Assembly: GCA_963811165.1 (NCBI GenBank)
Contig: CAWEQH010000004.1
Location: forward strand, 480,001-544,000
Origin: an uncultured Nitrospiraceae bacterium
GTDB lineage: Bacteria > Nitrospirota > Thermodesulfovibrionia > Thermodesulfovibrionales > UBA6898
Reading direction: 5' to 3'
Length of the DNA stretch: 64,000 bases
The notes under the pieces: model-generated
The model's input: the letters and a program-made list of their open reading frames with translations, nothing else
The model's database searches: none
Told to the model about the DNA's origin: nothing
Made by a program: the position numbers and the translations under genes
Part shown: positions 1 to 64,000 of the stretch, piece by piece
Layout: each line of letters starts with the position of its first letter
How positions within the stretch are numbered: position 1 is the stretch's first letter

Positions 1-2
1 GC

Positions 3-821
3 GAAAATTATGGATGGAATATCATGGAGGCCTCTCATTGTTATCTTAGTCCATCATGCAGTTCCGCCGGCCTGGTACTTCCGGTTGCCGAATACGATCA
101 TACCACCGGAGATTGTTCGATCATAGGAGGAATGATTTACCGGGGCCTGAAGTACCCGGGGTTGCATGGGGTCTATCTCTACGGAGATGAATGCAGCGGC
201 CGGATCAGGGGTCTAAAGAAGAATGGAGGATCATCTCAAAATACCATCCTGTTGGATTCTCCCTTTGTCATTACCACCTTCGGCGAGGACGAAACCGGCA
301 GCCTGTATCTTGCGGATTACACATCAGGGACGATATACAGGGTCGTTGAGGCTATTTCCGGTATCCCTGCTCCTACGGTGCAGGAGACCTTCGCCTTTCC
401 TTCAGCCGATTCTCCCGTGGTGAGCCTGGACCTTGCGCAATTGAACCCATTTGGTTTCGGTCCTGTTGCTTCGGGTGGGGATATGCTTCAGTTCCAGGTG
501 GCACTGGCCCAATTTACCGCGCCTGTTGATTTGTATGCTGCGTATTCGGTATCAACCGATCCGGCTAATATTTTCCTGATGAAATCCGACCTTACCTTTC
601 AGGCCGTCTCATTCCAGGACGTCCAGCAGGTTCTCTCCGGAGTGGCCGTGGCAGGTATCGATCCCTGGATGAAAAATGTGACCGGCCCCATTGATGTCAA
701 CCCGCTCACTCTTTCCGTCACAAAACTTTCTCCGGGCATATACACCGTATATCTGCTGGTTACACCCTCGGGCAGGCTGGATTCACATTACCTCGGAAAG
801 GCATCTTTTGTTGTTCCCTAG
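3..821 (+). CDS. PQQ-dependent sugar dehydrogenase (glucose/sorbosone dehydrogenase family), 5' partial, with a C-terminal ~150-aa unknown domain
   Basis: Open frame from nt 3 (ENYGWNIMEA). Has GSDH motifs NYGW, YDH..GDCSIIGG.IYRG, YLYGD.CSGRI and ITTFGEDETG.LYLADY. C-terminal domain (~363-818) is shared with the genes at 1328-2047 and 58798-61980. Confidence 0.85.
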   Translation, partial: ENYGWNIMEASHCYLSPSCSSAGLVLPVAEYDHTTGDCSIIGGMIYRGLKYPGLHGVYLYGDECSGRIRGLKKNGGSSQNTILLDSPFVITTFGEDETGSLYLADYTSGTIYRVVEAISGIPAPTVQETFAFPSADSPVVSLDLAQLNPFGFGPVASGGDMLQFQVALAQFTAPVDLYAAYSVSTDPANIFLMKSDLTFQAVSFQDVQQVLSGVAVAGIDPWMKNVTGPIDVNPLTLSVTKLSPGIYTVYLLVTPSGRLDSHYLGKASFVVP

Positions 822-877
822 CAGGAGCATTCAATAATTAAAGTGCGGTCCAATCAGCGGGAACGAGCACGGCCGGT

Positions 878-1222
878 TCAGAAGCCGAGGGGTTCCCATT
901 TTCCAAACATGTTCACTTCGTCCCCGGGGTTCGGAAGCCCTGCAATCTTCCAGGCAATGACAGGCTCTATAAACTTTGCAATCACACAGTCTTTCGGCTG
1001 GCCGACATTCTTGCAGACGAAGCGCAGGATGGGAAAGAAATTGTATTCCTTATAGTACTGGCGCATGAATTTCAGGATGTCCATCTTGTCACCGGTCAAT
1101 TCTCCTGCTCCCTCTCTTTCGGCCAATGCACGGGCGACTGTTTCATTCCAATCCTCGTAATTTACGAGATATCCGTCATCGTCCAGATCGATCTTTATCC
1201 CTGAATATTCGATTACCGGCAT
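878..1222 (-). CDS. TusE/DsrC/DsvC-family sulfur relay-like protein lacking the C-terminal cysteines
   Basis: Motifs LDDDGYL...DWNE.VA..LA..EG..ELT...MDIL.FMR.YY and KIAGLP.P. ATG at 1222 is preceded by GGAGGAG. Confidence 0.85.
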   Translation of the reverse strand: MPVIEYSGIKIDLDDDGYLVNYEDWNETVARALAEREGAGELTGDKMDILKFMRQYYKEYNFFPILRFVCKNVGQPKDCVIAKFIEPVIAWKIAGLPNPGDEVNMFGKWEPLGF

Positions 1223-1327
1223 TCTGCATCCTCCTCCATCAATGAGACTGCAAATAGTGTGGCCCACCGCGATGCGTCGCCCCGGAAGAAAGACGCGGGG
1301 CGGCGCATCACGGAGAGTTCTTTTCTT

Positions 1328-2047
1328 TTATTCTACAGGATCGGGAACGATGAAATATGTGACCCAGCGGTAGAACCGATCAAAATTATTGTCTGCCGGA
1401 CTTGTCCTTGTCACATTAAGGACGAGAACATAAAGACCCGGAGGGATATCCTGCAGGTCCGTGGGGCCCAGAAGGGTATCGGTGACCCCGAGCACATTGG
1501 TTTTCCATGGGGTGAGTCTCTTCAACCTTTTCCTCGGCTCCGGATGGTAGCGATTGGACCCATGGCCATTGTCGGCGGACTGAACGGTAGGTTCAGAGGC
1601 CAATTCATCCTGGAGCGAAGTGATCTGATTGAAGATGTTTACGAAAAATATGTCCGCAGCGTCAAATGACGCCGCGAAGTAGCCGAACGACACGTCAACA
1701 GGCTCTTCAAACGGCCCAATGTCTACCGCTACTTCCAGAGAATTACCGCCACTGGCAACACTGCCTACCCCGATCGGCTTGGCTTTAGCCGGGTTGCAGC
1801 TTACAACAGGTTCTTCAACAGGAGTATAGGTGAATACACGCTTGCCGGTAGGCAGAGGCATAGTGCACGGCGGGGGCGCCGTAACGGTTTCGGTCACGGC
1901 CATAAAGTTCTGGACACCTCTTTGATTGAAATACTCATAGACGAGCTGATCGCCCGCACCCCCTGGATTGGCATACGCCTGTGCGGCCCCGAAAATACAG
2001 ATACCGATAACAAGAAATAATAATGCCGCGAAGCTTCTTTTACACAT
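1328..2047 (-). CDS. Secreted hypothetical protein consisting mainly of the shared ~150-aa unknown domain
   Basis: Sec signal peptide (..AQAYA) and RBS AGGAGG. Contains PIGVGSVASGGNSL..V....F..PVD, PWK.NV and PPGLY motifs. Confidence 0.8.
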   Translation of the reverse strand: MCKRSFAALLFLVIGICIFGAAQAYANPGGAGDQLVYEYFNQRGVQNFMAVTETVTAPPPCTMPLPTGKRVFTYTPVEEPVVSCNPAKAKPIGVGSVASGGNSLEVAVDIGPFEEPVDVSFGYFAASFDAADIFFVNIFNQITSLQDELASEPTVQSADNGHGSNRYHPEPRKRLKRLTPWKTNVLGVTDTLLGPTDLQDIPPGLYVLVLNVTRTSPADNNFDRFYRWVTYFIVPDPVE

Positions 2048-2387
2048 ACCGCCTCCTACTTTTATGGAATTATCTCCCGGTGACCCGGTTTGATGTCAAG
2101 TGCGTATCTTGCCGTATCGATGCGGACTGATCACCTCCTTCGCATTTTCTTCTGGATGAGGTCCCTCACAGACTCTTATACCACATCCAAAGCGCAATAA
2201 ATCATTAACTTTTTTTCATAATAGGTGTTCTGTGTTTATAGTCGTTAACGGCATGAATTGAGGATATCAAACGGCGGGATCCCGGTAGGTGATGAGGATC
2301 ACAATATAAATAAGTTTCAACAGAATCTTTCTCCTACGTTTACCACGGTGCTGAAATTTTCTGCGGAATTATTTCAAAAATGCGGCA

Positions 2388-2501
2388 TTATCTGAGCCCC
2401 GTATCGATAGAGATATCCACGGTGGTTGTCTTGCCGGACTCGATCACGACCGTCTTAGGCACGTCGGCACTCCTGTCGATCCCTATGTGGTTAATATCGT
2501 C
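2388..2501 (-). pseudogene. 3' remnant of a gene ending ...VDISIDTGLR*
   Basis: Protein-like 37-codon frame DDINHIGIDRSADVPKTVVIESGKTTTVDISIDTGLR*, with an in-frame TAG directly upstream and no convincing start. Confidence 0.5.
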
Positions 2502-2678
2502 CTATTGTAGCAAAAGAGATACTCTTGCACTATGGCCCCTTTGCACTTTCGGACTGTTCTGGCTTATCATATTTTTGTTACGGGAGTAAGGGCGAAGAAA
2601 TTGTATCGGGGAATCTATGGGGCATGGACCGGGGCAGAGAGAGGAATCGATATTGCCTTGCCCTCGTTACGGCAGCGC

Positions 2679-3155
2679 ATGAATGAAGACGCGACATATA
2701 AATTCGTAAACGATTTTTTCTATTTCGTTGTATGGCCTGATGAAAGCAGGGGCCGGGATGTTTTGATATGCTGTTCGGGGGTCAATCTGGACCGGTTTGC
2801 GCCCTTGACCAGGGGCCGGCATGGGTTGGCAGTAAGCCCCTCGATGAGGGGGCTTCAAAATACAAGGATCGCAATCAGCAGCATGGTGCTCGAAAAAGGG
2901 GCGAGACCGAAGTTTATCCGGGGAAGGGACTGCGCAGGCATCGCTCCTATAGAGGAGTCATGGTATACCGACCTTCTCCTTATAGAGAATGCTCCCGAGT
3001 CCCTTTGCGATGAAATAATCAGATGCGGGGTCGCCGCCCTTATCGCGTCGATCTTCAGGGCCTGCAGGATCCCGTTTCTGCTGCCCGAACCTCTCCCTGC
3101 GCCTGATGAACTTCAAAGGCTCCTCGAGGAGCAGTGCAGGATACACGCAAGATAG
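2679..3155 (+). CDS. Hypothetical protein
   Basis: Protein-like ORF of ~158 aa. Start is uncertain (ATG 2679 or TTG 2658). No family recognised. Confidence 0.6.
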   Translation: MNEDATYKFVNDFFYFVVWPDESRGRDVLICCSGVNLDRFAPLTRGRHGLAVSPSMRGLQNTRIAISSMVLEKGARPKFIRGRDCAGIAPIEESWYTDLLLIENAPESLCDEIIRCGVAALIASIFRACRIPFLLPEPLPAPDELQRLLEEQCRIHAR

Positions 3156-3271
3156 GCTGTTTTCTATGCGGGGCTTTGCCCCGTACCCCAGTTACCCTTC
3201 TTGCGTGTCCAAGAAGCGTAACCGCAAGAAGGTCAATATTGCCGGACTTCACCCCTTCAGGGAGAACTTCG

Positions 3272-3568
3272 CTATTGAAACCTGGCCCCGCACTTTCTGC
3301 AACCGCGTTGGTAAATATTGCTGCCGAGATATTTATTACATGACGGGCATCTCCAGTTGGCAGCGGTGAATCCCATGAATGACGCGATGACAATGGCCTG
3401 CATCGCAAAGATGGCGCCCTTCGATATGTTTCCGAATAGGTCGGACCGGTGGTGTATCATGGCAAGTAAAACGATAAGCAGAAGCGCTACTGCTATAGCA
3501 AGGAGCTGACGGTCCTGACGCAATTTAAAATTCGCGACGGTCTGTTTAGGGTCTCTTTTTGGCGCCAA
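3272..3568 (-). CDS. Small membrane protein with C-terminal zinc-ribbon-like CxxC...CxxC
   Basis: Two hydrophobic helices followed by WRCPSCNKYLG...CRKCGARF. TTG start follows GGAGA. Confidence 0.7.
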   Translation of the reverse strand: MAPKRDPKQTVANFKLRQDRQLLAIAVALLLIVLLAMIHHRSDLFGNISKGAIFAMQAIVIASFMGFTAANWRCPSCNKYLGSNIYQRGCRKCGARFQ

Positions 3569-3684
3569 TGGAATTTCTCCGGTAGATATTATACCGGCAG
3601 AGTGCAGTTTTTCAAAAATCGTGCATAGCCGACCTTGCATACTGGGTTAGTGACCGCATTACCGGGGATGTCCCGTATGATCAA

Positions 3685-4332
3685 TTATCCTTTGGCACTG
3701 GGCGCCGAAAGACGGGCCTCGTCCTCTGAACGCCGTGCCCGTGAAATTTCCCCGCGCATCCGCAGCACTCTCGTTGCATACGCGGGATCTCCGCCTGCAT
3801 AACGGCTGAGGGCCGTTCTGAGATTGTTCGTCCTTGCCAGATACCTGCCAAGCACGTAGATGCCGGAGTTTATATTACTGGATATCGTATAGAGATCGTC
3901 CTGTTGGCTCACGATCCCTTTCGTTTTGAGTTCCTCAAGCCAGACATCGGGCATTATCCCCATCAGTCCTATTGCGCCTTTTTCGCTTTCCACGTGAGGG
4001 TTGAAGTTGGACTCAACAAGACAGATTGCAAGGATCAGGTCCGCGTTAGCGCTGTTCATGGCAACGCTATAGATCTTCGAAAGGACCTGTTCAGGCATTT
4101 CGGAGTGCTCTTTCATCCATTGCAGGATGACCGCCTCCGTCGCCTCTTTCACCTGCGCGCCGTCGGGGTTTTGAGAAACCTCATGAGGGGCATCCACCCG
4201 GACTGCGGGCGCGGTCGCCGTATATGCCAAAGCGAGACCGGCTGTCGCAACCAGCCCCAAAATAAGGTATTGCGCCAATGATACCTGCCTATTCCTAAGA
4301 TCCCTTAATTTTCCTATTACTTTTTCGAACAT
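3685..4332 (-). CDS. Lytic transglycosylase (SLT domain), membrane-anchored
   Basis: Motifs VESNFNP (catalytic Glu), GAIGLMGIM, NI..G..VL..Y and AL..Y.GG. N-terminal TM helix. RBS AAGGAGGT. Confidence 0.9.
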   Translation of the reverse strand: MFEKVIGKLRDLRNRQVSLAQYLILGLVATAGLALAYTATAPAVRVDAPHEVSQNPDGAQVKEATEAVILQWMKEHSEMPEQVLSKIYSVAMNSANADLILAICLVESNFNPHVESEKGAIGLMGIMPDVWLEELKTKGIVSQQDDLYTISSNINSGIYVLGRYLARTNNLRTALSRYAGGDPAYATRVLRMRGEISRARRSEDEARLSAPSAKG

Positions 4333-4497
4333 AGACACCTCCTTAAAACCAGGCCCCGAGCCAGTTACCATGGAAAGTAACGCTTTGAAAGTTGTCCAAT
4401 ATAGAGTTCCTGTTATTTTCGCCACAGTTTTCTCGATTGACTGGAAGTAGCTTGATGAGCTGGTTTGACTTTATGGGAGTTTTAAATAGTCGTAGGT

Positions 4498-4528
4498 ATA
4501 TTACAGCACATACGGGGTATCTTGTCAA
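4498..4528 (-). promoter_or_regulatory. Putative sigma70 promoter of the SLT gene
   Basis: TTGACA-N17-TGTAAT (or N19-TAATAT) on the minus strand. Confidence 0.5.
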
Positions 4529-4774
4529 CTCTTTGAACAAAAAAAATTGAACCAAAAATGTTGAACCAAAAAAAATAGAAAAAAATAGAACGAAGAGACC
4601 GTTTCTAAATTTTTTTTAATCAGTTGTTAATCGTTTTTTAATAATGAGGCATTATAATGATGCGTATACCCTTCCTTTTGCCCCGGTCCCCCCCGGGGTT
4701 TTTTTTGCGAAAAAGTCGGCAGCGTACCAAAAAGTCTGAAACTCCGGGAATCCGAAGTATGGTATAGTATGAAT

Positions 4775-4867
4775 ATGAAGACAGTAATGCTCACCGGTTT
4801 TATTTTAATCGTCGCGTATATCTACGCGATGGTATATTTCAGGATGGCGTACAGACGACTGCTCTGA
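4775..4867 (+). CDS. Putative 30-aa single-pass membrane microprotein (leaderless)
   Basis: MKTVMLTGFILIVAYIYAMVYFRMAYRRLL. Extended -10 TGgTATAGT lies 6 nt before the ATG. Confidence 0.45.
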   Translation: MKTVMLTGFILIVAYIYAMVYFRMAYRRLL

Positions 4868-5145
4868 GGAGGGGGCATCTCCTCCGTGAGGGGAAAACTG
4901 ACCGCCCGCATCGAAAAAAAAGGGCTCAAGGTGCCGGCATGGCTTAAGGGAAAGTCCGTGTCTTGCAGCCGGTGATTCAATAATTAGCAATAATTACATA
5001 ATACTGAGACACTTCTTTTGTATGATTTTTCCCCCGTCTTATCATCGCCTTGCGTCCTGGGAAAATCCGGAGGCATCCGCACTAGTATGAGGACACGCTC
5101 TCATTGTGAATATTAATTATTTCTGATACAATTTTCAGACTCCCC

Positions 5146-5874
5146 ATGAAACGTACGCTGCTTGTGATACTGCTTCTTCTTCCGGTTGCGGCCTTTGCTG
5201 CTTCGAAGGACCCCGGTCCGCCATCCGTGACCGTGCGCTATTACGGCAACTTCAAAAAAATGATCCGGGAGAACTATGTGGAGGGTGTTGTCGAGCTGGA
5301 CCGGGCGCTGTCCGGCCCCCACGTATATGCGCTCGGTATCGTCAAGAATGCCGAAGGAGAAATTATGGTCCTTGACGGCGAAGTCTGGGTGAACTACGGA
5401 AAAGACGGCATCAACAAGACCACCAGCCAGATAAAAAAGGGGGAAAAAGCCTCCCTCCTTATCACTGCCGGCGTTGAAAAGTGGCAGACTATCGTTGTCC
5501 CTGCCGATATGTCGGAAAATGAGCTTCATGCGTTTGTCGTGGACCAGGCAAGGAAGTCCGGGCTGAACGTAAAGGCGCCGTTCCCTTTCCTGATTGAAGG
5601 CAAAATTAGAAAATTGGTCTGGGACGTTCTGGACGGGGCTGATACCGACATGGCGAGGAAAAGTAACCAGCTTTTTTTGAGAAAACTTGTCGGGTACAGG
5701 GATGAGGCGCCGGTTGTTCTTCTGGGCTTTTATCCTGCGGAGCTGCAGAGCGAATTCGACTATCCGGGCGAATTGTGGCACATCCATGTGTTATTCATGG
5801 ACGACGGCAATACGGGGCACCTCAATGCGTTTTCGGTAGTCAAGGGCTCTAAACTCGAAATACCCGCCAGGTAA
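5146..5874 (+). CDS. Secreted alpha-acetolactate decarboxylase-like Zn protein
   Basis: Signal peptide (..VAAFA). Motifs ALG....EGEI.VLDG, PFPF.IEG, LLGFY and WHIH....GH. Confidence 0.7.
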   Translation: MKRTLLVILLLLPVAAFAASKDPGPPSVTVRYYGNFKKMIRENYVEGVVELDRALSGPHVYALGIVKNAEGEIMVLDGEVWVNYGKDGINKTTSQIKKGEKASLLITAGVEKWQTIVVPADMSENELHAFVVDQARKSGLNVKAPFPFLIEGKIRKLVWDVLDGADTDMARKSNQLFLRKLVGYRDEAPVVLLGFYPAELQSEFDYPGELWHIHVLFMDDGNTGHLNAFSVVKGSKLEIPAR

Positions 5875-5933
5875 TAAAAAGTGCGTAAACGCCTTTCAGA
5901 TTTCCCAAGACCCAAAACTCAGGAAGCTCCAGA

Positions 5934-8535
5934 CTAGTATAGTATGAGGTTCTCGGCGGTGACCGCCAAAGAGTCCCTGCCGATCGTCACGGACCCGTGG
6001 ATGATCGAGTATGACGTCTGACTGCCGAACTCGCAATTCCAGCCGCCGCTCAGCGTGACCGCGATAGGGCGATTGAGATCCAATATCTCGGTCAGAGTTG
6101 TTGCGAGGAGCTGGATGGTATCATCAGGATCATGAGCATTGGCATAGGCGTCCGTAAGGCCCCCAACCGTAGCATATGATGTACCGTTGTTTACATTCTT
6201 TGCATAGTTACCTGGGCAGGTCGTATAACTCGCCGTGCAAGTCTTAACGCCATTCATCGTGACACCTGCCGAGGGGTTTGAGCCGGAACAGTTTCCTCCC
6301 CATGAATTAAATATATAGTCGCTGTTCGGGATGGCCAACAACCCTGCCGAGGTATCTGAATTATACCAGCATCCCAAAGAGCAATCAGGACTTACAGCAC
6401 CACCAGTCGGCGCAGGCACAGTCAACTGATACTGCGTCGTAAAGTTTGCCGTATACGTTCCGTCGGCTGCAGGCGAAATAGAGTGGCTCTGAGCCCCGCC
6501 GTCACTCCAGGACGAATAAATATACTGAGTCCCTGGGCCTCCGCTTTGGGGCGATGAGACCGCGATCGTATGGCCCGCGCCCGGGTTCCAGACATACATA
6601 TACGGCGCAACAGCATCACCCTCATCCAACGTAAAATGCAGGCCCGAAGGGGAAGTGACAATATTTATCCGCACAGAAAGAGTGGCGGTCGCGACAGCCC
6701 CAGTTGAGACATTTCCGACAGCGTCATACGCGCAAACACGGTAGTAATAAGTCATCCCGTTTGTGAGTCCTGTATCGGTCTTTGAGGTAGCACTGCCGAC
6801 ATAGACCTGTGTTCCGCTTGCGCACTGGGTGGCCGGAGTTCCCACTGTACTTCTTACGACTTTATACGTATTTGTTGGGTTAAGACCACCGCTGTCTGAT
6901 GCAGCGGTCCAACTCAAAAAGACCTGCCCATTGTCCGGCGTTGGCGTAAGTATTCCGTCTGCCGGAGGGGTTGTATCGCCCCCGGCAAACGCCTTGATGC
7001 AGACGTTTGTGTTTGAATCATATGAAAGTGTTATGTCTGACCAGCTTGTGCCACTACTGCTTATGAAACTCTGCCCGGCGCTGGCAGTGGCACCTGTACT
7101 ATAGCCGTCCCAAGGGTATTCCATTGGGATAGGCCAGTTGTACCCCGGCGTCGTGAGTTTTACCACAACAGAGAAGCTCTGGCCGTCCGTAACAGAGACA
7201 GGGGAGCTTAATGTAACTGTATGGTAACCTGGCATTGCCATCGTGCCTGTATTTGTAGAGCCTAGCGGGCCGCTTCTTGGGGCCCCGCCAGAGACATTTG
7301 AATAGACGTATATCTCGTACGGAGAATTCGGTGATGCCACATAGAAACTTACCGCAGTCAGCTGCTCGGTTGCGGCTGCAGTAAAGATATTGGCAAACCA
7401 TGGTGTTGTGCTTCCGTAGCCAATGCCGCTCATCCAGCCGAGCGGATCATACTGATATAACGCGTATAGTTGGTAGTCGATTGGGCTCCGTTAAAGACAT
7501 AGTTACTCTCCTTGCCCAATTGCGAGTCATCATAGTACGAGATATAAAAATATCCGCCGTTTACACCCCATGCTGTCCCCCAACTGTTTTTGATGATAAA
7601 GGCGCCATTGCCTGGCGGAGTAGGAGAAAAGTTGACTGAAGCTGTAGTTATCGTCCCACCCACAATATCTACCGCGTGGTTGCAGTACTGCGCCCGGAAT
7701 AATAATACGTCGTACAGGTGCCTGTGTGGTTGCTCATATGAGGTAGCCGTAGCCTCGCGGACCGGTCCAGAACAGGAAGTCATCGACGCCCCATAAGTCA
7801 TCACTGCCTGTTTGATGTTATCATTATCCGTGGATACTTCCCCTCGGCGGGATGATAAGGACCTCCTGCAGATGTTTTTGCAGAGTCGTCGAGACAGCGG
7901 CGTAAACACCGGTGGGGGAGGAAATGAAGCGTATAAGGATCATGCGGTTTCATTGATAGGTCCACTCTAAAGCCAGGATGCTCCCCAGCGCGCAAGATAT
8001 GCGATAGACATGTCCCCATTTCCGCCTTCACACGCGCAGCCAATCAAATCCATGAGTGTATGTTTCAGATTATATCTCTGAAAAGTCCCATGTTCCGGTT
8101 CCGCAGTAGGAAGGTCGGACTCCAGAGAGCCCATCGCTCCAAATGCCCAGCAATCGCCACAGCTAATTGGTTCTCACTGCCGTGACCTTGCCAGGGTGCG
8201 GAGATCATAACTCGCCGGCAGAGTGCAGCGGGCTCCCATAGAATGGCCCTGTGTGAATCTGCCGGAAAGATGGACTGCCCGGTAAGGTGCGACAGGTCAA
8301 GGGGAGAGGGTATATAGCCGAGGGCGTATCCGTCGGAGGTAACGTTTGGAATGCTTAAGCGTGGCACGCTCTTCAAATTCATATAATCGACGAATTTCGG
8401 GTTTAAAGGGGCCATTACAGGAATTTCCTGGTCCTGTGCGGACACCGGTATGCTTGTGAAAAGCATGAGACCGCACAATAGCAATACAGTTAGGACGATG
8501 TCCGTCAAGACCCTGTCTTTTCTGCAATAAATCAT
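5934..8535 (-). pseudogene. Secreted C1A (papain-like) cysteine protease with lectin-like, FN3 and InlB-B-like repeat domains; multiple frameshifts at ~7430-8250
   Basis: Signal peptide and LGYIPSP propeptide. LPASYDLR, CGDCWAF (CWAF at 8141-8152), CEGGN, NHAV.IVG and IIKNSWG are spread over different frames. Intact C-terminal frame 5934-7433 has AN.FTA, YHTV.L, NVCIKAF and YYYRVCAYD. Confidence 0.8.
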
Positions 8536-8790
8536 CTGTTCTTTCGTTACCTCATCGCGATATGGGCTGCTGACAGTGAAAAAATGACATCGGCATACAT
8601 ACGTAGAGGATATACTAGCACGTTCGATGCCTGAAAATCATACTTCAGAAAATCAGGAATTACCGAGACTCTTATAAAAAGGAAGGGTCGGGGATGACAA
8701 AAAATGTTAATCCTTTCATAAGGGAAGCGTTATTTGCGGCAATAACCGGCTCACCCTTTTTTATGAAAAAAGAAAAGTTTTAGGCATTAC

Positions 8791-9906
8791 TCAGAGCGTT
8801 CTTTTGAAAGAAAGTATCGAGAGGGTCATCATCACGGCGGTAAAGGCCATGAGAAAGACAATGTCGCCTGAGATGTAGGCTATGCCCGCGTTCTTGAAAA
8901 GTACGGACTTCATCGCATCTACGGAATAGGCCTCGGGGTTTATCTTTGCAAACGCCTTGAGCCAGGGCGGAAAACTCGCTATCGGATAGACCGCGCCGCT
9001 TGGGAAGAAGAGCATGACGTTCAGAAACCCGCTCAAAATACCTACGATCCGCGGATGACCGACCCTTCCAAGGATGAAAAACATGAGACTGATCAGGCAG
9101 AGGGTCGTTAGGATGATAATTATTAACAGGGGAACACATTGCACTATCACCTTTGAAAAAGGGATCGCGGTGATCCATATGCTTACGACCAATATCAGGG
9201 TGGCGATGGCGGTTGTGATCGCCAGACCGCTGATGACAAGCCCCGTGACTATGTGACTCTTCGAAAGCGGTGTGAGCAGGTAGCTCTCATCGATGCCCAT
9301 GAACCTGTCCATGACGAGGTTGAACGCGCCCGTCGTCAGGGTACCCAGAAAAATCGCCATGATCACGACTCCCGGAACTAAGGATTGGTAATAATCGACC
9401 TTGGCATAGAGGTTGATGTCTCTAAGGAGCACCTCGTTCGCCCTCTCACGTATCGGCACATACGGTGATCCAAGCGGCACAACTGCCGCGTTGACAAGGT
9501 TCCTTATCATCTCCGATGATACCCCGTCGGTATTGTCGAGGAAGAGACCGATCTCGGGCCGGCCCTGAAGAGTAACGCGCCTGCTGAAATCCGGGGGTAT
9601 GACAAGGGCGGCCTTATAAAGGCCTTGCCGGACGCCCTCGACGGCCGTGTTTTCGTCGGTCATGATGATCAGGGTGAATGTCTGAGGCCCGGCCTCAATC
9701 GCCCTCAGGTTTTCTACGACACGCTTGGCAAACGGGCCGGTATCATGGCTGACGATGACCACGGGGAGCGATGTCAGTTTCCCCTGGAAAGAATTCCCGA
9801 GGATCACCAGGTAGATGATCGGCATGAGGATGCTCATTGCGAGGACGACCGGGTTTCTTCTGAATTTCTTCAGGTCCCTTTCTATTACTGCGAGCAGTCG
9901 TATCAT
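8791..9906 (-). CDS. ABC-2 type transporter permease
   Basis: R..KKF.R.P N-terminus, extracytoplasmic loop, six C-terminal TMs and the FFPSGAVYP...P.WL...NP motif. Confidence 0.9.
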   Translation of the reverse strand: MIRLLAVIERDLKKFRRNPVVLAMSILMPIIYLVILGNSFQGKLTSLPVVIVSHDTGPFAKRVVENLRAIEAGPQTFTLIIMTDENTAVEGVRQGLYKAALVIPPDFSRRVTLQGRPEIGLFLDNTDGVSSEMIRNLVNAAVVPLGSPYVPIRERANEVLLRDINLYAKVDYYQSLVPGVVIMAIFLGTLTTGAFNLVMDRFMGIDESYLLTPLSKSHIVTGLVISGLAITTAIATLILVVSIWITAIPFSKVIVQCVPLLIIIILTTLCLISLMFFILGRVGHPRIVGILSGFLNVMLFFPSGAVYPIASFPPWLKAFAKINPEAYSVDAMKSVLFKNAGIAYISGDIVFLMAFTAVMMTLSILSFKRTL

Positions 9907-9989
9907 TTCTGTGTCCCGATTTCTTGTCTTTTTATAAAGGCGCATCCGGTTTACCATTCACTTTTCACTATTTCACTATTTACTGTTTG

Positions 9990-10997
9990 TCATCTTCCCA
10001 ACTTTCGGGGGATCCCGGCGCCGACAAAGAAGTTCACCTTTTTTGCCTCTTCCTCCCTTATGGACTTTCCCGTATAGTGGATAAAGACGTCTTCGAGCGA
10101 CTGCTCATGAATTGTGGCGGAAAGGACCTTGCCTCCAATCCGCCTCACCTCGTCCATGAGCGAGGGAAGGTTCGTCGCCCCGCTGTCTACGTTAAACCGT
10201 AACAGGTCGTCCTCAAGGAGAATCTTGTGCACGAAAGAAAGCCCCCTGAGTGTTTCGACAGCTTCTTCCGGCAGGTGCTCCACCTTCAGGGATATGATAT
10301 CGCTTCCGGGTATCTGCGACTTGAGTTCGGCCTGACTGCCGATCGCAATGATCTTCCCCGAATCAATAATGGCGACCCTGTTGCAGAGGGCCTCGGCCTC
10401 CTCCATGTAATGCGTAGTAAGGAATATCGTCATGGAACTCCCGCCGATGAGTGTTTCGAGGAAGCCCCATACGACCCGCCTTGACTGCGGGTCGAGCCCG
10501 ATCGTCGGCTCGTCCAGAAAGAGTAATTCCGGTCTGTGCACCAGGACGCGCGCGATCTCGAGCCTCCTCCTCATGCCGCCCGAATATGTCGCAACAAGGT
10601 CATTTGCCCTCGATGTAAGACCCACCATCTCAAGGAGTGACTTGATCCGTTCTTTCCTGTCCCTGGCATGGATGCCGTAGAAGCGGCCGTAGATGTCCAT
10701 ATTCTCATAGGCGGTAAGGTCGAGGTCGCTCGTCATCGCCTGCGGGACGACACCGATATGTTTTCTGACTTCGGTGGGCTCCTTGACAACGTCGCAGCAT
10801 GAGACGACCGCGCGGCCGCTTGTGGGTTTAAGAAGTGTGGTGAGCATCCTTATGAGGGTCGTCTTTCCTGCACCGTTTGGACCGAGGAAACCGAAAAATT
10901 CTCCGCGCTCTACATCGAAGCTGACGTTGTCGACAGCGGTCACTGCGCCGAATTTCCTTGTTATTCCAGAAACGGTGATGGCATTATTATTAGTCAT
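9990..10997 (-). CDS. ABC transporter ATP-binding protein (DrrA-like)
   Basis: GPNGAGKTT, YSGGMRRR, LFLDEPT and TTHYMEEA motifs. Confidence 0.95.
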   Translation of the reverse strand: MTNNNAITVSGITRKFGAVTAVDNVSFDVERGEFFGFLGPNGAGKTTLIRMLTTLLKPTSGRAVVSCCDVVKEPTEVRKHIGVVPQAMTSDLDLTAYENMDIYGRFYGIHARDRKERIKSLLEMVGLTSRANDLVATYSGGMRRRLEIARVLVHRPELLFLDEPTIGLDPQSRRVVWGFLETLIGGSSMTIFLTTHYMEEAEALCNRVAIIDSGKIIAIGSQAELKSQIPGSDIISLKVEHLPEEAVETLRGLSFVHKILLEDDLLRFNVDSGATNLPSLMDEVRRIGGKVLSATIHEQSLEDVFIHYTGKSIREEEAKKVNFFVGAGIPRKLGR

Positions 10998-11175
10998 TTT
11001 CCCGGGACTTGTAACACAGACGAAAAGAAGTGGACTTCCGTCATGATTGGCCCTGAATTATTATAATACGCGCAATATTCCCTGACAATGTTTTAATAGG
11101 AGTTGCTCAGAAGCACCACAGCCGCGGGTCCGGGTCGATGCGCCGGCGGAAATTGCAAGCCCGGCCATCAAAGGC

Positions 11176-13506
11176 CTATTCTCGTTCTAATGCCTCGCGC
11201 ACTTTAATCGCCAGCTCTTTCCTGGAAAAAGGTTTCTGAAGGAAGTGCACGCCCTTATCCAGTATGCCCCGGTGAGCGATAACGTTGGCCGTGTAGGCGG
11301 ATGAAAACAGACATTTCAGCCCCGGGATGATCTCTCCGAGCAATTTCGCAAGGTCCCGGCCGTTCATCTCCGGCATGACCACATCGGTGAGCAGCAGTTG
11401 TATCTCACCCGCATGGGACTTGACCCGGCGAAGCGCCTCGCCGGGTGCAGCTGCGGTCAATACATTATAGCCAAGCGATTTCAGCATATCCCGGCTCATG
11501 TTCAAAATCGAGGCCTCGTCCTCAACCAAAAGCACCGTCTCCCCATGGCCTTCGGGCGTTTCCGTCGTGACTGCAGCCGCCGGCTCGGCCGCTTCTCCCT
11601 CGAACCTGGGCAGATAGATCTTGAAGGTTGAGCCGCTGCCGGTTTCGCTGTAGGTGTTCATGAATCCCTCGTTTTGTTTGACGATCCCGTAAACGGTGGC
11701 GAGACCCAAACCAGTCCCCTTTCCCACCTCCTTGGTGGTGAAGAACGGCTCGAAGAGGTGATCGATAACTTCTTTGTTCATGCCGCAACCGTTGTCGCTG
11801 ACGGCGAGCATCACATATTTTCCGGGGACAAAACCCGCATGAACGTCACAATAGGACTTATCAATGACCGCGTTTTCGGTCTCGATAGTGATCTTGCCCA
11901 CCCCGGCGATAGAGTCACGGGCGTTGACGCAAAGATTCGCCAGAAGCTGGTCGATCTGTGAGGGGTCAATCTTGACCGGCCACAATGCCTCACCCGGCAT
12001 CCATGCAAAATCAATGTCCTCGCCCATCAGCCGCTGGAGCATCTTGAGCAGGTCACTCACGGTGTCGTTCAAGTCCAAAACCTTGGGTGCTACGGTCTGC
12101 TTGCGGGCAAAGGTCAGGAGTTGTCTGACAAGGGCGGCGGAACGTCGGGCGGCCTCCTCGATCACCTTGAGATAGGTATGTATCGCCCCCACTGAAGTGT
12201 CTTCCATCAGGGCCATTTCGGTATAGCCAAGTATCGCCGAAAGCATGTTGTTGAAATCGTGGGCCACTCCTCCAGCCAGCCGTCCCACAGACTCCATCTT
12301 CTGGGACTGGAACAACTGGGCCTGTAATTTCGCCCGTTCCTCTTCAGCCCGTTTTCGCTCACTGATGTCACGAACGATCGCCTGCACGCACATCTTGCCG
12401 CCCAGTTCGAGCCTGCTTAGCGTAATCTCCACGTCAAAGGGGCTTCCGTCCGCCCGCACCGGCTGCCACTCAAAGACCTGGGGGACGCCGTTCAACGCGG
12501 CCCGGATCTTCTCGCCGGCCACTTCGGACGAAAGCCGTCCATCGGGCTGCAGCTTTGGAGCGAACTCGCCGGGCGAACGGCCGATGATCTCCGCCTTCGT
12601 GAGCCCGTACATCTCGGCGCCTTTTTGGTTGCAGTCGATAAAGCCGGTCTCATCATGGATGAAGATCCCGTCATTCGCAGATTCAAAGAGCAATCGGTAA
12701 TTGCCTTCTTTTTCCCGGAGCTCTTCCTCGGCCCGCTTTCGTTCCGTGACATCGCGCGTCACGCCAAGCAGTGCGGTGATCTCATTTTTTTCGTTTCTTA
12801 AGGGAACGGCGTGGGTCTCCAGCCATAAGCGGCGCCCCTTCATGCCGACCATCTCGAACAGGAGAGTCCCGGACTCCCCCTGGAAAACGCGCGAGGTCAG
12901 CTCCATGAACGCCGTCCGGTAGTCGGACGTGACCAGCGGACAGATACACTGTCCCCTCACTTGGTCCAGGGAATCCACCTGGATCATGTCCAGGCCGGCG
13001 CGGTTCATCATAATAAGGTTGGCATTTTTGTCCAGGACCTTAACGCATTCCGGCTCGGCCTCGATAATCGTTTGCAGCATTTTTTCGCTTTTTCGGAGCG
13101 CCTCCTCCGCCTGTTTGCGGTCGGTGACGTCTTGCCAGATGGTATGAAGAACTTTTTGTCCGGATAAATTCACCACGTGAGAGATGATGTGAACGTCTCG
13201 TATTTCTCCTTTTTTGGTTTTATGCCGGACTTCGAATTCGGCCCCTCCTTTTTTGAGTACGTCCTCCACACTTTTCTGTATTTCCTCCGGCCCCTGGCAT
13301 GCATCAATTTCGCAGAGGTGAAGCCTCCCAAATTCCTCCCTTGAGTATCCAAGCTGACGATGTGCCGCTTCGTTAAAGTCCAGAATATTACCTTTCATAT
13401 CTATGGTCAGGATACCGTAAGGAGACTGTTCAAACAGGGTGCGATACTTAAGTTCAGCATCGCGGCCTTCAGTCTCTTTCCTTACTGCTATATCTTCAGA
13501 CTTCAT
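11176..13506 (-). CDS. Hybrid sensor histidine kinase/response regulator with 3 PAS domains
   Basis: PAS/PAC repeats, AGGVAHDFNN H-box, EPFFTTK..GKGTGLGL and a C-terminal REC domain (LLVEDE, LLTDVVMP). Confidence 0.95.
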   Translation of the reverse strand: MKSEDIAVRKETEGRDAELKYRTLFEQSPYGILTIDMKGNILDFNEAAHRQLGYSREEFGRLHLCEIDACQGPEEIQKSVEDVLKKGGAEFEVRHKTKKGEIRDVHIISHVVNLSGQKVLHTIWQDVTDRKQAEEALRKSEKMLQTIIEAEPECVKVLDKNANLIMMNRAGLDMIQVDSLDQVRGQCICPLVTSDYRTAFMELTSRVFQGESGTLLFEMVGMKGRRLWLETHAVPLRNEKNEITALLGVTRDVTERKRAEEELREKEGNYRLLFESANDGIFIHDETGFIDCNQKGAEMYGLTKAEIIGRSPGEFAPKLQPDGRLSSEVAGEKIRAALNGVPQVFEWQPVRADGSPFDVEITLSRLELGGKMCVQAIVRDISERKRAEEERAKLQAQLFQSQKMESVGRLAGGVAHDFNNMLSAILGYTEMALMEDTSVGAIHTYLKVIEEAARRSAALVRQLLTFARKQTVAPKVLDLNDTVSDLLKMLQRLMGEDIDFAWMPGEALWPVKIDPSQIDQLLANLCVNARDSIAGVGKITIETENAVIDKSYCDVHAGFVPGKYVMLAVSDNGCGMNKEVIDHLFEPFFTTKEVGKGTGLGLATVYGIVKQNEGFMNTYSETGSGSTFKIYLPRFEGEAAEPAAAVTTETPEGHGETVLLVEDEASILNMSRDMLKSLGYNVLTAAAPGEALRRVKSHAGEIQLLLTDVVMPEMNGRDLAKLLGEIIPGLKCLFSSAYTANVIAHRGILDKGVHFLQKPFSRKELAIKVREALERE

Positions 13507-13658
13507 CGTAATTCCATGAATTCATCAAGCAGTTTCTTATAAGAAGGTTGTCGGTTGAATGCACAAAAAACTTCACGACATGACTATAGGGCTTCCGTGG
13601 ATATTTACTTCCTGCACTGCCGCCTTTGGATGGCATTTCCATTCCCTGCCCCTGGTAC

Positions 13659-13722
13659 ATACTATCTCTTGATAGATGACTTGTCAATTTAGCGAATTGT
13701 CTCATGTAGCGAATTGCCTCAT
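13659..13722 (-). promoter_or_regulatory. sigma70 promoter of the hybrid kinase with a tandem 16-bp direct repeat just upstream of -35
   Basis: TTGACA (13687-13682)-N17-TAGTAT (13664-13659). TAGCGAATTGYCTCAT occurs at 13690-13705 and 13707-13722. Confidence 0.65.
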
Positions 13723-13792
13723 CGAAAATCCAAATGAAGGTGAATCGTTGCCTTATTTAAAAAAAGTGCTGCGGCTTTGAAACTGCTGCCCT

Positions 13793-14845
13793 TCAGGTCT
13801 TCTTCGGTATCTCGACTTCGACGGTCATTCCGGGTTTCAGCAGCCCCTCCGGGTCTTCCACCCTTACCTTGACCCTGAAGGTCTTTATGTCCTGTCTTCC
13901 GCGGATCACGTCCCTTTGGGTTGCAAACTCGGCGTACCGGCCTATCTCCGAAATTTTCCCCTTGAATTTTTTGCCGGGCATTCCCTCTACCGTCACTGCG
14001 GCAGGGCTGTTCAACGCCACCCCGCCGATCTTCATTTCGTCGATGTCGACCCTGGCGTAAAGACTGTTTAGGTCAACCAGTGTAAGGACCGTTACTCCCG
14101 GGCTCACTGTTTCACCTTTTTCCATGGCCTTGAATATGACGGTACCGGTCACCGGTGTTTTTATCATTGTATCGTCAAGTTTCGACATGGCGAACGCGAG
14201 CGCCGCTTCGGCCTCCTTACGCATCGCCGTGGATGAGCTTAGCTGGCTTACCGCGCTATTGAGCTGGCTGACTGAGGCGTCTTTTTTTGAGCGGGCGGAA
14301 TTAAGCTTTTCCTTCGAAGAATCGTAAGCCGCCGCATTTACGTCGTAAGCGGCGACAATCTGATCGCGGGACTCTCTGGAGATGAACTCTTTCTTAAAAA
14401 GTTCCTTCGCCCTCTCTGCCTCTCTTTGCGATTCTTCCATCTGCGCGCGGGCCCTTGCCATGTCGGCCACAGCGCTCTTCATGTCGGCATCGGAGGCGAG
14501 CATATTGGCCCTTGCGTTTTCGATCGAAGTTTGGGCGGTCTTGATATCGGCCGTCGCCCTTTCGACCCCTGCTGCCGCCTGATCGGCCGACGCCTTTAGG
14601 TCTTCACTTTCGAGTGTGATGACGGCGTGGCCTTCTTTTACCACGTCCCCTTCGTTACAGCATACCCACGAGATCCTTCCTGCAACTTTCGGGGAGAGGT
14701 TCACTTCTATCCCGTCGATTATGCCTGTTGCCCGCAGTGTCGGGGCGGTCTTTGCGGTGCGGGCATAATAATAGATGAAGAGTGCGGCAAGGACGGCGAG
14801 GAGGACCAGCAAAGGGACCGCCGTATGTACGATCGACTTTTTCAT
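13793..14845 (-). CDS. HlyD family efflux periplasmic adaptor
   Basis: N-terminal TM, lipoyl-like half-motifs, long coiled coil, and EFAT....LLKPGM. Confidence 0.9.
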   Translation of the reverse strand: MKKSIVHTAVPLLVLLAVLAALFIYYYARTAKTAPTLRATGIIDGIEVNLSPKVAGRISWVCCNEGDVVKEGHAVITLESEDLKASADQAAAGVERATADIKTAQTSIENARANMLASDADMKSAVADMARARAQMEESQREAERAKELFKKEFISRESRDQIVAAYDVNAAAYDSSKEKLNSARSKKDASVSQLNSAVSQLSSSTAMRKEAEAALAFAMSKLDDTMIKTPVTGTVIFKAMEKGETVSPGVTVLTLVDLNSLYARVDIDEMKIGGVALNSPAAVTVEGMPGKKFKGKISEIGRYAEFATQRDVIRGRQDIKTFRVKVRVEDPEGLLKPGMTVEVEIPKKT

Positions 14846-14925
14846 GCCCTTTCATCCATGAGTGAGGATTGGTAAAGGCCTTATAATCATAGGATGCATA
14901 CTTTAATTATGAGATTGTTAATAGG

Positions 14926-16245
14926 TTATCTTACGCCCATCGCTTTTTCGAGGGTCGCGCGGGCGACTTTATAATCGTAAAGCGCCTGGATATTTGCGGT
15001 CTTTGCATTGGTCAGCAATACCTCGGCGTCCGTCACCTCGATAGGGTTGCCCACGCCTGCGGCGTACCTGCCGTTTGCGATCTCGAAGTTCTCTGTCGCC
15101 TGCTGTACGGTAAGCTGCGTATTGGTTATGCTGTCCTGGGCGACCAATAGATTAAGGTATGCCTGCTGCACGTCGAGAAGGATGCTCTGTTTAAGCGTCT
15201 CCTCGTTTGCCCGTGCAACGCCCAGATTCGACTTCGCCTCCTCTACCTGATTTTTCGTAAGAAACCCGCTGAAGATAGGAAACGTTAGGGTCACGCCGGC
15301 GCTCCAGCCCTCACCGGCAGGAAAGAAGGTGGTGTCTGAGCGATCATACTGGGCGTTGCCCGTCAGTACCGGATAATATCCCGTTTTTGCGAGATCCACG
15401 GACCTTTGGACGGACATTCTTTTTGCGACGGAAGATTGCAGGTCGGGCCTGTTCTTATAGGCCGTATCGATGGCCTGGGGCAGGGTTATCTCGTACTTCT
15501 GGAATGCAAGGTTGTCCTCCGTGGTATAGTCGGGCGCATCCGGTACACCCATAGCATTGTTGAGCGTCACCTTGGCGACCTTCACGTTATTTTTGGCCTT
15601 TATAAGGTTCAGCTTGGAGTTGCTCAGGTCGACCTCGGCCTTGGTAACGTCGTATTTCGGATGGGTCCCCACCTCGTAAAACCCTTTTGCCTGGTCCAGA
15701 TGGAGCTGGAACTGTTTTACCGTATCTTCGGCGACGTCTCTGTTACGCTTCGTCTGTAACACTCCGTAGTATGCCTGTTTGACGTTCAGAAGCACCTGGT
15801 CGATCGTTGTCTCCATGTCGGCCTTTGAAGAATCGAGAATGAACTTCTGGACATCCACCTGCGAGCTTGTCTTGCCGAAATCATAGATAAGCTGAGAAAG
15901 TGCCAGGCTGCCCGAGTATTGGTCGAAGGACCCTGAGGAACCCGGCGTTTCAAGGACACCCGAACCGGAACTGAAGTTGCCGGAGTTGCCGTTAAGCGGA
16001 GAAATCCGGCTGTATCCGGCGGTCGCCGCGATCTGAGGATAATAGTTCGCCCTTGCCTCGAATACCCGGCTTTGGTTTGCACCTACGGTATTTTGCGCCG
16101 CGACGATGGTCGGATGTCTTATGATCGCGATCTCCATGCACCGCTGAAGCGTGAGCAGTTCGTCCTTCCTTATGATGTCTTCTGCGCCTGCCTTAAAAGG
16201 CGCGAAGATCAAGAGTAAAAAAACGAATGTAATGATCCTTTTCAT
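14926..16245 (-). CDS. TolC family outer membrane efflux protein
   Basis: Signal peptide and two OEP repeats (A.YYPQI, RPDL, YYPVL, RY.AG). RBS GGAGG. Confidence 0.95.
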   Translation of the reverse strand: MKRIITFVFLLLIFAPFKAGAEDIIRKDELLTLQRCMEIAIIRHPTIVAAQNTVGANQSRVFEARANYYPQIAATAGYSRISPLNGNSGNFSSGSGVLETPGSSGSFDQYSGSLALSQLIYDFGKTSSQVDVQKFILDSSKADMETTIDQVLLNVKQAYYGVLQTKRNRDVAEDTVKQFQLHLDQAKGFYEVGTHPKYDVTKAEVDLSNSKLNLIKAKNNVKVAKVTLNNAMGVPDAPDYTTEDNLAFQKYEITLPQAIDTAYKNRPDLQSSVAKRMSVQRSVDLAKTGYYPVLTGNAQYDRSDTTFFPAGEGWSAGVTLTFPIFSGFLTKNQVEEAKSNLGVARANEETLKQSILLDVQQAYLNLLVAQDSITNTQLTVQQATENFEIANGRYAAGVGNPIEVTDAEVLLTNAKTANIQALYDYKVARATLEKAMGVR

Positions 16246-16329
16246 AATAAAGACCTCCTGTCGAAAGCTCAAAATAGTGTTTACGTTATATCGTTGAAGA
16301 CCTATTAACAAAATCAGGCGTCTCGAAAA

Positions 16330-19300
16330 TTATGCCTGCAGCACGCCCTCGCCTGTCTTGAGTTTTTTCCTCCCGAGCCAGCCTCCGACTTTCTTCTGGA
16401 ACTTGTCCATATAGTAATAGACGACAGGGGTGATGTACAGGGTCAGAAGCTGTGAAAAAATCAGCCCTCCCACAACGGCCAGCCCGAGAGGTCTGCGGGC
16501 GGAGGCGCCGGAGCCTATGCCCAAGGCGATCGGAAGGGTGCCCATAAGGGCTGCCATCGTCGTCATCATGATCGGTCTGAAACGGACCAGTGCGCCTTCA
16601 TAGATCGCATCAAGGGGCGTCTTGCCTTCCTTCCTTTCCGCTTCGAGGGCAAAGTCTATCATCATGATCGCGTTTTTCTTGACGATACCGATAAGCATGA
16701 TCACGCCGACGAAGGCGTAGATATTTAGCTCGTAGCCGAAAAGCATCAGCGTGATGAGCGCTCCGAATCCGGCCGCGGGAAGACCCGAAAGGATAGTGAG
16801 GGGATGGATGTAGCTTTCGTACAGTATACCCAGCACGATGTAGATAACGACGATCGCCATGACAAGAAGGACCCAGAGCCCTTTCATAGAGTCCTGAAAC
16901 GCCTGGGCAGACCCCTGAAAACTCGTCGTAACCGAAGGAGGAAGGGTCTCGCGGGCGGCCTTTTGCACCAAGTCGACTGCGTCGCTCAGGGCCACTCCCG
17001 GCTTTAGGTTGAATGATATTGTCACCGCCGGGAGCTGCCCCAGGTGGTTGACGGTAAGAGGCCCCAGGCTCCTTGTGAGTCTCGCTACGGTATTAAGAGG
17101 GACAAGGCTGCCTTTGACCGAGCGGACATAGAGCATCGAAAGGGCCGCAGGGTCCATCTGGTAATCGGGGTCGAGTTCGAGAATCACCTGATACTGGTTG
17201 TTCGGGGCATAGATGGTGGACACCTGCCGTGAACCGTACGCATAGTAGAGTGCGTCTTCGATCTGCTGGGCGGAAAGGCCGAGTGCGGCCGCTTTGTCGC
17301 GGTCGATATCGATATTTACCTGAGGAGATTTGATCTGCAGGTCGCTGGTAACGTCCTGAAGTTTGGAGATAGTCTTCATCTTTGTCTCAAGGCCGACTGC
17401 GCTTTTGTAAAGTTCCTCGGTATCGGGGCTCTGGAGAGTGAACTGGTACTGGCTCTTTGTCAGTGTTCCCCCGATCCTGATCGAAGGGAGGTTTTGCATG
17501 AACATCATGATGCCGGGCACCTTCGATACCTTCGGCCTGAGTTCCTGGATGATCTGGTCTGCAGTAAGCTCCCGCTTGTCGTGCGGCTTCAGCCGCATGA
17601 AGATGCGGCCCGAGTTGCTTGCGAGACTCAGCGTGCTGCCGCCGATTGCGGACATGAACTGGTCTATGTTAGGGTCTTTCGAGACGATCTCCGCCAGCTG
17701 TTTCTGGTGCTTTACCATATCATCGAAGGATATCCCCTGCGCCGCCTCGGTGAAGGCAAATATCTGGCCCGTGTCTTCCGTAGGGAGAAAGCCCATCGGC
17801 ACCTTCGTAAACAGCACCCCGGTCGCCAGAGTAATGACGATCGTAACCACTATCGTGGCGAAGCGGTGACGTATGACGAAGGACAAAGAGCGTTCGTAAT
17901 AGTTTCGCATGCCGTCAAAGACCTTCTCCATCGCAAGATAGAAACGGCCGTGTTTCTCCGCCCCCGGAGGTCTCAGAAAGCGGCTGCAGAGCATCGGCGT
18001 CAGCGTAAGGGAGACAAAACCCGAAATCAGTATCGCCATGCTGATCGTCACTGCGAACTCGTGGAGGAGTCTGCCCAGGATGCCGCCCATGAAAAGCACC
18101 GGGATGAAGACCGCCACGAGCGAGAGGGTCATCGAAAGTATCGTAAAGCCGATCTCTCGTGAGCCCTTGAGGGCAGCCTCCATAACGCCTTCCCCGTGTT
18201 CCATGTGCCTCACTATGTTTTCGAGCATGACTATCGCGTCGTCAACCACGAAGCCGACCGACAGTGTCAGTGCAAGGAGTGAAATGTTATTGATCGAAAA
18301 CCCCAGCAGATACATGGCGGCGAAGGTGCCGATAATGGAGAAGGGCAGGGCAAGGCTCGGAATTACCGTTGCCGAGATGTTTCGAAGGAAGAGGAATATC
18401 ACCAATACGACGAGGCAGACGGTCAGAAAGAGCGTAAATTTGACGTCATTAACAGATTCCCTGATCGAGACGGAGCGGTCATAGAGGATGTCCAGGTTTA
18501 CCGAGGCCGGGATCTGGGCCCGAAAGACAGGCAGCAGTTTCTTTATGCTGTCGACCACCTCGATGGTGTTGGTGCCGGGCTGGCGCTGAACGGCAAGGAT
18601 AATGCCGCGGGTGGTGTTGAACCAGCTTGCGGCCTTGTTGTTCTCTACGCTGTCTATGACCTTGCCGATCTGGTCGAGGCGCACGGGGGATCCGTTACGG
18701 TAGGCCACTATGAGAGGACGGTAGTCCGCCGCCTTGTAAAGCTGCCCGGTAGCCTGGATGGTGAATGCCTGGGTTTTCCCGCTCAGTAACCCTGTCGGAA
18801 GGTTCACGTTCCCGGCGTCAAGGGCGCTGCCTACCTCGTCGATACCGATCTGGCGCGTGGCGAGGGCCTTCGGGTCGACCTGGGCCCTTACGGCATATTT
18901 TTGGGACCCAAAGACGGACACCTGCGCCACCCCGCTGATCATCGAGATCCTCTGGGCCATGAAGGTCTCGGCAAAATCGTCGACGGTATAGAGAGGGAGC
19001 GTGGGGGAGCTCAGGGCAAGGTAGATGACCGGCTGGTCGGCCGGGTTCACCTTGTTGAAAGACGGCGGGGCCGGCATATTCTGCGGCAGCTGGCGCGAGG
19101 CGCGGGAGATGGCGGTCTGCACGTCCTGAGCCGCAGCGTCTATATTTCTGGACAGATTGAACTGGATAGTAATCTGGGTAGAACCGGTGCCGTTTTGGGA
19201 GGTCATGGAATCTACCCCTGCAATGGTTGAAAACTGGCGTTCAAGCGGCGTTGCAACCGCAGAGGCCATGGTGTCCGGGTTTGCTCCGGGCAGGCTCGCC

Positions 19301-19443
19301 GTCACCTGTATGGTCGGAAAGTCGACATTCGGCAGGTCGTTCACCGGAAGAAACCGGTAGGCGGAAATGCCGAACATGAAAATAGCGATCATGATCAGGG
19401 AGGTCATGATCGGCCTTCGGATAAAGATTTCAGCGATGTTCAT
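16330..19443 (-). CDS. RND efflux transporter permease (MdtB/MdtC/AcrB family)
   Basis: 1037 aa. FIRRPI.T, GFVVDDAIVMLEN, GIVKKNAIMMIDF and RFRPIMMTT motifs. Confidence 0.97.
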   Translation of the reverse strand: MNIAEIFIRRPIMTSLIMIAIFMFGISAYRFLPVNDLPNVDFPTIQVTASLPGANPDTMASAVATPLERQFSTIAGVDSMTSQNGTGSTQITIQFNLSRNIDAAAQDVQTAISRASRQLPQNMPAPPSFNKVNPADQPVIYLALSSPTLPLYTVDDFAETFMAQRISMISGVAQVSVFGSQKYAVRAQVDPKALATRQIGIDEVGSALDAGNVNLPTGLLSGKTQAFTIQATGQLYKAADYRPLIVAYRNGSPVRLDQIGKVIDSVENNKAASWFNTTRGIILAVQRQPGTNTIEVVDSIKKLLPVFRAQIPASVNLDILYDRSVSIRESVNDVKFTLFLTVCLVVLVIFLFLRNISATVIPSLALPFSIIGTFAAMYLLGFSINNISLLALTLSVGFVVDDAIVMLENIVRHMEHGEGVMEAALKGSREIGFTILSMTLSLVAVFIPVLFMGGILGRLLHEFAVTISMAILISGFVSLTLTPMLCSRFLRPPGAEKHGRFYLAMEKVFDGMRNYYERSLSFVIRHRFATIVVTIVITLATGVLFTKVPMGFLPTEDTGQIFAFTEAAQGISFDDMVKHQKQLAEIVSKDPNIDQFMSAIGGSTLSLASNSGRIFMRLKPHDKRELTADQIIQELRPKVSKVPGIMMFMQNLPSIRIGGTLTKSQYQFTLQSPDTEELYKSAVGLETKMKTISKLQDVTSDLQIKSPQVNIDIDRDKAAALGLSAQQIEDALYYAYGSRQVSTIYAPNNQYQVILELDPDYQMDPAALSMLYVRSVKGSLVPLNTVARLTRSLGPLTVNHLGQLPAVTISFNLKPGVALSDAVDLVQKAARETLPPSVTTSFQGSAQAFQDSMKGLWVLLVMAIVVIYIVLGILYESYIHPLTILSGLPAAGFGALITLMLFGYELNIYAFVGVIMLIGIVKKNAIMMIDFALEAERKEGKTPLDAIYEGALVRFRPIMMTTMAALMGTLPIALGIGSGASARRPLGLAVVGGLIFSQLLTLYITPVVYYYMDKFQKKVGGWLGRKKLKTGEGVLQA

Positions 19444-20621
19444 GGACGTCTGCCTGCTCCAGGCTGGGACCTTCCTTCGTCCCCTTTAGCCTGTTCAGGC
19501 TTTTTTATCTCGACCTTTGCCCCGGGGACGAGCCGCACCTGGCCGTCGGTCACCACTGTTTCGCCTGCGTTGACCCCCTTGTCTATCACGGTGTCGTCGG
19601 CGATTGCCAGGCCTGAGACCACAGGCCGGGACTCGATCGTGTTATCTTTTTTCACCACAAAGACATACTGGCCTTCCTGGCCTGTCTGTATGGCGCTTGT
19701 GGGCACTAAAAGCGCATTGGGCCGGGTCGTCAAGGTGAGGGCTACACTCACGAACTGTCCGGGCCAAAGCCTTTTCTGGGCGTTGGGGAACGTGGCCTTG
19801 AGTTTTATGGTGCCTGTCGTGGGATCGACCGTATTGTCCACAAAGGTGAGTATCCCCTGTTCGGGCGTCTTGTCCTCTTTCGAGATGTAGGTCTCCACCG
19901 CGACCTTCCCCTGGGACATATATTTCTTTATCTCGGCAAGATTTTGTTCGGGTATGGAGAACGTTACGTATATCGGCTGGATCTGGTTGACGACGACCAT
20001 CGAGGTGTCTGCGGTTGCCTTAACGAGATTGCCTTCGCTTACGATGAGGTTGCCTGTGCGGCCGGAGATCGGAGAATAGATGTAGCAGTATTTTAACTGC
20101 AGAAGCGCATTTTCGAGCATCGCCTTGTCCGCATTCACCGTGGCCCCGAGTGCGACCGCGTTGGTGCGGTATTGTTCATACTGCTCCTTTGCCACATACC
20201 CTTTCTTTACCAGCTCTCCATAACGGTCCGCCTCTTCGCGTGCGTTTTCCATCTGTGCCTTATCTCTTGCAAGGTTGGCCTCGGCCTGTTTGACCTGGGC
20301 CTCGTATTGTCTGGGGTCGATCGTGAAAAGGAGGGAGCCCTTGGCTACGTCCTGACCTTCCCTGAAATGGACCTTATGAAGTATCCCCCCTATCTGGGAC
20401 TTGACCTGTATCGTAGAGACGGCCTCTACGTTGCCTATTGCAGTCAACTGTACGGGCACGGTCCTTTGCGCCACCGTTCCCACCGAAACAGGCACCACCG
20501 GTTTTTTGGGCTGCTGGCTTGAATTGCCGTTCGAACATGAACCGAGGAATGACACCGAGATGGTGAATATGACTGCCATCAGCAGAGTGCTCCTCTTCCC
20601 GGACCGTCGGCCTTTTTTCAT
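19440..20621 (-). CDS. RND efflux membrane fusion lipoprotein (MdtA-like)
   Basis: Lipobox-like LGSC. SPISGRTG, DNTVDPTTGTI, LWPGQFV and VVTDGQ motifs. Confidence 0.95.
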   Translation of the reverse strand: MKKGRRSGKRSTLLMAVIFTISVSFLGSCSNGNSSQQPKKPVVPVSVGTVAQRTVPVQLTAIGNVEAVSTIQVKSQIGGILHKVHFREGQDVAKGSLLFTIDPRQYEAQVKQAEANLARDKAQMENAREEADRYGELVKKGYVAKEQYEQYRTNAVALGATVNADKAMLENALLQLKYCYIYSPISGRTGNLIVSEGNLVKATADTSMVVVNQIQPIYVTFSIPEQNLAEIKKYMSQGKVAVETYISKEDKTPEQGILTFVDNTVDPTTGTIKLKATFPNAQKRLWPGQFVSVALTLTTRPNALLVPTSAIQTGQEGQYVFVVKKDNTIESRPVVSGLAIADDTVIDKGVNAGETVVTDGQVRLVPGAKVEIKKPEQAKGDEGRSQPGAGRRP

Positions 20622-20710
20622 CGAATCGTCTCCTTACTCTGGGTCCCTTTTGTTTTTTCTGAAAGCCGTGCCGCGTGTGAAACAGCAAGAGTTTTCGTGG
20701 CCTGCTTCAT
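20618..20710 (-). pseudogene. 30-aa upstream ORF coupled to mdtA-like start; possible truncated TetR N-terminus
   Basis: MKQATKTLAVSHAARLSEKTKGTQSKETIR* whose TGA overlaps the next ATG (ATGA). Confidence 0.35.
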
Positions 20711-20764
20711 AATGTTAGCGCTTACTTACATTTTACTTTATTCCAACGGCCGGATTTTTGTCAA
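20711..20764 (-). promoter_or_regulatory. Efflux operon promoter with operator-like palindrome
   Basis: TTGACA-N18-TAAAGT followed by the near-palindrome TAAGTAAGCGCTAACATT. Confidence 0.5.
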
Positions 20765-20827
20765 TACAGAAAGTGCCGGGGCGCGTACTCCATTCTGTTA
20801 TTGGCGAGGAGGGACAGAGGCAAATAG

Positions 20828-20855
20828 GCAGGGGCACCTTTGAACGTGCCCTTAC
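20828..20855 (-). repeat. GTAG/GTAA-type REP-like palindrome
   Basis: GTAAGGGCACGTTCAAAGGTGCCCCTGC, similar to 63445-63474. Confidence 0.6.
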
Positions 20856-20878
20856 GGGTATGGAATGGTTGCGACCTG

Positions 20879-21271
20879 CTATTTTTTCATCCAGCGCTCC
20901 AGGACATTTTTTATGTCTTCGCTGAACTGGTCGATGTCGAAGGCCTTATGGATAAAGCTGTCGGCGCCGGAGGCATAGGCTTCTTTCATGTCCGATTCAA
21001 GGGCTGAAGAGGTGACCACAATTACAGGGATGTCTTTCAGTTTCTCGTCCGCCCGGATTTCCCGAAGCGTATCGAATCCGCTCATGCCGGGCATTTTCAA
21101 GTCCAGAAATATCAACCCCGGCAATTCCTTCCCGTCCTTGAGAAACTCCAGTCCGGCGTGGCCGCTCAAGACGGCCTCAGCCCTTGTCTGCGGGCTGATT
21201 TTTGAAAGGATCCTTTTTGTTATCAGGATATCATCCTGGCTGTCGTCGATGATAAGCACCTTTTGTCCCAT
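20879..21271 (-). CDS. Single-domain response regulator (Rcp1-like)
   Basis: LIIDDS, IFLDLKMP, IPVIVVTSS...D...AY..GA.SFI.K motifs. Confidence 0.92.
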   Translation of the reverse strand: MGQKVLIIDDSQDDILITKRILSKISPQTRAEAVLSGHAGLEFLKDGKELPGLIFLDLKMPGMSGFDTLREIRADEKLKDIPVIVVTSSALESDMKEAYASGADSFIHKAFDIDQFSEDIKNVLERWMKK

Positions 21272-21350
21272 AATAATCTCTTTTTCTAAGTGTATCATCA
21301 TTACGCCGGGTTGCAACAAAATAATCCAAAACCATACATCGCACCCTTGA

Positions 21351-24300
21351 TTACGCTACGGTAAAATACACCGTTGCCCCTTTCCCGGACTGCCCTTCGG
21401 CCCATACCCTGCCGCCGTGGCTGTGGATGATGCGTTCGACAATGGTCAGGCCGATCCCGGTGCCGGGGAACTCCTTGTCGGAGTGAAGGCGGTGAAAAGG
21501 CCAGAACATCTTATCCGCATATTTCGGGTCGAAACCCGAGCCGTTGTCCCTGACATAATACACGGTCCTTCCGTCTTGCTCCAGGGCCCCCAATTCAATG
21601 ACGGCCTTCTCTGTCTTTGACGTAAACTTCCATGCGTTTCCGAGAAGGTTCGAAAGGACGATCTCGATAAGCCGGTGGTCTGCAAAGGCAGTAAGACCCT
21701 CCATGATGCGGACGTCCGCACTTCTTCCCGGACTGGCCTCGCGCAGGTCCCAGGCTATGGTAGAGGCCATTTTGCTCATATCGACCTTGTTCCGCCGGAC
21801 CTCCTGCCGGGAGATCTTCGCAAGATAAAGCAGGTCCTCGATGAGCCGGCTCATCTTTTCCGCGCCGTTATGGATGCGGGCCAGATAGTCCTGCCCCTGC
21901 ATGTCAAGCAGTCTGGCGTAATCCTCCACCAAAATCTTGACGAAGCCCGCTATAGACCGAAGCGGAGCGCGCAGGTCGTGTGAGATCGAGTAGATGAAGG
22001 ATTCGAGCTCTTTGTTCACCGCCTCAAGCTCGACGTTTCGCGCAGCCATGTCTTCGCCCAGTTTAAGGACATTCGTTTCGTATTTTTTGCGCTCGGTGAT
22101 GTCGTCGAATATCGCCACAAAGTGTTCCCGTGCAGGACTATAGACCGATATGGAGAGCCATAACTCAAGAGGTTTGAATTCTATTTCGAATTTCTCCGGC
22201 CGGCCTGTCAGAGCGACCCGTCCGTAAATTTCAAACAACTCAGGGTGGGCTGTTCTGATACCCGGTATGACCTCAGTAACTCTCTTGCCGGCGACGTTTT
22301 CGATGCCGGTCAACTTTCCGAATGCGCCGTTGACATCGAGATAGATGAAATCCGATGGGCGGCCGCTTTCATCATAAAGCATCTTACAGTGCGCAAACCC
22401 CTGCAGCATATTTTCAAAAAGCGAGCGGTACCGTTCCTCGCTCTCCCGCAAGGCCTCCTCGGCCTGTTTGCGTTCGGTGATGTCGGTATTTGTGCCGAAC
22501 CACCGGAAGACCCGTCCTGCCGAATCCTTCAAAGGCAGCACGCGCGTCAGGAAGGGCCGGAATATTCCGTCGGCTCCGCGCAGCGGGAATTCCATGTCAA
22601 AGGGCTCGCCGGTGGCGATGGATGTTTTCCAATTTTCCAGGACTTTCGGCAGCACCCGGGGATCGTGAACTGATTGCCAGCCCCATCCTTCCATCTGTTC
22701 GGCAGTGGTGCCGGTGTACTCATACCAGCGTTGGTTGTACCACGTTATGTATCCGTCGCCGTTTGCCCACCATGCAAGGTTGGGGATGGAATCGGCGAGG
22801 GCCCGGAACTGTTCTTCGCTTGCCAGCAGCGCCTTCTCGGCCCGCTTACGCTCCGTGATATCGTGCGCAATTTTTGATGCGCCTATCACCTTCCCTTTTG
22901 CATCTTTGATGGCGGAGAAGGTCAGGGAAACGGGAACAATCGTTCCATCTTTCCGCATGCGCACGGTTTCGAAGTTCTCGATATGCTCTCCTTTTTTGAT
23001 CCTTTCGAGAATTTCGGGCACCTCATCGGTATGCCCGGGCGGTATAAGGAGTGAAATGGGTTTGCCTATTACTTCCTCGGCCTTATATCCGAAGATATTC
23101 TCCGCTCCCGCATTCCACGTTTGAATAATACCGTCCAGGTCCTTACCGACGATCGCATCTTCGGCGCTCTCCACGATCGCCGCAAGACGACCCCTTATCT
23201 CCTCAGCCTTTTTTATCTCGGTGATGTCAAACGCGTAAATGCGCGCCACATTGAATTGGGGGCTAAGGTAGATGCTCTCTGCGAAGACCCTGTCCCTTAC
23301 GATGACCTCACGATAGAGAGACTGCTCGGTTTCCCTTTCCCAATCTTTTAAAATGTCGTCCAAGTCCGGCGGCAGAAGAACGTCGACGTCCCCTTTGTCC
23401 ATTCCGAGGCCTTCCAGTATCCTTTCCGTGGCCGGATTACAGAATTTTATGGTGCCGGAGGAATCCACTTCGCAAACAGGGTTTGGGTTCAGCTGCGGGA
23501 AAGAGGCGAGATGTTTTGTTCTCTCTTCAACCCTCTTGAGCTCCGTTACGTCGCTGTAAGTGATCACCACGCCCTCGATGCGGTTGTCCGAAGTCCTGTA
23601 GGGAAGCGCGGTCCGGACATACCAAGCAGTGCTTATCAGGAGCTCCTTCCTTATCGGCATGAGGCTGTCCAGGACTGCCTGTGCGTCGGCGATCAATTCG
23701 GGACCGAGGTTCTCCTGCGACATGTCAATGATCGGCCGGCCCACGTCCGAAGGGATCAGCTTGATGAGTCTCGACATCGCCGGTGTGAACCGCTTCACCC
23801 TGAACTGGTGATCGAGAAAGATCGTGGGGATGTTGGTGCTTGCGAGGAAGTTGTTGAGGTCGTTGTTCGTCTCTTCCTGCTCCTCGACTTTCGACTGAAG
23901 CTGCGCGTTCACCGTGATCAGCTCTTCGTTTAACGACTGGAGCTCTTCCCTTGAGGTCTCGAGCTCTTCGTTGGCAGCCTGGAGTTCCTCGTTCGATGAC
24001 TGGAGCTCTTCGTTGAGGCTCTTGAGTTGCTCTATATTGGTCTGAAGCTCAGCCCGTGTTGCGGCGAGCTCGCTTTCAAGCTGACGGACAGCGGTTTCAT
24101 CAACGCAGGCGACCTCTGCGGTAACTGCGTCAGCCCGCTCTGGGATACCGCCTTTTTCACGGAATACTACGAGAAAGAGGTTTTCTCTTAGTTTCGAGAT
24201 GCGCAGGGTGATCCGCCTTTTTTTTTCATCGTCGCCGCTGATACTTGTCCGGATCGAAACAGGCCTCGACTCCTGAGTTGTCCGATAGACCGCCCCCCTT

Positions 24301-25994
24301 ACCCTGTTTCGCAGACCTTCGGGAAGAAGCTCAAGGAGGTTATGTGTGGGGGCGCCCCGCGGTTGAAGGAAGTATCTGTTTGTGGGACCGTTATGGTAGA
24401 GGATATCGTAGTTCTGATCCATTGCGACCGCAGCAGGCGCAAACTCCCCTAGCAGAGTCTCTTGGGCAATCTCTATGGCGGACACCTTCTGCCCTGCAGG
24501 CGGCGTCTGCCTTGGAACCGCTGCGGCCTTTTCCGAGGCATAGGGGACGGTGAGGGACAGCCTCGAGGGCGGCGTGGTTTCGATCTTCTGGTATATCCGG
24601 CATTTCTTGTGGCTTAGGGACCGAAAGAGCGCCTTGTTTTTGCCGACCGACTCGGCGTTCCCCAGGAAGAGATATCCTCCTTCCTTAAGGGCATAATGAA
24701 AGAGCGCCAGGCATTTTTCCTGCGCCACAGGCTCGAGGTATATCAGCAGGTTGCGGCAGATGACAAGGTCGAGTTTCGAAAACGGAGGATCAGTAAGAAG
24801 GTCCTGTTTGGCAAATACGACTGATTCCCGTATCTGTTTGCTGATCGTTACGGAAAGGCCGTCTTCTAAGCAGGTAAAGAATCTCTTCATATACTCAGGC
24901 GGCACGTCGGCGGCTATACTGCCGGGATATTTTCCCTCCCTCGCCTTTTCAAGGGCCTGGTCGTTTACGTCCGTGGCAAAGACCTGTATCTCCCGTTTTC
25001 TGCCGGCCAGGTCGAATTCCTGCTGAAGCATCATTGCTATGGAATATGCCTCCTCCCCTGTTGCACAGGCAGGGGCCCAGGCACGGACCGGCGAGTCTTC
25101 TTCCCGCGCGGTCAGCTTCCTCACCGCACCTATTCTAAGGGCCTTCCATGCCAACGGGTCCCGGAAGAAGGAGGTAACCCCGATCATCAGATCGGATGCG
25201 AGTGAGACAGCCTCGGACTCCTTGGCAGTCAGAATCTGCAGGTAATCACCGACAGAAGAAACGCCGCGAAGGAACATCCTCCTTCTGATCCTCCGGCTGA
25301 CAACGCTCTTTTTATAGTCTTCGAAGCGATGCCCGGTCTTTTCCTTAATTACTTTGTAAAATTGCTGAAACTCCCCCGGCGAGACGACATCTTCGGCTGG
25401 GGTGGCTGAAGTCTCCGTGTCGTAGATCTTTACTATCTCCCGGGCGATGTCCTCCGGAGGAAGCACTCCATCAGCCTGGCCGGTTGCGATGGCGGCAGCA
25501 GGCATTGCAGGAAACTCGGCTGTCTCCGGGTCCTGAACAAAAACCGTCCCGCCGGCGTTTCTGATCGCCTGCACCCCGCGTGCCCCGTCGGTCCCCGCGC
25601 CGGAGAATATGACGCCGATGACGCGCTCCCCTGCCTCTTCGGCGAGCGAGGAAAAAAACTCATCTATAGGCAGATGAAAATGTTCTTTAGAGGGGACCGA
25701 TACCCGGAAGATCGATTTCATGATCCTGATCTCATTTCCGGGCGGGCAGAGATAGAGTTTCCCGGGAAGGACTTCCATCCCATCGGATATCTCGTTGATG
25801 TCCAGGCCCGGCCTTCGGTTGCGAAGCAGTTCGGGCAGGAGGCTCTTATGTTTCGGTGAAAGGTGCTGCATAAAGACGGCTGCAAAGCCGAATTTCCTCG
25901 GCAATATACTGAGGAAACACTGCAGGGAGTTAAGGCCCCCTGCAGAAGCCCCTATGCATACGATAGGGAAAGAAGCGAAAGGACCCTCACCCAT
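21351..25994 (-). CDS. CheB methylesterase-CheR methyltransferase-PAS-histidine kinase fusion
   Basis: GASAGG, QHL and GAGTDG (CheB). VTSFFRD, CATGEEAYS and CRNLLIY (CheR). NEELQS coiled coil, several PAS domains, SHDLRAPLR and GTGIGL. Start may be 26036. Confidence 0.95.
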   Translation of the reverse strand: MGEGPFASFPIVCIGASAGGLNSLQCFLSILPRKFGFAAVFMQHLSPKHKSLLPELLRNRRPGLDINEISDGMEVLPGKLYLCPPGNEIRIMKSIFRVSVPSKEHFHLPIDEFFSSLAEEAGERVIGVIFSGAGTDGARGVQAIRNAGGTVFVQDPETAEFPAMPAAAIATGQADGVLPPEDIAREIVKIYDTETSATPAEDVVSPGEFQQFYKVIKEKTGHRFEDYKKSVVSRRIRRRMFLRGVSSVGDYLQILTAKESEAVSLASDLMIGVTSFFRDPLAWKALRIGAVRKLTAREEDSPVRAWAPACATGEEAYSIAMMLQQEFDLAGRKREIQVFATDVNDQALEKAREGKYPGSIAADVPPEYMKRFFTCLEDGLSVTISKQIRESVVFAKQDLLTDPPFSKLDLVICRNLLIYLEPVAQEKCLALFHYALKEGGYLFLGNAESVGKNKALFRSLSHKKCRIYQKIETTPPSRLSLTVPYASEKAAAVPRQTPPAGQKVSAIEIAQETLLGEFAPAAVAMDQNYDILYHNGPTNRYFLQPRGAPTHNLLELLPEGLRNRVRGAVYRTTQESRPVSIRTSISGDDEKKRRITLRISKLRENLFLVVFREKGGIPERADAVTAEVACVDETAVRQLESELAATRAELQTNIEQLKSLNEELQSSNEELQAANEELETSREELQSLNEELITVNAQLQSKVEEQEETNNDLNNFLASTNIPTIFLDHQFRVKRFTPAMSRLIKLIPSDVGRPIIDMSQENLGPELIADAQAVLDSLMPIRKELLISTAWYVRTALPYRTSDNRIEGVVITYSDVTELKRVEERTKHLASFPQLNPNPVCEVDSSGTIKFCNPATERILEGLGMDKGDVDVLLPPDLDDILKDWERETEQSLYREVIVRDRVFAESIYLSPQFNVARIYAFDITEIKKAEEIRGRLAAIVESAEDAIVGKDLDGIIQTWNAGAENIFGYKAEEVIGKPISLLIPPGHTDEVPEILERIKKGEHIENFETVRMRKDGTIVPVSLTFSAIKDAKGKVIGASKIAHDITERKRAEKALLASEEQFRALADSIPNLAWWANGDGYITWYNQRWYEYTGTTAEQMEGWGWQSVHDPRVLPKVLENWKTSIATGEPFDMEFPLRGADGIFRPFLTRVLPLKDSAGRVFRWFGTNTDITERKQAEEALRESEERYRSLFENMLQGFAHCKMLYDESGRPSDFIYLDVNGAFGKLTGIENVAGKRVTEVIPGIRTAHPELFEIYGRVALTGRPEKFEIEFKPLELWLSISVYSPAREHFVAIFDDITERKKYETNVLKLGEDMAARNVELEAVNKELESFIYSISHDLRAPLRSIAGFVKILVEDYARLLDMQGQDYLARIHNGAEKMSRLIEDLLYLAKISRQEVRRNKVDMSKMASTIAWDLREASPGRSADVRIMEGLTAFADHRLIEIVLSNLLGNAWKFTSKTEKAVIELGALEQDGRTVYYVRDNGSGFDPKYADKMFWPFHRLHSDKEFPGTGIGLTIVERIIHSHGGRVWAEGQSGKGATVYFTVA

Positions 25995-26217
25995 CGTTAT
26001 ATCCGGTCCCGCCCTGCATCCAAACGCGGTTGGCAATGAGCCGTAAAAGAAGCATAGGACTTATTTTATCATAGCCAATAAGTACTGTCACCAAGTTTGG
26101 ATTCCCGATGGATTAAGGGCCACAAGTGCGACGACACAGGGAGGAGTTATGCAATTTGATTTATTATTTACTCATTTGTAACTCTGGAAGAAAAAGATGC
26201 GAAAGCCCGAAGGTTCT

Positions 26218-27123
26218 TTAGTGGTGATGCGCGGGCTGGGAGTGGGTTATCTGGCAATAGGTGCCGTTTGTCTCGCATTCTGCGCATTCCATCTGGATTA
26301 CGGAATGCTTTATTCCGAGGTGCAGGAGCTCATGCTCGATCTCCTTTCTGACGGCGTCGGCCTCGCTGATCCTTTGGTCGCTGACCTGCACGTGGGCCGA
26401 AAAGGCAGGTATCCCGTGTCCTATCGACCAAACATGGACATCGTGCACGCAGACAACACCGGGTATGCCGGATATAAGCGAGGACATCTCTTCAGCGTGA
26501 AAGCCGACCGGGCTCAGTTCGAGAAATATCCATAGCGACTCTTTTATCACGCGGCCCCCTCCTATGATTATCATCACCCCGACGACTCCGCTGGCGATGG
26601 GGTCGGCCATTGTCCACCCGGTGAACTTTATGATGATGCCCGCGATGATGACCCCTGCCGAGGAGACGGTGTCCCCGAGCACGTGAAGCCATGCGCTTTG
26701 GATGTTGAGGTCCTTATGCCCCCTGCTTAGGATAAAGGCCATGCCGAGGTTCCCGACAAAACCCGCTGCGGCGACGACCAGCATCAGGGACGAGTTTATT
26801 TCAGGCGGAGCGTGCAGACGTTTATATGTCTCCACAAAAATGAAGACCGCTATTACCACGAGGGACACGCCGTTTAACAACGCCGCCAGAAGGCCTATCC
26901 TTTGGTAACCGTATGTCGCGCGGTAATCTGAAGGCCGTTTCATGATAAGCGCTGCGATAAGACTTAGGCCAAGGGCAAAGGCGTCCGTAAGCACATGCCC
27001 GGCGTCGCTCAAAAGTGCGAGGCTGTTGCTTAAAATCCCGCCTATCACTTCTGCGGCCAGGATAACGAGAGTAATCGCAAGGCTCCAGAGAAGTCTTTTT
27101 TCGGAGCTCTTATCGTTCTTCAT
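26218..27123 (-). CDS. Cation diffusion facilitator (CzcD/ZitB-like)
   Basis: SLALLSDAGH..TD, TYGY.R, HVLGD and VHDVHVW motifs. Confidence 0.95.
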   Translation of the reverse strand: MKNDKSSEKRLLWSLAITLVILAAEVIGGILSNSLALLSDAGHVLTDAFALGLSLIAALIMKRPSDYRATYGYQRIGLLAALLNGVSLVVIAVFIFVETYKRLHAPPEINSSLMLVVAAAGFVGNLGMAFILSRGHKDLNIQSAWLHVLGDTVSSAGVIIAGIIIKFTGWTMADPIASGVVGVMIIIGGGRVIKESLWIFLELSPVGFHAEEMSSLISGIPGVVCVHDVHVWSIGHGIPAFSAHVQVSDQRISEADAVRKEIEHELLHLGIKHSVIQMECAECETNGTYCQITHSQPAHHH

Positions 27124-27174
27124 AACTTATTATAGAACACGGTCACAAAGATGGTTTTCAAAAGTTTCATCGTT

Positions 27175-27309
27175 TGTCATTCCGGCAATCCCGAATGCTT
27201 TCGGGAGGACTGGAATCCAACCCCCTTCGCTCCCCCCTTCTCAGGGGGGAAGATGCTGACTCCTCCCTTGAGAAGGGGAGGCAGGGAGGGGTTTTCAGCC
27301 GGAATGACA
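27175..27309. repeat. Nested palindromic REP/MITE-like element
   Basis: Terminal IR TGTCATTCCGGC...GCCGGAATGACA encloses TCCCGAA/TTCGGGA and a long CCCCCTT..AAGGGG imperfect hairpin. Confidence 0.75.
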
Positions 27310-27368
27310 GAACATGTGAAAATTTCGCTTATTTCTGCTTACAAAAGACCTCGCCATCACTCCGCCGT

Positions 27369-28220
27369 CTATCTGATAAGGACGTAATCGGCGTCTCCCG
27401 CAGTCACGTCCTCTTTCTTTATCCTGTCCTGAGCCGAGGGCAATATCACCTTAAACGATGTGTTTGGTTCAGTTCGTCTAACCTGCTCCGGCATGCCCCT
27501 CTTCCAGGAATGACCGCTCCCTGCAAGAACGACCATTTTCCTCCCCGGGTTTTTCTTCATGTATTTGATAAGGTGCCATGCCATTGCCTTGTCCCATAAC
27601 ATCTGGGCCTCGCAGAAGAAGACAAAACGCTCCTTTTTCATGCCGTGGGCCTCATAAGCGCTCTCGATAAAGTCCATGTAACTTGGGTCTACGTCGCAGC
27701 TTATGTTGGGGGGAAGTTTTGCCAGTTCTCCGCCGCTTAGGGAGTCGAACCCTTTTGCAGCCACCTTCTCTGAGATCTTGTCCGGTATGTTCAGCCCGAC
27801 CATCGGTATCCGTTTTTCTCTGGCGTAGAGGAAGATATCTTTGTAAAAGGGCCAGGGGATAAGCCAATTGTTGTAATACGCCCTGATGAACGTATTTTGA
27901 TCGAGGGTGCCGTCTGTCCAGCCGTCAAGTATGTTCTGGTTTTCCGCCCTGAACATCTCAAGTCCTATGGCGGGTCTGATCCCTTTTTTACGGAGTGCCC
28001 TGATGATGTCCAGTTGGGCCTGATGGTCCCTCAATTTGTCATGCGACTCGCCTATGAAGACGATGTCGGCCGTCTTCAGATCATCGACCATCTCTTCGAA
28101 CTGGATCACTTTTCCGTCACTTGTCCTAAGGACCTTCTGAAACGCGTGCGACCTTCCGGCCCCGCCTGAACATGAGACGAGAAAAATTAACAGGAATGTG
28201 AAAAAACCGTATCTCTTCAT
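27369..28220 (-). CDS. ChaN family lipoprotein (heme/iron-regulated)
   Basis: Lipobox LVSC. VFIGESHD...H..QL, IGLEMF, AQ.LWD..MA and LAG.GH motifs. Confidence 0.9.
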   Translation of the reverse strand: MKRYGFFTFLLIFLVSCSGGAGRSHAFQKVLRTSDGKVIQFEEMVDDLKTADIVFIGESHDKLRDHQAQLDIIRALRKKGIRPAIGLEMFRAENQNILDGWTDGTLDQNTFIRAYYNNWLIPWPFYKDIFLYAREKRIPMVGLNIPDKISEKVAAKGFDSLSGGELAKLPPNISCDVDPSYMDFIESAYEAHGMKKERFVFFCEAQMLWDKAMAWHLIKYMKKNPGRKMVVLAGSGHSWKRGMPEQVRRTEPNTSFKVILPSAQDRIKKEDVTAGDADYVLIR

Positions 28221-28276
28221 ACCCAACTACATGGTACCGTTATTATGACGGGGTTTCAAGTGTACCGGAGGAAGGA

Positions 28277-29601
28277 TGTAGCGAGCCAATAAACTGTCCG
28301 TATCTGTAGCACATAAACTGTCCGGTTAAGATTGGATGGCACGGAGGTGCCATTGATGAAGAGGACAGCACTACTACAGGAGGTACGGAAGATGAGATTT
28401 GAGGAAGCATATGAGGGATGTCAAAGGGGGAGATTGACGCAGGAGGAAGCGGCGAGGCTGCTTGGAGTATGCGACCGGACGTACCGTCGATATCTGGTTC
28501 GATATGAGGAGCAGGGGATGGAGGGACTTATTGATAGGCGTTTAGGACAGATATCGCACCGCAGTGCGCCTGTTGATGAGGTAATGGCCCTGGCAGATTT
28601 ATACAGCCGCAGGTACCAGGGATTGACGGTTAAGCACTTTTACAGTTGGTACAGGCGGGCTCATGAGGGCATGAGGAGCTACACCTGGGTAAAGAATACT
28701 CTTCAGGGCAAGGGACTTGTGCATAAGGATTCGAGAAAGGGAACCCACCGGAGACAGCGTCCAAGAGCTCCGTATATTGGCATGATGCTGCATCAGGACG
28801 GCTCCACACATGAGTGGGTGCCTGGGAAGTTATGGGATCTGATTGTAACAATGGATGATGCCAGCAATGGACATTACTCGATGTTTTTTATCGATGAAGA
28901 AGGAACTCAGAGCAGTTTTCAGGGAGTTAGTGAGGTGATCGTCGAGCATGGAGTATTTGCCTCACTGTACACGGATCGCGGCAGCCACTACTGGAATACC
29001 CCAGAGGCTGGGGGGAAGGTGGATAAGGAGAATCTGACACAATTTGGCCGTGCCATGAGGCAGTTAGGGATAGAGATGATCCCGGCCTATTCCCCTGAGG
29101 CCCGAGGACGCTCTGAACGCGCCTTCCGCACTCATCAGGAGCGCCTTGTAAAGGAACTTGCCATGGCCGGCATCACTGAGATGAAACAGGCCAATGCCTA
29201 TATCCGTGATGTGTATCTTCCCGCCTTTAACGATGAATTTGCCGTATCCGCTGAGGAGCCTGCCAGTATGTTTGTCCCTTGGGCCGGAACACCTCTTCAA
29301 GACATCCTCTGCGAACAATATGAGCGGACGGTCGGCAACAACAACTGTGTCAAATTCGATGCCCTGACCCTTCAGATTCCAGCCGATAAATATCGCTTTC
29401 ACTATGTCAAAGTAAAGGTCCGTGTCCATCGCTATCCAAACGGCAACCTAGCAATATTCCATGGGCACAGAAAATTGATAGCCTTTAATTCCAAGGGGAA
29501 GGAGGTCTCAAAACTAAACAAAAAAGCAGCCTGATATCAACTAGCTACGGACCGGACAGTTTATCTGCTCTAAAACCGGACAACTCTATTTGTTGACAAC
29601 A
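28277..29601 (+). mobile_element. IS1202-family (formerly ISNCY) insertion sequence, 1325 bp, with 17-bp target-site duplication
   Basis: TGT...ACA ends. Subterminal ATAAACTGTCCG at 28289 and 28313, inverted at 29553. GTGTACCGGAGGAAGGA at 28260-28276 and 29602-29618. Confidence 0.9.
28356..29534 (+). CDS. DDE transposase (IS1202/ISNCY type)
   Basis: N-terminal HTH, HQDGS.H.W, TMDDA, LYTDRGSHY and SPEARGRSERAF motifs. RBS GGAGG. Confidence 0.95.
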   Translation: MKRTALLQEVRKMRFEEAYEGCQRGRLTQEEAARLLGVCDRTYRRYLVRYEEQGMEGLIDRRLGQISHRSAPVDEVMALADLYSRRYQGLTVKHFYSWYRRAHEGMRSYTWVKNTLQGKGLVHKDSRKGTHRRQRPRAPYIGMMLHQDGSTHEWVPGKLWDLIVTMDDASNGHYSMFFIDEEGTQSSFQGVSEVIVEHGVFASLYTDRGSHYWNTPEAGGKVDKENLTQFGRAMRQLGIEMIPAYSPEARGRSERAFRTHQERLVKELAMAGITEMKQANAYIRDVYLPAFNDEFAVSAEEPASMFVPWAGTPLQDILCEQYERTVGNNNCVKFDALTLQIPADKYRFHYVKVKVRVHRYPNGNLAIFHGHRKLIAFNSKGKEVSKLNKKAA

Positions 29602-29710
29602 GTGTACCGGAGGAAGGACATGATTCTTCTACGCTTCAATGAGAGGGTATCGTTGTCCAAAGTATTCTCTTTACAAGGGCTTTCAGTATGCCATAGAATT
29701 TTATCATACT

Positions 29711-30820
29711 ATGAATTCATCCTTTTGCGTGATAGGCATAAGCGGTTACTCCGGGTCCGGTAAGACGACCCTTATTGAAAAGGTAGTCCGGAGGCTCAAA
29801 AAAGAGGGCCTTTTCATAGGCCTGCTGAAACATGCTTCACATCACGGCCTTTCTCCCGATGGAGAAGGAAAAGATTCCGAAAGGTTTTACAGGGCCGGCG
29901 CCGACTTCGTATTTGCCCACGACTCTAAGCAGGGGTTTGCGAGATTTCCGCTCAGGGCTGCGGGACTGTCCGATGCATTGGCCCGCTTCCCAAGAGGGCT
30001 CGATGTCGTGCTTGTCGAGGGGCATAAGAACTCCGATATCCCGGGGATATGGATTCTGCCTGGCGGCAAAAGGACCGAAAAACACGAGATTCCCGCGGGA
30101 ATATCCCGAAGGGTCATTTACAGGGATGACCCGAAATATGTCGAAAAGGTCATGGCATACCTGTATCATGAGGTCGGCAGGTTCCACGCAGAGCGTACAC
30201 TGATGGCCGGACTCCTCGTGGGCGGCAGGAGCCGCCGGATGGGGACAGCCAAGGCAATGCTCAAGATCGGGGAAGAGACGCTTCTTGAGAGGTCTTTAAA
30301 GACACTCGGCAAGATTGCCGGAAGGACCCTTTTTCTCGGTTCAGCCGAACTGCCGGGACATCTCTGGGGAGCTGACCGTCTGGCCGATGCGGCCGGGGTG
30401 GAGGGTCCCATGGCGGGCATACTGAGCGCTTTCCGATGGGCGCCCGAAAGCACGTGGATCATATCGGCGGTCGATATGCCGTTTATGGACAGGGAGGCAT
30501 GGGAATGGGTTTTGGGCCAGAGACGTCCCGGTGTATGGGCAGTCCTGCCCTTATTGAAAAGCGGCGCAAAGGCCGAGACGATGGCGGCCTGTTACGAGCC
30601 TATGATCTTTGACGAAGTAGAGGCCCTGGCGAGAAACGGAATACGAACGCTCCAGAAGCTGGCAGCTCACCCTAAGGTGATAACACCCCTTGTCCCTGAA
30701 TCTCTTTCGCATGCATGGAAGAATGTGAATACGTCGAAGGAGTGGAACGAGGCGTGTGCTTTAATGGAAGACATCTCTGCCCTTGCCTGTTTGCATCCGA
30801 AAAAAAATATGATAGATTGA
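29711..30820 (+). CDS. mobB: MobB-MobA fusion (molybdopterin-guanine dinucleotide biosynthesis)
   Basis: N-terminal GYSGSGKTT, KH, GKDS.RF..AGA and VEGHK. C-terminal GGRSRRMG..KA, GPMAG, AVDMPF and NVNT. Confidence 0.85.
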   Translation: MNSSFCVIGISGYSGSGKTTLIEKVVRRLKKEGLFIGLLKHASHHGLSPDGEGKDSERFYRAGADFVFAHDSKQGFARFPLRAAGLSDALARFPRGLDVVLVEGHKNSDIPGIWILPGGKRTEKHEIPAGISRRVIYRDDPKYVEKVMAYLYHEVGRFHAERTLMAGLLVGGRSRRMGTAKAMLKIGEETLLERSLKTLGKIAGRTLFLGSAELPGHLWGADRLADAAGVEGPMAGILSAFRWAPESTWIISAVDMPFMDREAWEWVLGQRRPGVWAVLPLLKSGAKAETMAACYEPMIFDEVEALARNGIRTLQKLAAHPKVITPLVPESLSHAWKNVNTSKEWNEACALMEDISALACLHPKKNMID

Positions 30821-30856
30821 AAATATGATGATCCGCTTTTTTATCGGGAGGCACAC

Positions 30857-31942
30857 ATGTGTGATTCGCTGAATGAAAGACAGGCGCACGGGGTGAAGAC
30901 AATACCGGTCACGCAGGCGGTGGGTACTGTCCTGGCCCACGATATCACCGAGATAAGACCAAACGAGTTTAAGGGCCCGGCGTTTAAGAAGGGACATGTC
31001 GTGAGGGCCGAAGACGTCTGTCATCTCCAGCGGCTCGGCAAGGAACATCTCTACGTTCTTAACATCAAAGAAGACGAGATGCATGAAGACGATGCGGCCT
31101 ATGCCCTCGCCCGGGCGCTCATGGGTGAAGGGGTTGCGATAAAGGGTGAACCGAAAGAAGGAAAAATCACGATCATTGCCGACAGGGACGGGCTTCTGAA
31201 GATAAACAGGGACGCTCTCCTTTGCTTTAATATGAACGGCGAGGTAATGTGCGCAACGGTCCACGACAACAGCCTCGTTAAGAAGGGCCAGGTCGTGGCA
31301 GGCACGAGGGCGATCCCCCTCGTTGTGAAGAAAGATGCAGTAAATGCAGCGGTCGAAGCGGCCTGTCAAGGCGAGAAGGTAATCCGGGTGAAGGAACTCA
31401 GGCGGCCCAGGGCCGGGGTCGTCATTACAGGAAACGAGGTCTACTACGGAAAGATAAACGACGCATTTGCGCCGATCATTAAGAAAAAGATAGAGTCGTT
31501 CGGAGGTACGGTAGCCGGTCTCTACTATGCCCCCGACGAGGTGGCGTTTATCGAAAAAAGACTTGCAGAGCTGATCGATGCCGGGGCCGACCTGCTGATC
31601 ACGACGGGTGGTATGTCTGTCGATCCCGATGACGTTACGAGATTTGCGATAAAAAATCTCGGCGCATCAGAAATCACTTACGGCTCTGCGGTGCTTCCCG
31701 GCGCGATGTTTCTGATAGCATATCTTACCCCCCAAGACGAGGGGAGGGCAGGAGGGGTCATCCCTGTCCTGGGCATCCCCGCCTGCGGCATGTATGCAAA
31801 TGCCACGGTCTTCGACCTGGTCATTCCGAGGATACTGGCTGGAGAGAGGATAGGAAGAAGAGAGCTCGCCGAACTGGGCCACGGCGGCCTTTGCATGAAG
31901 TGCGAGATCTGCAGGTATCCGGTCTGTCCGTTCGGGAAATAG
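30857..31942 (+). CDS. Molybdopterin-binding (MoeA/MogA-like) protein with C-terminal Cys cluster
   Basis: AVG.VLAHDITEI, VITGNEV, TGGMSVDPDD.T and YGSAVLPGAM motifs. Ends GGLCMKCEICRYPVCPFGK. Confidence 0.85.
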   Translation: MCDSLNERQAHGVKTIPVTQAVGTVLAHDITEIRPNEFKGPAFKKGHVVRAEDVCHLQRLGKEHLYVLNIKEDEMHEDDAAYALARALMGEGVAIKGEPKEGKITIIADRDGLLKINRDALLCFNMNGEVMCATVHDNSLVKKGQVVAGTRAIPLVVKKDAVNAAVEAACQGEKVIRVKELRRPRAGVVITGNEVYYGKINDAFAPIIKKKIESFGGTVAGLYYAPDEVAFIEKRLAELIDAGADLLITTGGMSVDPDDVTRFAIKNLGASEITYGSAVLPGAMFLIAYLTPQDEGRAGGVIPVLGIPACGMYANATVFDLVIPRILAGERIGRRELAELGHGGLCMKCEICRYPVCPFGK

Positions 31943-32443
31943 CTACCGGTAGTTGATAAATTCGATATGAATACCGAGGTCTTTTTCTTTCAGTAATTTC
32001 ATGACGAGCTGAAGGTCGTCGATCTTTTTTGCTTTTACCCTCACCTGGTCTTTCTGTATCTCCGACTGCACCTTCATCTTTGTGTCCTTGATGATCTTGA
32101 CGATCTCCTTCGCCTTTTCGACCGGGATGCCCTGCTGGAGCGTGACGATCTGCCTGACCGTGTTATTTGCGGCCTGTTCGATCTTTCCATAATTGAGGGC
32201 CTTAAGCGATACGCCCCTCTTGACGAGCTTTGTCTGAAGGATGTCTATGACCGTCTTAAGCTTTAGCTCATCGTCGGAGATAAGGGTCAACTCATGTTTG
32301 TCTTTATTCAGTTCGATACTGCTCTTGCTTCCTTTGAAATCGAATCTCTGGCTGATCTCCTTTGTCGCCTGCTGCACCGCGTTAAGCACTTCCTGCAGGT
32401 CGACCTTGCTTACCACGTCAAAAGAATGTTCGTCCGCCGCCAT
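31943..32443 (-). CDS. yajQ: YajQ family nucleotide/c-di-GMP-binding protein
   Basis: SFDVVSKVD.QEV.NAV.Q..KEI..RFDFKGS, K.DDLQ and F.NYR motifs. Confidence 0.95.
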   Translation of the reverse strand: MAADEHSFDVVSKVDLQEVLNAVQQATKEISQRFDFKGSKSSIELNKDKHELTLISDDELKLKTVIDILQTKLVKRGVSLKALNYGKIEQAANNTVRQIVTLQQGIPVEKAKEIVKIIKDTKMKVQSEIQKDQVRVKAKKIDDLQLVMKLLKEKDLGIHIEFINYR

Positions 32444-32460
32444 ATAAACCTCCGTTCTTC

Positions 32461-32592
32461 TTATTGTCTTTCGGGATTTGGCTTGCAGACAGGACAGAAT
32501 AGTTCACCCGGATCGAGCGGGCATACATGCCCGCATCCCTCGCAGCAGGTACATTCTTCCGGCTGCTGTCCGCAGACCCCGCATTTGTTCAT
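32461..32592 (-). CDS. 43-aa Cys-rich metal-binding microprotein (leaderless)
   Basis: MNKCGVCGQQPEECTCCEGCGHVCPLDPGELFCPVCKPNPERQ has 9 Cys and 1 His. A promoter ends 6 nt before the ATG. Confidence 0.7.
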   Translation of the reverse strand: MNKCGVCGQQPEECTCCEGCGHVCPLDPGELFCPVCKPNPERQ

Positions 32593-32598
32593 CGATGC

Positions 32599-32627
32599 AT
32601 TATAACTATTTGGATCAAGTTCATCAA
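32599..32627 (-). promoter_or_regulatory. sigma70 promoter for the Cys-rich microprotein/yajQ
   Basis: TTGATG-N17-TATAAT on the minus strand. Confidence 0.7.
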
Positions 32628-32865
32628 TATGCGGGCGGAACGTAACGACTAAAAAACGCCCCGTCGAACAGATGCAAACAGAGGCAGGAGGGGATGGCAT
32701 TCCCACTCATCATTCCCGCTCTCATCCGAGGCACCGCCGCATTTTGCCTGCCGGGTGAAGTAATACGCGCCGCTGAAGCCGTTCGAATGCGTCCCCACGC
32801 AAAACTAGTCGGCTAATTCACATTGGTCTTGTTATGGGCCGCTATGGTAAAATTTCAGCGATCTT

Positions 32866-33258
32866 ATGAGCCCGATCGGTGACATTATTCTTACGTTACA
32901 CAATTATTCCCTTGACGTAGCGGCCGCATTCTTGGTTACGGCCCTGGCGGTCGTCCGGACACTCCTGAAAACAAACCCTCCCCCGGGCGATGCGGAACTC
33001 GAAGTGGCATTTGTCCGCGTCTGTATGGGTGCGGGGCGAATCATAAGGTATTCCATTTTCTGGATACTTGCGGCGGGCGTACCAGCGGCGATATTTTTCA
33101 AGGGACGCGGCTTGCCGGCCCAGGGGGACCTTTGGGGCGCGGGTGCGGCTGTCCGGTATGCCGGAATGCTCGTTCTTTCGGTTATCGCTTTTTTCTCATG
33201 GTCAAGGCTTTCAAAAAAAATCGGCCGTCTCAAATCAAAACATACTCTCAACGACTGA
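32866..33258 (+). CDS. Hypothetical membrane protein
   Basis: 130 aa with three hydrophobic segments. TGgTAAAAT upstream. Confidence 0.6.
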   Translation: MSPIGDIILTLHNYSLDVAAAFLVTALAVVRTLLKTNPPPGDAELEVAFVRVCMGAGRIIRYSIFWILAAGVPAAIFFKGRGLPAQGDLWGAGAAVRYAGMLVLSVIAFFSWSRLSKKIGRLKSKHTLND

Positions 33259-33262
33259 AAAT

Positions 33263-33313
33263 GTAGTGGGTTCCGGCCCACTACCAAATGGGCAGTGGGT
33301 CTTGACCCGCCTA
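33263..33313 (+). repeat. REP-like hairpin doublet
   Basis: GTAGTGGG-TTCCGG-CCCACTAC followed by degenerate GCAGTGGGTCTTGACCCGCC. Confidence 0.45.
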
Positions 33314-33427
33314 TCAAATTCCAGGTCCCACAGCCTGCCGGGCCCTTGTTTTACTGCATGTGCAGGCCGCAGTTTATACGCCCGGGGGCTACAGATTTTT
33401 TAAAACCCGCTATGGTAAAATGCTTAG

Positions 33428-33856
33428 GTGATAGAAGAAATAGGCATCGTCAAGAGTATTGAAGGAATGACTGCGGTAGTTTCGGTGCCGAAGAAAAGCG
33501 CCTGCGAAGGGTGCACGATGGGGACCTGCACAACCCAGGAAAAGAGCATGGAGATAGAGGCATGGAACGAGGCCGGCGCAAAGGTGGGCCAGAAGGTAAG
33601 GGTGGCGATAAAGTCCTACGCGTACATGAAAGGGGCGATGATAGTTTACGGGCTGCCGGCAGTCGGCCTGGTAGCGGGAGCCGTTTTCGGCAAGGACCTT
33701 ATGAGCAGGGTATTTCCCACCGCCGATCCGGACGCGCTGTCGGCCGTCTTTGGGTTCGCTGCGTGTATCCTGTCCTTTGTAATCGTAAAGATATGGGCCA
33801 ATAAGGCGGGCAAGAAGACGGAGTCCAGGCCCGTCGTCGAAGAGATATTGAATTAA
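33428..33856 (+). CDS. rseC: SoxR reducing system RseC/MucC family protein
   Basis: MIEE.G.V, SACEGC....C, A.N..GA.VG..V and YGLP motifs plus two TMs. Confidence 0.85.
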   Translation: MIEEIGIVKSIEGMTAVVSVPKKSACEGCTMGTCTTQEKSMEIEAWNEAGAKVGQKVRVAIKSYAYMKGAMIVYGLPAVGLVAGAVFGKDLMSRVFPTADPDALSAVFGFAACILSFVIVKIWANKAGKKTESRPVVEEILN

Positions 33857-33907
33857 AGGGGCGGTTCCTAGAGCGGTCCTGAAAATATTTTGATATAGGG
33901 GGACTTC

Positions 33908-36004
33908 ATGGCAAACTTTGAGGTAGGCAAGATCAGAAACGTTGCGGTAATCGCGCATGGCGGGGCGGGAAAGACTTCCCTTATCGAGGCGATGCTCTTT
34001 GATTGCGGGATGACCGACAGGCTCGGAAACGTGCAGGACGGCACCACGGTCACGGATTACGAGCCGGAGGAGATCGACCGCAAGATCACCATTACCTCAT
34101 CGTTGGCATTTTGCAACTGGGACAAGCACAGGATCAACCTCATGGACACCCCGGGCTTCATAAATTTTATCGAAGACACTCGCGGCTGCCTGAGGGTCGC
34201 CGACGGCGCCGTGATTATTGTGAGCGCGCTGTCGGGGGTGAAGGCCGAGACCGAGAAGGTCTGGAAATATGCCTGCGAATTCGAGATCCCGAGGATCGTG
34301 TTCATCAACAAGATGGACAAGGAGACCGCGAATTTCGAGAGGGCGCTGAGCGAACTCGAAAAATCCTTCGATACGGAAGGGGTGCCCCTTAATATCCCGA
34401 TAGGGATAGGCGAGGGCTTCTCGGGCGTCATCGATGTCGTCAAGATGAAGGCGTATCGCTTTAGCGGGGGCAAGGCCGAAGAGTCCGACATACCCGCCGA
34501 GATGCAGTCCGAGGCGGACAAGTACAGAAAAAAGCTCATCGAAAAGATAGCGGAGTCCGATGACAAGCTCCTCGAAAAATATCTCGAAGGCGGCGAACTG
34601 ACGAACGACGAGATCGTAAACGGGATAAAGGAAGGGTCGCTGACGAGGAAGTTCATTCCGGTCACCTGCGGGTCGGCCCTGAAGAATATAGGTATCCAAA
34701 GCCTTATCGAATCGGTCGTCCTCTGTCTTCCGTCTCCTGTGGAGATGGCGGGCATATCGCCTGTCAAAGGGAGGAGCCCCAAGGACGGGAGCGAAATCGT
34801 GAGGAAGCCGGCCGACAACGAGCCCCTCGCCGCCTACGTGTTTAAGACCATCGCCGACCCTTACGCCGGCAAGCTTTCGCTCTTTAGAGTTTACTCAGGG
34901 ACGCTCAAGGCGGACTCGAACGCCTTTAACTCGACCGCCGATGCCAAGGAACGCGTGGGACAGATCTTCCACCTTCTGGGCAAGAAGCAGGTGCCGGTCC
35001 AGGCGCTCGGCGCGGGTGAGATCGGCGTGGTCCCGAAACTGAAAGGGACGAATACGGGAGACACGTTTTCCGATGAGGCGAAACCGATTATCTTCGACAA
35101 GGTCAAGTTTGCCGACCCGATCATATCTTACGCGATTGCTCCCAGGAGCAAGGGCGATGAGGAGAAGGTGAGCATCAGCCTCCACAGGGTGCTTGAAGAA
35201 GACCCGACGCTCAGATTTTCGAGGGACGAGGAGACAAAGGAGATGCTGATCTCCGGAATGGGGCAGGTGCATATCGAGGTCGCACTCGAACGCCTGAAAA
35301 GGAGGTTCGGCGTCGAGGTCGAGATGAAGACGCCCAAGATACCGTATCGTGAGACCATAAAGGTCTCTACGAGCGTACAGGGGAGATATAAGAAGCAGTC
35401 CGGCGGAAAGGGGCAGTACGGCGACTGTCATATTAGGGTAGAGCCGCTGCCGAGGGGTACCGGCTTCGAGTTCGTAGACAAGATCGTCGGAGGGGCAATA
35501 CCCAGGCAATACATTCCCGCCGTCGAAAAGGGCATTGTCGAGGCGATGCACGAAGGCGTGGTGGCCGGGTTCCCTATCGTAGACCTGCGGGTCACCCTTT
35601 TTGACGGGTCATATCATACCGTAGACTCTTCGGAGATGGCCTTTAAGATAGCCGGCTCCATGGCGATAAAGAAGGCAGTGACGGAGGCAAAACCCGTTTT
35701 GCTTGAACCGATCATGAAGGTCGAGGTCACTACCCCCGACGATACCCTCGGTGCGGTAATAGGGGACCTGAACTCAAGGAGGGGGAAGGTCCAGGGGGTC
35801 GAGCCGCAGGCCGGCGGAAACCAGAAGATATTGGCGCAGGTGGCGATGTCTGAGATGCTCACCTACGCAAACCAGCTCCATAGTCTTACGTCCGGCAGGG
35901 GACTTTATTCCATGGAGTTTTCCCATTACGAGGAGGTGCCGGCCCACCTGTCACAAAAAATCGTAGCGGAGCGCCAGGCACAAAAAGAAGAGAAGAACGG
36001 GTAG
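33908..36004 (+). CDS. fusA: Elongation factor G paralog (EF-G2 type)
   Basis: [29 protein letters not shown] and DSSEMAFK motifs. Divergent G1/G2 (RKITI) and located outside the str operon. Confidence 0.92.
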
Positions 36005-36005
36005 C

Positions 36006-37070
36006 ATGAAGGCTTTGATTCTGAGCGGCGGCAAAGGGACACGCCTGAGGCCGCTGACTTATTCGGGCGCAAAACAGCTCGTTCCGGTTGCGAACAGGCC
36101 TATCCTTTTTTATTGCATCGATAACATCGTACATGCGGGCATCAGAGACATCGGCATTATCATATCGCCGGAGACTGGTGAAGAGATTAGGGATGCGGTG
36201 GGCAACGGCAAGAGGTGGGGTGCCAAGATCACCTATATCCTCCAGGACTCTCCTTCGGGCCTTGCCCATGCGGTAAAAACAGCAGACAAATTCCTTAAAA
36301 AGTCCCCGTTCGTTATGTACCTTGGGGACAATCTCATCGGCAGGGACATAAAGAAATTCGTGGAGGATTTCACAAAGAAGAAATCCGACGCGCTCATCCT
36401 GCTTAAGGAGGTCGAAAACCCCAGGCAATTCGGTGTCGCCGAAGTGACGAAGGACGGCCATATCGTGAGGCTGATCGAAAAGCCGGATGACCCGCCCTCG
36501 AACCTGGCCCTTGTCGGTGTCTATATTTTTTCGCCGGGTATACACCGCGCGATAGCAAGGATCAGCCCGTCGAAGCGGGGGGAGCTCGAGATCACCGATG
36601 CGATACAGGAACTGATTTTAATGGGGAAAAAGGTGAGGAGTTTTGTGCTTGACGACTGGTGGCTCGATACCGGCAAAAAGGACGACCTCCTTACGGCAAA
36701 CGCCATTGTGCTCGACGAATGGGGGAAGAAGGAGATCGCCGGCACAGTCGATAAGGCGAGCCATATCCTGGGCAGGGTCAAACTGGACAAGACATCACTG
36801 ATAAAAGGCAGCACGATACGCGGGCCGGTCGTCATAGGCCAGCACACGGTCATCGAAAATTCCTTCATAGGGCCCCACACGAGCATCGGCGACAACGTCA
36901 GGATAATTAATTCCTCGATAGAGCATTCGGTCATTATGGACGGAAGCGAGGTGGTACACATAGAGAGGCTGGAGGAGAGTCTTATAGGCCGAAGGGTCAG
37001 GATAATCAAGAACAGCAGACACAGGGCGCTTAGGCTTATGCTTGGAGATGACTCCACCATGGAGGTATAG
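36006..37070 (+). CDS. rfbA: Glucose-1-phosphate thymidylyltransferase (long form)
   Basis: [13 protein letters not shown]...[23 protein letters not shown] and W.DTG motifs. Confidence 0.95.
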
Positions 37071-37075
37071 AGACA

Positions 37076-37516
37076 GTGGAAGGGGTTGTCATAAAGGAGC
37101 TTAACGTTTTTACCGACGACAGGGGATGGCTTTCCGAACTCTTCAGATATGATGAAACAGACTTCAGGCCGGTGATGTCTTACGTTTCGATGACGAAGGC
37201 GGGCATTGCGCGCGGGCCTCATGAACATATGGAGCAGTCTGATTTCTTCTGCTTCTTCGGGAACTTCAGGCTTTACCTCTGGGACAACAGAAAAGGGTCG
37301 CCGTCTTATGGAGAGAAGGTTGTGCGCGATACGGAGGGCAGGCCGGTCACCGCTGTCGTGCCTCCAGGGGTGGTCCACGCCTATAAAAACATGGGACCGG
37401 GGGAAGGCATAGTCCTTAATCTGCCCGACAGACTTTTTAAAGGACAGGGGAAGAAAGACCCCGTAGACGAAGTCAGATACGAAAATGACCCTGACTCGCC
37501 TTTCAGGATAGAGTAA
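37076..37516 (+). CDS. rfbC: dTDP-4-dehydrorhamnose 3,5-epimerase
   Basis: DDRG.L.E, RGPHEH, D.R..SP.YG and PPGVVHAY motifs. Confidence 0.92.
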   Translation: MEGVVIKELNVFTDDRGWLSELFRYDETDFRPVMSYVSMTKAGIARGPHEHMEQSDFFCFFGNFRLYLWDNRKGSPSYGEKVVRDTEGRPVTAVVPPGVVHAYKNMGPGEGIVLNLPDRLFKGQGKKDPVDEVRYENDPDSPFRIE

Positions 37517-38544
37517 TGAAGGTCCTTATCACAGGCGGGGCGGGCTTTATCGGTTCCAATTTTATCAGGCATTTTCTTGCCGCACATCCGGGCCACGAGG
37601 TCATCAACCTCGACAAGCTTACCTACGCCGGCAACTTCGAAAATCTTGCCGATATAGGAGACCTGCCGAACTATACGTTCGTCGGGGGAGACATCTGCGA
37701 CCGGCAGTTGCTTGAGGAGCTCTCATTCGATGCGATCATCCATTTTGCTGCGGAAAGCCATGTCGACAGGAGCATCATCGACGCTTCGCCTTTTTTGCAG
37801 ACGAACGTGATGGGGACCCAGAGCCTCCTTGAGGCCGCAAGGAAGAGGGGCTGCAGGATGCTTCATGTCTCTACCGACGAGGTCTACGGGTCCATAGAGG
37901 CTGGTCTTTTTACCGAGGAGTCCCCTTTAATGCCGAACAGTCCTTATGCGGCGAGCAAGGCGTCTTCAGACCTTCTCGCAAGGGCCTCTCACGAGACCTA
38001 CGGCCTCGACGTGGTCATCACCAGATGTTCCAATAATTACGGCCCTTACCAGTTTCCCGAGAAACTGATGCCGCTTGTCATTGCAAACGCGCTGGGGGGC
38101 AAGGCGGTCCCCGTATACGGCGACGGGATGAACGTAAGGGACTGGATATATGTGGCCGACCATTGCCGGGCGGTCGATATCGTTTTCCATAAGGGAAGGG
38201 CCGGCGAGGTATATAATATCGGCGGCAGGAACGAGCAGCGAAACATCGACATCGTCAGAATGCTCCTCGCTATGGTTGCCAGGAAGAGCGGGGCGCCCGA
38301 AGCGCAGCTGCTCAAACTCATCTCCTTCGTCAAAGACAGGCCGGGCCATGACAGGCGATACGCGATAGACCCTTCGAAGATGGAGAGGGAACTGGGCTGG
38401 AGGCCGGAGACGAGTTTCGAAGACGGCATATCGAAGACCGTCGAATGGTATTTGGGCAACAGGATATGGTGGGAACGGATCATCTCAGGCGAATACCGAA
38501 GATACTATGAAATCCAGTACGGCAAGAGGGCCGGCGGACCTTGA
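37516..38544 (+). CDS. rfbB: dTDP-glucose 4,6-dehydratase
   Basis: GGAGFIGS, AAESHVDRS, STDEVYG, PYAASKA and DRPGHDRRY motifs. Confidence 0.97.
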   Translation: MKVLITGGAGFIGSNFIRHFLAAHPGHEVINLDKLTYAGNFENLADIGDLPNYTFVGGDICDRQLLEELSFDAIIHFAAESHVDRSIIDASPFLQTNVMGTQSLLEAARKRGCRMLHVSTDEVYGSIEAGLFTEESPLMPNSPYAASKASSDLLARASHETYGLDVVITRCSNNYGPYQFPEKLMPLVIANALGGKAVPVYGDGMNVRDWIYVADHCRAVDIVFHKGRAGEVYNIGGRNEQRNIDIVRMLLAMVARKSGAPEAQLLKLISFVKDRPGHDRRYAIDPSKMERELGWRPETSFEDGISKTVEWYLGNRIWWERIISGEYRRYYEIQYGKRAGGP

Positions 38545-39365
38545 AGGTCGCTGTTACAGGCTCAGAGGGCATGCTCGGCCATGACATAAAACGGGTCTTT
38601 TCGGACGTCGAGCTTGTCTGTCTGACTTGCGAAACCCTTGATATCACCAGACTCGACACGGTGGCGAAGATGATGAAGGAGATCAAGCCGGACTTCGTGA
38701 TAAACGCCGCCGCCTTTACCGATGTCGACCGTTGCGAGTCCGAACCCGATCTCGCGTATCTCGTCAACGGCATAGGCGCACGGAATATCGCGATGGCCTG
38801 TGAGCAGATCAGTTGCCCGGTCGTCCAGATCAGCACGGATTATGTCTTTGACGGGACGAAGGACGGTCCCTATCACGAATGGGACGACACCGCACCCATA
38901 AACCAATACGGGCTGTCGAAGCTGATGGGTGAGCGGTTTGTCACGTCTCTTACCAATAGGTTTTATGTGGTGAGGACCTCCTGGCTCTATGGGAAAAACG
39001 GGAAGAATTTTGTCGATACCATAGGCAGGCTCCTTTCCGATAGGGAAGGGATAGATGTCGTTGATGACCAGGTAGGATCTCCCACCTTTACGCTCGACCT
39101 GGCGAGGAAACTCAGAGAGATCATCGGAAAAGGGTACGGAACTTATCATATCACCAATTCCGGAAAGTGTTCGTGGTATGAATTTGCGGTCGCGATAGCC
39201 GCGAAAATGGGGATCACAAAAAGGATATCGCCTGTGACTTCCGAGATGTTCAAAAGGCCGGCAAAGAGACCTGCAAATTCGGTCCTCGGGCATACCATGC
39301 TCAGGCTCGAGGGGCTGGATGAGATGAGGGACTGGAAAGCGGCGCTCCACGAATATCTGGGATAG
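38541..39365 (+). CDS. rfbD: dTDP-4-dehydrorhamnose reductase
   Basis: TG..GMLG, AAFTDVD, STDYVFDG, YG.SK..GE and DQ.GSPT motifs. Confidence 0.96.
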   Translation: MKVAVTGSEGMLGHDIKRVFSDVELVCLTCETLDITRLDTVAKMMKEIKPDFVINAAAFTDVDRCESEPDLAYLVNGIGARNIAMACEQISCPVVQISTDYVFDGTKDGPYHEWDDTAPINQYGLSKLMGERFVTSLTNRFYVVRTSWLYGKNGKNFVDTIGRLLSDREGIDVVDDQVGSPTFTLDLARKLREIIGKGYGTYHITNSGKCSWYEFAVAIAAKMGITKRISPVTSEMFKRPAKRPANSVLGHTMLRLEGLDEMRDWKAALHEYLG

Positions 39366-39958
39366 TCCATGTTCAGGTGAGTCGGATTATGACAACGATA
39401 GCCCCGCGACCGCGACATGGTCTTAAGCGAGTGGTCGAAGTTTATAAGGCTCTGGATATTCGGGGGACAAAAGAGCGCGCTTGAAGGCCGTACGGCGGAT
39501 AGTCCCTTATCCGAAAAATAGAGGGGACTTCATCAGCGCGAAGACCCTGTAAGTCGGTAGTTGTACCGCGTCAGCCAGGATTTCGAATACATCTGATACT
39601 ACTCACCTTGGACATTTCGCCGGAGGTGTTGGTTTCCAAAATAATGTGTCAAAAGTGGCTTGCGGTGTACGCCCTGCAGTCTGCATGGACCATGTGACTT
39701 AAGAATCGTTTCTTTCAGCCACAAGTATCGCTTTTTCTCTATAGGCCTGCGGCTCTCGATTACGGAATGAAACACGTAAACCTGAAAATAGTAGCGTCTT
39801 TATTATTTCTCATCGATTTGCCCGGCGATGCCGATAACATGCGCTGAAAAATGATGGGATATGTGACTCTATACGTTTACTCCCCCTTGCATAAATCCGG
39901 CGTTCTGTAATAATGGAGGTGAGATTGACCTTTTCTTTAAAAGGAAAAAGGAGAAAAG

Positions 39959-40351
39959 ATGAAGAGGCATAAATACTTATCTGCTGTGATCTGCATTTCC
40001 TCTTTGATCGTTTCTTTTTTGCCCGGACTCGCAAGGAATGTTCGGGGTGAGGTGAAAGAAATAGACACTACTATCCAGGGATATAAGTTAAAAGCAAAAG
40101 CGAAATTTGACGAGCTGAGCAAAAAGATAAATGAACTCGGAACGAAGGCAGAGAAGGCCGACTCAAAGACAAAGGCCATTGTGAAGACAAAGATGAATGA
40201 ACTGCAGGAAAAACGTGCAGCTTTACAAGTCAGTATGGAGAAACTCGATATGGTGAGCAAGGACCAATGGGAAACTGAAAGGCAGAAAGTAGAGTCTGAA
40301 ATGGACGAACTGGAGAAAGCATATCATAGTGCGCGTTCCCTTTTTAAATGA
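39959..40351 (+). CDS. Secreted coiled-coil protein (sll1863-like stress protein)
   Basis: Hydrophobic N-terminus, K/E-rich helix and D.WE motif similar to 41455-41745. RBS AGGAG. Confidence 0.65.
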   Translation: MKRHKYLSAVICISSLIVSFLPGLARNVRGEVKEIDTTIQGYKLKAKAKFDELSKKINELGTKAEKADSKTKAIVKTKMNELQEKRAALQVSMEKLDMVSKDQWETERQKVESEMDELEKAYHSARSLFK

Positions 40352-40402
40352 TTAGATTCAAGAGGAATTGGCGGAGAAAAGCATAGGGGGGATTAAAGAA
40401 TA

Positions 40403-40603
40403 ATGTTTGGATTAGGATTGTATGAGCTAGCGAATACAGTCTTTTTAGTCTTAATCGTTTTTTTAGGTCCGCTAATGATTAATTACAGACTTGTAAAATC
40501 ACGCGGGAGAAAGAGTGAGATGTGTCTGTGGATGTTTATAAGCCTATTGTTTTCGTGGATAGCAACGTTTGTGTTACTTATTATGAAACGGAAAGATGCT
40601 TGA
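40403..40603 (+). CDS. Small membrane protein
   Basis: MFGLG..EL N-terminus, two TMs, RBS GGGGGA, low GC. Confidence 0.6.
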   Translation: MFGLGLYELANTVFLVLIVFLGPLMINYRLVKSRGRKSEMCLWMFISLLFSWIATFVLLIMKRKDA

Positions 40604-40758
40604 AACGAATCCGAAGAAAGAGGGGGAAAACATTATCTTTGTAATCAAATGAGGAGATTATCATGGCAGAATTCAAGAATAAAGAAGAATACGAAAAATG
40701 GAAAGAAGAAAAAGCCAAACAAATCGCTCTGCAACACAATAAAAGGAGGTGGGGGAAA

Positions 40759-41121
40759 ATGAGACGATTTTGGGTGTACGTTGCATTGTTCTGTTTTATA
40801 TTTGCGGTTTCACTTCTGGCGTGCGAAAAGCCAAAGGAACAGGCCGGTACCGCAGAACAGGCGAAACAAGGTGAAGCGAAATCCGGCGAGGCGCTCTTTA
40901 AACAGCATTGCGCTGTTTGTCACCCCGACGGCGGCAATATCGCCAATCCTCAAAAGAGCCTTCACAAGAAGGACCGCGAGGCAAACGGCGTGAATACCGC
41001 GGCGGACATAATCGCCAAGATGAGAAACCCTGGGCCAGGAATGACAACATTCGATGAGAAAATGCTGCCCGACAAGGATGCGCAGGCTATCGCGGAATAT
41101 GAGTTGAAGACGTTTAACTAA
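40759..41121 (+). CDS. Monoheme c6-like lipoprotein cytochrome c (OmcF-like)
   Basis: RBS AGGAGG and lipobox LLAC. GEALF..HCAVCHP.GGN...P.K.L....REANG and RNPGPGM..F. Confidence 0.9.
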   Translation: MRRFWVYVALFCFIFAVSLLACEKPKEQAGTAEQAKQGEAKSGEALFKQHCAVCHPDGGNIANPQKSLHKKDREANGVNTAADIIAKMRNPGPGMTTFDEKMLPDKDAQAIAEYELKTFN

Positions 41122-41197
41122 AGTCTGTTCATAGCCGTCTGAGGATAAAGCGTGAAGACTGAAGTACGAGCTGACTGTCGGGAAATCATGGAGGAAG

Positions 41198-41419
41198 ATG
41201 AGAACAAACACGATTATAGCCATTGTCCTTATCGCGATCGGAATTGTCTCCTTTGCGTATCAAGGCATCACCTATAAGACCAAAGAGAAGGTCATGGATA
41301 TCGGACCGGTCGAGGTAACCTCCGAGAAGACAAAAACACTCCCGCTCCCTCCGATCGTGGGGGCAGTTGCGCTGGTCGGCGGCGTTGTTTTGCTGATCAC
41401 GGATAGAAAGAAGGGCTGA
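41198..41419 (+). CDS. DUF3185-like small membrane protein
   Basis: GITY.T.EKV.DIGP.EV..EK...LPLPP.VG motif. Confidence 0.8.
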   Translation: MRTNTIIAIVLIAIGIVSFAYQGITYKTKEKVMDIGPVEVTSEKTKTLPLPPIVGAVALVGGVVLLITDRKKG

Positions 41420-41454
41420 TCGGAGGAAGATATTTCAACCAGAAGGAGACTGCT

Positions 41455-41745
41455 ATGACGGACAAACGAAAAGCGTACCAGGAACAATTTGAAGCTCGGT
41501 TAGCGGAATGGAATGCGCAGTTCTCTCTGCTCCGGGCCAAGGCGGACAAGGCCGGGGCAGAGGCGAAGGTTGAGTACACTAAGATTATCGAAGGGCTGCA
41601 GCAAAAGCATGATGTGGCCATGGCTAAACTGCGGGATTTGAAAGCCGCCGGCGATGAGGCATGGGAAGACCTCAAGTCCGGCGCGGAAAAGGCCTGGGCT
41701 GAAGTCAAAACTGCCTTCGACAGCGCCGCCTCGAAGTTCAAATGA
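41455..41745 (+). CDS. Coiled-coil (sll1863-like) general stress protein
   Basis: AYQ...EA.L.EW.A....L.AKA and AGDEAWEDLK.G.E.AW motifs. Confidence 0.85.
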   Translation: MTDKRKAYQEQFEARLAEWNAQFSLLRAKADKAGAEAKVEYTKIIEGLQQKHDVAMAKLRDLKAAGDEAWEDLKSGAEKAWAEVKTAFDSAASKFK

Positions 41746-41796
41746 GCAAGGCCGGCTGCTTTGGACTGATACGCCAGTGAAAGGAGGTGAAGTAAA

Positions 41797-41934
41797 ATGA
41801 CCATCACCGTAGCTCATATGCAACCCATTGTGGCCTTAATAGCCGGGATTCTGATTCTCGTCATGCCGAGACTCTTGAATTTTATTATTGCCATCTACCT
41901 CATCGTGATTGGTATTATGGGGCTCATTCATTAG
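41797..41934 (+). CDS. DUF3096 domain small membrane protein (absent from the ORF track)
   Basis: MTITVAHMQPIVALIAGILILVMPRLLNFIIAIYLIVIGIMGLIH. RBS AAGGAGGTGA. Confidence 0.85.
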   Translation: MTITVAHMQPIVALIAGILILVMPRLLNFIIAIYLIVIGIMGLIH

Positions 41935-42138
41935 ATATCTGTAATCGACTGAAGAAGTCGAAGAAGGGATAAGTCGTAATTACCTGGCTGATTCAGAAAT
42001 GGGTACAGGAGGATTAAACGTTTTTTGGTAATCGTTACCAGAGGAGGTTGACTTGCTTTATTGGGCTGCTGTAATAATCTCGGAATGGGTATCTAATAAG
42101 GAAAAGTCTTTTCAATAAGTTTGAAGGAGGTTAATCAA

Positions 42139-42900
42139 ATGAAAAGAAGAAGCGGAAATCTATTAATGTTCGCATTGGCCAGCCTGCTTGTTCTCTCTGC
42201 GTGCGGCGGAGGAGGAAACCCAACGGGTACACCTCCTGCAACACCCTCTGCTGCAGCCGGCATCTGGATAGGGACATTTACGTCAAATGTTACGCACATA
42301 ACATCCAGCGCTACCGGCCTTGTCGCAGATACTAACAGTGCGCGTTTCGGACTCCCGGACACGCTTGCTCAATACAGTGGGGTGCTAAACGTGAACAACA
42401 ATTCTTTCTCAACAACTGCAACTGCGTATGCCCCTCATGGTTCAACGCTGCCGGATGGAAGTCAAGTCGGCACGGTAACTATCTCCGGCACATTTACACC
42501 TAAAGGCACAATGAGCGGCACTTACAATGGAGCTGGGGATGCAGGGACATTCACATTGACATATAATGGCTCCCTCTATGAAAGACCGTCTTCATTGCCG
42601 GGAGTCGCGGGTATATGGAAAGGTAAAATATTGGATTTCACCAATCTCATCAAGATCGATGAAAATGGCGCAATAACGGGAGTCAACACCACGGGATGTT
42701 TTTACGGCGGGCATGTGAGCGTAATTGATCCCTCATTCGATATATACCTTGTACATCTCGATATAGACAACTGTGGCAGTGATAACGGTAGCTATGACGG
42801 TTTGGGAGCCCTGAGTGATGCGAGCTCAACGAACGATACCTTTATAACTATTGTCTCCAGCCCCACTCTTTCACTCGTTGCTTCCCTGAGTAAGCAATGA
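42139..42900 (+). CDS. Hypothetical lipoprotein
   Basis: RBS AAGGAGG and lipobox LSAC-GGGG. Two G.W.G beta-rich repeats and a Cys pair. Confidence 0.85.
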   Translation: MKRRSGNLLMFALASLLVLSACGGGGNPTGTPPATPSAAAGIWIGTFTSNVTHITSSATGLVADTNSARFGLPDTLAQYSGVLNVNNNSFSTTATAYAPHGSTLPDGSQVGTVTISGTFTPKGTMSGTYNGAGDAGTFTLTYNGSLYERPSSLPGVAGIWKGKILDFTNLIKIDENGAITGVNTTGCFYGGHVSVIDPSFDIYLVHLDIDNCGSDNGSYDGLGALSDASSTNDTFITIVSSPTLSLVASLSKQ

Positions 42901-42938
42901 GCAAGGGGAGGATAAATTATCAGAATGAATCATACCCA

Positions 42939-43098
42939 TGTAAATCGGCATGCAAATTTGATCCACCATTGGCACCCAATTTTGACCTGCGGACATCAAC
43001 TATTTGATTTAATAATAGCGGGTTGCTGTCATAAAGACCGGGTCATGCTTAACGCTGATTAGGCTAACAATTGGGTCAATTCAGCATGTCGGTAAAAA
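42939..43098. mobile_element. Degenerate IS21-like MITE/remnant (~160 bp)
   Basis: Left TGTAAATCGGCATGCAAATTTGATCCA versus the reverse complement of the right end TTTTTACCGACATGCTGAATTGACCCA (18/27). Internal repeated AATTTTGACC-like units. Confidence 0.45.
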
Positions 43099-43332
43099 CT
43101 GAAACTCCTATTAAGTTGTTTATTCCAATAATGAGGATTTCCATTTGAAGCAGAAACAGTCTCTATCCCGAGTTAACCGCCGATAAAATGCGATTTGGTA
43201 CGGAAATAGTCTATTTCTCGCTAATTCTATCTATAAGGTGATGATTTAGGTCACTTAGCCGCAAGTAGCTTTGTGACACACTGATTGATCCTGCGATATT
43301 ATGAAGTGAAGGATCAATTGAGGAGGTGCGAA

Positions 43333-43710
43333 ATGAAAGCTACGATGGAAGCTACAATCGCCCACATGGAAATCCCGGCAGATGACATAGAGCGTGCCAG
43401 AAAATTTTATGCAGATCTCTTTGGGTGGGAATTCAAGGAGTTCGGTGAAAGCGGCTATTGGCTCTTTTCTATGGAGAGAGGCACGAAACCGATGGGAGGC
43501 GGGATGATGAAGCGGATGAGGCCGGAACAGCCGATCATCAATTACTTCGATATACCGTCCATAGACGAATACTCGGAAAAAGTGAGATCCCTTGGGGGAA
43601 AAATAGTTGCGGAAAAAACAGCAGTGCCCGAAATGGGTTATTTCTGCGTCTGCAGCGATACAGAGGGAAACGCGTTCGGACTATGGGAAGGTAACGAGAA
43701 TGCAAAATAG
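43333..43710 (+). CDS. VOC/glyoxalase family protein
   Basis: HMEIPADD.ERA..FY..LFGW, GGGMM and DTEGN.FGLW motifs. Confidence 0.93.
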   Translation: MKATMEATIAHMEIPADDIERARKFYADLFGWEFKEFGESGYWLFSMERGTKPMGGGMMKRMRPEQPIINYFDIPSIDEYSEKVRSLGGKIVAEKTAVPEMGYFCVCSDTEGNAFGLWEGNENAK

Positions 43711-43768
43711 CATAAGGCGGGGCCTCGTCCCGCTGACTGGTGGAATTTGTCTCAGAAGGAGGCAAATC

Positions 43769-43957
43769 GTGAGAAAGGTAAAGTTTTCCTTACCAGAAAT
43801 AGGGGTTATGGCCCCGACACGCGGAATGCTCGGGGCGGGTGCCGGGTTATTATTAGCCGACAAGGTTCGGAAACAGAGAAGGGGATTAGGATGGACTCTA
43901 CTCGGTATCGGCATTCTTACAACTATTCCGTTTGTAAGAAAGGTCATAAAGAACTAA
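43769..43957 (+). CDS. Small hypothetical membrane protein
   Basis: RBS AGGAGG with GTG start. LPEIG..A.TRGMLGAG.GLLLA and GWTLL.IG.LTTIP. Confidence 0.7.
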   Translation: MRKVKFSLPEIGVMAPTRGMLGAGAGLLLADKVRKQRRGLGWTLLGIGILTTIPFVRKVIKN

Positions 43958-44228
43958 AAAGGTTTGAATAAAGAATGTTTGAAGGAGGAGTTCATGACGA
44001 GAACGGTAATGGGCATGGGGGGAGTGCTTTGTTTTTTTGAGTTTTTCGGAGAGCGGGTCTGTCATAGACCTTAATAGAGGAATTGAAATAGGTTGACCGG
44101 CCGGCGTGCGGAAAAAATGCGTGAGGTCTTTTTCTTTTCAGGGACAATAGATTTTTCGACTGCTTCCTGTAATCCTGTTTTTCTTAAACTTGTTATCGGA
44201 TTTCCGGGACAATGGCAAGACACTACAG

Positions 44229-44258
44229 AAAAAAAAAGGCGGGATTTTTCCCGCCCTT
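44229..44258 (-). terminator. Rho-independent terminator after ihfB
   Basis: GGCGGGA/TCCCGCC stem followed by a U9 tract on the minus strand. Confidence 0.75.
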
Positions 44259-44280
44259 CAAAAAAAAATGAAATGATTTC

Positions 44281-44592
44281 TTATTGGGTGGCGGGCTGGC
44301 CGCCGGCCGCCTCTTCTTTGTTGAGGGTCTCTTTAAGGGCCTTGCCGACCTTAAAGTAGAGGACCTTCTTGCCCGGCACCTCGACGCTCTCGCCGGTCTT
44401 GGGGTTCCTCGCCTTCCTGGGGTTTCTCGTTTTCAGCCTGAAGTTCCCAAAGCCCCTTATCTCTATCTTCTCACCTTGCATAAGGGCCTTCTTGATGCTG
44501 TCGAATACGGTGTCGACCACGATCTCCGTCTGGTTTCTCGTGAGCCCCTCGACTTTTTCCGAGACCTTCTCGATAAGAACCGATTTTGTCAT
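44281..44592 (-). CDS. ihfB: Integration host factor beta / HU family
   Basis: MTKS.LI, IEIRGFG.F and RNPKTGE.V motifs; position after rpsA-sppA. Confidence 0.9.
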   Translation of the reverse strand: MTKSVLIEKVSEKVEGLTRNQTEIVVDTVFDSIKKALMQGEKIEIRGFGNFRLKTRNPRKARNPKTGESVEVPGKKVLYFKVGKALKETLNKEEAAGGQPATQ

Positions 44593-44601
44593 AAGACCTC
44601 C

Positions 44602-45450
44602 TTAGGGCGAATAAAGATATTTTATCTTTGCCGACGGAAACACATCCAGGATTTCCTTCGGGAAATTGCTCCTGAGCATATCGATAAGAGAGACCTTGTC
44701 CTTCTTTATGACGACCTCGGGTTCCTCTTTTATGCCGCCGAGTTTTGCGGCCACCTTCGTCGCGTCCTCAAGCGTACCGAGTTCGTTGACGAGGCCCTTC
44801 TCGACCGCCTGTTCGCCTGTAAATATCCTGCCGTCGGCGATCTCCCTTACGTCCTCTATCTTCAGTTTTCTCCCCTCGGCCACTGCTCTTATGAACTGCT
44901 CATGGACGTTGTCCATGACACCCTGCAGCAGTTCTCTCTCCTCAGGTTTCATCGAGCGGAAGGCGGAACCTATGTCTTTGTTCTTTCCGGCCTTTATCAC
45001 CTCGGTCTTGACCCCGATCTTTGTGAGGAGGCCCTCGATGTTGGGTATTTCCATGATGACGCCTATCGAGCCGGTAAGCGTCCCCGGATTCGCGATTATC
45101 CTTGTCGCGGGGCAGGCGATATAGTAGCCTCCCGAAGCCGCGATCGACCCCATCGAGACGACTACCGCTTTCTTGGCGGCCGCCTTCTTTACCTCCGAAT
45201 AGATCTCCTGCGAGGGCGCTACCGCCCCGCCCGGACTATCGATCCTGAGGATGATCGCCTTGATCGAACTGTCTTTCCCGTATCCCTTGATCTCCTCAAC
45301 GGCGTTCTTCGAATCGAGTATGGGGCCCTCTATCCTGACAAGGGCGACCTTGTTCCTAAGAGGGATATTCTTCTGAACCAGCGTGAGCGTGAGGCTGATC
45401 GCGATGAGGATAAGCACAAGTGCGCCGATGATAAGGCAGAGTTTCTTCAT
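44602..45450 (-). CDS. sppA: Signal peptide peptidase SppA (36K)
   Basis: RIDSPGG, AASGGYYIA, TGSIGV and DGRIFTG motifs. Confidence 0.96.
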   Translation of the reverse strand: MKKLCLIIGALVLILIAISLTLTLVQKNIPLRNKVALVRIEGPILDSKNAVEEIKGYGKDSSIKAIILRIDSPGGAVAPSQEIYSEVKKAAAKKAVVVSMGSIAASGGYYIACPATRIIANPGTLTGSIGVIMEIPNIEGLLTKIGVKTEVIKAGKNKDIGSAFRSMKPEERELLQGVMDNVHEQFIRAVAEGRKLKIEDVREIADGRIFTGEQAVEKGLVNELGTLEDATKVAAKLGGIKEEPEVVIKKDKVSLIDMLRSNFPKEILDVFPSAKIKYLYSP

Positions 45451-47024
45451 TCATCCGTCCTTTTGATGTTCTTCATGCTAAGGCCGATCTTTCTCTCCTC
45501 CAGATCGATCTTAATGATCCGCGCCGCGACCGGCTCCCCTTCTTTGGGCTGCTCCTCTGCACCTTCGGACGGTACGACCTCCGATGAATAAATGAGGCCT
45601 TCGACCCCGCCTTCAAGCTCTATGAAAATACCGAAGTCGGTGACCCTCAGTACCTGGCCTTTCACCACATCGCCAAGTTTGAACGTGGAGGGGATCGCCT
45701 CTATCCACGGGTCCTGTTCGACCTGTTTGAGCCCCAGCGACATCTTCTCGTGCTCTGTGTCGATCGCAAGTATCACGGCGTCGACCTTCTGCCCTTTCTT
45801 AAGAATCTCGGAGGGGTGTTTGACATGCTTTGTCCATGAAAGGTCCGATATGTGGACGAGGCCGTCCACTCCCTCCGGCAGTCCGATGAAGGCCCCGAAA
45901 TCAGTCAGGCTCTTCACTTTGCCTGAGATCTTTTGCCCTGCCGCATAGCGTTCACTGATGAGCTGCCAGGGACTCGGTTTGCAATGCTTGATGCTCAGCG
46001 AGAGCTTTCTCTCCGCCCTGTCTACCTTCAGCACAACGGCCTCGACCGTCTCGCCGATGGAGAGGTACTTAGAGGGATGTTTTGGCTTTGGTGTCCAGTC
46101 TATCTCGGAGATATGGATGAGGCCCTCGAGCCCTCCTTCGAGTTCGATGAATGCACCGTAATCGGTAATGCTCACGATCTTGCCTTTGATCTTCTGGCCG
46201 GCGGGGTATTTTTCCTCGACATTTGCCCAGGGGTCATTCTGCTTCTGTTTATACCCGAGGGTTATCCTCTCGCTGGTTTCGTCGTATTTGAGGACGACCA
46301 CCTCTATCTTATCGCCGATGGCGAAAAATTCCGAGGGGTGCGTGATCCTTCCCCAGGAGATGTCCGATATATGCAGGAGGCCGTCTATGCCCCCGAGGTC
46401 CACAAATACGCCGTAGTCGGTAATGTTTTTGACGAAACCTTCCAAGACGGCGCCTTCCTTTATCTTGCCTATGGTCTCGCCTTTTTTCTTGACCCTTTCC
46501 TCTTCCAGAAGCGCCCTTCGCGACACGATAACGTTCGATCTCTTGTTGTTGATCTTCAGTATCTTAAAGAGCATCTTTTGTCTCAGCAGGGCGTCGGCGT
46601 CCTTCGTCACCTTAATATCAATCTGCGATCCCGGAAGAAATGCCTTGACCCCGCCTATGTCCACGGTAAGTCCGCCTTTCGTCTTTTCCGTGATCACGCC
46701 CTCTACCGGAGTGCCGTCCTGGGCGGCCTTCTCCAGGACATCCCAGATCTTCATCTTTGAAGCGCGGTCTTTCGAAAGGCTGATGGAGCCTTCGGAGTCC
46801 CTCATGGTTATGACGTAGACCTCTATCTTGTCTCCGGGCTTCATGGAACGCAGTTCTTCCTCGCTAAATTCTTCGATGCGAATGACCCCCTCCGTCTTAT
46901 AGCCGATGTCGACGATGACAACGTCTGGCTTGATGGCAACTATCTTTCCGGAGCGTATTCCTCCTTCTTCGATTCTCTGGAAAGTCTCGGCATAAAGCCG
47001 CTCCATCTCGTTGTTAGTTTCCAT
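45447..47024 (-). CDS. rpsA: 30S ribosomal protein S1
   Basis: Six S1 repeats (AFLPGSQ, DYG.F.DLGG.DGL.HISD.SW). Confidence 0.97.
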   Translation of the reverse strand: METNNEMERLYAETFQRIEEGGIRSGKIVAIKPDVVIVDIGYKTEGVIRIEEFSEEELRSMKPGDKIEVYVITMRDSEGSISLSKDRASKMKIWDVLEKAAQDGTPVEGVITEKTKGGLTVDIGGVKAFLPGSQIDIKVTKDADALLRQKMLFKILKINNKRSNVIVSRRALLEEERVKKKGETIGKIKEGAVLEGFVKNITDYGVFVDLGGIDGLLHISDISWGRITHPSEFFAIGDKIEVVVLKYDETSERITLGYKQKQNDPWANVEEKYPAGQKIKGKIVSITDYGAFIELEGGLEGLIHISEIDWTPKPKHPSKYLSIGETVEAVVLKVDRAERKLSLSIKHCKPSPWQLISERYAAGQKISGKVKSLTDFGAFIGLPEGVDGLVHISDLSWTKHVKHPSEILKKGQKVDAVILAIDTEHEKMSLGLKQVEQDPWIEAIPSTFKLGDVVKGQVLRVTDFGIFIELEGGVEGLIYSSEVVPSEGAEEQPKEGEPVAARIIKIDLEERKIGLSMKNIKRTDE

Positions 47025-47911
47025 TACGGCGTTCCCCCTATATCTCTCAATCTTTTTTCTACTTCCGTGATAATCCAATCCGGCGTGGATGCGCCTGCGG
47101 TGACACCCACCATTGTTGCGCCGAGAAACCATTCGTCCTCGATCTCCGAGGCGGTCTCAACGTGGTAGGTCGTTACGTTCAAACCCTTGCAAAGGTTTGC
47201 GAGCTGAGTGGTATTGGCGCTGTTTTTGCCCCCCACAACCAGCATCACATCCACCTTATGAGACATATTTTCCGTCTCCTTCAGCCTAAGCGCAGTGGAA
47301 TTGCATATTGTATTATAAACCTTTACCTCCTTCGCAAGCTCGACAACCTTCGAAAGGACTTTTTTCAGCGCCTCTATCGGCTGCGTCGTCTGGACGATAA
47401 TTCCCACTTTCGACCTGAGCCCCTTAAGCGGGGTATGTCCGTCGACTACGATGACGTCCTTACCCGCATAACTCATGAGGCCCTTCACCTCCGGATGGTT
47501 GATGTCGCCCAGTATGACCACCTGGTAGCCGTTTTCCTTAAGAAGTTTAGCATAATGCTGCGCCTTTTTCACGAATGGGCAGGTGGCGTCTATTATCCTG
47601 AAGCCGCGCGTCGCTATATTATCATAGAGTTGATTTGGTATTCCATGTGTCCTTATGATAAGCGCCTTTATCTTCTTGTCGCCGAATTCCTCCGGACCTA
47701 TAGGGGAGATTCCTTTTTCCCTGAGCCTCTCTATCACCTGGGGGTTATGGATGATGGGGCCTAAGGTAAAGACGCCCTTCTTGTTCTGTTTGGCGATATC
47801 GAAGGTGATCTCTATCGCCCTCTTTACGCCAAAACAAAAACCTGCCCGCTTCGCCGTAATCGTCTTAAACTCCGGCGTCCCGCTTTTTTTTGTCTGTTTT
47901 TTCATTGCCAT
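47024..47911 (-). CDS. ispH: 4-hydroxy-3-methylbut-2-enyl diphosphate reductase
   Basis: GFCFGV.RA, IIHN, DATCPFV, HPEV, TIC, SAN and AGASTP motifs. Confidence 0.97.
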   Translation of the reverse strand: MAMKKQTKKSGTPEFKTITAKRAGFCFGVKRAIEITFDIAKQNKKGVFTLGPIIHNPQVIERLREKGISPIGPEEFGDKKIKALIIRTHGIPNQLYDNIATRGFRIIDATCPFVKKAQHYAKLLKENGYQVVILGDINHPEVKGLMSYAGKDVIVVDGHTPLKGLRSKVGIIVQTTQPIEALKKVLSKVVELAKEVKVYNTICNSTALRLKETENMSHKVDVMLVVGGKNSANTTQLANLCKGLNVTTYHVETASEIEDEWFLGATMVGVTAGASTPDWIITEVEKRLRDIGGTP

Positions 47912-47930
47912 TTCTATTGTAACCTACTTT

Positions 47931-48611
47931 TCACTGTCTTGGCCCCGACTTCTTCCCCATGCTCTCCCCGACAAGTCCGGCAATCCTCCGCAGCACCTCT
48001 TCTTTCGTAAGCCCCGTTGAGTCGACGTAACAGGCGTCCTCCGCTTTCCTCAGAGGAGCAAGCTCCCTGCCCGAGTCCCTGGCGTCACGTTCGGTTATTT
48101 CCGAGCGTATGCGCCGTTCATCGACGTCAAACCCTTTTTCGATGAGCTCGGCTGTGCGCCTCCTCGTACGTTCTTCCACCGAGGCGTCGAGATAGACTTT
48201 TTTGAAGGCCCCAGGGAAGACGACTGTAGTCATGTCCCGTCCTTCAGCCACCAGGTCTGCCTTCGAAGAGGCATCCCTTTGGGTCTTCAGAAGATATGCG
48301 CGTACAGGCTGCCGTGCGGAAAACACGGAGGCGTAATGGCCCGCGCGGGGAGACCGGATCTCTTCCGACACGTCCCGGCCGTTGAGGAGCACCCTTCCTT
48401 TTTCGAATTCGACCTTCGTTTTTCCGAGTGCGGCAGATATGTCGTTGTCCGACGCCTTTTCGTCGAGGCCGAGCCTTACCAGATTCAGGGCAACCGCCCT
48501 GTAAAGGGCCCCGGTGTCGAGGTATTCGAACCCGAGCTCTTCCGCCAGAAGCCTGGCGATAGTACTTTTGCCTGCCCCCGAAGGACCGTCTATTGCGATC
48601 ACCTTTTTCAT
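47931..48611 (-). CDS. cmk: Cytidylate kinase
   Basis: IDGPSGAGKST, DTGALYRA, EGRD..TVVFP and RD.RD..R..APL motifs. Confidence 0.97.
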   Translation of the reverse strand: MKKVIAIDGPSGAGKSTIARLLAEELGFEYLDTGALYRAVALNLVRLGLDEKASDNDISAALGKTKVEFEKGRVLLNGRDVSEEIRSPRAGHYASVFSARQPVRAYLLKTQRDASSKADLVAEGRDMTTVVFPGAFKKVYLDASVEERTRRRTAELIEKGFDVDERRIRSEITERDARDSGRELAPLRKAEDACYVDSTGLTKEEVLRRIAGLVGESMGKKSGPRQ

Positions 48612-49897
48612 GAGGAAAGTTCCTTCATGGAGTCGAAAAATGTGGGGAAGGAAATATCGACGGCGGAGGACCCGTATATCGTAGTCGTTCCCTCCGCAGC
48701 CAGTGCGGCAACCGCCATCGCCATGGCTATCCTGTGGTCACCGTGGCTTTCGACCTCTGCGCCTTTCATCCCTTCGGTCCCGTTGATCCCGATCCCGTCG
48801 GGGTATTCTTCGACCCTCACTCCCATTTTGCCCAACTCCGATGCCATCGCCCTTATCCTGTCGGATTCCTTCACCCGAAGTTCGGAGGCGCCCCGAATGG
48901 TGGTGAAGCCCTCAGCCGCTGCAGCCGCCACGCAGAGCACGGGGAATTCATCTATCAATGAGGGTATGATTTCTTCGGTAAGATGGGCCGCTTTCAGGGC
49001 CGCCTTCCCGCCGCAATGTATGTCGGCGACAGGCTCCCCCGAAATTGTGCGGGGGTTAATGATCTCGATCTTTGCGCCCATTAACGTAAGGGCCTCCAAA
49101 AGACCCGTCCTCGTTGGGTTTATCCCGACATTCCTCAGGACGATTTCGGACCCCGGCACTAAAAGCGCGGCGACGATGAAAAATGCAGCCGAGGAAAAAT
49201 CACCCGGCACTTCTGTTTCCATGGGAGAGAGTTCCCCGCCCCCCTTTACCGTGACCCTGAGTCCTTCCACGCGCACGTCCGCGCCGAACGCAGGAAGCAT
49301 CCTTTCGGTGTGGTCCCGCGATTTCGTCGGTTCCGTTATCTCGGAGGCTCCTTCACAGTAAAGGCCCGCAAGCAAAAGTGAGGACTTCACCTGTGCGCTC
49401 GCAACCGGCATCGTGTAACGAAGCGGCCTCAGCTTGGCCCCTTTAATGGCGACAGGGGGATACCGGTTGCCCGACCGGGCCATGATCTCTGCGCCCATTT
49501 GGCTCAGAGGTCCGATCACGCGGCCCATGGGTCTTGTCCTTAAGGAGTCGTCACCCGTGAGTACCGAAAAAAAAGGACTGCCGGAAAGTACGCCGCTTAA
49601 GAGCCTGATGGTGGTCCCGGAATTGCCGCAGTCTACGACGCCCGCGGGCTCGGACAGCCCGTAGAGTCCTTTACCGTAAATCGTAAGCGTGTCTCCTTCA
49701 TCCCTGATCTCAATGCCTAAGGCGCGGAAGGCGTTCATGGTGCTTTCGGTGTCTTTTGCACGAAGAAAATTCTTTACGATGCCTTTGCCCTTTGCAAGGG
49801 AAGAAAGGATGACGGCCCTATGGGATATCGACTTGTCCGGGGGAGGGGTGAACTCTCCTTTAAACGTCTTTGCCGGACTTATCTCAATCTTTTCCAA
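48608..49897 (-). CDS. aroA: 3-phosphoshikimate 1-carboxyvinyltransferase
   Basis: DKSISHRA, GNSGTT.RL, SAQVKS, RDHTE.ML, ELRVKESDRI and DHRIAM motifs. Confidence 0.98.
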   Translation of the reverse strand: MEKIEISPAKTFKGEFTPPPDKSISHRAVILSSLAKGKGIVKNFLRAKDTESTMNAFRALGIEIRDEGDTLTIYGKGLYGLSEPAGVVDCGNSGTTIRLLSGVLSGSPFFSVLTGDDSLRTRPMGRVIGPLSQMGAEIMARSGNRYPPVAIKGAKLRPLRYTMPVASAQVKSSLLLAGLYCEGASEITEPTKSRDHTERMLPAFGADVRVEGLRVTVKGGGELSPMETEVPGDFSSAAFFIVAALLVPGSEIVLRNVGINPTRTGLLEALTLMGAKIEIINPRTISGEPVADIHCGGKAALKAAHLTEEIIPSLIDEFPVLCVAAAAAEGFTTIRGASELRVKESDRIRAMASELGKMGVRVEEYPDGIGINGTEGMKGAEVESHGDHRIAMAMAVAALAAEGTTTIYGSSAVDISFPTFFDSMKELSS

Positions 49898-50738
49898 TGC
49901 CGTCCCTCAGCTTCCGGGCCTTATCGAACTCCTTCTCGATCGAGACGGAATCAGAGGCCGTAAGATAACGACTGAACAGTTCAAGGTTTTTCTGAAAAAG
50001 AGAAAGCATCCCGATCAGGTTCTCCCTGTTAAGAAGGCAGATGTCCCTCCACATCTCAGGAGAGCTCGAGGCAATACGCGTTGTGTCTTTAAACCCCTGC
50101 CCGCTATACCCGAGGTAAGAGGCGTCGATGTCGCAGACAGTATTCATCAGCATGTAGGCTATCACATGAGGGAGATGGCTGACCGCCCCGTAAATGCGGT
50201 CATGGGTTTCAGGGTCCATCGTGATCACCTTCGAGCCGAGGGATTCCCAGATCTCAGACACTACCCCTAGCGCTCCGGTATCGGACTTCTCGGTCGGCGT
50301 TACGACGCATACCGCGTTTCTGAAGAGTCCGGCATTCGATGAATCGATGCCCGATCGGTCGCTCCCTGCAATGGGATGGCCGCCGATATAACGCACATGG
50401 GACGGAATGAGACCCTCGATCTCGCGGACAAGCCTTCCCTTTACGCTTCCTGCATCGGTAAGTATTGCGTCCTTTCTGAAAGATGACGCACACCTTCTTA
50501 CCAGTTCCGGAAAAATCCCTACAGGGGTAGACAACAAAATAAGATCGGAACCGGCGCAGGCGACCGCGGGGTCGAGGTCGTAAGAGTCGATTATGCCCAG
50601 CCCGCTTGCCTTCCTTAAGTTATTCTCGTTTCTGCCGGAACCGGAGATATGCCCGCAGAGGCCTTCTTTCCTCATGGCAAGCGCAAAGGACGCACCGATG
50701 AGGCCGACCCCGAGGACTGTTATTTTATCGAACTTCAA
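49884..50738 (-). CDS. tyrA: Prephenate dehydrogenase
   Basis: GVGLIGAS, D.GSVK, HPIAG, HD....VSHLPH and F.D.TRIA motifs. Confidence 0.96.
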   Translation of the reverse strand: MKFDKITVLGVGLIGASFALAMRKEGLCGHISGSGRNENNLRKASGLGIIDSYDLDPAVACAGSDLILLSTPVGIFPELVRRCASSFRKDAILTDAGSVKGRLVREIEGLIPSHVRYIGGHPIAGSDRSGIDSSNAGLFRNAVCVVTPTEKSDTGALGVVSEIWESLGSKVITMDPETHDRIYGAVSHLPHVIAYMLMNTVCDIDASYLGYSGQGFKDTTRIASSSPEMWRDICLLNRENLIGMLSLFQKNLELFSRYLTASDSVSIEKEFDKARKLRDGIGKD

Positions 50739-50741
50739 GGT

Positions 50742-51767
50742 CTAGAGCTCCCTTCCCACAGCCTGGGCTATGGGCCTGAGCTCTTTCATTAATTTCTCGA
50801 AATGATCGGGTTTGAGGGACTGCTCGCCGTCGGACATCGCCTCTTCAGGATTTGTGTGGACCTCTATAATCAGCGCGTCCGCTCCGGCCGCGACAGCCGC
50901 CTTCGCCATCGGCGCAACAAGTTCCCTCTTCCCCACGCCGTGGCTGGGGTCGACGACTACCGGCAGGTGGGTGAGCTGTTTGAGGACCGGGACAGCGCTC
51001 AGGTCCAGGGTGTTTCTCGTTGCAGTCTCGAAGGTGCGGATGCCCCTTTCGCAAAGCATCACCTGGTGGTTTCCGCGGGACATGATATACTCCGCCGACA
51101 TAAGCCATTCCTTTATCGTCGAGGAGAGCCCCCGTTTGAGCAAGACCGGCTTTTGGGCGGACCCGACCTCAAGGAGGAGCCTGAAGTTCTGCATGTTCCT
51201 CGCGCCGATCTGGATGATGTCGGCATACTTGACGATCGCATCGAGGTCCCTGGGGTCCATGATCTCGGTCACCACAGGCAGGCCTGTCCTTTCCCTGGCC
51301 TCTGCAAGATATTTCAGTCCTTCCTCGCCAAGGCCCTGGAAAGAGTACGGAGATGTCCTGGGCTTATAGGCCCCGCCCCTTAGGAACGCTGCGCCGCCTG
51401 CCTTCACCTTTTCGGCGATAGCCAGAAGGACGGTCTTGTTCTCTACCGCGCACGGACCCGCCATGACCGGTATTCTTTTACCTCCTATAATAGTGCCTCT
51501 GATGTCTATCTCGGTGTTTTCCTTCTTGAATTCACGGCTCGCCAGCTTATAGGGTTTCAGTATCCTCAAGACGTTTTCAACGCCCGAGGCGGCCCGAAAG
51601 GCATCTTCTTCTTCCTCAGTGACCTTCGAGGTGTCACCTATGACGCCGATGATCGTCCTTTCTGTGCCGGCCGAGATGTGCGCCCTGAGCCCCCGGCCCT
51701 CCAGTTTTTTTACGACGTGCCTTATGTCCTCTTCTGTGGCGTCCCGACTCAACACAATGATGTCCAA
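50742..51767 (-). CDS. aroF: DAHP synthase class I-beta with N-terminal ferredoxin-like domain
   Basis: [37 protein letters not shown] and SDG.QS motifs. Confidence 0.97.
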
Positions 51768-51783
51768 CTGTTTCCTCCTTGTA

Positions 51784-51885
51784 AGTGTCAGTGACTAGTG
51801 TCAGTGTCAGCGGGCAGTGTCAGTTTATGAATAAAATCGTTTGAGTCCTTTGGGTCCTTGCCGGCACACTGACACTAGACACTGA
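51784..51885. repeat. Short AGTGTC/GACACT repeats forming an imperfect inverted repeat between hisC and aroF
   Basis: gtgtcagtgactagtgtcagtgtcag ... cactgacactagacactga. Confidence 0.55.
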
Positions 51886-52948
51886 TTGCTGTTTTTAGCG
51901 CCTCGATGAACCTTCTGTTTTCCTCCGGAAGGCCGATAGTCACCCTGAGTGCGTTCGGTCCCATCGGTCTTACGATGACGCCCATTTTCAGAAGTTTTTC
52001 GTAAAGGGCGACGGCCCCCTTGACAGGCATGTATACAAAGTTCGCCTCCGTAGGGACAAAAGAAATTCCGAGCACACCCAGCTCGCGGGAGAGGTACGCC
52101 TTCCCGTCCTCGTTTACCTGGCGTGAGCGGCTGACATGTGCCTTATCCGTAAGGGCGGCGATCCCCGCCTTTTGAGCTATCGTGCTTGTATTGAAAGGGG
52201 CCCTCAGCCTGTTCATGTCGGTCAGGATCTCTTTCCTGGCGATACCGTAGCCAAGCCTGAGTCCGGCAAGACCGTATATCTTCGAAAAGGTCCTCAGTAT
52301 GAGGATGTTCTTTTCGGACCTGAGGTATTTCATGCTGTCCGCATAATCAGGGTCGGCGACGTACTCATAGTAGGCCTCGTCCATGACGACAAGGACATCA
52401 TCCGGCACCTTCCTCATCATCATCTCGAATTCGTCTTTCTTGTTGATGGTCCCGGTCGGGTTGTTCGGGTTGGCGATGAAGATCATCTTCGTAAGAGGGG
52501 TAATGGCGTCTGCCATCGCAGAGAGATCGTGGGTGTAATTAGTGAGAGGGACCTGGACAGATTTTCCGCCTACCGACTGGACGGCCATGAAATATACGAC
52601 GAAAGAAGGCGTTGCCATGACCGCCTCGTCGCCGTCTTTCATGAACGTCTTTGCGGCGAGGTCGAGGAGTTCATTCGAGCCGTTGCCGAGGATTATCTCT
52701 TCATCGCTGACCCCCAGCTCTTTCGAAAGGGCACTCTTAAGATAGAACCCCGAGCCGTCGGGGTAACGGTTGATGTCGGCAAAGCCTTCGCCGATCGCCT
52801 TTAGCGCGGCAGGGGAAGGACCCACCGGGTTTTCGTTAGAAGCGAGCTTGATCGAGTTTGATATGCCGAGTTCCCGCTCGAGTTCCTCGATAGGTTTGCC
52901 GGGAACGTAGGGCTGGATTCCCAGGACGTATTCGGGCGGCCGGATCAT
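51875..52948 (-). CDS. hisC: Histidinol-phosphate aminotransferase
   Basis: KLASNEN, YPD, GNGS.E, NPNNPTG, DEAY and RTFSK.YGLAGLR motifs. Confidence 0.97.
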   Translation of the reverse strand: MIRPPEYVLGIQPYVPGKPIEELERELGISNSIKLASNENPVGPSPAALKAIGEGFADINRYPDGSGFYLKSALSKELGVSDEEIILGNGSNELLDLAAKTFMKDGDEAVMATPSFVVYFMAVQSVGGKSVQVPLTNYTHDLSAMADAITPLTKMIFIANPNNPTGTINKKDEFEMMMRKVPDDVLVVMDEAYYEYVADPDYADSMKYLRSEKNILILRTFSKIYGLAGLRLGYGIARKEILTDMNRLRAPFNTSTIAQKAGIAALTDKAHVSRSRQVNEDGKAYLSRELGVLGISFVPTEANFVYMPVKGAVALYEKLLKMGVIVRPMGPNALRVTIGLPEENRRFIEALKTAISV

Positions 52949-54018
52949 TGCATATTCCCCTGCGGGTAGGAGCCGAGGACCTTGAGATACAGGCAATTGT
53001 CCGTCAACCCGTCGATGGCTTTTTTTATCTTCTTGTCTTCCACGTGGCCCTCCATGTCAACGAAAAATATATACTCCCACGCCTTCCGCTTTGACGGCCT
53101 GGACTCGATCTTGGTGAGATTGATCTTCGCCCGCTTAAAAGGCAATAAGACGTCGTAGAGGGACCCGGGCTTGTGTTTGATTGAAAACATAATGGATGTC
53201 TTGTCGTTGCCGGTCCTGTGGGGGAATTCCTTTGAGATGACCAGGAACCGCGTGATATTGCGGCGGCTGTCCTGGATGTCCCGTTCAATTATGTTGAGGT
53301 CATACATGCGCGCGGCGATCTCGCTGGCTATAGCGGCCGACGCCGGGTCTTTGGAGGCCAGTTCTGCAGCCTTCGCCGTGCTGGTGGATTCGGCGATCGG
53401 GACACCCGGCATGTTCGCCTCGAGCCAGCCCCTGCATTGTGCCAGTCCCTGCGGATGCGAATATACCTTTTTTATCTTCGAACGGTTGGTCTGCTTCGAA
53501 AGCAGATTGTGGGACACCTCGATGATGATCTCTGCGACGACCTGCAGATCGGAATCCATGAACATGTCAAGCGTATGGCTTACGACGCCTTCGTTTGAGT
53601 TCTCGATAGGTACGACGCCGTACTCCGCCTTTCGGGACTCGACGTTTTCGAATACCTTCTTTATGCTGTCTACGGGCACAAAGGCGGCGGACGAACCGAA
53701 GTGGCGCAGGGCCGCCAGGTGAGTGAAGGTGCCCAGAGGTCCGAGGCAGGACACTTTGAGTGGTTCCTCAAGCGCAAGCGAGGCAGCGAGTATCTCCCGG
53801 TAAATTGCCTTTAACGCGTCATTGGGGAAAGGGCCCTTGTTATTGTTTGCGAGCCTCTGAAGTATCTGGCGTTCGCGGTCGGGTTTATAGAAGGTGGATT
53901 TCTGATGTCGCTTGATCCTGCCGACATCAACCACGAACTCGGCGCGCCTGTTGAGGAGCTTGATTATCTCATCGTCGGTCTTGTCGATACTGCTTCTGAG
54001 TTTTTTGAGTTCTTTCAT
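52945..54018 (-). CDS. pheA: Chorismate mutase/prephenate dehydratase
   Basis: N-terminal CM domain. LGP.GTF, PIENS.EG, SHPQ..AQC, N.TRF and ESRP motifs. Confidence 0.97.
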   Translation of the reverse strand: MKELKKLRSSIDKTDDEIIKLLNRRAEFVVDVGRIKRHQKSTFYKPDRERQILQRLANNNKGPFPNDALKAIYREILAASLALEEPLKVSCLGPLGTFTHLAALRHFGSSAAFVPVDSIKKVFENVESRKAEYGVVPIENSNEGVVSHTLDMFMDSDLQVVAEIIIEVSHNLLSKQTNRSKIKKVYSHPQGLAQCRGWLEANMPGVPIAESTSTAKAAELASKDPASAAIASEIAARMYDLNIIERDIQDSRRNITRFLVISKEFPHRTGNDKTSIMFSIKHKPGSLYDVLLPFKRAKINLTKIESRPSKRKAWEYIFFVDMEGHVEDKKIKKAIDGLTDNCLYLKVLGSYPQGNMQ

Positions 54019-54233
54019 ATGCAATTGTTATTGAGCACCATGCGAAAAAAGGCAAGCTCTCAGTCGGAAAATAATAATAATTCATTTTTTCTTATTTTTT
54101 CAAGAGGTTGGAGGGTACAGGCGTGATGAAAGGGAAAGAGTCGCACGGGGGCCCTTTTTTCGGCATACTCTCAATGGGAAATCCCTAGTCGGACCTCTTT
54201 AGCTTTAGGGGCCAATAATGGTATATTTTCCAA

Positions 54234-55472
54234 ATGGACAAAATGCGGCCCGACAGGGAACCGTTTCATTACGGATGGATAATTGCAGGCACCGGAACGC
54301 TTTGTATCATGGCATGTCTGGGTTTCGGCCGTTTCGCATTAGGCATGCTTCTTCCCTCGATGGCCACGACACTCCGCCTTAGCTACTCGCAGATGGGCTT
54401 TATCAGTACAGTAAATTTCCTGGGCTACCTGGTGGCGGTATTGGCCAGCGGTTTCTGGGTTGCCAGGATAGGATCGCGAAGATTGATTTTTATCTCGCTG
54501 CTTGTCGTCGGCGTCTCGATGTCCCTTATCAGTCAGGCAAAGAGTTTCCCTTACGTGCTCGTTCTCTACGGGCTCACGGGGCTTGGAAGCGGCGCTACGA
54601 ATGTGCCGGTGATGGGGCTGGTTTCCCCATGGTTCTCCCGAACCAAAAGGGGGAGGGCGGCGGGATTTATCGTGATCGGCAGCGGATTTGCCATCATCAT
54701 CTCCGGTAAACTCATCCCCTTCATTAACAAGCTCTCCGGAGCTGAAGGATGGAGGGTGAGCTGGCTTGTACTAGGCGGCGCCGTCATCCTCATCGCGTTC
54801 TTAAGTTATCTGCTGCTCAGAGACAGGCCCGAAGAAAAGGGGCTGAAGCCGCTTGGGGGAGAAAGCACTGCTTCTCCGTCTACGGTCGCCCAAAGGGGGA
54901 AACAGAATATCTATGCCAGCGGAATTATGTATTATCTGGGGACGATATACTTCCTCTTCGGATATACCTACGTGATATATGCGACCTTTATCGTAACCTC
55001 CCTGGTAAAGGAGAGGGGGTTTTCAGAATCCGTTGCAGGAGATTTCTGGGCCTGGGTGGGGTTTCTGAGCCTTTTTTCCGGCCCTGTATTCGGGACGCTC
55101 TCGGACCGACTGAGCAGAAAGGCGGGACTGATCATCGTGTTTTCACTTCAGATGCTTTCATATCTCCTTGCGGCGTCGGGGCTGCCCGGGGTCTTTCTGT
55201 ATCTGTCGATTGGCTTTTACGGCATTGTCGCCTGGAGCATTCCCTCTATTATGGCTGCGGCGGTCGGCGATTATGTGGGGGCGCGGAAGGCGGCCTCCGC
55301 ATTTGGTCTGGTCACCTTCATCTTCGGTTTCGGCCAGATTTCGGGGCCCGCGGTAGCCGGGTTGCTGGCCGAAAAGACCGGGAGTTTTTCGAGCAGTTTT
55401 TATATGGCCGCATTCTTTGCGGGCGTGGCCATCCTCTTTACCGCCTTCCTGAAAAAACCGAAAGCCGCTTAA
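54234..55472 (+). CDS. MFS transporter (YbfB/YjiJ-like)
   Basis: GFGRFA.G.LLP.M, N.LGYL, Y.IY.TF and GQI.GP motifs; about 12 TMs. Confidence 0.92.
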   Translation: MDKMRPDREPFHYGWIIAGTGTLCIMACLGFGRFALGMLLPSMATTLRLSYSQMGFISTVNFLGYLVAVLASGFWVARIGSRRLIFISLLVVGVSMSLISQAKSFPYVLVLYGLTGLGSGATNVPVMGLVSPWFSRTKRGRAAGFIVIGSGFAIIISGKLIPFINKLSGAEGWRVSWLVLGGAVILIAFLSYLLLRDRPEEKGLKPLGGESTASPSTVAQRGKQNIYASGIMYYLGTIYFLFGYTYVIYATFIVTSLVKERGFSESVAGDFWAWVGFLSLFSGPVFGTLSDRLSRKAGLIIVFSLQMLSYLLAASGLPGVFLYLSIGFYGIVAWSIPSIMAAAVGDYVGARKAASAFGLVTFIFGFGQISGPAVAGLLAEKTGSFSSSFYMAAFFAGVAILFTAFLKKPKAA

Positions 55473-55699
55473 AGGGACGGCGCCGATCGTGCAAAGGTCT
55501 GGGAAATCAGCCCTAGTTGTCACTATATTTGACCTCACAGAAAATGTCTGATAGAGCCGCGTGCGACTTGCACCGACAACATCACACCGACACTATATCT
55601 CAGAGCGTGACAATTACCGATCACAACCTGCATTTTTCTGAAGAAGATGAATTACAGAGTACATGGCTCTATCACAGCGTTACGCCGCTCATGGCACAA

Positions 55700-56260
55700 T
55701 TACTCAATAATCAGAGAACCGACTGACTCAGCCTGCCCGCCGCGTACTGGCCAAACGTTGAAGAGGCCCGCCTTACTGCCGTAATACGGTGTGCCATCCC
55801 CTGTATCGACGACCCACGCGTTGATCGCATCGTTCGCCTTCGTAGTAGACGTCCAGTTGCCGTACGACTGCACACTGATGAAGACATTCCCCTCCGTCCA
55901 CTTCGCCGTGCCTGCGTCGTTCGTCAACGACGGATAAGTGAAGCCGTATCTGTTAGCCTGGGTGACCATCGCCATCAACTCGACCTTAGTAGGCAGCCGC
56001 CAGTCCCCTTCACGTGAATTATCATATAAGTCGCACTCTTGGGGGGCAAGGCCCTTAACCCATGCCATGGCGTCATGCCAACTAAGATATGGCATGCAGT
56101 GTGCATTCTGGAGCCATATCAGGCCTGTCCTGCAATCGGTAACCGTTCCATCGGCATTGTTCACATACCTCACACTGTTGCATTCATCAGCATAGGCCCA
56201 AGTCCCGAACAACACCAAAACTAACGACAATACTATGATCCTTCCAACCTTCATACTCAT
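55700..56260 (-). CDS. Secreted DUF1566 (Lcl C-terminal, C-type lectin-like) protein
   Basis: Signal peptide. N.DGTVTD..TGL.W, W..A, DWRLPT..EL, WTST, AW.V and VWPVRGG motifs. Confidence 0.9.
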   Translation of the reverse strand: MSMKVGRIIVLSLVLVLFGTWAYADECNSVRYVNNADGTVTDCRTGLIWLQNAHCMPYLSWHDAMAWVKGLAPQECDLYDNSREGDWRLPTKVELMAMVTQANRYGFTYPSLTNDAGTAKWTEGNVFISVQSYGNWTSTTKANDAINAWVVDTGDGTPYYGSKAGLFNVWPVRGGQAESVGSLIIE

Positions 56261-56586
56261 CCCTCCCTCTGTCTGAAAAATTGGCCTTAAACCACGGCAG
56301 CGGTAACTTCGCAGATGGAAAGTGCTGATTGAGCAAACGACGTGCTTGAAATTTTGTTTTATCTCCTCCCCAGGTAGTTGCCGCAGTCTAGCAACAAACC
56401 AGTACAAAATACAATAAAAAAATCTTCCGATTCATTATTATTTCAATAAGTTTTGGCTGCGGTGCGGCATTTTTGAACATCCGATTGTTTCCGCTGGAAT
56501 ACCTCACCTCTGGCAAGAAATTGACAGTTTCGAGTACAGGAAGAAGTCGAAAAGTTTATTGAGCCTCAGCTAAACAGGCTCGCCTT

Positions 56587-57171
56587 TTATGTTTTGTCCT
56601 TGCCAAGTATACGCTCAATCCGGCGATCAGGGACCAGCCACATCAGCGCGACGAACACATAGATACTGCCCGCAATCCAAGGCTCATAAAATGCCGCCAG
56701 GATTGCAGTCCCATAGAGGACAGGTGACAGCTTTCCTTTGAGGTCACGACCGACCGCCTTCGCCAGTAGCGAGTCGTCGCCTTGGCTCGAAATAATGGTG
56801 TGCTGCAATACGAAATATGCAACTGCCGCCATAAGCAGAACGAAACCATAAAGCGCCATCGTTGCGGGAGCAAAATGATTCTCCCCCATCCAGCCTGTGA
56901 CGAACGGAAAAAGCGACAGCCAGAAGAGGAGGTGCAGGTTTGCCCACAAAACAGCCCCGGTCACATGTTGTGTGGTGTGCAACATGTGATGGTGATTGTT
57001 CCAGTAGATGGCCAGGTATACGAAGCTCAGCACGTAGCTCAGAAACACGGGCAGAAGCGGATTCAAAGCGGCAAAGTCAGCACCGTGCGGCACCTTCATT
57101 TCCAGTACCATGATGGTTATGATTATGGCGAGAACGCCGTCACTGAATGCTTCTAGTCTGTTTTTCCCCAT
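56587..57171 (-). CDS. TMEM175 (DUF1211) family K+ channel
   Basis: RLEAFSDGV.AI.IT.MVLE, SF......W..HH and LFW.SL.PF.T motifs. Confidence 0.95.
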   Translation of the reverse strand: MGKNRLEAFSDGVLAIIITIMVLEMKVPHGADFAALNPLLPVFLSYVLSFVYLAIYWNNHHHMLHTTQHVTGAVLWANLHLLFWLSLFPFVTGWMGENHFAPATMALYGFVLLMAAVAYFVLQHTIISSQGDDSLLAKAVGRDLKGKLSPVLYGTAILAAFYEPWIAGSIYVFVALMWLVPDRRIERILGKDKT

Positions 57172-57409
57172 AACCCTTTATCCGACCTTCCATCTTCCTT
57201 TCAATACCCTTAACATGGAATCGCCTGGTTGTCCAGCGGTGTTTGGCCGAGGTTTCAAATAAGGATAAGGGGAGCTCTCTGGGCAAAGGTCACAAACGAT
57301 TTACGTTGCAAATCCTGACTCCGCCAAAGCACATCAGAACGCTGTATTTCAGGAAGTAGTCGAAATTGGAACATGCTGTGTCAGGATGGTGAAGTCCTAC
57401 CTTTACAAC

Positions 57410-58438
57410 TCAGGCGTATTCAGCCAGGTCCCTGACGAGCCGCTCCGAATCTTCCCATCCCAGACAGGGGTCGGTGATCGACTTTCCGTACACGTTTTCA
57501 GAAATCTTTTGGGAGCCTTCGACGAGATAGCTTTCGATCATAAGGCCCTTTACCTTGTTCCTGAGAGTCTTGGAATGCTGCCGGCTCCTCATTACTTCTT
57601 TGGCGATCCTGGGCTGCTCGAAAAAGCGTTTGTTCGAATTTGCGTGGTTGGTGTCGACTATGATCGCGGGGAAGAGGAGGTTTCGTTTCTTATATGCTTC
57701 CGCCAGCCTTTTAAGGTCTTCATAGTGATAATTGGGAATATTGTACCCGTAGTGGTTTACGGCGCCCCTTAATATGCAGTGGGTGAGCGGATTGCCTGAT
57801 GTCTTTACCTCCCAGCCGTTATAGACAAAGACATGCGGCAGTTGGGAGGCCTGTACCGAATTGAGCATTACTTCGAGGTCCCCGCTTGTGGGGTTCTTCA
57901 TCCCCGACGGCACATCGAGTCCGCTTATGGTGAGCCGGTGGAGCTGGCTTTCGACCGACCTTGCGCCGATCGCAACATAGCTGAGGATGTCGGCAAGATA
58001 CGGATAGTTTCCCGGATAGAGCATTTCGTCGGCCGCAGTGAGATGAGACTCCTTCATTGCGCGGATATGCATCCTTCTGATTGCCTTCAACCCGTTGACC
58101 ATGTTTGGGGCCTCGGAGGGTTTGGGCTGGTGGGCCATGCCTTTATACCCTTCGCCGGTAGTCCGGGGCTTGTTGGTATAGATGCGGGGAATAAGGAGCA
58201 GCTTCTCCTTTACCTCTTCCTGGAGTTTGGCGAGCCTCGACACGTATTCGCAGACAGGGTCTTCATCGTCGGCAGAGCACGGGCCGATTATGACGAGGAA
58301 CTTGTCGCTTTCCCTCTTGAAAACCGATATGATCTCCTTGTCCCTCTTCTCTTTGACCTTTCGCAAATCTTCCGGCAGGGAGATCTTCTCCAGGATTTCC
58401 TTTACGCTGGGAATTTCCCGCACATATTGAAAGCTCAT
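57410..58438 (-). CDS. DAHP synthase class I-alpha (AroF/G/H type)
   Basis: GPCS, KPRTTG.GYKG, IGARS.E.Q.HR, KNPT.G, D.NH.NS, G.MIES and SITD.C.GW motifs. Confidence 0.96.
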   Translation of the reverse strand: MSFQYVREIPSVKEILEKISLPEDLRKVKEKRDKEIISVFKRESDKFLVIIGPCSADDEDPVCEYVSRLAKLQEEVKEKLLLIPRIYTNKPRTTGEGYKGMAHQPKPSEAPNMVNGLKAIRRMHIRAMKESHLTAADEMLYPGNYPYLADILSYVAIGARSVESQLHRLTISGLDVPSGMKNPTSGDLEVMLNSVQASQLPHVFVYNGWEVKTSGNPLTHCILRGAVNHYGYNIPNYHYEDLKRLAEAYKKRNLLFPAIIVDTNHANSNKRFFEQPRIAKEVMRSRQHSKTLRNKVKGLMIESYLVEGSQKISENVYGKSITDPCLGWEDSERLVRDLAEYA

Positions 58439-58561
58439 ATTCTTTCCCTCGATTCTTTCAAGACTAAATTTACGACTTCATTTTAATATATTTTAAAAAC
58501 ATTCTGCTATCTATCTGAGGCATCCCGAAGGCTGCTGGAGATTCTCCCATTATGTTTTTTC

Positions 58562-58768
58562 TTGACAGAAAGTAAAAAGCGGAGTAAAATTGTCCTGTAT
58601 ATGTTTTTGGGTGATCTGACCTCGTGAAAACCATTAAAAAAACTTAATTTGACATTGGGGGATCTATTTTATAAGCTAAATCATTGAAAAAGTATTTCAA
58701 TTGCTCAGCCCGCTTCAAAGAAGATTCAAACAATAGATTTCGTAGTGGGGTTCCTGAAATTTCAGGAA
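58562..58768 (+). promoter_or_regulatory. Tandem sigma70 promoters and two palindromes upstream of the multiheme cytochrome
   Basis: TTGACA-N17-TAAAAT (58562-58590), TTGACA-N17-TAAGCT (58649-58677), ATTGAAA-N5-TTTCAAT (58683-58701) and perfect TTCCTGAAATTTCAGGAA (58751-58768). Confidence 0.7.
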
Positions 58769-58797
58769 GGAATATTAACTTTAAACAGGGAGGAAAA

Positions 58798-61700
58798 ATG
58801 AGGAGAAAAGTTCTCGTCACTTTACTTGTCACGGCTCTTATGGTTATGGGAGTCATGGGCATCACTAACGCATTAACGGCAACCGATGGGGCTGCCTTAT
58901 ATTCAACTGACTGTCAAATGTGTCACGGACCTTTGGGATCGTCTGCAGTCGCAGGAAGGAGCGCTGCTCAGATATCGGCTGCGATTGCGAATCCAGCTTT
59001 TCCGATGGCTGGTATGAGTACGCTTACGTCACTTACGGCTGATCAGGTTGCAGCTATCGCTGCTGCACTTGCACCTGCTCCAGCACCGACACCAGCACCG
59101 ACACCAGCACCGACACCAGCACCGACACCAGCACCGACACCAGCACCGACACCAGCACCGACACCAGCACCGACACCAGCACCGACACCAGCACCGACAC
59201 CAGCACCGACACCAGCACCGACACCAGCACCGACACCAGCACCGACACCAGCACCGACACCAGCACCGACACCAGCACCGACGCCGGTACCGACGCCGGT
59301 ACCGACATCACTCGTGCCTATGCCGCGTCCGGTGGGTCAGGTTGAATATGATAATCCCGGATCTGTCTTTCCTTCTATGAGCGCGGACCCTTCCCATGCG
59401 ATCCCGATTGGAGTCGGAACGGTCGCTCTCGGCGGAGATACGCTCAGCGTACAGGTCGGTCTTAACAAATTTAGCGGTCCGGTGGATGTATATGTGGGCT
59501 ATCGTACTTCAGCCGCTCCCGATAAAATCTCTGTGATAAAATCGGACTATACCGTTCAGGAATTTAATGTTTCGGACATAGATAATGCCGTGTTCGATGG
59601 AGCACCTGTGCCGTCAGGGTTTGAGGCATGGAAAACGGGGGTCACCGGACCGGTCAACGAAATCGTGTTGAACAGTCTGTCCATCACGGATATTGCAGCT
59701 GGTCAATACTCAGCTTATGTCTTGGTTACACCTGCAGGCGACTTCTCCCACTATTATCTATGGCAGACCGATTTTGCATCACCCCAGCATACAGAAGCTG
59801 CTCTTCCGCTGACTGCGCAGCCGCCGGTTGGTGAGCTGACATTCGGGTATTCTGCTCAGGCTTTCCCCGCGATAAATCCTGATCCTTCGCTTGCCGCGCC
59901 GATAAGTATCGGTCCGGCGGCATTGGGTGGGGACACGGTGAGCCTCCAGGTAAGCCTTGGTAAATTTGTCAGCCCGGTTGATATCTATGTGGCCTATGGA
60001 GTAGCGGCCGCACCTGACAAAATCTATCTCATGAAGTCGGATTACACTATCCAGGCGTTTTCTCTTAATGAGATATCCAATGCTATCTATCACGCAGGAC
60101 CAATGCCTAACGGGTTTGCACCCTGGAAACAAAACGTAACAGGACCGATAAACGAGATACTCCTGAACAACGTGCCGGTATCGCAGATTCCCGCAGGGTC
60201 GTACGCGCTTTATCTTATGGCTACGCCGGCAGGCAACCTTAGCAACAATACTATCTGGAGCACGGAGTTAAACGGCACTGGTTCGGACGGTGCGACCCTT
60301 TACTCTCAGAACTGCGCCGGATGTCACGGACCCCTTGCCGGCTCTACAAAGGCCGGGAGAACGGTCTCACAGATACGGGCCGCTATGAGCGCAAACCTGG
60401 GAGGAGTAATGGGCAGCCTTAACGGGCTTTCCGATTTTCAGTTACAGATGATTTCGGACGCCCTCACTCTGCCGACGCCTCCGCCTATGCCTTTGTCGCT
60501 TAAGACCACCGACGCTGCGACGCTTTATAATCAGAACTGTGCGCTTTGTCACGGTCCAAGTGATACGGCTTTCCCGGCGGGAGTTGCACAGAGCCAGGTG
60601 CAGGCGGCTATGAATTCGGTCCGCCAGATGCAGGGGGTTGGGCTCCTTCTTACACCCGATCAGGTGTCGGCCGTTGTAAATAAGATTGGTTCTCCCTCTG
60701 TTACGCCTACGCCGACACCTACACCGGGACCGACGCCTACACCGCCTCCGACTATGAATGGTGCGGCACTCTATGCGACTAACTGTTCGGGTTGTCACGG
60801 AGCGCTTGCAATGTCGGCAAAGAAAGGCCGGACTGCGGCGCAGATATCGGGAGCGATCAGTTCGGTAGGTGCGATGAGCGGGCTTAGCCTGACATCGGCG
60901 CAGATATCGGCCATCGCGTCTGCATTGGCAGGAACGACACCTATGCCTACACCGACACCTACACCGGGACCGACGCCTCCTCCGACGACAAACGGGGCGA
61001 CCCTTTATGCAAACAACTGTTCCGGTTGTCACGGGGCGCTTGCAACTTCGTCCAAGCGTGGACGCACCGCGGCGCAGATCACAAGCGCCATTAGTAGTGT
61101 AGGCCAGATGAGCGGGCTTAGCCTGACATCGGCGCAGATATCGGCTATCGCGTCTGCATTGGCAGGAACGACACCTATGCCTACACCGACACCTACACCG
61201 GGACCGACGCCTCCTCCGACGACAAACGGGGCGACTCTTTATGCGAACAACTGTTCCGGTTGTCACGGGGCGCTTGCAACTTCGTCCAAGCGTGGACGCA
61301 CCGCGGCGCAGATCACAAGCGCCATTAGTAGTGTAAGCCAGATGAGAGGGATTAGCCTGACATCGGCGCAGATATCGGCTATCGCTTCAGCGCTTAGTGG
61401 AACGACACCTACTCCTACACCGACACCTACACCTGGACCGACGCCTCCTCCGACGACAGACGGGGCGACCCTTTATGCGAACAACTGTTCCGGTTGTCAC
61501 GGAGCGCTTGCAACTTCGTCCAAACGTGGACGCACCGCGGCGCAGATCACAAGCGCCATTAGTAGTGTAAGCCAGATGAGAGGGATTAGCCTGACATCGG
61601 CGCAGATATCGGCTATCGCGTCTGCATTGGCAGGAACGACACCGACGCCTACACCTACACCTGGACCGACGAGCGGGGCCACTCTCTATGCGACCTACTG

Positions 61701-61980
61701 CGCAGGATGTCACGGCGCTCTTGCCAGCTCTCAAGTGGGCGGGGCCTCGGCATCTGAAATTTCGTCGGCGATCCACGGCGGCGTGAGTCAAATGTCCGGC
61801 TTAAGCAGCCTGACATCCACGCAGATATCTGCGATAGCATCGGCCCTTGCCGGTGTAAGAGGTTCAGATTCAGTCTTAGGTCAGGCGGCGCCTTCTTCGG
61901 GAGGGCTTCAGCCTGTGCTTTACGCCAGGATGGGGATGGAAATAAGACCGTCTAAAGGGCCTTTGTTCCTTTCAGCCTGA
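58798..61980 (+). CDS. Secreted PgcA-like multi-domain cytochrome c: 8 monoheme domains, Pro/Thr linkers, 2 copies of an unknown domain
   Basis: RBS GGAGG and signal peptide. Eight CxxCH motifs, each in a (G/A)A.LY...CxxCHG domain with a downstream Met. PAPT and PT-rich linkers. Confidence 0.92.
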   Translation: MRRKVLVTLLVTALMVMGVMGITNALTATDGAALYSTDCQMCHGPLGSSAVAGRSAAQISAAIANPAFPMAGMSTLTSLTADQVAAIAAALAPAPAPTPAPTPAPTPAPTPAPTPAPTPAPTPAPTPAPTPAPTPAPTPAPTPAPTPAPTPAPTPAPTPAPTPVPTPVPTSLVPMPRPVGQVEYDNPGSVFPSMSADPSHAIPIGVGTVALGGDTLSVQVGLNKFSGPVDVYVGYRTSAAPDKISVIKSDYTVQEFNVSDIDNAVFDGAPVPSGFEAWKTGVTGPVNEIVLNSLSITDIAAGQYSAYVLVTPAGDFSHYYLWQTDFASPQHTEAALPLTAQPPVGELTFGYSAQAFPAINPDPSLAAPISIGPAALGGDTVSLQVSLGKFVSPVDIYVAYGVAAAPDKIYLMKSDYTIQAFSLNEISNAIYHAGPMPNGFAPWKQNVTGPINEILLNNVPVSQIPAGSYALYLMATPAGNLSNNTIWSTELNGTGSDGATLYSQNCAGCHGPLAGSTKAGRTVSQIRAAMSANLGGVMGSLNGLSDFQLQMISDALTLPTPPPMPLSLKTTDAATLYNQNCALCHGPSDTAFPAGVAQSQVQAAMNSVRQMQGVGLLLTPDQVSAVVNKIGSPSVTPTPTPTPGPTPTPPPTMNGAALYATNCSGCHGALAMSAKKGRTAAQISGAISSVGAMSGLSLTSAQISAIASALAGTTPMPTPTPTPGPTPPPTTNGATLYANNCSGCHGALATSSKRGRTAAQITSAISSVGQMSGLSLTSAQISAIASALAGTTPMPTPTPTPGPTPPPTTNGATLYANNCSGCHGALATSSKRGRTAAQITSAISSVSQMRGISLTSAQISAIASALSGTTPTPTPTPTPGPTPPPTTDGATLYANNCSGCHGALATSSKRGRTAAQITSAISSVSQMRGISLTSAQISAIASALAGTTPTPTPTPGPTSGATLYATYCAGCHGALASSQVGGASASEISSAIHGGVSQMSGLSSLTSTQISAIASALAGVRGSDSVLGQAAPSSGGLQPVLYARMGMEIRPSKGPLFLSA
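59080..59307 (+). repeat. 12-bp coding minisatellite (CCAGCACCGACA) encoding 17x PAPT + 2x PVPT
   Basis: 16 perfect units followed by 3 variants. Confidence 0.95.
60700..61855 (+). repeat. Tandem ~234-bp coding repeats (PT linker + monoheme domain), 5 units
   Basis: The ACACCGGGACCG/ACACCTGGACCG anchor recurs at 60961, 61195 and 61429. The three central units are nearly identical at DNA level. Confidence 0.92.
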
Positions 61981-62006
61981 CATTATTACACGGTCATCTG
62001 ACCACC

Positions 62007-62038
62007 AAAAAGGGGGACATGTCATGTCCCCCTTTTTT
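62007..62038. terminator. Bidirectional rho-independent terminator between the cytochrome gene and paaK
   Basis: AAAAAGGGGGACATG-TC-ATGTCCCCCTTTTTT. Confidence 0.85.
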
Positions 62039-62112
62039 ATTGCAGCTCTTTCTTAAAAAAATGACCGGCTTCGGGTATCGCTTAAGTCCCGTCATCAGAC
62101 GGATTAAACAAG

Positions 62113-63411
62113 CTAAATCTTCCTCAGGTCTATGACCCTTTTGGCCTTTCCCTCGCTCCGCTCGATGCTCTTTTTCTCTACAAGTCTTACATCCACCCCA
62201 ATCCCGAGTTCCGATGCAAGCCTCCGTCTGATGGTATCCATCAATTCGTTTTGTTTCTTCATCTCATCGAAGAATATCGATTCCGAGACCTCGACCTTTA
62301 CGGTGACGTCGTCCATGGCGCCTTTCCTGTCCACTATGATCTGGTAGTGCGGCTCGGTCCCCTCGATATCGAAGAGGACGGATTCGATCTGCGAAGGGAA
62401 TACGTTGACCCCTTTTATGATGAGCATATCGTCGGTCCTGCCCATGACCCGGTTCATCTTGATGAACCTTCTGCCGCAGGCACACGGTGAGGGTATCAGG
62501 CGGGTGAGGTCCCTTGTCCGAAACCGTATGACCGGGAATGCCTCTTTCGTGAGCGTGGTGATGACCAATTCACCGGTCTCCCCGGGGGCAACAGGGTGCA
62601 GCGTCTTGGGGTCCACTACCTCTACCAGAAAGTGGTCTTCGTTTATGTGAAGGCCGTTTCTTTCAAGACACTCCCCTGCGACCCCCGGTCCCATGACCTC
62701 GCTCAGTCCGTAGTTATCGGTGGCGACGATCTTGAGTTTTTCCTGTATCTCCTGCCTCATACCCTCGGACCATGGTTCGGCGCCGAAGAGGCCGTATCTG
62801 AGGGAGAGGGAGTTGACATTGATCCCCATCTCAGCGATGGTGTCGGCGATCAGGAGCGCGTAGCTTGGGGTGCAGATGAGTGCGGTGGTCTTGAAATCCT
62901 GCATGATCTTTACCTGCCTGGCCGTGTTGCCGCTGGATATCGGTATGACCGAGGCCCCGACCCTTTCGGCCCCGTAGTGGAGCCCGAACCCTCCGGTGAA
63001 GAGGCCGTACCCGAAGGCTATCTGGACCACGTCGTCCTTGGTAATGCCGCCGGCGGTGAGCACCCGCGCTACAAGATTAGACCAGGTCTTAAGATCGTTC
63101 TTCGTGTAACCGACTACCGTCGACATCCCGGTTGTTCCTGATGAGGCATGTATCCTTACCACCTCCCTCAAAGGCACGGCAAAGAGGCCATAGGGATAGC
63201 TGTCCCTGAGGTCGTTTTTTGTGGTGAAGGGCAGTTTTCCTACGTCGTCCAGGGAACGAAATTCGTCCGGGTCGATCCCGGCCTGGTCAAACTTTTTTCG
63301 GTAAAAAGGTACGTTCATGTACACACGCGACAGCGTCGACTGCAGCCTCTCGAGCTGGAGCTGTTGGAGTTCTTCTCTGCTCATTGTCTCGTTTTCAGGT
63401 TCCCAGTACAT
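62113..63411 (-). CDS. paaK: Phenylacetate-CoA ligase family protein
   Basis: [37 protein letters not shown] and GRTDDM..KGVNVFP motifs. RBS GAGGAG. Confidence 0.95.
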
Positions 63412-63444
63412 AGTCTCCTCCGATCTATGGTGCGGCGTATGACG

Positions 63445-63474
63445 TGCAGGGGCACGGCATGCCGTGCCCCTACA
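63445..63474 (-). repeat. GTAG-type REP palindrome
   Basis: TGTAGGGGCACGGCATGCCGTGCCCCTGCA. Confidence 0.8.
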
Positions 63475-63481
63475 TTTATTT

Positions 63482-64000
63482 TTATAACGTTGTCTCCGTG
63501 TCCAGGTCCCGGCCCAGATATGCCCGCTGGACATCCCGGTTGGAGAGGAGGTCTTCTGCGGCCCCCTGCAGCACTACCCTTCCGGTTTCGAGCACGTATC
63601 CGCTATCGGCTATCTTCAGCGCACTCCTGGCATTCTGCTCCACGAGCAAAACGGTAAGCCCGAAGTCGTCCCTGAGCGCCACGATATGTCTGAATATCTC
63701 CTTGATGATAAACGGCGCGAGGCCCATGCTTGGTTCGTCCAGAAGGAGCAGCTTCGGTTTCGCCATCAGCGCGCGTCCTATGGCGAGCATCTGCTGCTCC
63801 CCTCCCGAAAGCGTTCCCGCGACCTGTTTTCTCCTTTTTTGCAGTACCGGGAAGATCGAATAGATCTTTTCTCTGTCACTGCGGATCACGCGATTGTTCC
63901 TAAATGAATAACGATGATATGACCCCAGCAGAAGGTTGTCTTCAACGCTCATGGGCTTAAAGACGAGCCTTCCTTCAGGGACATGGGAAATACCCATCTG
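63482..64000 (-). CDS. livF: Branched-chain amino acid ABC transporter ATP-binding protein, 5' partial
   Basis: [41 protein letters not shown] and AYLG motifs. Confidence 0.92.

Follow-up and report, generated by a model that had tools for sequence, protein, structure and literature searches.

A domain of about 145 amino acids, hereafter called domain X, recurs on proteins encoded in a 64,000-nucleotide stretch of an uncultured Nitrospiraceae bacterium (the window). As comparison of homologous proteins demonstrates, it has been shuffled onto unrelated exported proteins, at any position, and alternates with lipobox, SLH and other modules on one and the same passenger. X is probably a non-covalent envelope tether, taking the role that a lipid anchor or SLH module has on sister proteins; the functional steps proposed for it below I infer from such comparisons. 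The relevant features of the window are:

1..821, forward strand: 3' part of a gene for a GSDH/HHIP-like beta-propeller protein (PF07995, E 4e-40), with a hydrophobic signal and no lipobox; the gene starts upstream of the window (G000 C4:479127)
363..818, forward strand: C-terminal domain X of the GSDH-like protein (profile envelope, alignment), from a subfamily with a short helical insert
1328..2047, reverse strand: stand-alone exported protein of 239 amino acids, with a cleavable signal peptide followed by about 35 conserved residues and X
1343..1861, reverse strand: domain X of the stand-alone protein (profile envelope), whose variable loop bears a long charged insert
58562..58590, forward strand: Sigma70-like promoter match (11/12, a consensus match only) upstream of the cytochrome gene
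58798..61980, forward strand: PgcA-like haem-string cytochrome of 1060 amino acids (PDB 8QJ6, E 2e-11; 8QJG, E 8e-9)
59074..59286, forward strand: Pro-Ala/Pro-Thr repeat linker of the cytochrome, residues 93–163
59320..59784, forward strand: domain X, tandem copy 1 of the cytochrome (profile envelope, alignment)
59815..60276, forward strand: domain X, tandem copy 2 of the cytochrome (profile envelope, alignment; AlphaFold2 model, pLDDT 89)
60283..61860, forward strand: seven monohaem c domains (CxxCH and downstream Met, by eye), most spaced by Pro/Thr linkers

An earlier note on this DNA had claimed that the four copies are homologous, and all are indeed in frame where it placed them and align end to end, with pairwise identities of 28–49% and phmmer scores of 46–172 bits (E 1e-13 to 1e-52, Z=1000). 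When the 1328–2047 copy was compared with C1, the best of 1000 shuffles reached 11.4 bits, against 46.5 for the real pair. A smaller claim, that two copies end their protein in F[VI]VP, is true of the first copy only (FVVP); four residues follow FIVP in the 1328–2047 protein.

The domain had also not been recognised as a named family, and this was borne out. Pfam and NCBIfam gave weak and inconsistent matches only for the window copies and 61 family members (Y_Y_Y in 3/61), none of note for the copies, and PDB sequence searches returned no family match, the best hits (E 0.004–0.006) covering just 27–31 residues. A literature search found no publication describing the domain, an unnamed domain being hard to find by text and supplements lying outside its scope. 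There were no matches to X in plasmids, phages or viral contigs, and no Rfam matches within the window. A match to a characterised family, copies that failed to align and cytoplasmic hosts had been named beforehand as outcomes speaking against the proposal; I found no family match, a significant alignment and host domains of exported types.

The AlphaFold2 model of the second tandem copy is a nine-strand beta-sandwich, and X is predicted to have an FnIII/Ig-like fold with an N-terminal arm. Foldseek searches against the PDB and viral libraries returned nothing at E ≤ 0.001, and VIA-align gave generic fold matches only (best Z 6.0, rmsd 3.6, 96 residues aligned). SLH, cohesin and T9SS-CTD structures are absent among the structural matches listed, an absence that excludes none of them. 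In the ESM Atlas, the closest clusters are unnamed (0.94, 0.93, 0.91); the top named one, at 0.78, is a ceramidase C-terminal domain, a lead only. Homodimer predictions scored 0.29 and 0.23 against a mark of 0.42, which speaks neither way, and a model of the tandem pair, built from 8 sequences, is uninformative (pTM 0.55, low-confidence linker). The C-terminal domain of L155 looks similar, yet it failed to align (hhalign probability 2%), and no superfamily is therefore claimed for X.

Vibrio cholerae RbmA is among the FnIII-like matches (Z 5.5–5.6, rmsd 3.5, 93 residues aligned), tied with unrelated Ig/FnIII structures. It is a tandem FnIII matrix protein that binds the polysaccharide of its own cell (PMC5605196). 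At 12% identity the comparison gives no evidence of homology, and RbmA, unlike the widely shuffled X, is a protein dedicated to the matrix. Generic fold matches are also what would be expected of a generic Ig-like domain that spaces or stabilises its host without binding anything in particular. The conserved residues of X (Pro, Gly, core aromatics) could all be structural, and its copies are frequently broken or lost. However, mostly terminal positions (79/98 hosts), stand-alone forms and exclusion of a lipobox would not be expected of a spacer, and I give this reading next to no probability.

The genome from which the window derives encodes nine full X copies across eight proteins, and X was matched in 56 of the 301 genomes of the order Thermodesulfovibrionales and in 1,076 clusters at 50% identity. 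Its hosts are exported proteins with about 45 Pfam families, mostly non-redox, the majority being proteases, propellers, adhesin-type and Ig-stalk proteins. The earlier description of X as shuffled onto exported redox proteins is thus right as to export and too narrow as to redox function. N-terminal, C-terminal, internal, tandem and solitary arrangements all occur, and among 98 signal-bearing hosts X is C-terminal in 41, N-terminal in 35, internal in 19 and the only domain in 3. This free placement implies that X is not a terminal sorting tag.

Signal peptides and lipoboxes were called with custom rules, not SignalP. The signal-peptide rule was passed by 47 of the 57 complete locus hosts; among the other 10, a signal is visible by eye in most, and the remainder look frameshifted. 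A transmembrane helix past residue 45 is missing in 198/200 hosts, and a lipobox-like motif was found in 2/98 signal-bearing hosts, compared with 59/393 exported genome proteins (p 1e-4, related proteins not being independent).

Two types of sorting signal invite comparison. The T9SS C-terminal domain (TIGR04183) is likewise Ig-like and common to unrelated exported proteins, but X has about double its length, occurs at other positions besides the C-terminus and matches neither TIGR04183 nor its Pfam equivalent; TIGR04183 had no match in this genome, and control genomes gave none either. PEP-CTERM, GlyGly-CTERM and LPXTG signals are, like X, optional, and from one homologue to the next they are swapped for other localisation modules (PMC3237569). 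X has neither their transmembrane helix nor their basic tail, being a folded globular domain that may be N-terminal.

The DUF3443 proteins of the order carry most of the argument. Among the 38 homologous ORFs, 34 could be classified. A lipobox without any added domain is present in 19 of these (18 assigned by rule, 1 by eye); the other 15 have no lipobox and a module directly after the signal peptide. This module is X in 8, SLH in 1 (G445; PF00395, E 6e-12), an ASH pair in 2, a second unnamed module in 1 and an unnamed repeat in 3. None of the 34 has both lipobox and module, and none has neither. In the passenger tree, which is poorly resolved, X forms appear at several places. Since X occupies the slot of the lipid or S-layer anchor of sister proteins, it is likely a surface tether.

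A similar pattern is seen in GSDH homologues within the family, where N-termini were judged by eye. Those with a signal-anchor-like or lipobox N-terminus carry no added domain (n=6). Where the signal is cleavable, the protein bears either X (3 intact, 1 broken) or a different Ig-like domain (4); a further broken form was left unclassified. In a third passenger, a beta-propeller family, 5/20 ORFs have a cleavable signal but lack any added module, and module-free export therefore happens. This, and the joint occurrence of ASH and X in P0068, count against the tether reading. The earlier anchoring or secretion-tag interpretation is thus supported for anchoring and display, given the exchange of X with lipobox, SLH and other modules and its lipobox-poor, almost TM-free hosts, and fails for terminal sorting of the T9SS-CTD type.

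SLH is a known anchor that binds a cell-wall polymer and is built as a helical triplet of small repeats. X resembles it as a portable module, placed at the N- or C-terminal end of exported proteins that lack a transmembrane or lipid anchor, but is modelled as a single beta-sandwich, and no SLH profile match was found in the window copies or the 61 members. The SLH profile has no match in this genome; across the order, SLH is present in 4/56 X-positive and 53/245 X-negative genomes, a partly exclusive distribution that is confounded by family.

The window cytochrome illustrates what such a tether may hold. Translation probably begins at the ATG at 58798, with GGAGG 5' of it at 58789–58793, and the protein consists of a cleavable signal, haem domain 1, a Pro/Ala-Pro/Thr linker, X-X and haem domains 2–8. 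It had been described as an octaheme cytochrome; eight haems are indeed present, but each sits in a monohaem class I domain of its own, and these separate domains are strung on Pro/Thr or Pro/Ala linkers. Homologous monohaem domains, Pro/Thr linkers and a non-haem domain near the N-terminus are shared with Geobacter sulfurreducens PgcA (PDB 8QJ6, 8QJG). PgcA bears a lipobox, which it requires for leaving the periplasm (PMC10570954), and is described just as loosely bound or released (PMC5732950). It has three haems and one cleaved 'secretion domain' (residues 58–252), whereas the window cytochrome has eight haems, two X domains after haem 1 and no lipobox: its signal region has no Cys, and the first Cys, residue 39, belongs to a haem motif.

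The GSDH-like protein had been called a PQQ/GSDH dehydrogenase. It is a GSDH/HHIP-like propeller, and PQQ activity is only putative, because the HHIP propeller (E 3.5e-39) is closer than soluble PQQ glucose dehydrogenases (best E 4e-21). A specific pairing of this protein with the cytochrome is unsupported, because three genomes (G004, G005, G024) carry an X-X cytochrome and no GSDH match.

The PgcA lipobox raises the question of export, as a swap of lipobox for X could exchange export routes. X would then be a folded recognition tag for outer-membrane export by type II secretion, its passengers being released afterwards. The FnIII-like fold predicted for X suits this, a key T2SS signal of Pel3 being located to a loop in its Fn3 domain (PMC7949064), as does the presence of GspG in 53/56 X-positive genomes. 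However, GspG is also found in 191/245 X-negative genomes and is near-universal in the order (244/301), so that this marker discriminates little. Proteins consisting of a signal and X only (L066; open frames of 173–184 amino acids in G014, G263 and G398) have no cargo to export, tandem copies exist, and SLH occupies the same DUF3443 slot; I consider this explanation unlikely.

X might instead be an adhesin-type head for an external target (mineral, foreign polysaccharide or partner cell), carrying enzymes and cytochromes to what they act on, in the manner of a CBM. In P0170 and P0095 it caps Ig/InlB stalks without a catalytic domain, its insert-tolerant loop defines subfamilies, and its rate of evolution slightly exceeds that of the passenger in 8 of 9 orthologue pairs. 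P0170 is 89% identical over 284 amino acids to G000 C8:92465, after which one has X and the other IPT and another domain, a swap that fits an anchor and, equally well, a stalk-borne head that binds a ligand. About 45 unrelated host families are nonetheless hard to square with a single external ligand, and lipobox loss in 8/8 X-bearing DUF3443 proteins is not predicted, which makes such a head rather improbable.

Conserved stand-alone families (the 1328–2047 family, with at least 27 close homologues of 227–280 amino acids; a small Gly/Met-rich family; and a signal-plus-X family) could be hubs or coat subunits if X were a protein-protein docking module, cohesin/dockerin-like or lattice-forming, as could suit the tandem pairs on cytochromes and Ig-stalk proteins. 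Against this, no long X-repeat scaffoldin was found (at most two full copies per host among the hosts listed), cohesin and dockerin Pfam matches number 0 among 61 members, and clustering of 412 neighbouring genes revealed no recurrent cognate partner family; I rate docking as highly unlikely. The clustering also gave no candidate for a processing enzyme of the CTERM/LPXTG kind, and no conserved receptor candidate, which counts against the tether. One neighbour, pyrE, adjoins the stand-alone X of G014 and, in three other genomes, X-cytochromes; this site is probably an insertion site.

Under the tether reading, X hosts would be carried across the inner membrane by Sec, would acquire their fold and any haem in the periplasm, and would likely exit through the type II secretion system, of which GspD and GspG were found in this genome. 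X would then bind a polymer made by the cell itself, for which a surface glycan is the likeliest candidate, holding its hosts at the surface or in the matrix; in the cytochrome, X-X would moor a PgcA-like string at a point between its first haem and the remaining seven. A bolder version, which I regard as doubtful, is that Thermodesulfovibrionales and some deltaproteobacteria have an undescribed system of surface display, with X as its docking tag. T2SS-exported proteins, including an eight-haem PgcA-like wire, would be moored without lipid on a dedicated surface polymer or a coat of stand-alone X, and X would be one of several interchangeable unnamed anchors assembling an extracellular redox and enzyme layer.

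It is largely an open question how diderm anaerobes retain at their surface cytochromes and enzymes that are soluble and non-lipidated; X bears on it as a single small domain with natural pairs, with and without it, on the same passenger. Its hosts belong to little-studied sulfur-cycling bacteria, and X would flag as surface proteins the members of over 1,000 sequence clusters from a lineage that is common in the environment and mostly uncultured. More unnamed anchors are hinted at by the DUF3443 slot.

The four stretches that the earlier note had grouped into one domain (hereafter X, ~145 amino acids) are in frame where it placed them and are homologous end to end:

363-818 (+), X of the GSDH/HHIP-like propeller
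1343-1861 (-), X of the stand-alone exported protein
59320-59784 (+), first X of the tandem pair (X-X) in the PgcA-like cytochrome
59815-60276 (+), second X of that pair

Pairwise, they are 28–49% identical and score 46–172 bits, whereas the top score among 1000 shuffled sequences was 11.4 bits. A profile built from these copies identified five further full copies in the source genome, for a total of nine in eight proteins, and two remnants, namely a frameshifted cupredoxin-X (C8:170277-170914) and a short fragment (C4:303949); iterating the search yielded no more. One host (C8:133566) has a frameshift downstream of its signal peptide. Sequence searches of Pfam, NCBIfam and the PDB gave no match, in line with the note, which did not recognise X as a named family, and no description of it turned up in the literature searched. 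X is an uncatalogued family.

The AlphaFold2 model of X is confident (pLDDT 89, pTM 0.83), and the predicted fold is a beta-sandwich following a Pro/Gly-rich arm of ~35 residues. Structure searches returned generic Ig/FnIII matches only (best Z 6.0, rmsd 3.6, 96 aligned). The most conserved positions across 59 copies (Pro, Gly, an FxGPVD turn, a Trp, a GxY motif and YxWxTxF) could all be structural. One loop is variable: the copies on GSDH and on the cytochrome have a short helix there, the stand-alone copy a long insert of charged residues, and copies group on the tree according to these subfamilies.

Pfam scans of 60 + 77 hosts identified ~45 families, including cytochromes, cupredoxins, CHRD, GSDH, DUF3443, propellers, Lcl, RHS, peptidases (S8/M10/C1/C39/M23) and stalk-type proteins (fn3/BACON/PKD/InlB). 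The description of X as a domain of exported redox proteins holds for export; redox proteins are a minority. A signal-peptide rule set up in this analysis is passed by 98 of 150 host representatives and by 47 of the 57 complete locus hosts; many of the 52 failing representatives resemble, by eye, truncated gene calls. In 198 of 200 hosts no TM helix is present past residue 45. Of the 98 signal-bearing hosts, 2 have a lipobox-like motif; among the source genome's exported proteins it is 59 of 393. In these 98 hosts X is C-terminal (41), N-terminal (35), internal (19) or the sole domain (3). Because its place in the protein varies so freely, X cannot be a terminal tag that is cleaved off, as in CTERM or T9SS systems. 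Of the analogies offered previously (SLH, T9SS-CTD, cohesin/dockerin) the SLH-like role is retained and the T9SS-CTD-type tag is not.

An N-terminal monohaem domain, without consistent Pfam match, recurs on many hosts (L004, L020, L031, L042, L051, L061; C1:445880 in the source genome); in many cases an acidic TSP3-like motif and Cys-rich repeats come after it. In four genomes, large X-bearing Ig-stalk genes (L033, L044, L053, L058) adjoin a MalT-like ATPase/regulator gene (role assigned by eye).

Interchange of localisation modules on one passenger was adopted as a criterion after PMC3237569. For DUF3443, 38 ORFs from 31 matching genomes of the order were gathered, and four truncated or broken ones dropped. 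Of the rest, 19 are lipoproteins that have a Gly/Ser linker but no added domain. The other 15 possess a cleavable signal immediately followed by a module, which is X in eight, SLH in one, a pair of ASH domains in two, the second unnamed module described below in one and an unnamed repeat in three. No classified ORF has both lipobox and module, and none has neither. In L118, L119 and L123 (family f3), the anchor slot (N-terminal 200 aa) is filled by an unnamed Tyr/Trp-rich tandem repeat, without Pfam match, and a Pro/Thr linker; in L133 and L127 (G272, G338), the DUF3443 halves are apparently in swapped order. The pattern recurs in GSDH, where X is C-terminal: the six short forms start with a signal-anchor-like segment or lipobox, and the cleavable-signal forms carry X (three intact, one broken) or another Ig-like domain (four), one broken form being unclassified. 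On GSDH of genus g8 (L091-L093, L095), X's place is taken by a single Ig-like domain or by two, with basic loops and PNGGE at the start. The beta-propeller pattern is less clean: among 20 distinct ORFs, seven have nothing after the propeller and are of lipoprotein type (a lipobox was seen in five), eight have other added modules and five have a cleavable signal without module, X-bearing forms being drawn only from the representative set. Since the genomes in this comparison are related, p values overstate its significance.

SLH domains are helical and serve as anchors. X, by analogy, is SLH-like in its working, interchanging on the same passenger, but is outside SLH membership; on the features tested, it fails as a member of SLH, T9SS-CTD, CTERM or cohesin. 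SLH is found in 4/56 X-positive versus 53/245 X-negative genomes, gave no match in the source genome, and no X match came from the two genomes with many SLH matches (18 and 22). GspG is present in 53/56 X-positive versus 191/245 X-negative genomes, and the source genome encodes two GspD secretins and a full T2SS operon. With gene roles assigned by eye, that operon (C10:1127893-1149494) adjoins a multihaem cytochrome/porin-like cluster, and the second GspD (C8:369943-372321) lies beside glycosyltransferase and polysaccharide-export genes.

I consider it fairly probable that X tethers its passenger to the envelope: the passenger would be exported, probably through the T2SS, and X would bind a cell-made polymer, retaining it there. 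A comparison at fold level only is RbmA, whose FnIII fold can bind the cell's own polysaccharide (PMC5605196). That X is instead an export signal is unlikely; PMC7949064 offers a precedent, and PMC9190976 gives an FnIII domain a different role in export, but stand-alone copies without cargo argue against a pure signal. An adhesin head is rather less likely, though kept alive by P0170, which shares 89% identity over 284 aa with the source-genome protein at C8:92465 before the two diverge, P0170 into X and the other into IPT plus another domain. A docking scaffold seems improbable, and a simple spacer very much so.

According to PMC11520253, PMC5732950 and PMC10570954, PgcA is a haem string located outside the cell and joined by Pro/Thr linkers; it needs its lipobox to exit the periplasm, and its secretion domain is cleaved. 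The window cytochrome shares homologous haem domains, matching PgcA domains I and II (PDB 8QJ6, 8QJG), but its haems number eight, it lacks a lipobox, and it carries X-X behind haem 1. Cytochrome homologues with X-X are found in four relatives (G004, G005, G010, G024), and G003, of the same genus and without X match, keeps only a one-haem remnant at the syntenic site. No GSDH match was found in G004, G005 and G024, so the dehydrogenase and the cytochrome do not form an obligate pair, and the suggested specific pairing of the two gains no support. HHIP is a closer match in sequence to the GSDH host than are the PQQ glucose dehydrogenases, so PQQ sugar dehydrogenase is a putative label. The X genes at 363-818 and 1343-1861 flank a DsrC-like gene (PF04358; 878-1267, -), and such a gene is found close to GSDH-X in G002 and G010 as well.

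Two other unnamed modules were located:

window 5937-6212 (-), second module (~90 aa, GGY/F core); also L122:2833-3084
source genome C4:295650, C10:1166025, C10:1026653, third module (two LHIP/LHVP repeats); also L154, L156, L160, L163

The second, without NCBIfam match, forms the C-terminus of 14 exported proteins of the source genome and, in G487, occupies the N-terminal slot of DUF3443. It matches 50/301 genomes of the order and co-occurs with X at genome level (26/56 X-positive versus 24/245 X-negative), but none of the 296 X-host sequences, some of which overlap, carries it. This module probably serves as a further anchor or as an export tag. The third is placed after beta-propellers; other homologues of these propellers are lipoproteins. 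It gave the same outcome, being on no X host. A papain-family fragment (7430-7909, -) abuts a lectin-like/fn3/InlB gene (5934-7433, -); together (5934-7909, -) they are probably a single frameshifted exported protease gene.

As to the range of X, close homologues are labelled Thermodesulfovibrionales and Ca. Sulfobium. X is present in 56/301 genomes of the order (1 to 13 matches each) and 35/53 of the organism's own family, with zero matches in six families of the order; a phylum-wide sample gave 6/251, with a single match outside the order, weak and partial. The full scan yielded 1,076 clusters at 50% identity, 887 of them at E <= 1e-10, and one Deltaproteobacteria and one Euryarchaeota MAG label suggest that the range is probably wider. 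As read from sequence, X is a portable domain of exported hosts that nearly excludes lipid and TM anchors and interchanges with SLH, and its proposed role is specific and testable.

Follow-up and report, generated by a model that had tools for sequence, protein, structure and literature searches.

PgcA (GSU1761; PDB 8QJ6, 8QJG and 8QK0; PMC5732950, PMC10570954, PMC11520253) of Geobacter sulfurreducens is the only characterised protein in which electrons pass between tethered single-heme domains. It is extracellular, and without its lipobox it is kept in the periplasm, where it restores periplasmic electron transfer. Tethered diffusion has been measured in PgcA by SAXS and NMR, which revealed freely tumbling domains with transient electron exchange, and its midpoint potentials range from -35 to -108 mV. 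An acidic residue seven positions after the proximal histidine (His+7; Glu281 and Asp372) establishes a hydrogen bond with that histidine. Only domain III of PgcA, which is bis-His, binds Fe(III) oxide and reduces it, and the His/Met domains I and II alone neither bind nor reduce akaganeite. In PMC10570954 oxide binding is credited to the Pro/Thr (P/T) linkers, whereas PMC11520253 reports a negligible contribution of these linkers to binding. PgcA homologues with 1-6 hemes were already described in PMC5732950, and homologues that combine several single-heme and multiheme domains, named heme-tethered redox strings, appear in PMC10570954.

Gene and architecture of the array protein

In the window (the whole 64,000-nucleotide stretch of DNA analysed), a single open frame at 58798-61980 of the forward strand translates into 1060 amino acid residues and, together with the repeat analysis, bears out the signal peptide, eight CxxCH domains and 76-residue PAPT stalk of the original prediction. 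The database's own gene call at this locus comprises 828 residues, an example of how gene callers are able to miss a signal peptide and first bead. A ribosome-binding site (GGGAGG, 58788..58793, forward strand), preserved in the orthologues, lies 5 nt upstream of the ATG at 58798, and this site and the orthologues rule out a start at TTG 58684. Upstream comparison pointed to an A-rich tract with TTGACA (58649-58654) as a likely sigma-70-type promoter (58633..58680, forward strand), and all four upstream regions of orthologues retain AAAAAACT(T/C)AATTTGAC. A riboswitch precedes the PgcA gene; on the 5' side of the array gene a search of 58300-58900 gave no Rfam match at E <= 1, although an undescribed element could escape such a search. 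A 14-bp hairpin with A/T runs on either side (62007..62037, no strand assigned; -20.9 kcal/mol, z -5.6) is likely a two-way terminator common to the array gene and the convergent gene. The array gene is solitary between housekeeping genes, with no adjoining redox partner.

Contigs from four other DNA runs (two studies) overlap portions of 59300-62300, tail included, and their coding part contains no frame-shifting indels. The source assembly carries frameshifts at other genes (dsrA, gspD). Since none of these contigs spans the full gene, bead number and stalk length are known from a single assembly. An assembly artefact or truncated C-terminus was ruled out for the tail, which is found in these contigs and in the sequences G002, P0174 and P0020.

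The array protein, whose features all lie on the forward strand, begins with a Sec/signal-peptidase-I type signal peptide (58798..58872), read from a basic start, a hydrophobic core and T-N-A, with cleavage predicted after Ala25. Tat export from 'MRRK' was ruled out, the Arg pair being lost in orthologues. The eight CxxCH motifs have their first Cys at positions 39, 506, 581, 663, 741, 819, 897 and 968, and all 16 Cys of the protein fall within them, so there is no lipobox Cys, as the original prediction of a non-lipidated protein held. Each bead has a Met 26-28 residues past the His and 30-32 past the first Cys, and the distance of 27-32 given originally was right within counting.

Bead 1 (58879..59073; Pfam PF13442; His43, predicted Met70) is followed by the PAPT stalk (59071..59307), encoded by 19.0 copies of a 12-bp unit (59080-59307, 98% matches) and, at 0.31 nm per residue, calculated to reach ~24 nm as a fully stretched polyproline II helix. 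Beyond two non-heme modules, bead 2 (60280..60477; His510, Met538) directly abuts the second module and its stretch matches PDB 8QJ6 with E 2.7e-11; bead 3 (60505..60696; His585, Met611) is divergent, with a counterpart of equal place and type in P0003, P0004 and P0220. Beads 4-7 (60751..61644; Met693, Met771, Met849 and Met927) share 78-96% mutual identity, carry a net charge of +3 to +4, are joined by 20-residue P/T linkers and correspond to 4.1 tandem copies of a 234-bp unit (89% matches). Bead 8 (61666..61860; His972, Met999) is of a distinct tip subtype, with S-Q-V-G-G replacing S-K-R-G-R. Linkers across beads 2-8 span 13-21 residues, the spacer between beads 2 and 3 being P/T in part only. 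The protein closes with a 42-residue C-terminal tail (61852..61977) with a YARM(G/D)M-like motif, which occurs in G002, P0174 and P0020 too and is thus common to four sequences. Within this genome no other protein matches the tail (E <= 1), which rules it out as a general sorting tag.

Comparison with PgcA and other cytochromes

The whole array protein matches the PgcA structures 8QJ6 (E 2.4e-11) and 8QJG (E 1e-8), and the single beads 4 and 8 also match PgcA heme domains (bead 4 against 8QJ6, E 7e-11), as the originally proposed homology predicts. To judge from their sequences, all eight beads are of the PgcA domain I/II type. The array Met aligns with the crystallographic ligand of PgcA at His+27, which supports the earlier claim of His/Met ligation, predicted here for all eight beads; a Met is present in the ligand window in 116/116 beads from loci and 643/650 beads from proteins. 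The accompanying statement that PgcA has three His/Met domains was wrong, domain III being bis-His. No equivalent of this domain is visible in the array protein, where none of the eight beads has a His at +25 to +40 and the only later His in any bead is His993, at +21 in bead 8; since PDB 8QK0 was matched by none of the queries used, this search had no positive control. The His+7 acid is missing in beads 1-8 (A, T, F, A, S, S, S and Q, respectively), as in 114/116 beads across the family.

The array protein thus resembles PgcA in its homologous monoheme domains, P/T tethers, Sec signal and non-heme region on the N-terminal side. It differs in having eight His/Met beads where PgcA has two, in lacking the bis-His domain, the lipobox and the His+7 acid, in its shorter linkers (13-21 residues vs (PT)14) and in having beads on both sides of its non-heme modules. 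It also lacks the N-terminal domain matched by a Geotalea homologue (9I0D/9I0E). These entries ('Lipoprotein cytochrome c'), which N-terminal portions of homologues match and which we therefore equated with the N-terminal 'secretion' domain of PgcA, match P0190 with E 4e-47 and match neither the array protein P0001 (E <= 1) nor the module profile (E <= 10).

With the heme-tethered redox strings of PMC10570954 the array protein shares several independent heme domains on low-complexity linkers, but it uses an unnamed module, a tip bead and a tail. The stacked-heme cytochromes MtrA/DmsE, OmcS and OmcZ are likewise multiheme c-type proteins, with which it likely shares an electron pathway; it differs from them in its ~13.5 kDa per heme, its wide motif spacing (71-82 residues, and 467 across the modules) and its predicted His/Met rather than bis-His ligation, in agreement with the original view that it is not a stacked-heme wire. 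With the DmsE and OmcA models the array protein scored far under cut-off.

Homologues, tips and host genome

The original prediction presented the eight beads as an expansion, but 120 homologues contain 3-10 beads, so that eight is unexceptional, and multi-domain homologues figure in PMC5732950 and PMC10570954. Bead arrays also occur in Methanoperedens, Bacteroidales, Gamma- and Betaproteobacteria; relatives are found in Nitrosomonadales and Sideroxyarcus, and the named ones are mostly reducers or anaerobic methanotrophs. Lipoproteins account for 79/98 homologues with a visible signal, and 69/120 end in a multiheme cap. A distinct tip bead is present in 40/51 cap-less arrays vs 3/69 capped ones; the subtype of bead 8 closes cap-less arrays across phyla and is more charged (mean 8.6 vs 4.9 charged residues), and PgcA domain II bears a tip-type motif too (S-D-I-Q-T-R-T). 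Orthologues at the array locus differ in their tip, which has been swapped; those of G004 and G005 have a diheme cap. A gammaproteobacterial 10-bead array terminates in JDVT-CTERM (36.5 bits vs a cut-off of 27). A literature search, with most subscription journals outside its reach, returned nothing on bead arrays of this sort from Nitrospirota or Methanoperedens, nor on the tip subtype, 9I0D or DUF3443/DUF2844.

The host was correctly taken for a non-Geobacter anaerobe: it belongs to the Nitrospirota and has dsrA. Its genome encodes three PF01578 heme-assembly proteins, the type II secretion components GspD, E, K and L (above cut-off) and a DmsE/MtrA-family cytochrome (252 vs cut-off 192) beside a weakly MtrB-like gene. 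Because GspK (38/41) and DmsE-like genes (36/41) are common across the order, their co-occurrence is non-discriminating.

The Ig-like module

The 'two unknown domains' seen earlier between stalk and bead 2 are present, but they are not distinct: copy 1 (59305..59787, residues 170-330) and copy 2 (59797..60276, residues 334-493) are 49% identical duplicates of one module (E 6e-58). Copy 2 was modelled with a pLDDT of 94.7 as a predicted beta-sandwich with an N-terminal arm, and fold comparison returned Ig/FnIII-type domains with no one family standing out (best VIA Z 6.4, rmsd 4.0, 102 aligned). With this model Foldseek matched no PDB or viral fold at E <= 0.001; its weak rows (TM 0.23-0.33) for GM2 activator and NPC2, both lipid-binding ML domains, we distrust. 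Modelling the two modules from a single sequence reached a pLDDT of 55, and this model, whose fold search returned noise, was discarded. The module has no match in Pfam, NCBIfam or PDB sequences, none of 34 copies matched NCBIfam below E 0.037, and the Protein Atlas returned unnamed clusters alone (0.88-0.90).

The module family comprises 1005 clusters at 50% identity and is almost restricted to one Nitrospirota family; 15 of 40 relatives carry the module. Within the window, a copy makes up most of a small secreted protein (1331..2047, reverse strand) and another forms the C-terminus of a sugar-dehydrogenase-type (GSDH-like) propeller protein that begins before the window (267..818, forward strand) and resembles P0077 and P0109, both with Pfam GSDH. 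Among 115 of the best 150 representatives scanned, partners include proteases (subtilase, M10 and M23 peptidases), adhesin repeats (InlB/BACON/FG-GAP), propellers, Lcl, cohesin and cupredoxin domains, and the module may be N-terminal, C-terminal, internal, doubled or alone. By hydropathy, no membrane helix occurs in the module-bearing proteins (0/150 best representatives, none in P0001), and inspection by eye found no recurrent neighbours of module genes in this genome.

By heuristic calls of lipobox and signal, a lipobox was flagged in 3/98 signal-bearing module proteins; the remaining 52/150 representatives lack a signal, many being fragments. Among bead arrays with a visible signal, the lipobox is present in 79/94 without the module and 0/4 with it. 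DUF3443 proteins (33 loci) are lipoproteins in 27 cases (26 by script and one more added) and signal-plus-module proteins in two, the others being a broken copy behind module fragments, one with neither and two that are cut off; this anchor swap counts as one event, in one genus (three genomes). A second cargo, a propeller domain, gave a mixed picture, with one lipoprotein and three non-lipoproteins that lack the module and carry another terminal module; module-bearing forms occur elsewhere. In this genome no protein combines the module with either of two further unnamed terminal modules (found on 13 and 3 proteins) or with an IPTL-CTERM-like tail (2 proteins), and the 150 representatives show no such co-occurrence either.

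Since module and lipobox are mutually exclusive, the module likely stands in for the lipid anchor and targets the envelope, which gives comparative support to the earlier idea of tethering by these domains; such replacement is compatible with either face of the outer membrane. Alternatively, the module could be a binding domain, a spacer domain or a mere secretion signal. Like the sorting tags IPTL-CTERM (TIGR04174) and JDVT-CTERM (NF033191), it is one module on many unrelated exported proteins that excludes other tags; unlike these tags, which consist of a C-terminal motif followed by a membrane helix and a basic tail, it has no membrane helix and is not fixed at the C-terminus. It also resembles the non-covalent envelope-binding modules SLH, dockerin and the T9SS C-terminal domain in being common to unrelated exported proteins of one lineage. 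To none of these known tags and modules does it show a sequence or close fold match.

Proposed function and alternatives

We propose, with a probability of about 0.55, that the array protein is an exported, PgcA-type eight-bead string, held at the envelope by its modules, which moves and stores electrons by bead collisions and not as a wire; the best reading is a slow electron relay and store retained at the envelope. The protein would be exported by Sec, loaded with heme and freed of its signal, as the signal, motifs and PF01578 genes suggest, and could cross the outer membrane by the type II secretion system that the host encodes. Its exclusion with lipoboxes and other tags suggests that the modules would then hold it on an envelope ligand, from which two arms may extend, bead 1 on a stalk of at most ~24 nm and beads 2-8 over at most ~55 nm (both calculated upper bounds). 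By analogy with PgcA, electrons would pass from a porin-cytochrome conduit to the near-identical cationic beads 4-7 and on to tip bead 8, and the acceptors may rather be Mn oxides, chelated Fe(III), humic substances or other surface cytochromes. Crystalline Fe(III) oxide is a less likely acceptor because the oxide-reducing domain of PgcA is missing here; the two studies' disagreement on P/T linkers leaves room for Fe(III)-oxide binding.

It is possible, if doubtful, that the array is periplasmic instead, its modules sitting on peptidoglycan or the inner outer-membrane face and its arms bridging quinol oxidases of the inner membrane and conduits of the outer membrane or storing electrons. The absent lipobox fits this location, lipobox-less PgcA being retained and active in the periplasm, as does the stalk, whose length is of the order of the periplasm width; the lipobox swap fits as well, many lipoproteins facing the periplasm. 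The other cargo of the module, however, belongs to families typical of surface or secreted proteins (subtilase, M10 and M23 peptidases, InlB/BACON/FG-GAP, Lcl), related arrays bear a surface-sorting tail, and PgcA itself is extracellular. Inward flow or buffering, by a surface capacitor of higher potential fed by Fe(II), sulfide minerals or partner cells or serving as a store for oxic spells, is compatible with the anatomy of the relay and differs in electron direction. The missing His+7 acid should raise the potential, relatives occur in Nitrosomonadales and Sideroxyarcus, and MtrAB-type conduits can operate in both directions, but the host dsrA and the prevalence of reducers and anaerobic methanotrophs among named relatives make this direction unlikely.

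The Fe(III)-oxide role implied in the original prediction fares worse. An enlarged PgcA able to bind and reduce Fe(III) oxides by itself, as a tethered or soluble shuttle with bead 8 or the linkers replacing domain III, would agree with the recurrence and higher mean charge of the tip subtype at the ends of cap-less arrays, with the linker binding reported in PMC10570954 and with the conduit and type II secretion genes of the host. We consider it improbable given the inertness of PgcA domains I and II to akaganeite, even though domain II has the tip-type motif, the absence of a His at +25 to +40 from all eight beads and the negligible linker binding of PMC11520253.

Significance

The architecture class is already published; what is new is the duplicated Ig-like module as a likely substitute for a lipid anchor. 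The three domains of PgcA mix relay with terminal chemistry, and the array protein is a natural all-relay version. Orthologues swap tips at one locus, so that bead number and tip type offer a way to test hopping range and speed and the determinants of mineral reduction. Since the bead is common to Methanoperedens, Bacteroidales and Gamma- and Betaproteobacteria, flexible strings seem to complement cytochrome nanowires generally. More tentatively, one sulfate-reducing Nitrospirota family may have its own surface-display module, used by some ten exported proteins in each genome as a substitute for the lipoprotein anchor, and two-armed heme strings of interchangeable root, relay and tip beads, in which a tip lineage common to methane-oxidising archaea and Bacteroidales would set the acceptor without bis-His ligation. 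The module, with its 1005 clusters, would serve as a marker for the proteins that an uncultured lineage of sediments exports or displays on its surface, and it may represent a new signal for anchoring or secretion.

Anatomy of the eight-bead protein

A single gene at window:58798-61980(+) encodes a 1060-aa product, composed, from the N- to the C-terminus, of a signal peptide without a lipobox, bead 1 (a bead being a small monoheme CxxCH domain of the PgcA domain I/II type), a 76-aa PAPT repeat, two non-heme modules, beads 2–8 and a 42-aa tail. The original prediction of eight CxxCH domains, each with a downstream methionine, in a non-lipidated protein agrees with what we observed: there are eight motifs, each followed by a Met 26–28 residues past the His (8/8), all 16 cysteines lie within them and the signal peptide has no lipobox. 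Beads 4–7 arose by a recent 234-bp tandem duplication. The reading frame agrees with contigs from four other DNA runs (two studies) where covered, these contigs spanning parts of the gene and none its full length. A promoter-like element upstream is kept in 4/4 orthologues, and a strong hairpin is present 3′ of the gene. Under an assumed geometry, the contour would reach at most 24 nm for the stalk and 55 nm for beads 2–8. In the public protein set, the entry P0002 is an 828-aa product (window:59494-61980), from which signal peptide, bead 1 and stalk are missing.

Relationship to PgcA

The top non-repeat PDB matches of the beads are 8QJ6 and 8QJG, in line with the anticipated likeness to the heme domains of Geobacter sulfurreducens PgcA (GSU1761); these entries correspond to PgcA domains I and II, described as His/Met-ligated with the Met at His+27 (PMC11520253). 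PgcA had been taken to contain three His/Met domains, which is incorrect, since the available text of the same study describes domain III as bis-His and as the only domain that binds akaganeite, domains I and II merely recharging it and the linkers contributing little to binding (PMC11520253). The available part of a second study likewise finds no akaganeite reduction by domains 1 and 2 and reports reduction of birnessite, Fe-citrate and chromate by all three domains but, contrary to the former, credits binding to the linkers (PMC10570954).

The lipobox, N-terminal domain, domain III and acid at His+7 of PgcA were each looked for in the eight-bead protein and are absent, with no bis-His domain among its eight beads; the His+7 acid is also missing in 114/116 beads from genome loci and 619/643 from proteins. 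The protein is therefore not PgcA, yet would work like its relay domains. Its beads are very probably His/Met-ligated and, by analogy with PgcA, would most likely move freely. Since many PgcA homologues with several heme domains (PMC10570954) and with 1–6 hemes (PMC5732950) are described in the accessible parts of these reports, the tethered-heme class is already known, and the eight-bead protein belongs to it as a variant new to it; two further sources, as far as available, give general context only (PMC11492766; PMC12977616).

Bead arrays and their ends

Bead matches were found in 12 of 40 relatives, and arrays (strings of beads) are present in loci of Geobacteraceae (7 beads), Gammaproteobacteria (10, with a JDVT-CTERM end), Burkholderiaceae (10), Methanoperedens (10 and 8), Bacteroidales (4) and Nitrosomonadales (5), and a further array has 9 beads. 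In the Methanoperedens locus (L049:878-9113) three bead genes, with 8, 1 and 10 beads, cluster with a hexaheme gene, the 8-bead product having a hydrophobic stretch at its end; this is an anaerobic methanotroph that carries tethered strings. A search of proteins of 290–926 aa gave 401 matches at E ≤ 1e-10. We analysed 120 arrays, some of them fragments (115 from this search, four others and the eight-bead protein), in which bead number varies from 3 to 10, with eight or more in 9/120. Eight beads is thus a high, though not exceptional, number, and bead expansion, already anticipated in print, is not the remarkable feature that it had been thought to be.

Further CxxCH motifs close 69 of the 120 arrays, forming a cap, and 51 are cap-less. 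A V/I-type motif, defined post hoc (a stricter first version gave 31/51 cap-less arrays), marks the last bead in 40/51 cap-less vs 3/69 capped arrays, and is found in 12/403 inner and 13/120 first beads, bead 1 of the eight-bead protein included. The split persists among clusters at 55% identity (13/16 cap-less vs 0/14 capped) and 60% identity (19/26 vs 2/31). In a bead tree built without using the motif (104 beads, 52 clusters, an alignment of just ~68 columns), 16 of 23 cap-less last beads, including bead 8, fall within one 23-tip clade (SH-aLRT 79; 0/2000 label shuffles). Among same-locus orthologues in the genus, those of G004 and G005 have a diheme cap at the end and a different heme domain at the start, that of G002 ends as the eight-bead gene does, and that of G006 is broken. 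The host genome encodes a further octaheme protein with a P/T linker (L009:2929-5043; G000:C1:445880-448045), whose N-terminal monoheme domain, with a DSDGDG motif, resembles the domain replacing bead 1 in the G004, G005, G010 and G024 orthologues and the starts of Methanoperedens arrays.

The unnamed Ig-like module

The two module copies share 49% identity (residues 170-330 and 334-493), and no match was found in Pfam, NCBIfam or PDB sequences. The predicted model, from 101 sequences, is a beta-sandwich (pLDDT 94.7), whose likeness to Ig/FnIII folds is generic only (Z 6.4). At the sequence level it differs from the N-terminal domain of PgcA. The module profile identified seven other intact genes, one frameshifted gene and one fragment in the host genome; the module is present in 15/40 relatives, 14 of these within its own family, and in just 3/200 genomes drawn from the phylum. 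Among 1.84 billion representatives there are 1005 module clusters, given without taxa; of the two matches that carry a name, one is a Nitrospiraceae MAG and the other bears the label Euryarchaeota. Across the best 150 representatives the module is N-terminal (62), C-terminal (52), both or alone (15) or internal (21), the cargo is typical of exported proteins and no membrane helix was found. Lcl is a frequent cargo, and an Lcl C-terminal domain (PF07603, E 9e-21) is also present in a secreted protein at window:55700-56407 (-). Two small secreted proteins (window:1331-2047 (-) and L004:2647-3225 (+)) are scarcely more than one module copy and might serve to cap the ligand of the module or to cross-link it. 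Another secreted protein (L005:2471-3901 (-)) has one heme, four Cys-rich thrombospondin-like repeats and a C-terminal module copy.

Judged from heuristic lipobox and signal calls in related genomes, the module appears to exclude lipid anchors. A lipobox was flagged in 3/98 signal-bearing module representatives, the Cys apparently lying inside the signal in all three, and a lipobox was called in 0/4 bead arrays with the module vs 79/94 without it. Of 33 DUF3443 loci (the best 30 of 48 genomes plus three), 27 encode lipoproteins; the DUF3443 proteins of the host genome and G002 have a signal plus the module, and G006 has a broken third such case alongside a retained lipoprotein copy, probably reflecting one swap event. 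The module shares no protein with three other terminal tags of the host genome. A second unnamed module of ~88 aa (window:5937-6227 (-) and 12 other host ORFs), with a GGYDC-F motif and no NCBIfam match, is always at the extreme C-terminus of exported-type proteins and never occurs together with the Ig-like module; a third, rarer one is present in three host proteins.

Genomic context

The neighbours of the eight-bead gene presumably encode DAHP synthase- and phenylacetate-CoA ligase-like proteins, and no redox partner was found among them. Two differing genes, which we take to be DAHP-synthase-like (window:50742-51767 and 57410-58438), are separated by 6 kb, with an aromatic amino-acid operon around there. 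The host genome contains at least 42 ORFs with four or more CxxCH motifs and three PF01578 heme-assembly genes. The search for a porin-cytochrome conduit succeeded in part: a DmsE/MtrA-family cytochrome scores above cut-off, and the adjoining gene is only weakly MtrB-like. GspD, E, K and L are above cut-off, GspC and a partial GspF under it, and a multiheme cluster adjoins the type II secretion genes. Multiheme lipoprotein genes and a 9-heme cytochrome lie back to back with a type II secretion cluster (L073:7897-19896 and L074, on G000:C10), and the same run includes P0012 (420 aa), a probable beta-barrel without family match. A frameshifted dsrA was also found; the split dsrA, gspD and one module gene (G000:C8:231910-233082; C10:1136291-1138095; C8:170277-170914) probably reflect sequencing indels of the assembly.

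Proposed function

Alongside the direct observations of anatomy, homology, module distribution, exclusion patterns and the presence of export and conduit genes, we propose, with moderate confidence, that the eight-bead protein reaches the outer surface via type II secretion, that its modules would retain it on the envelope and that it may deliver electrons to acceptors different from crystalline Fe(III) oxide. The tip bead, the distinct last bead of cap-less arrays, could instead be a mineral reductase, but PgcA domain II bears the same tip motif and leaves akaganeite unreduced, and bead 8 matches domain I (41.9 bits) about as well as domain II (38.6 bits), which argues against this role. The main alternative places the protein in the periplasm as a bridge or store: PgcA lacking its lipobox remains and works there, according to the available parts of a preprint (bioRxiv 10.1101/2022.08.12.503762) and a review (PMC12307469).

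Our literature search found neither the unnamed, probably anchor-replacing module nor the tip rule, and it is on these two features, rather than on bead expansion, that the interest of the eight-bead protein rests.
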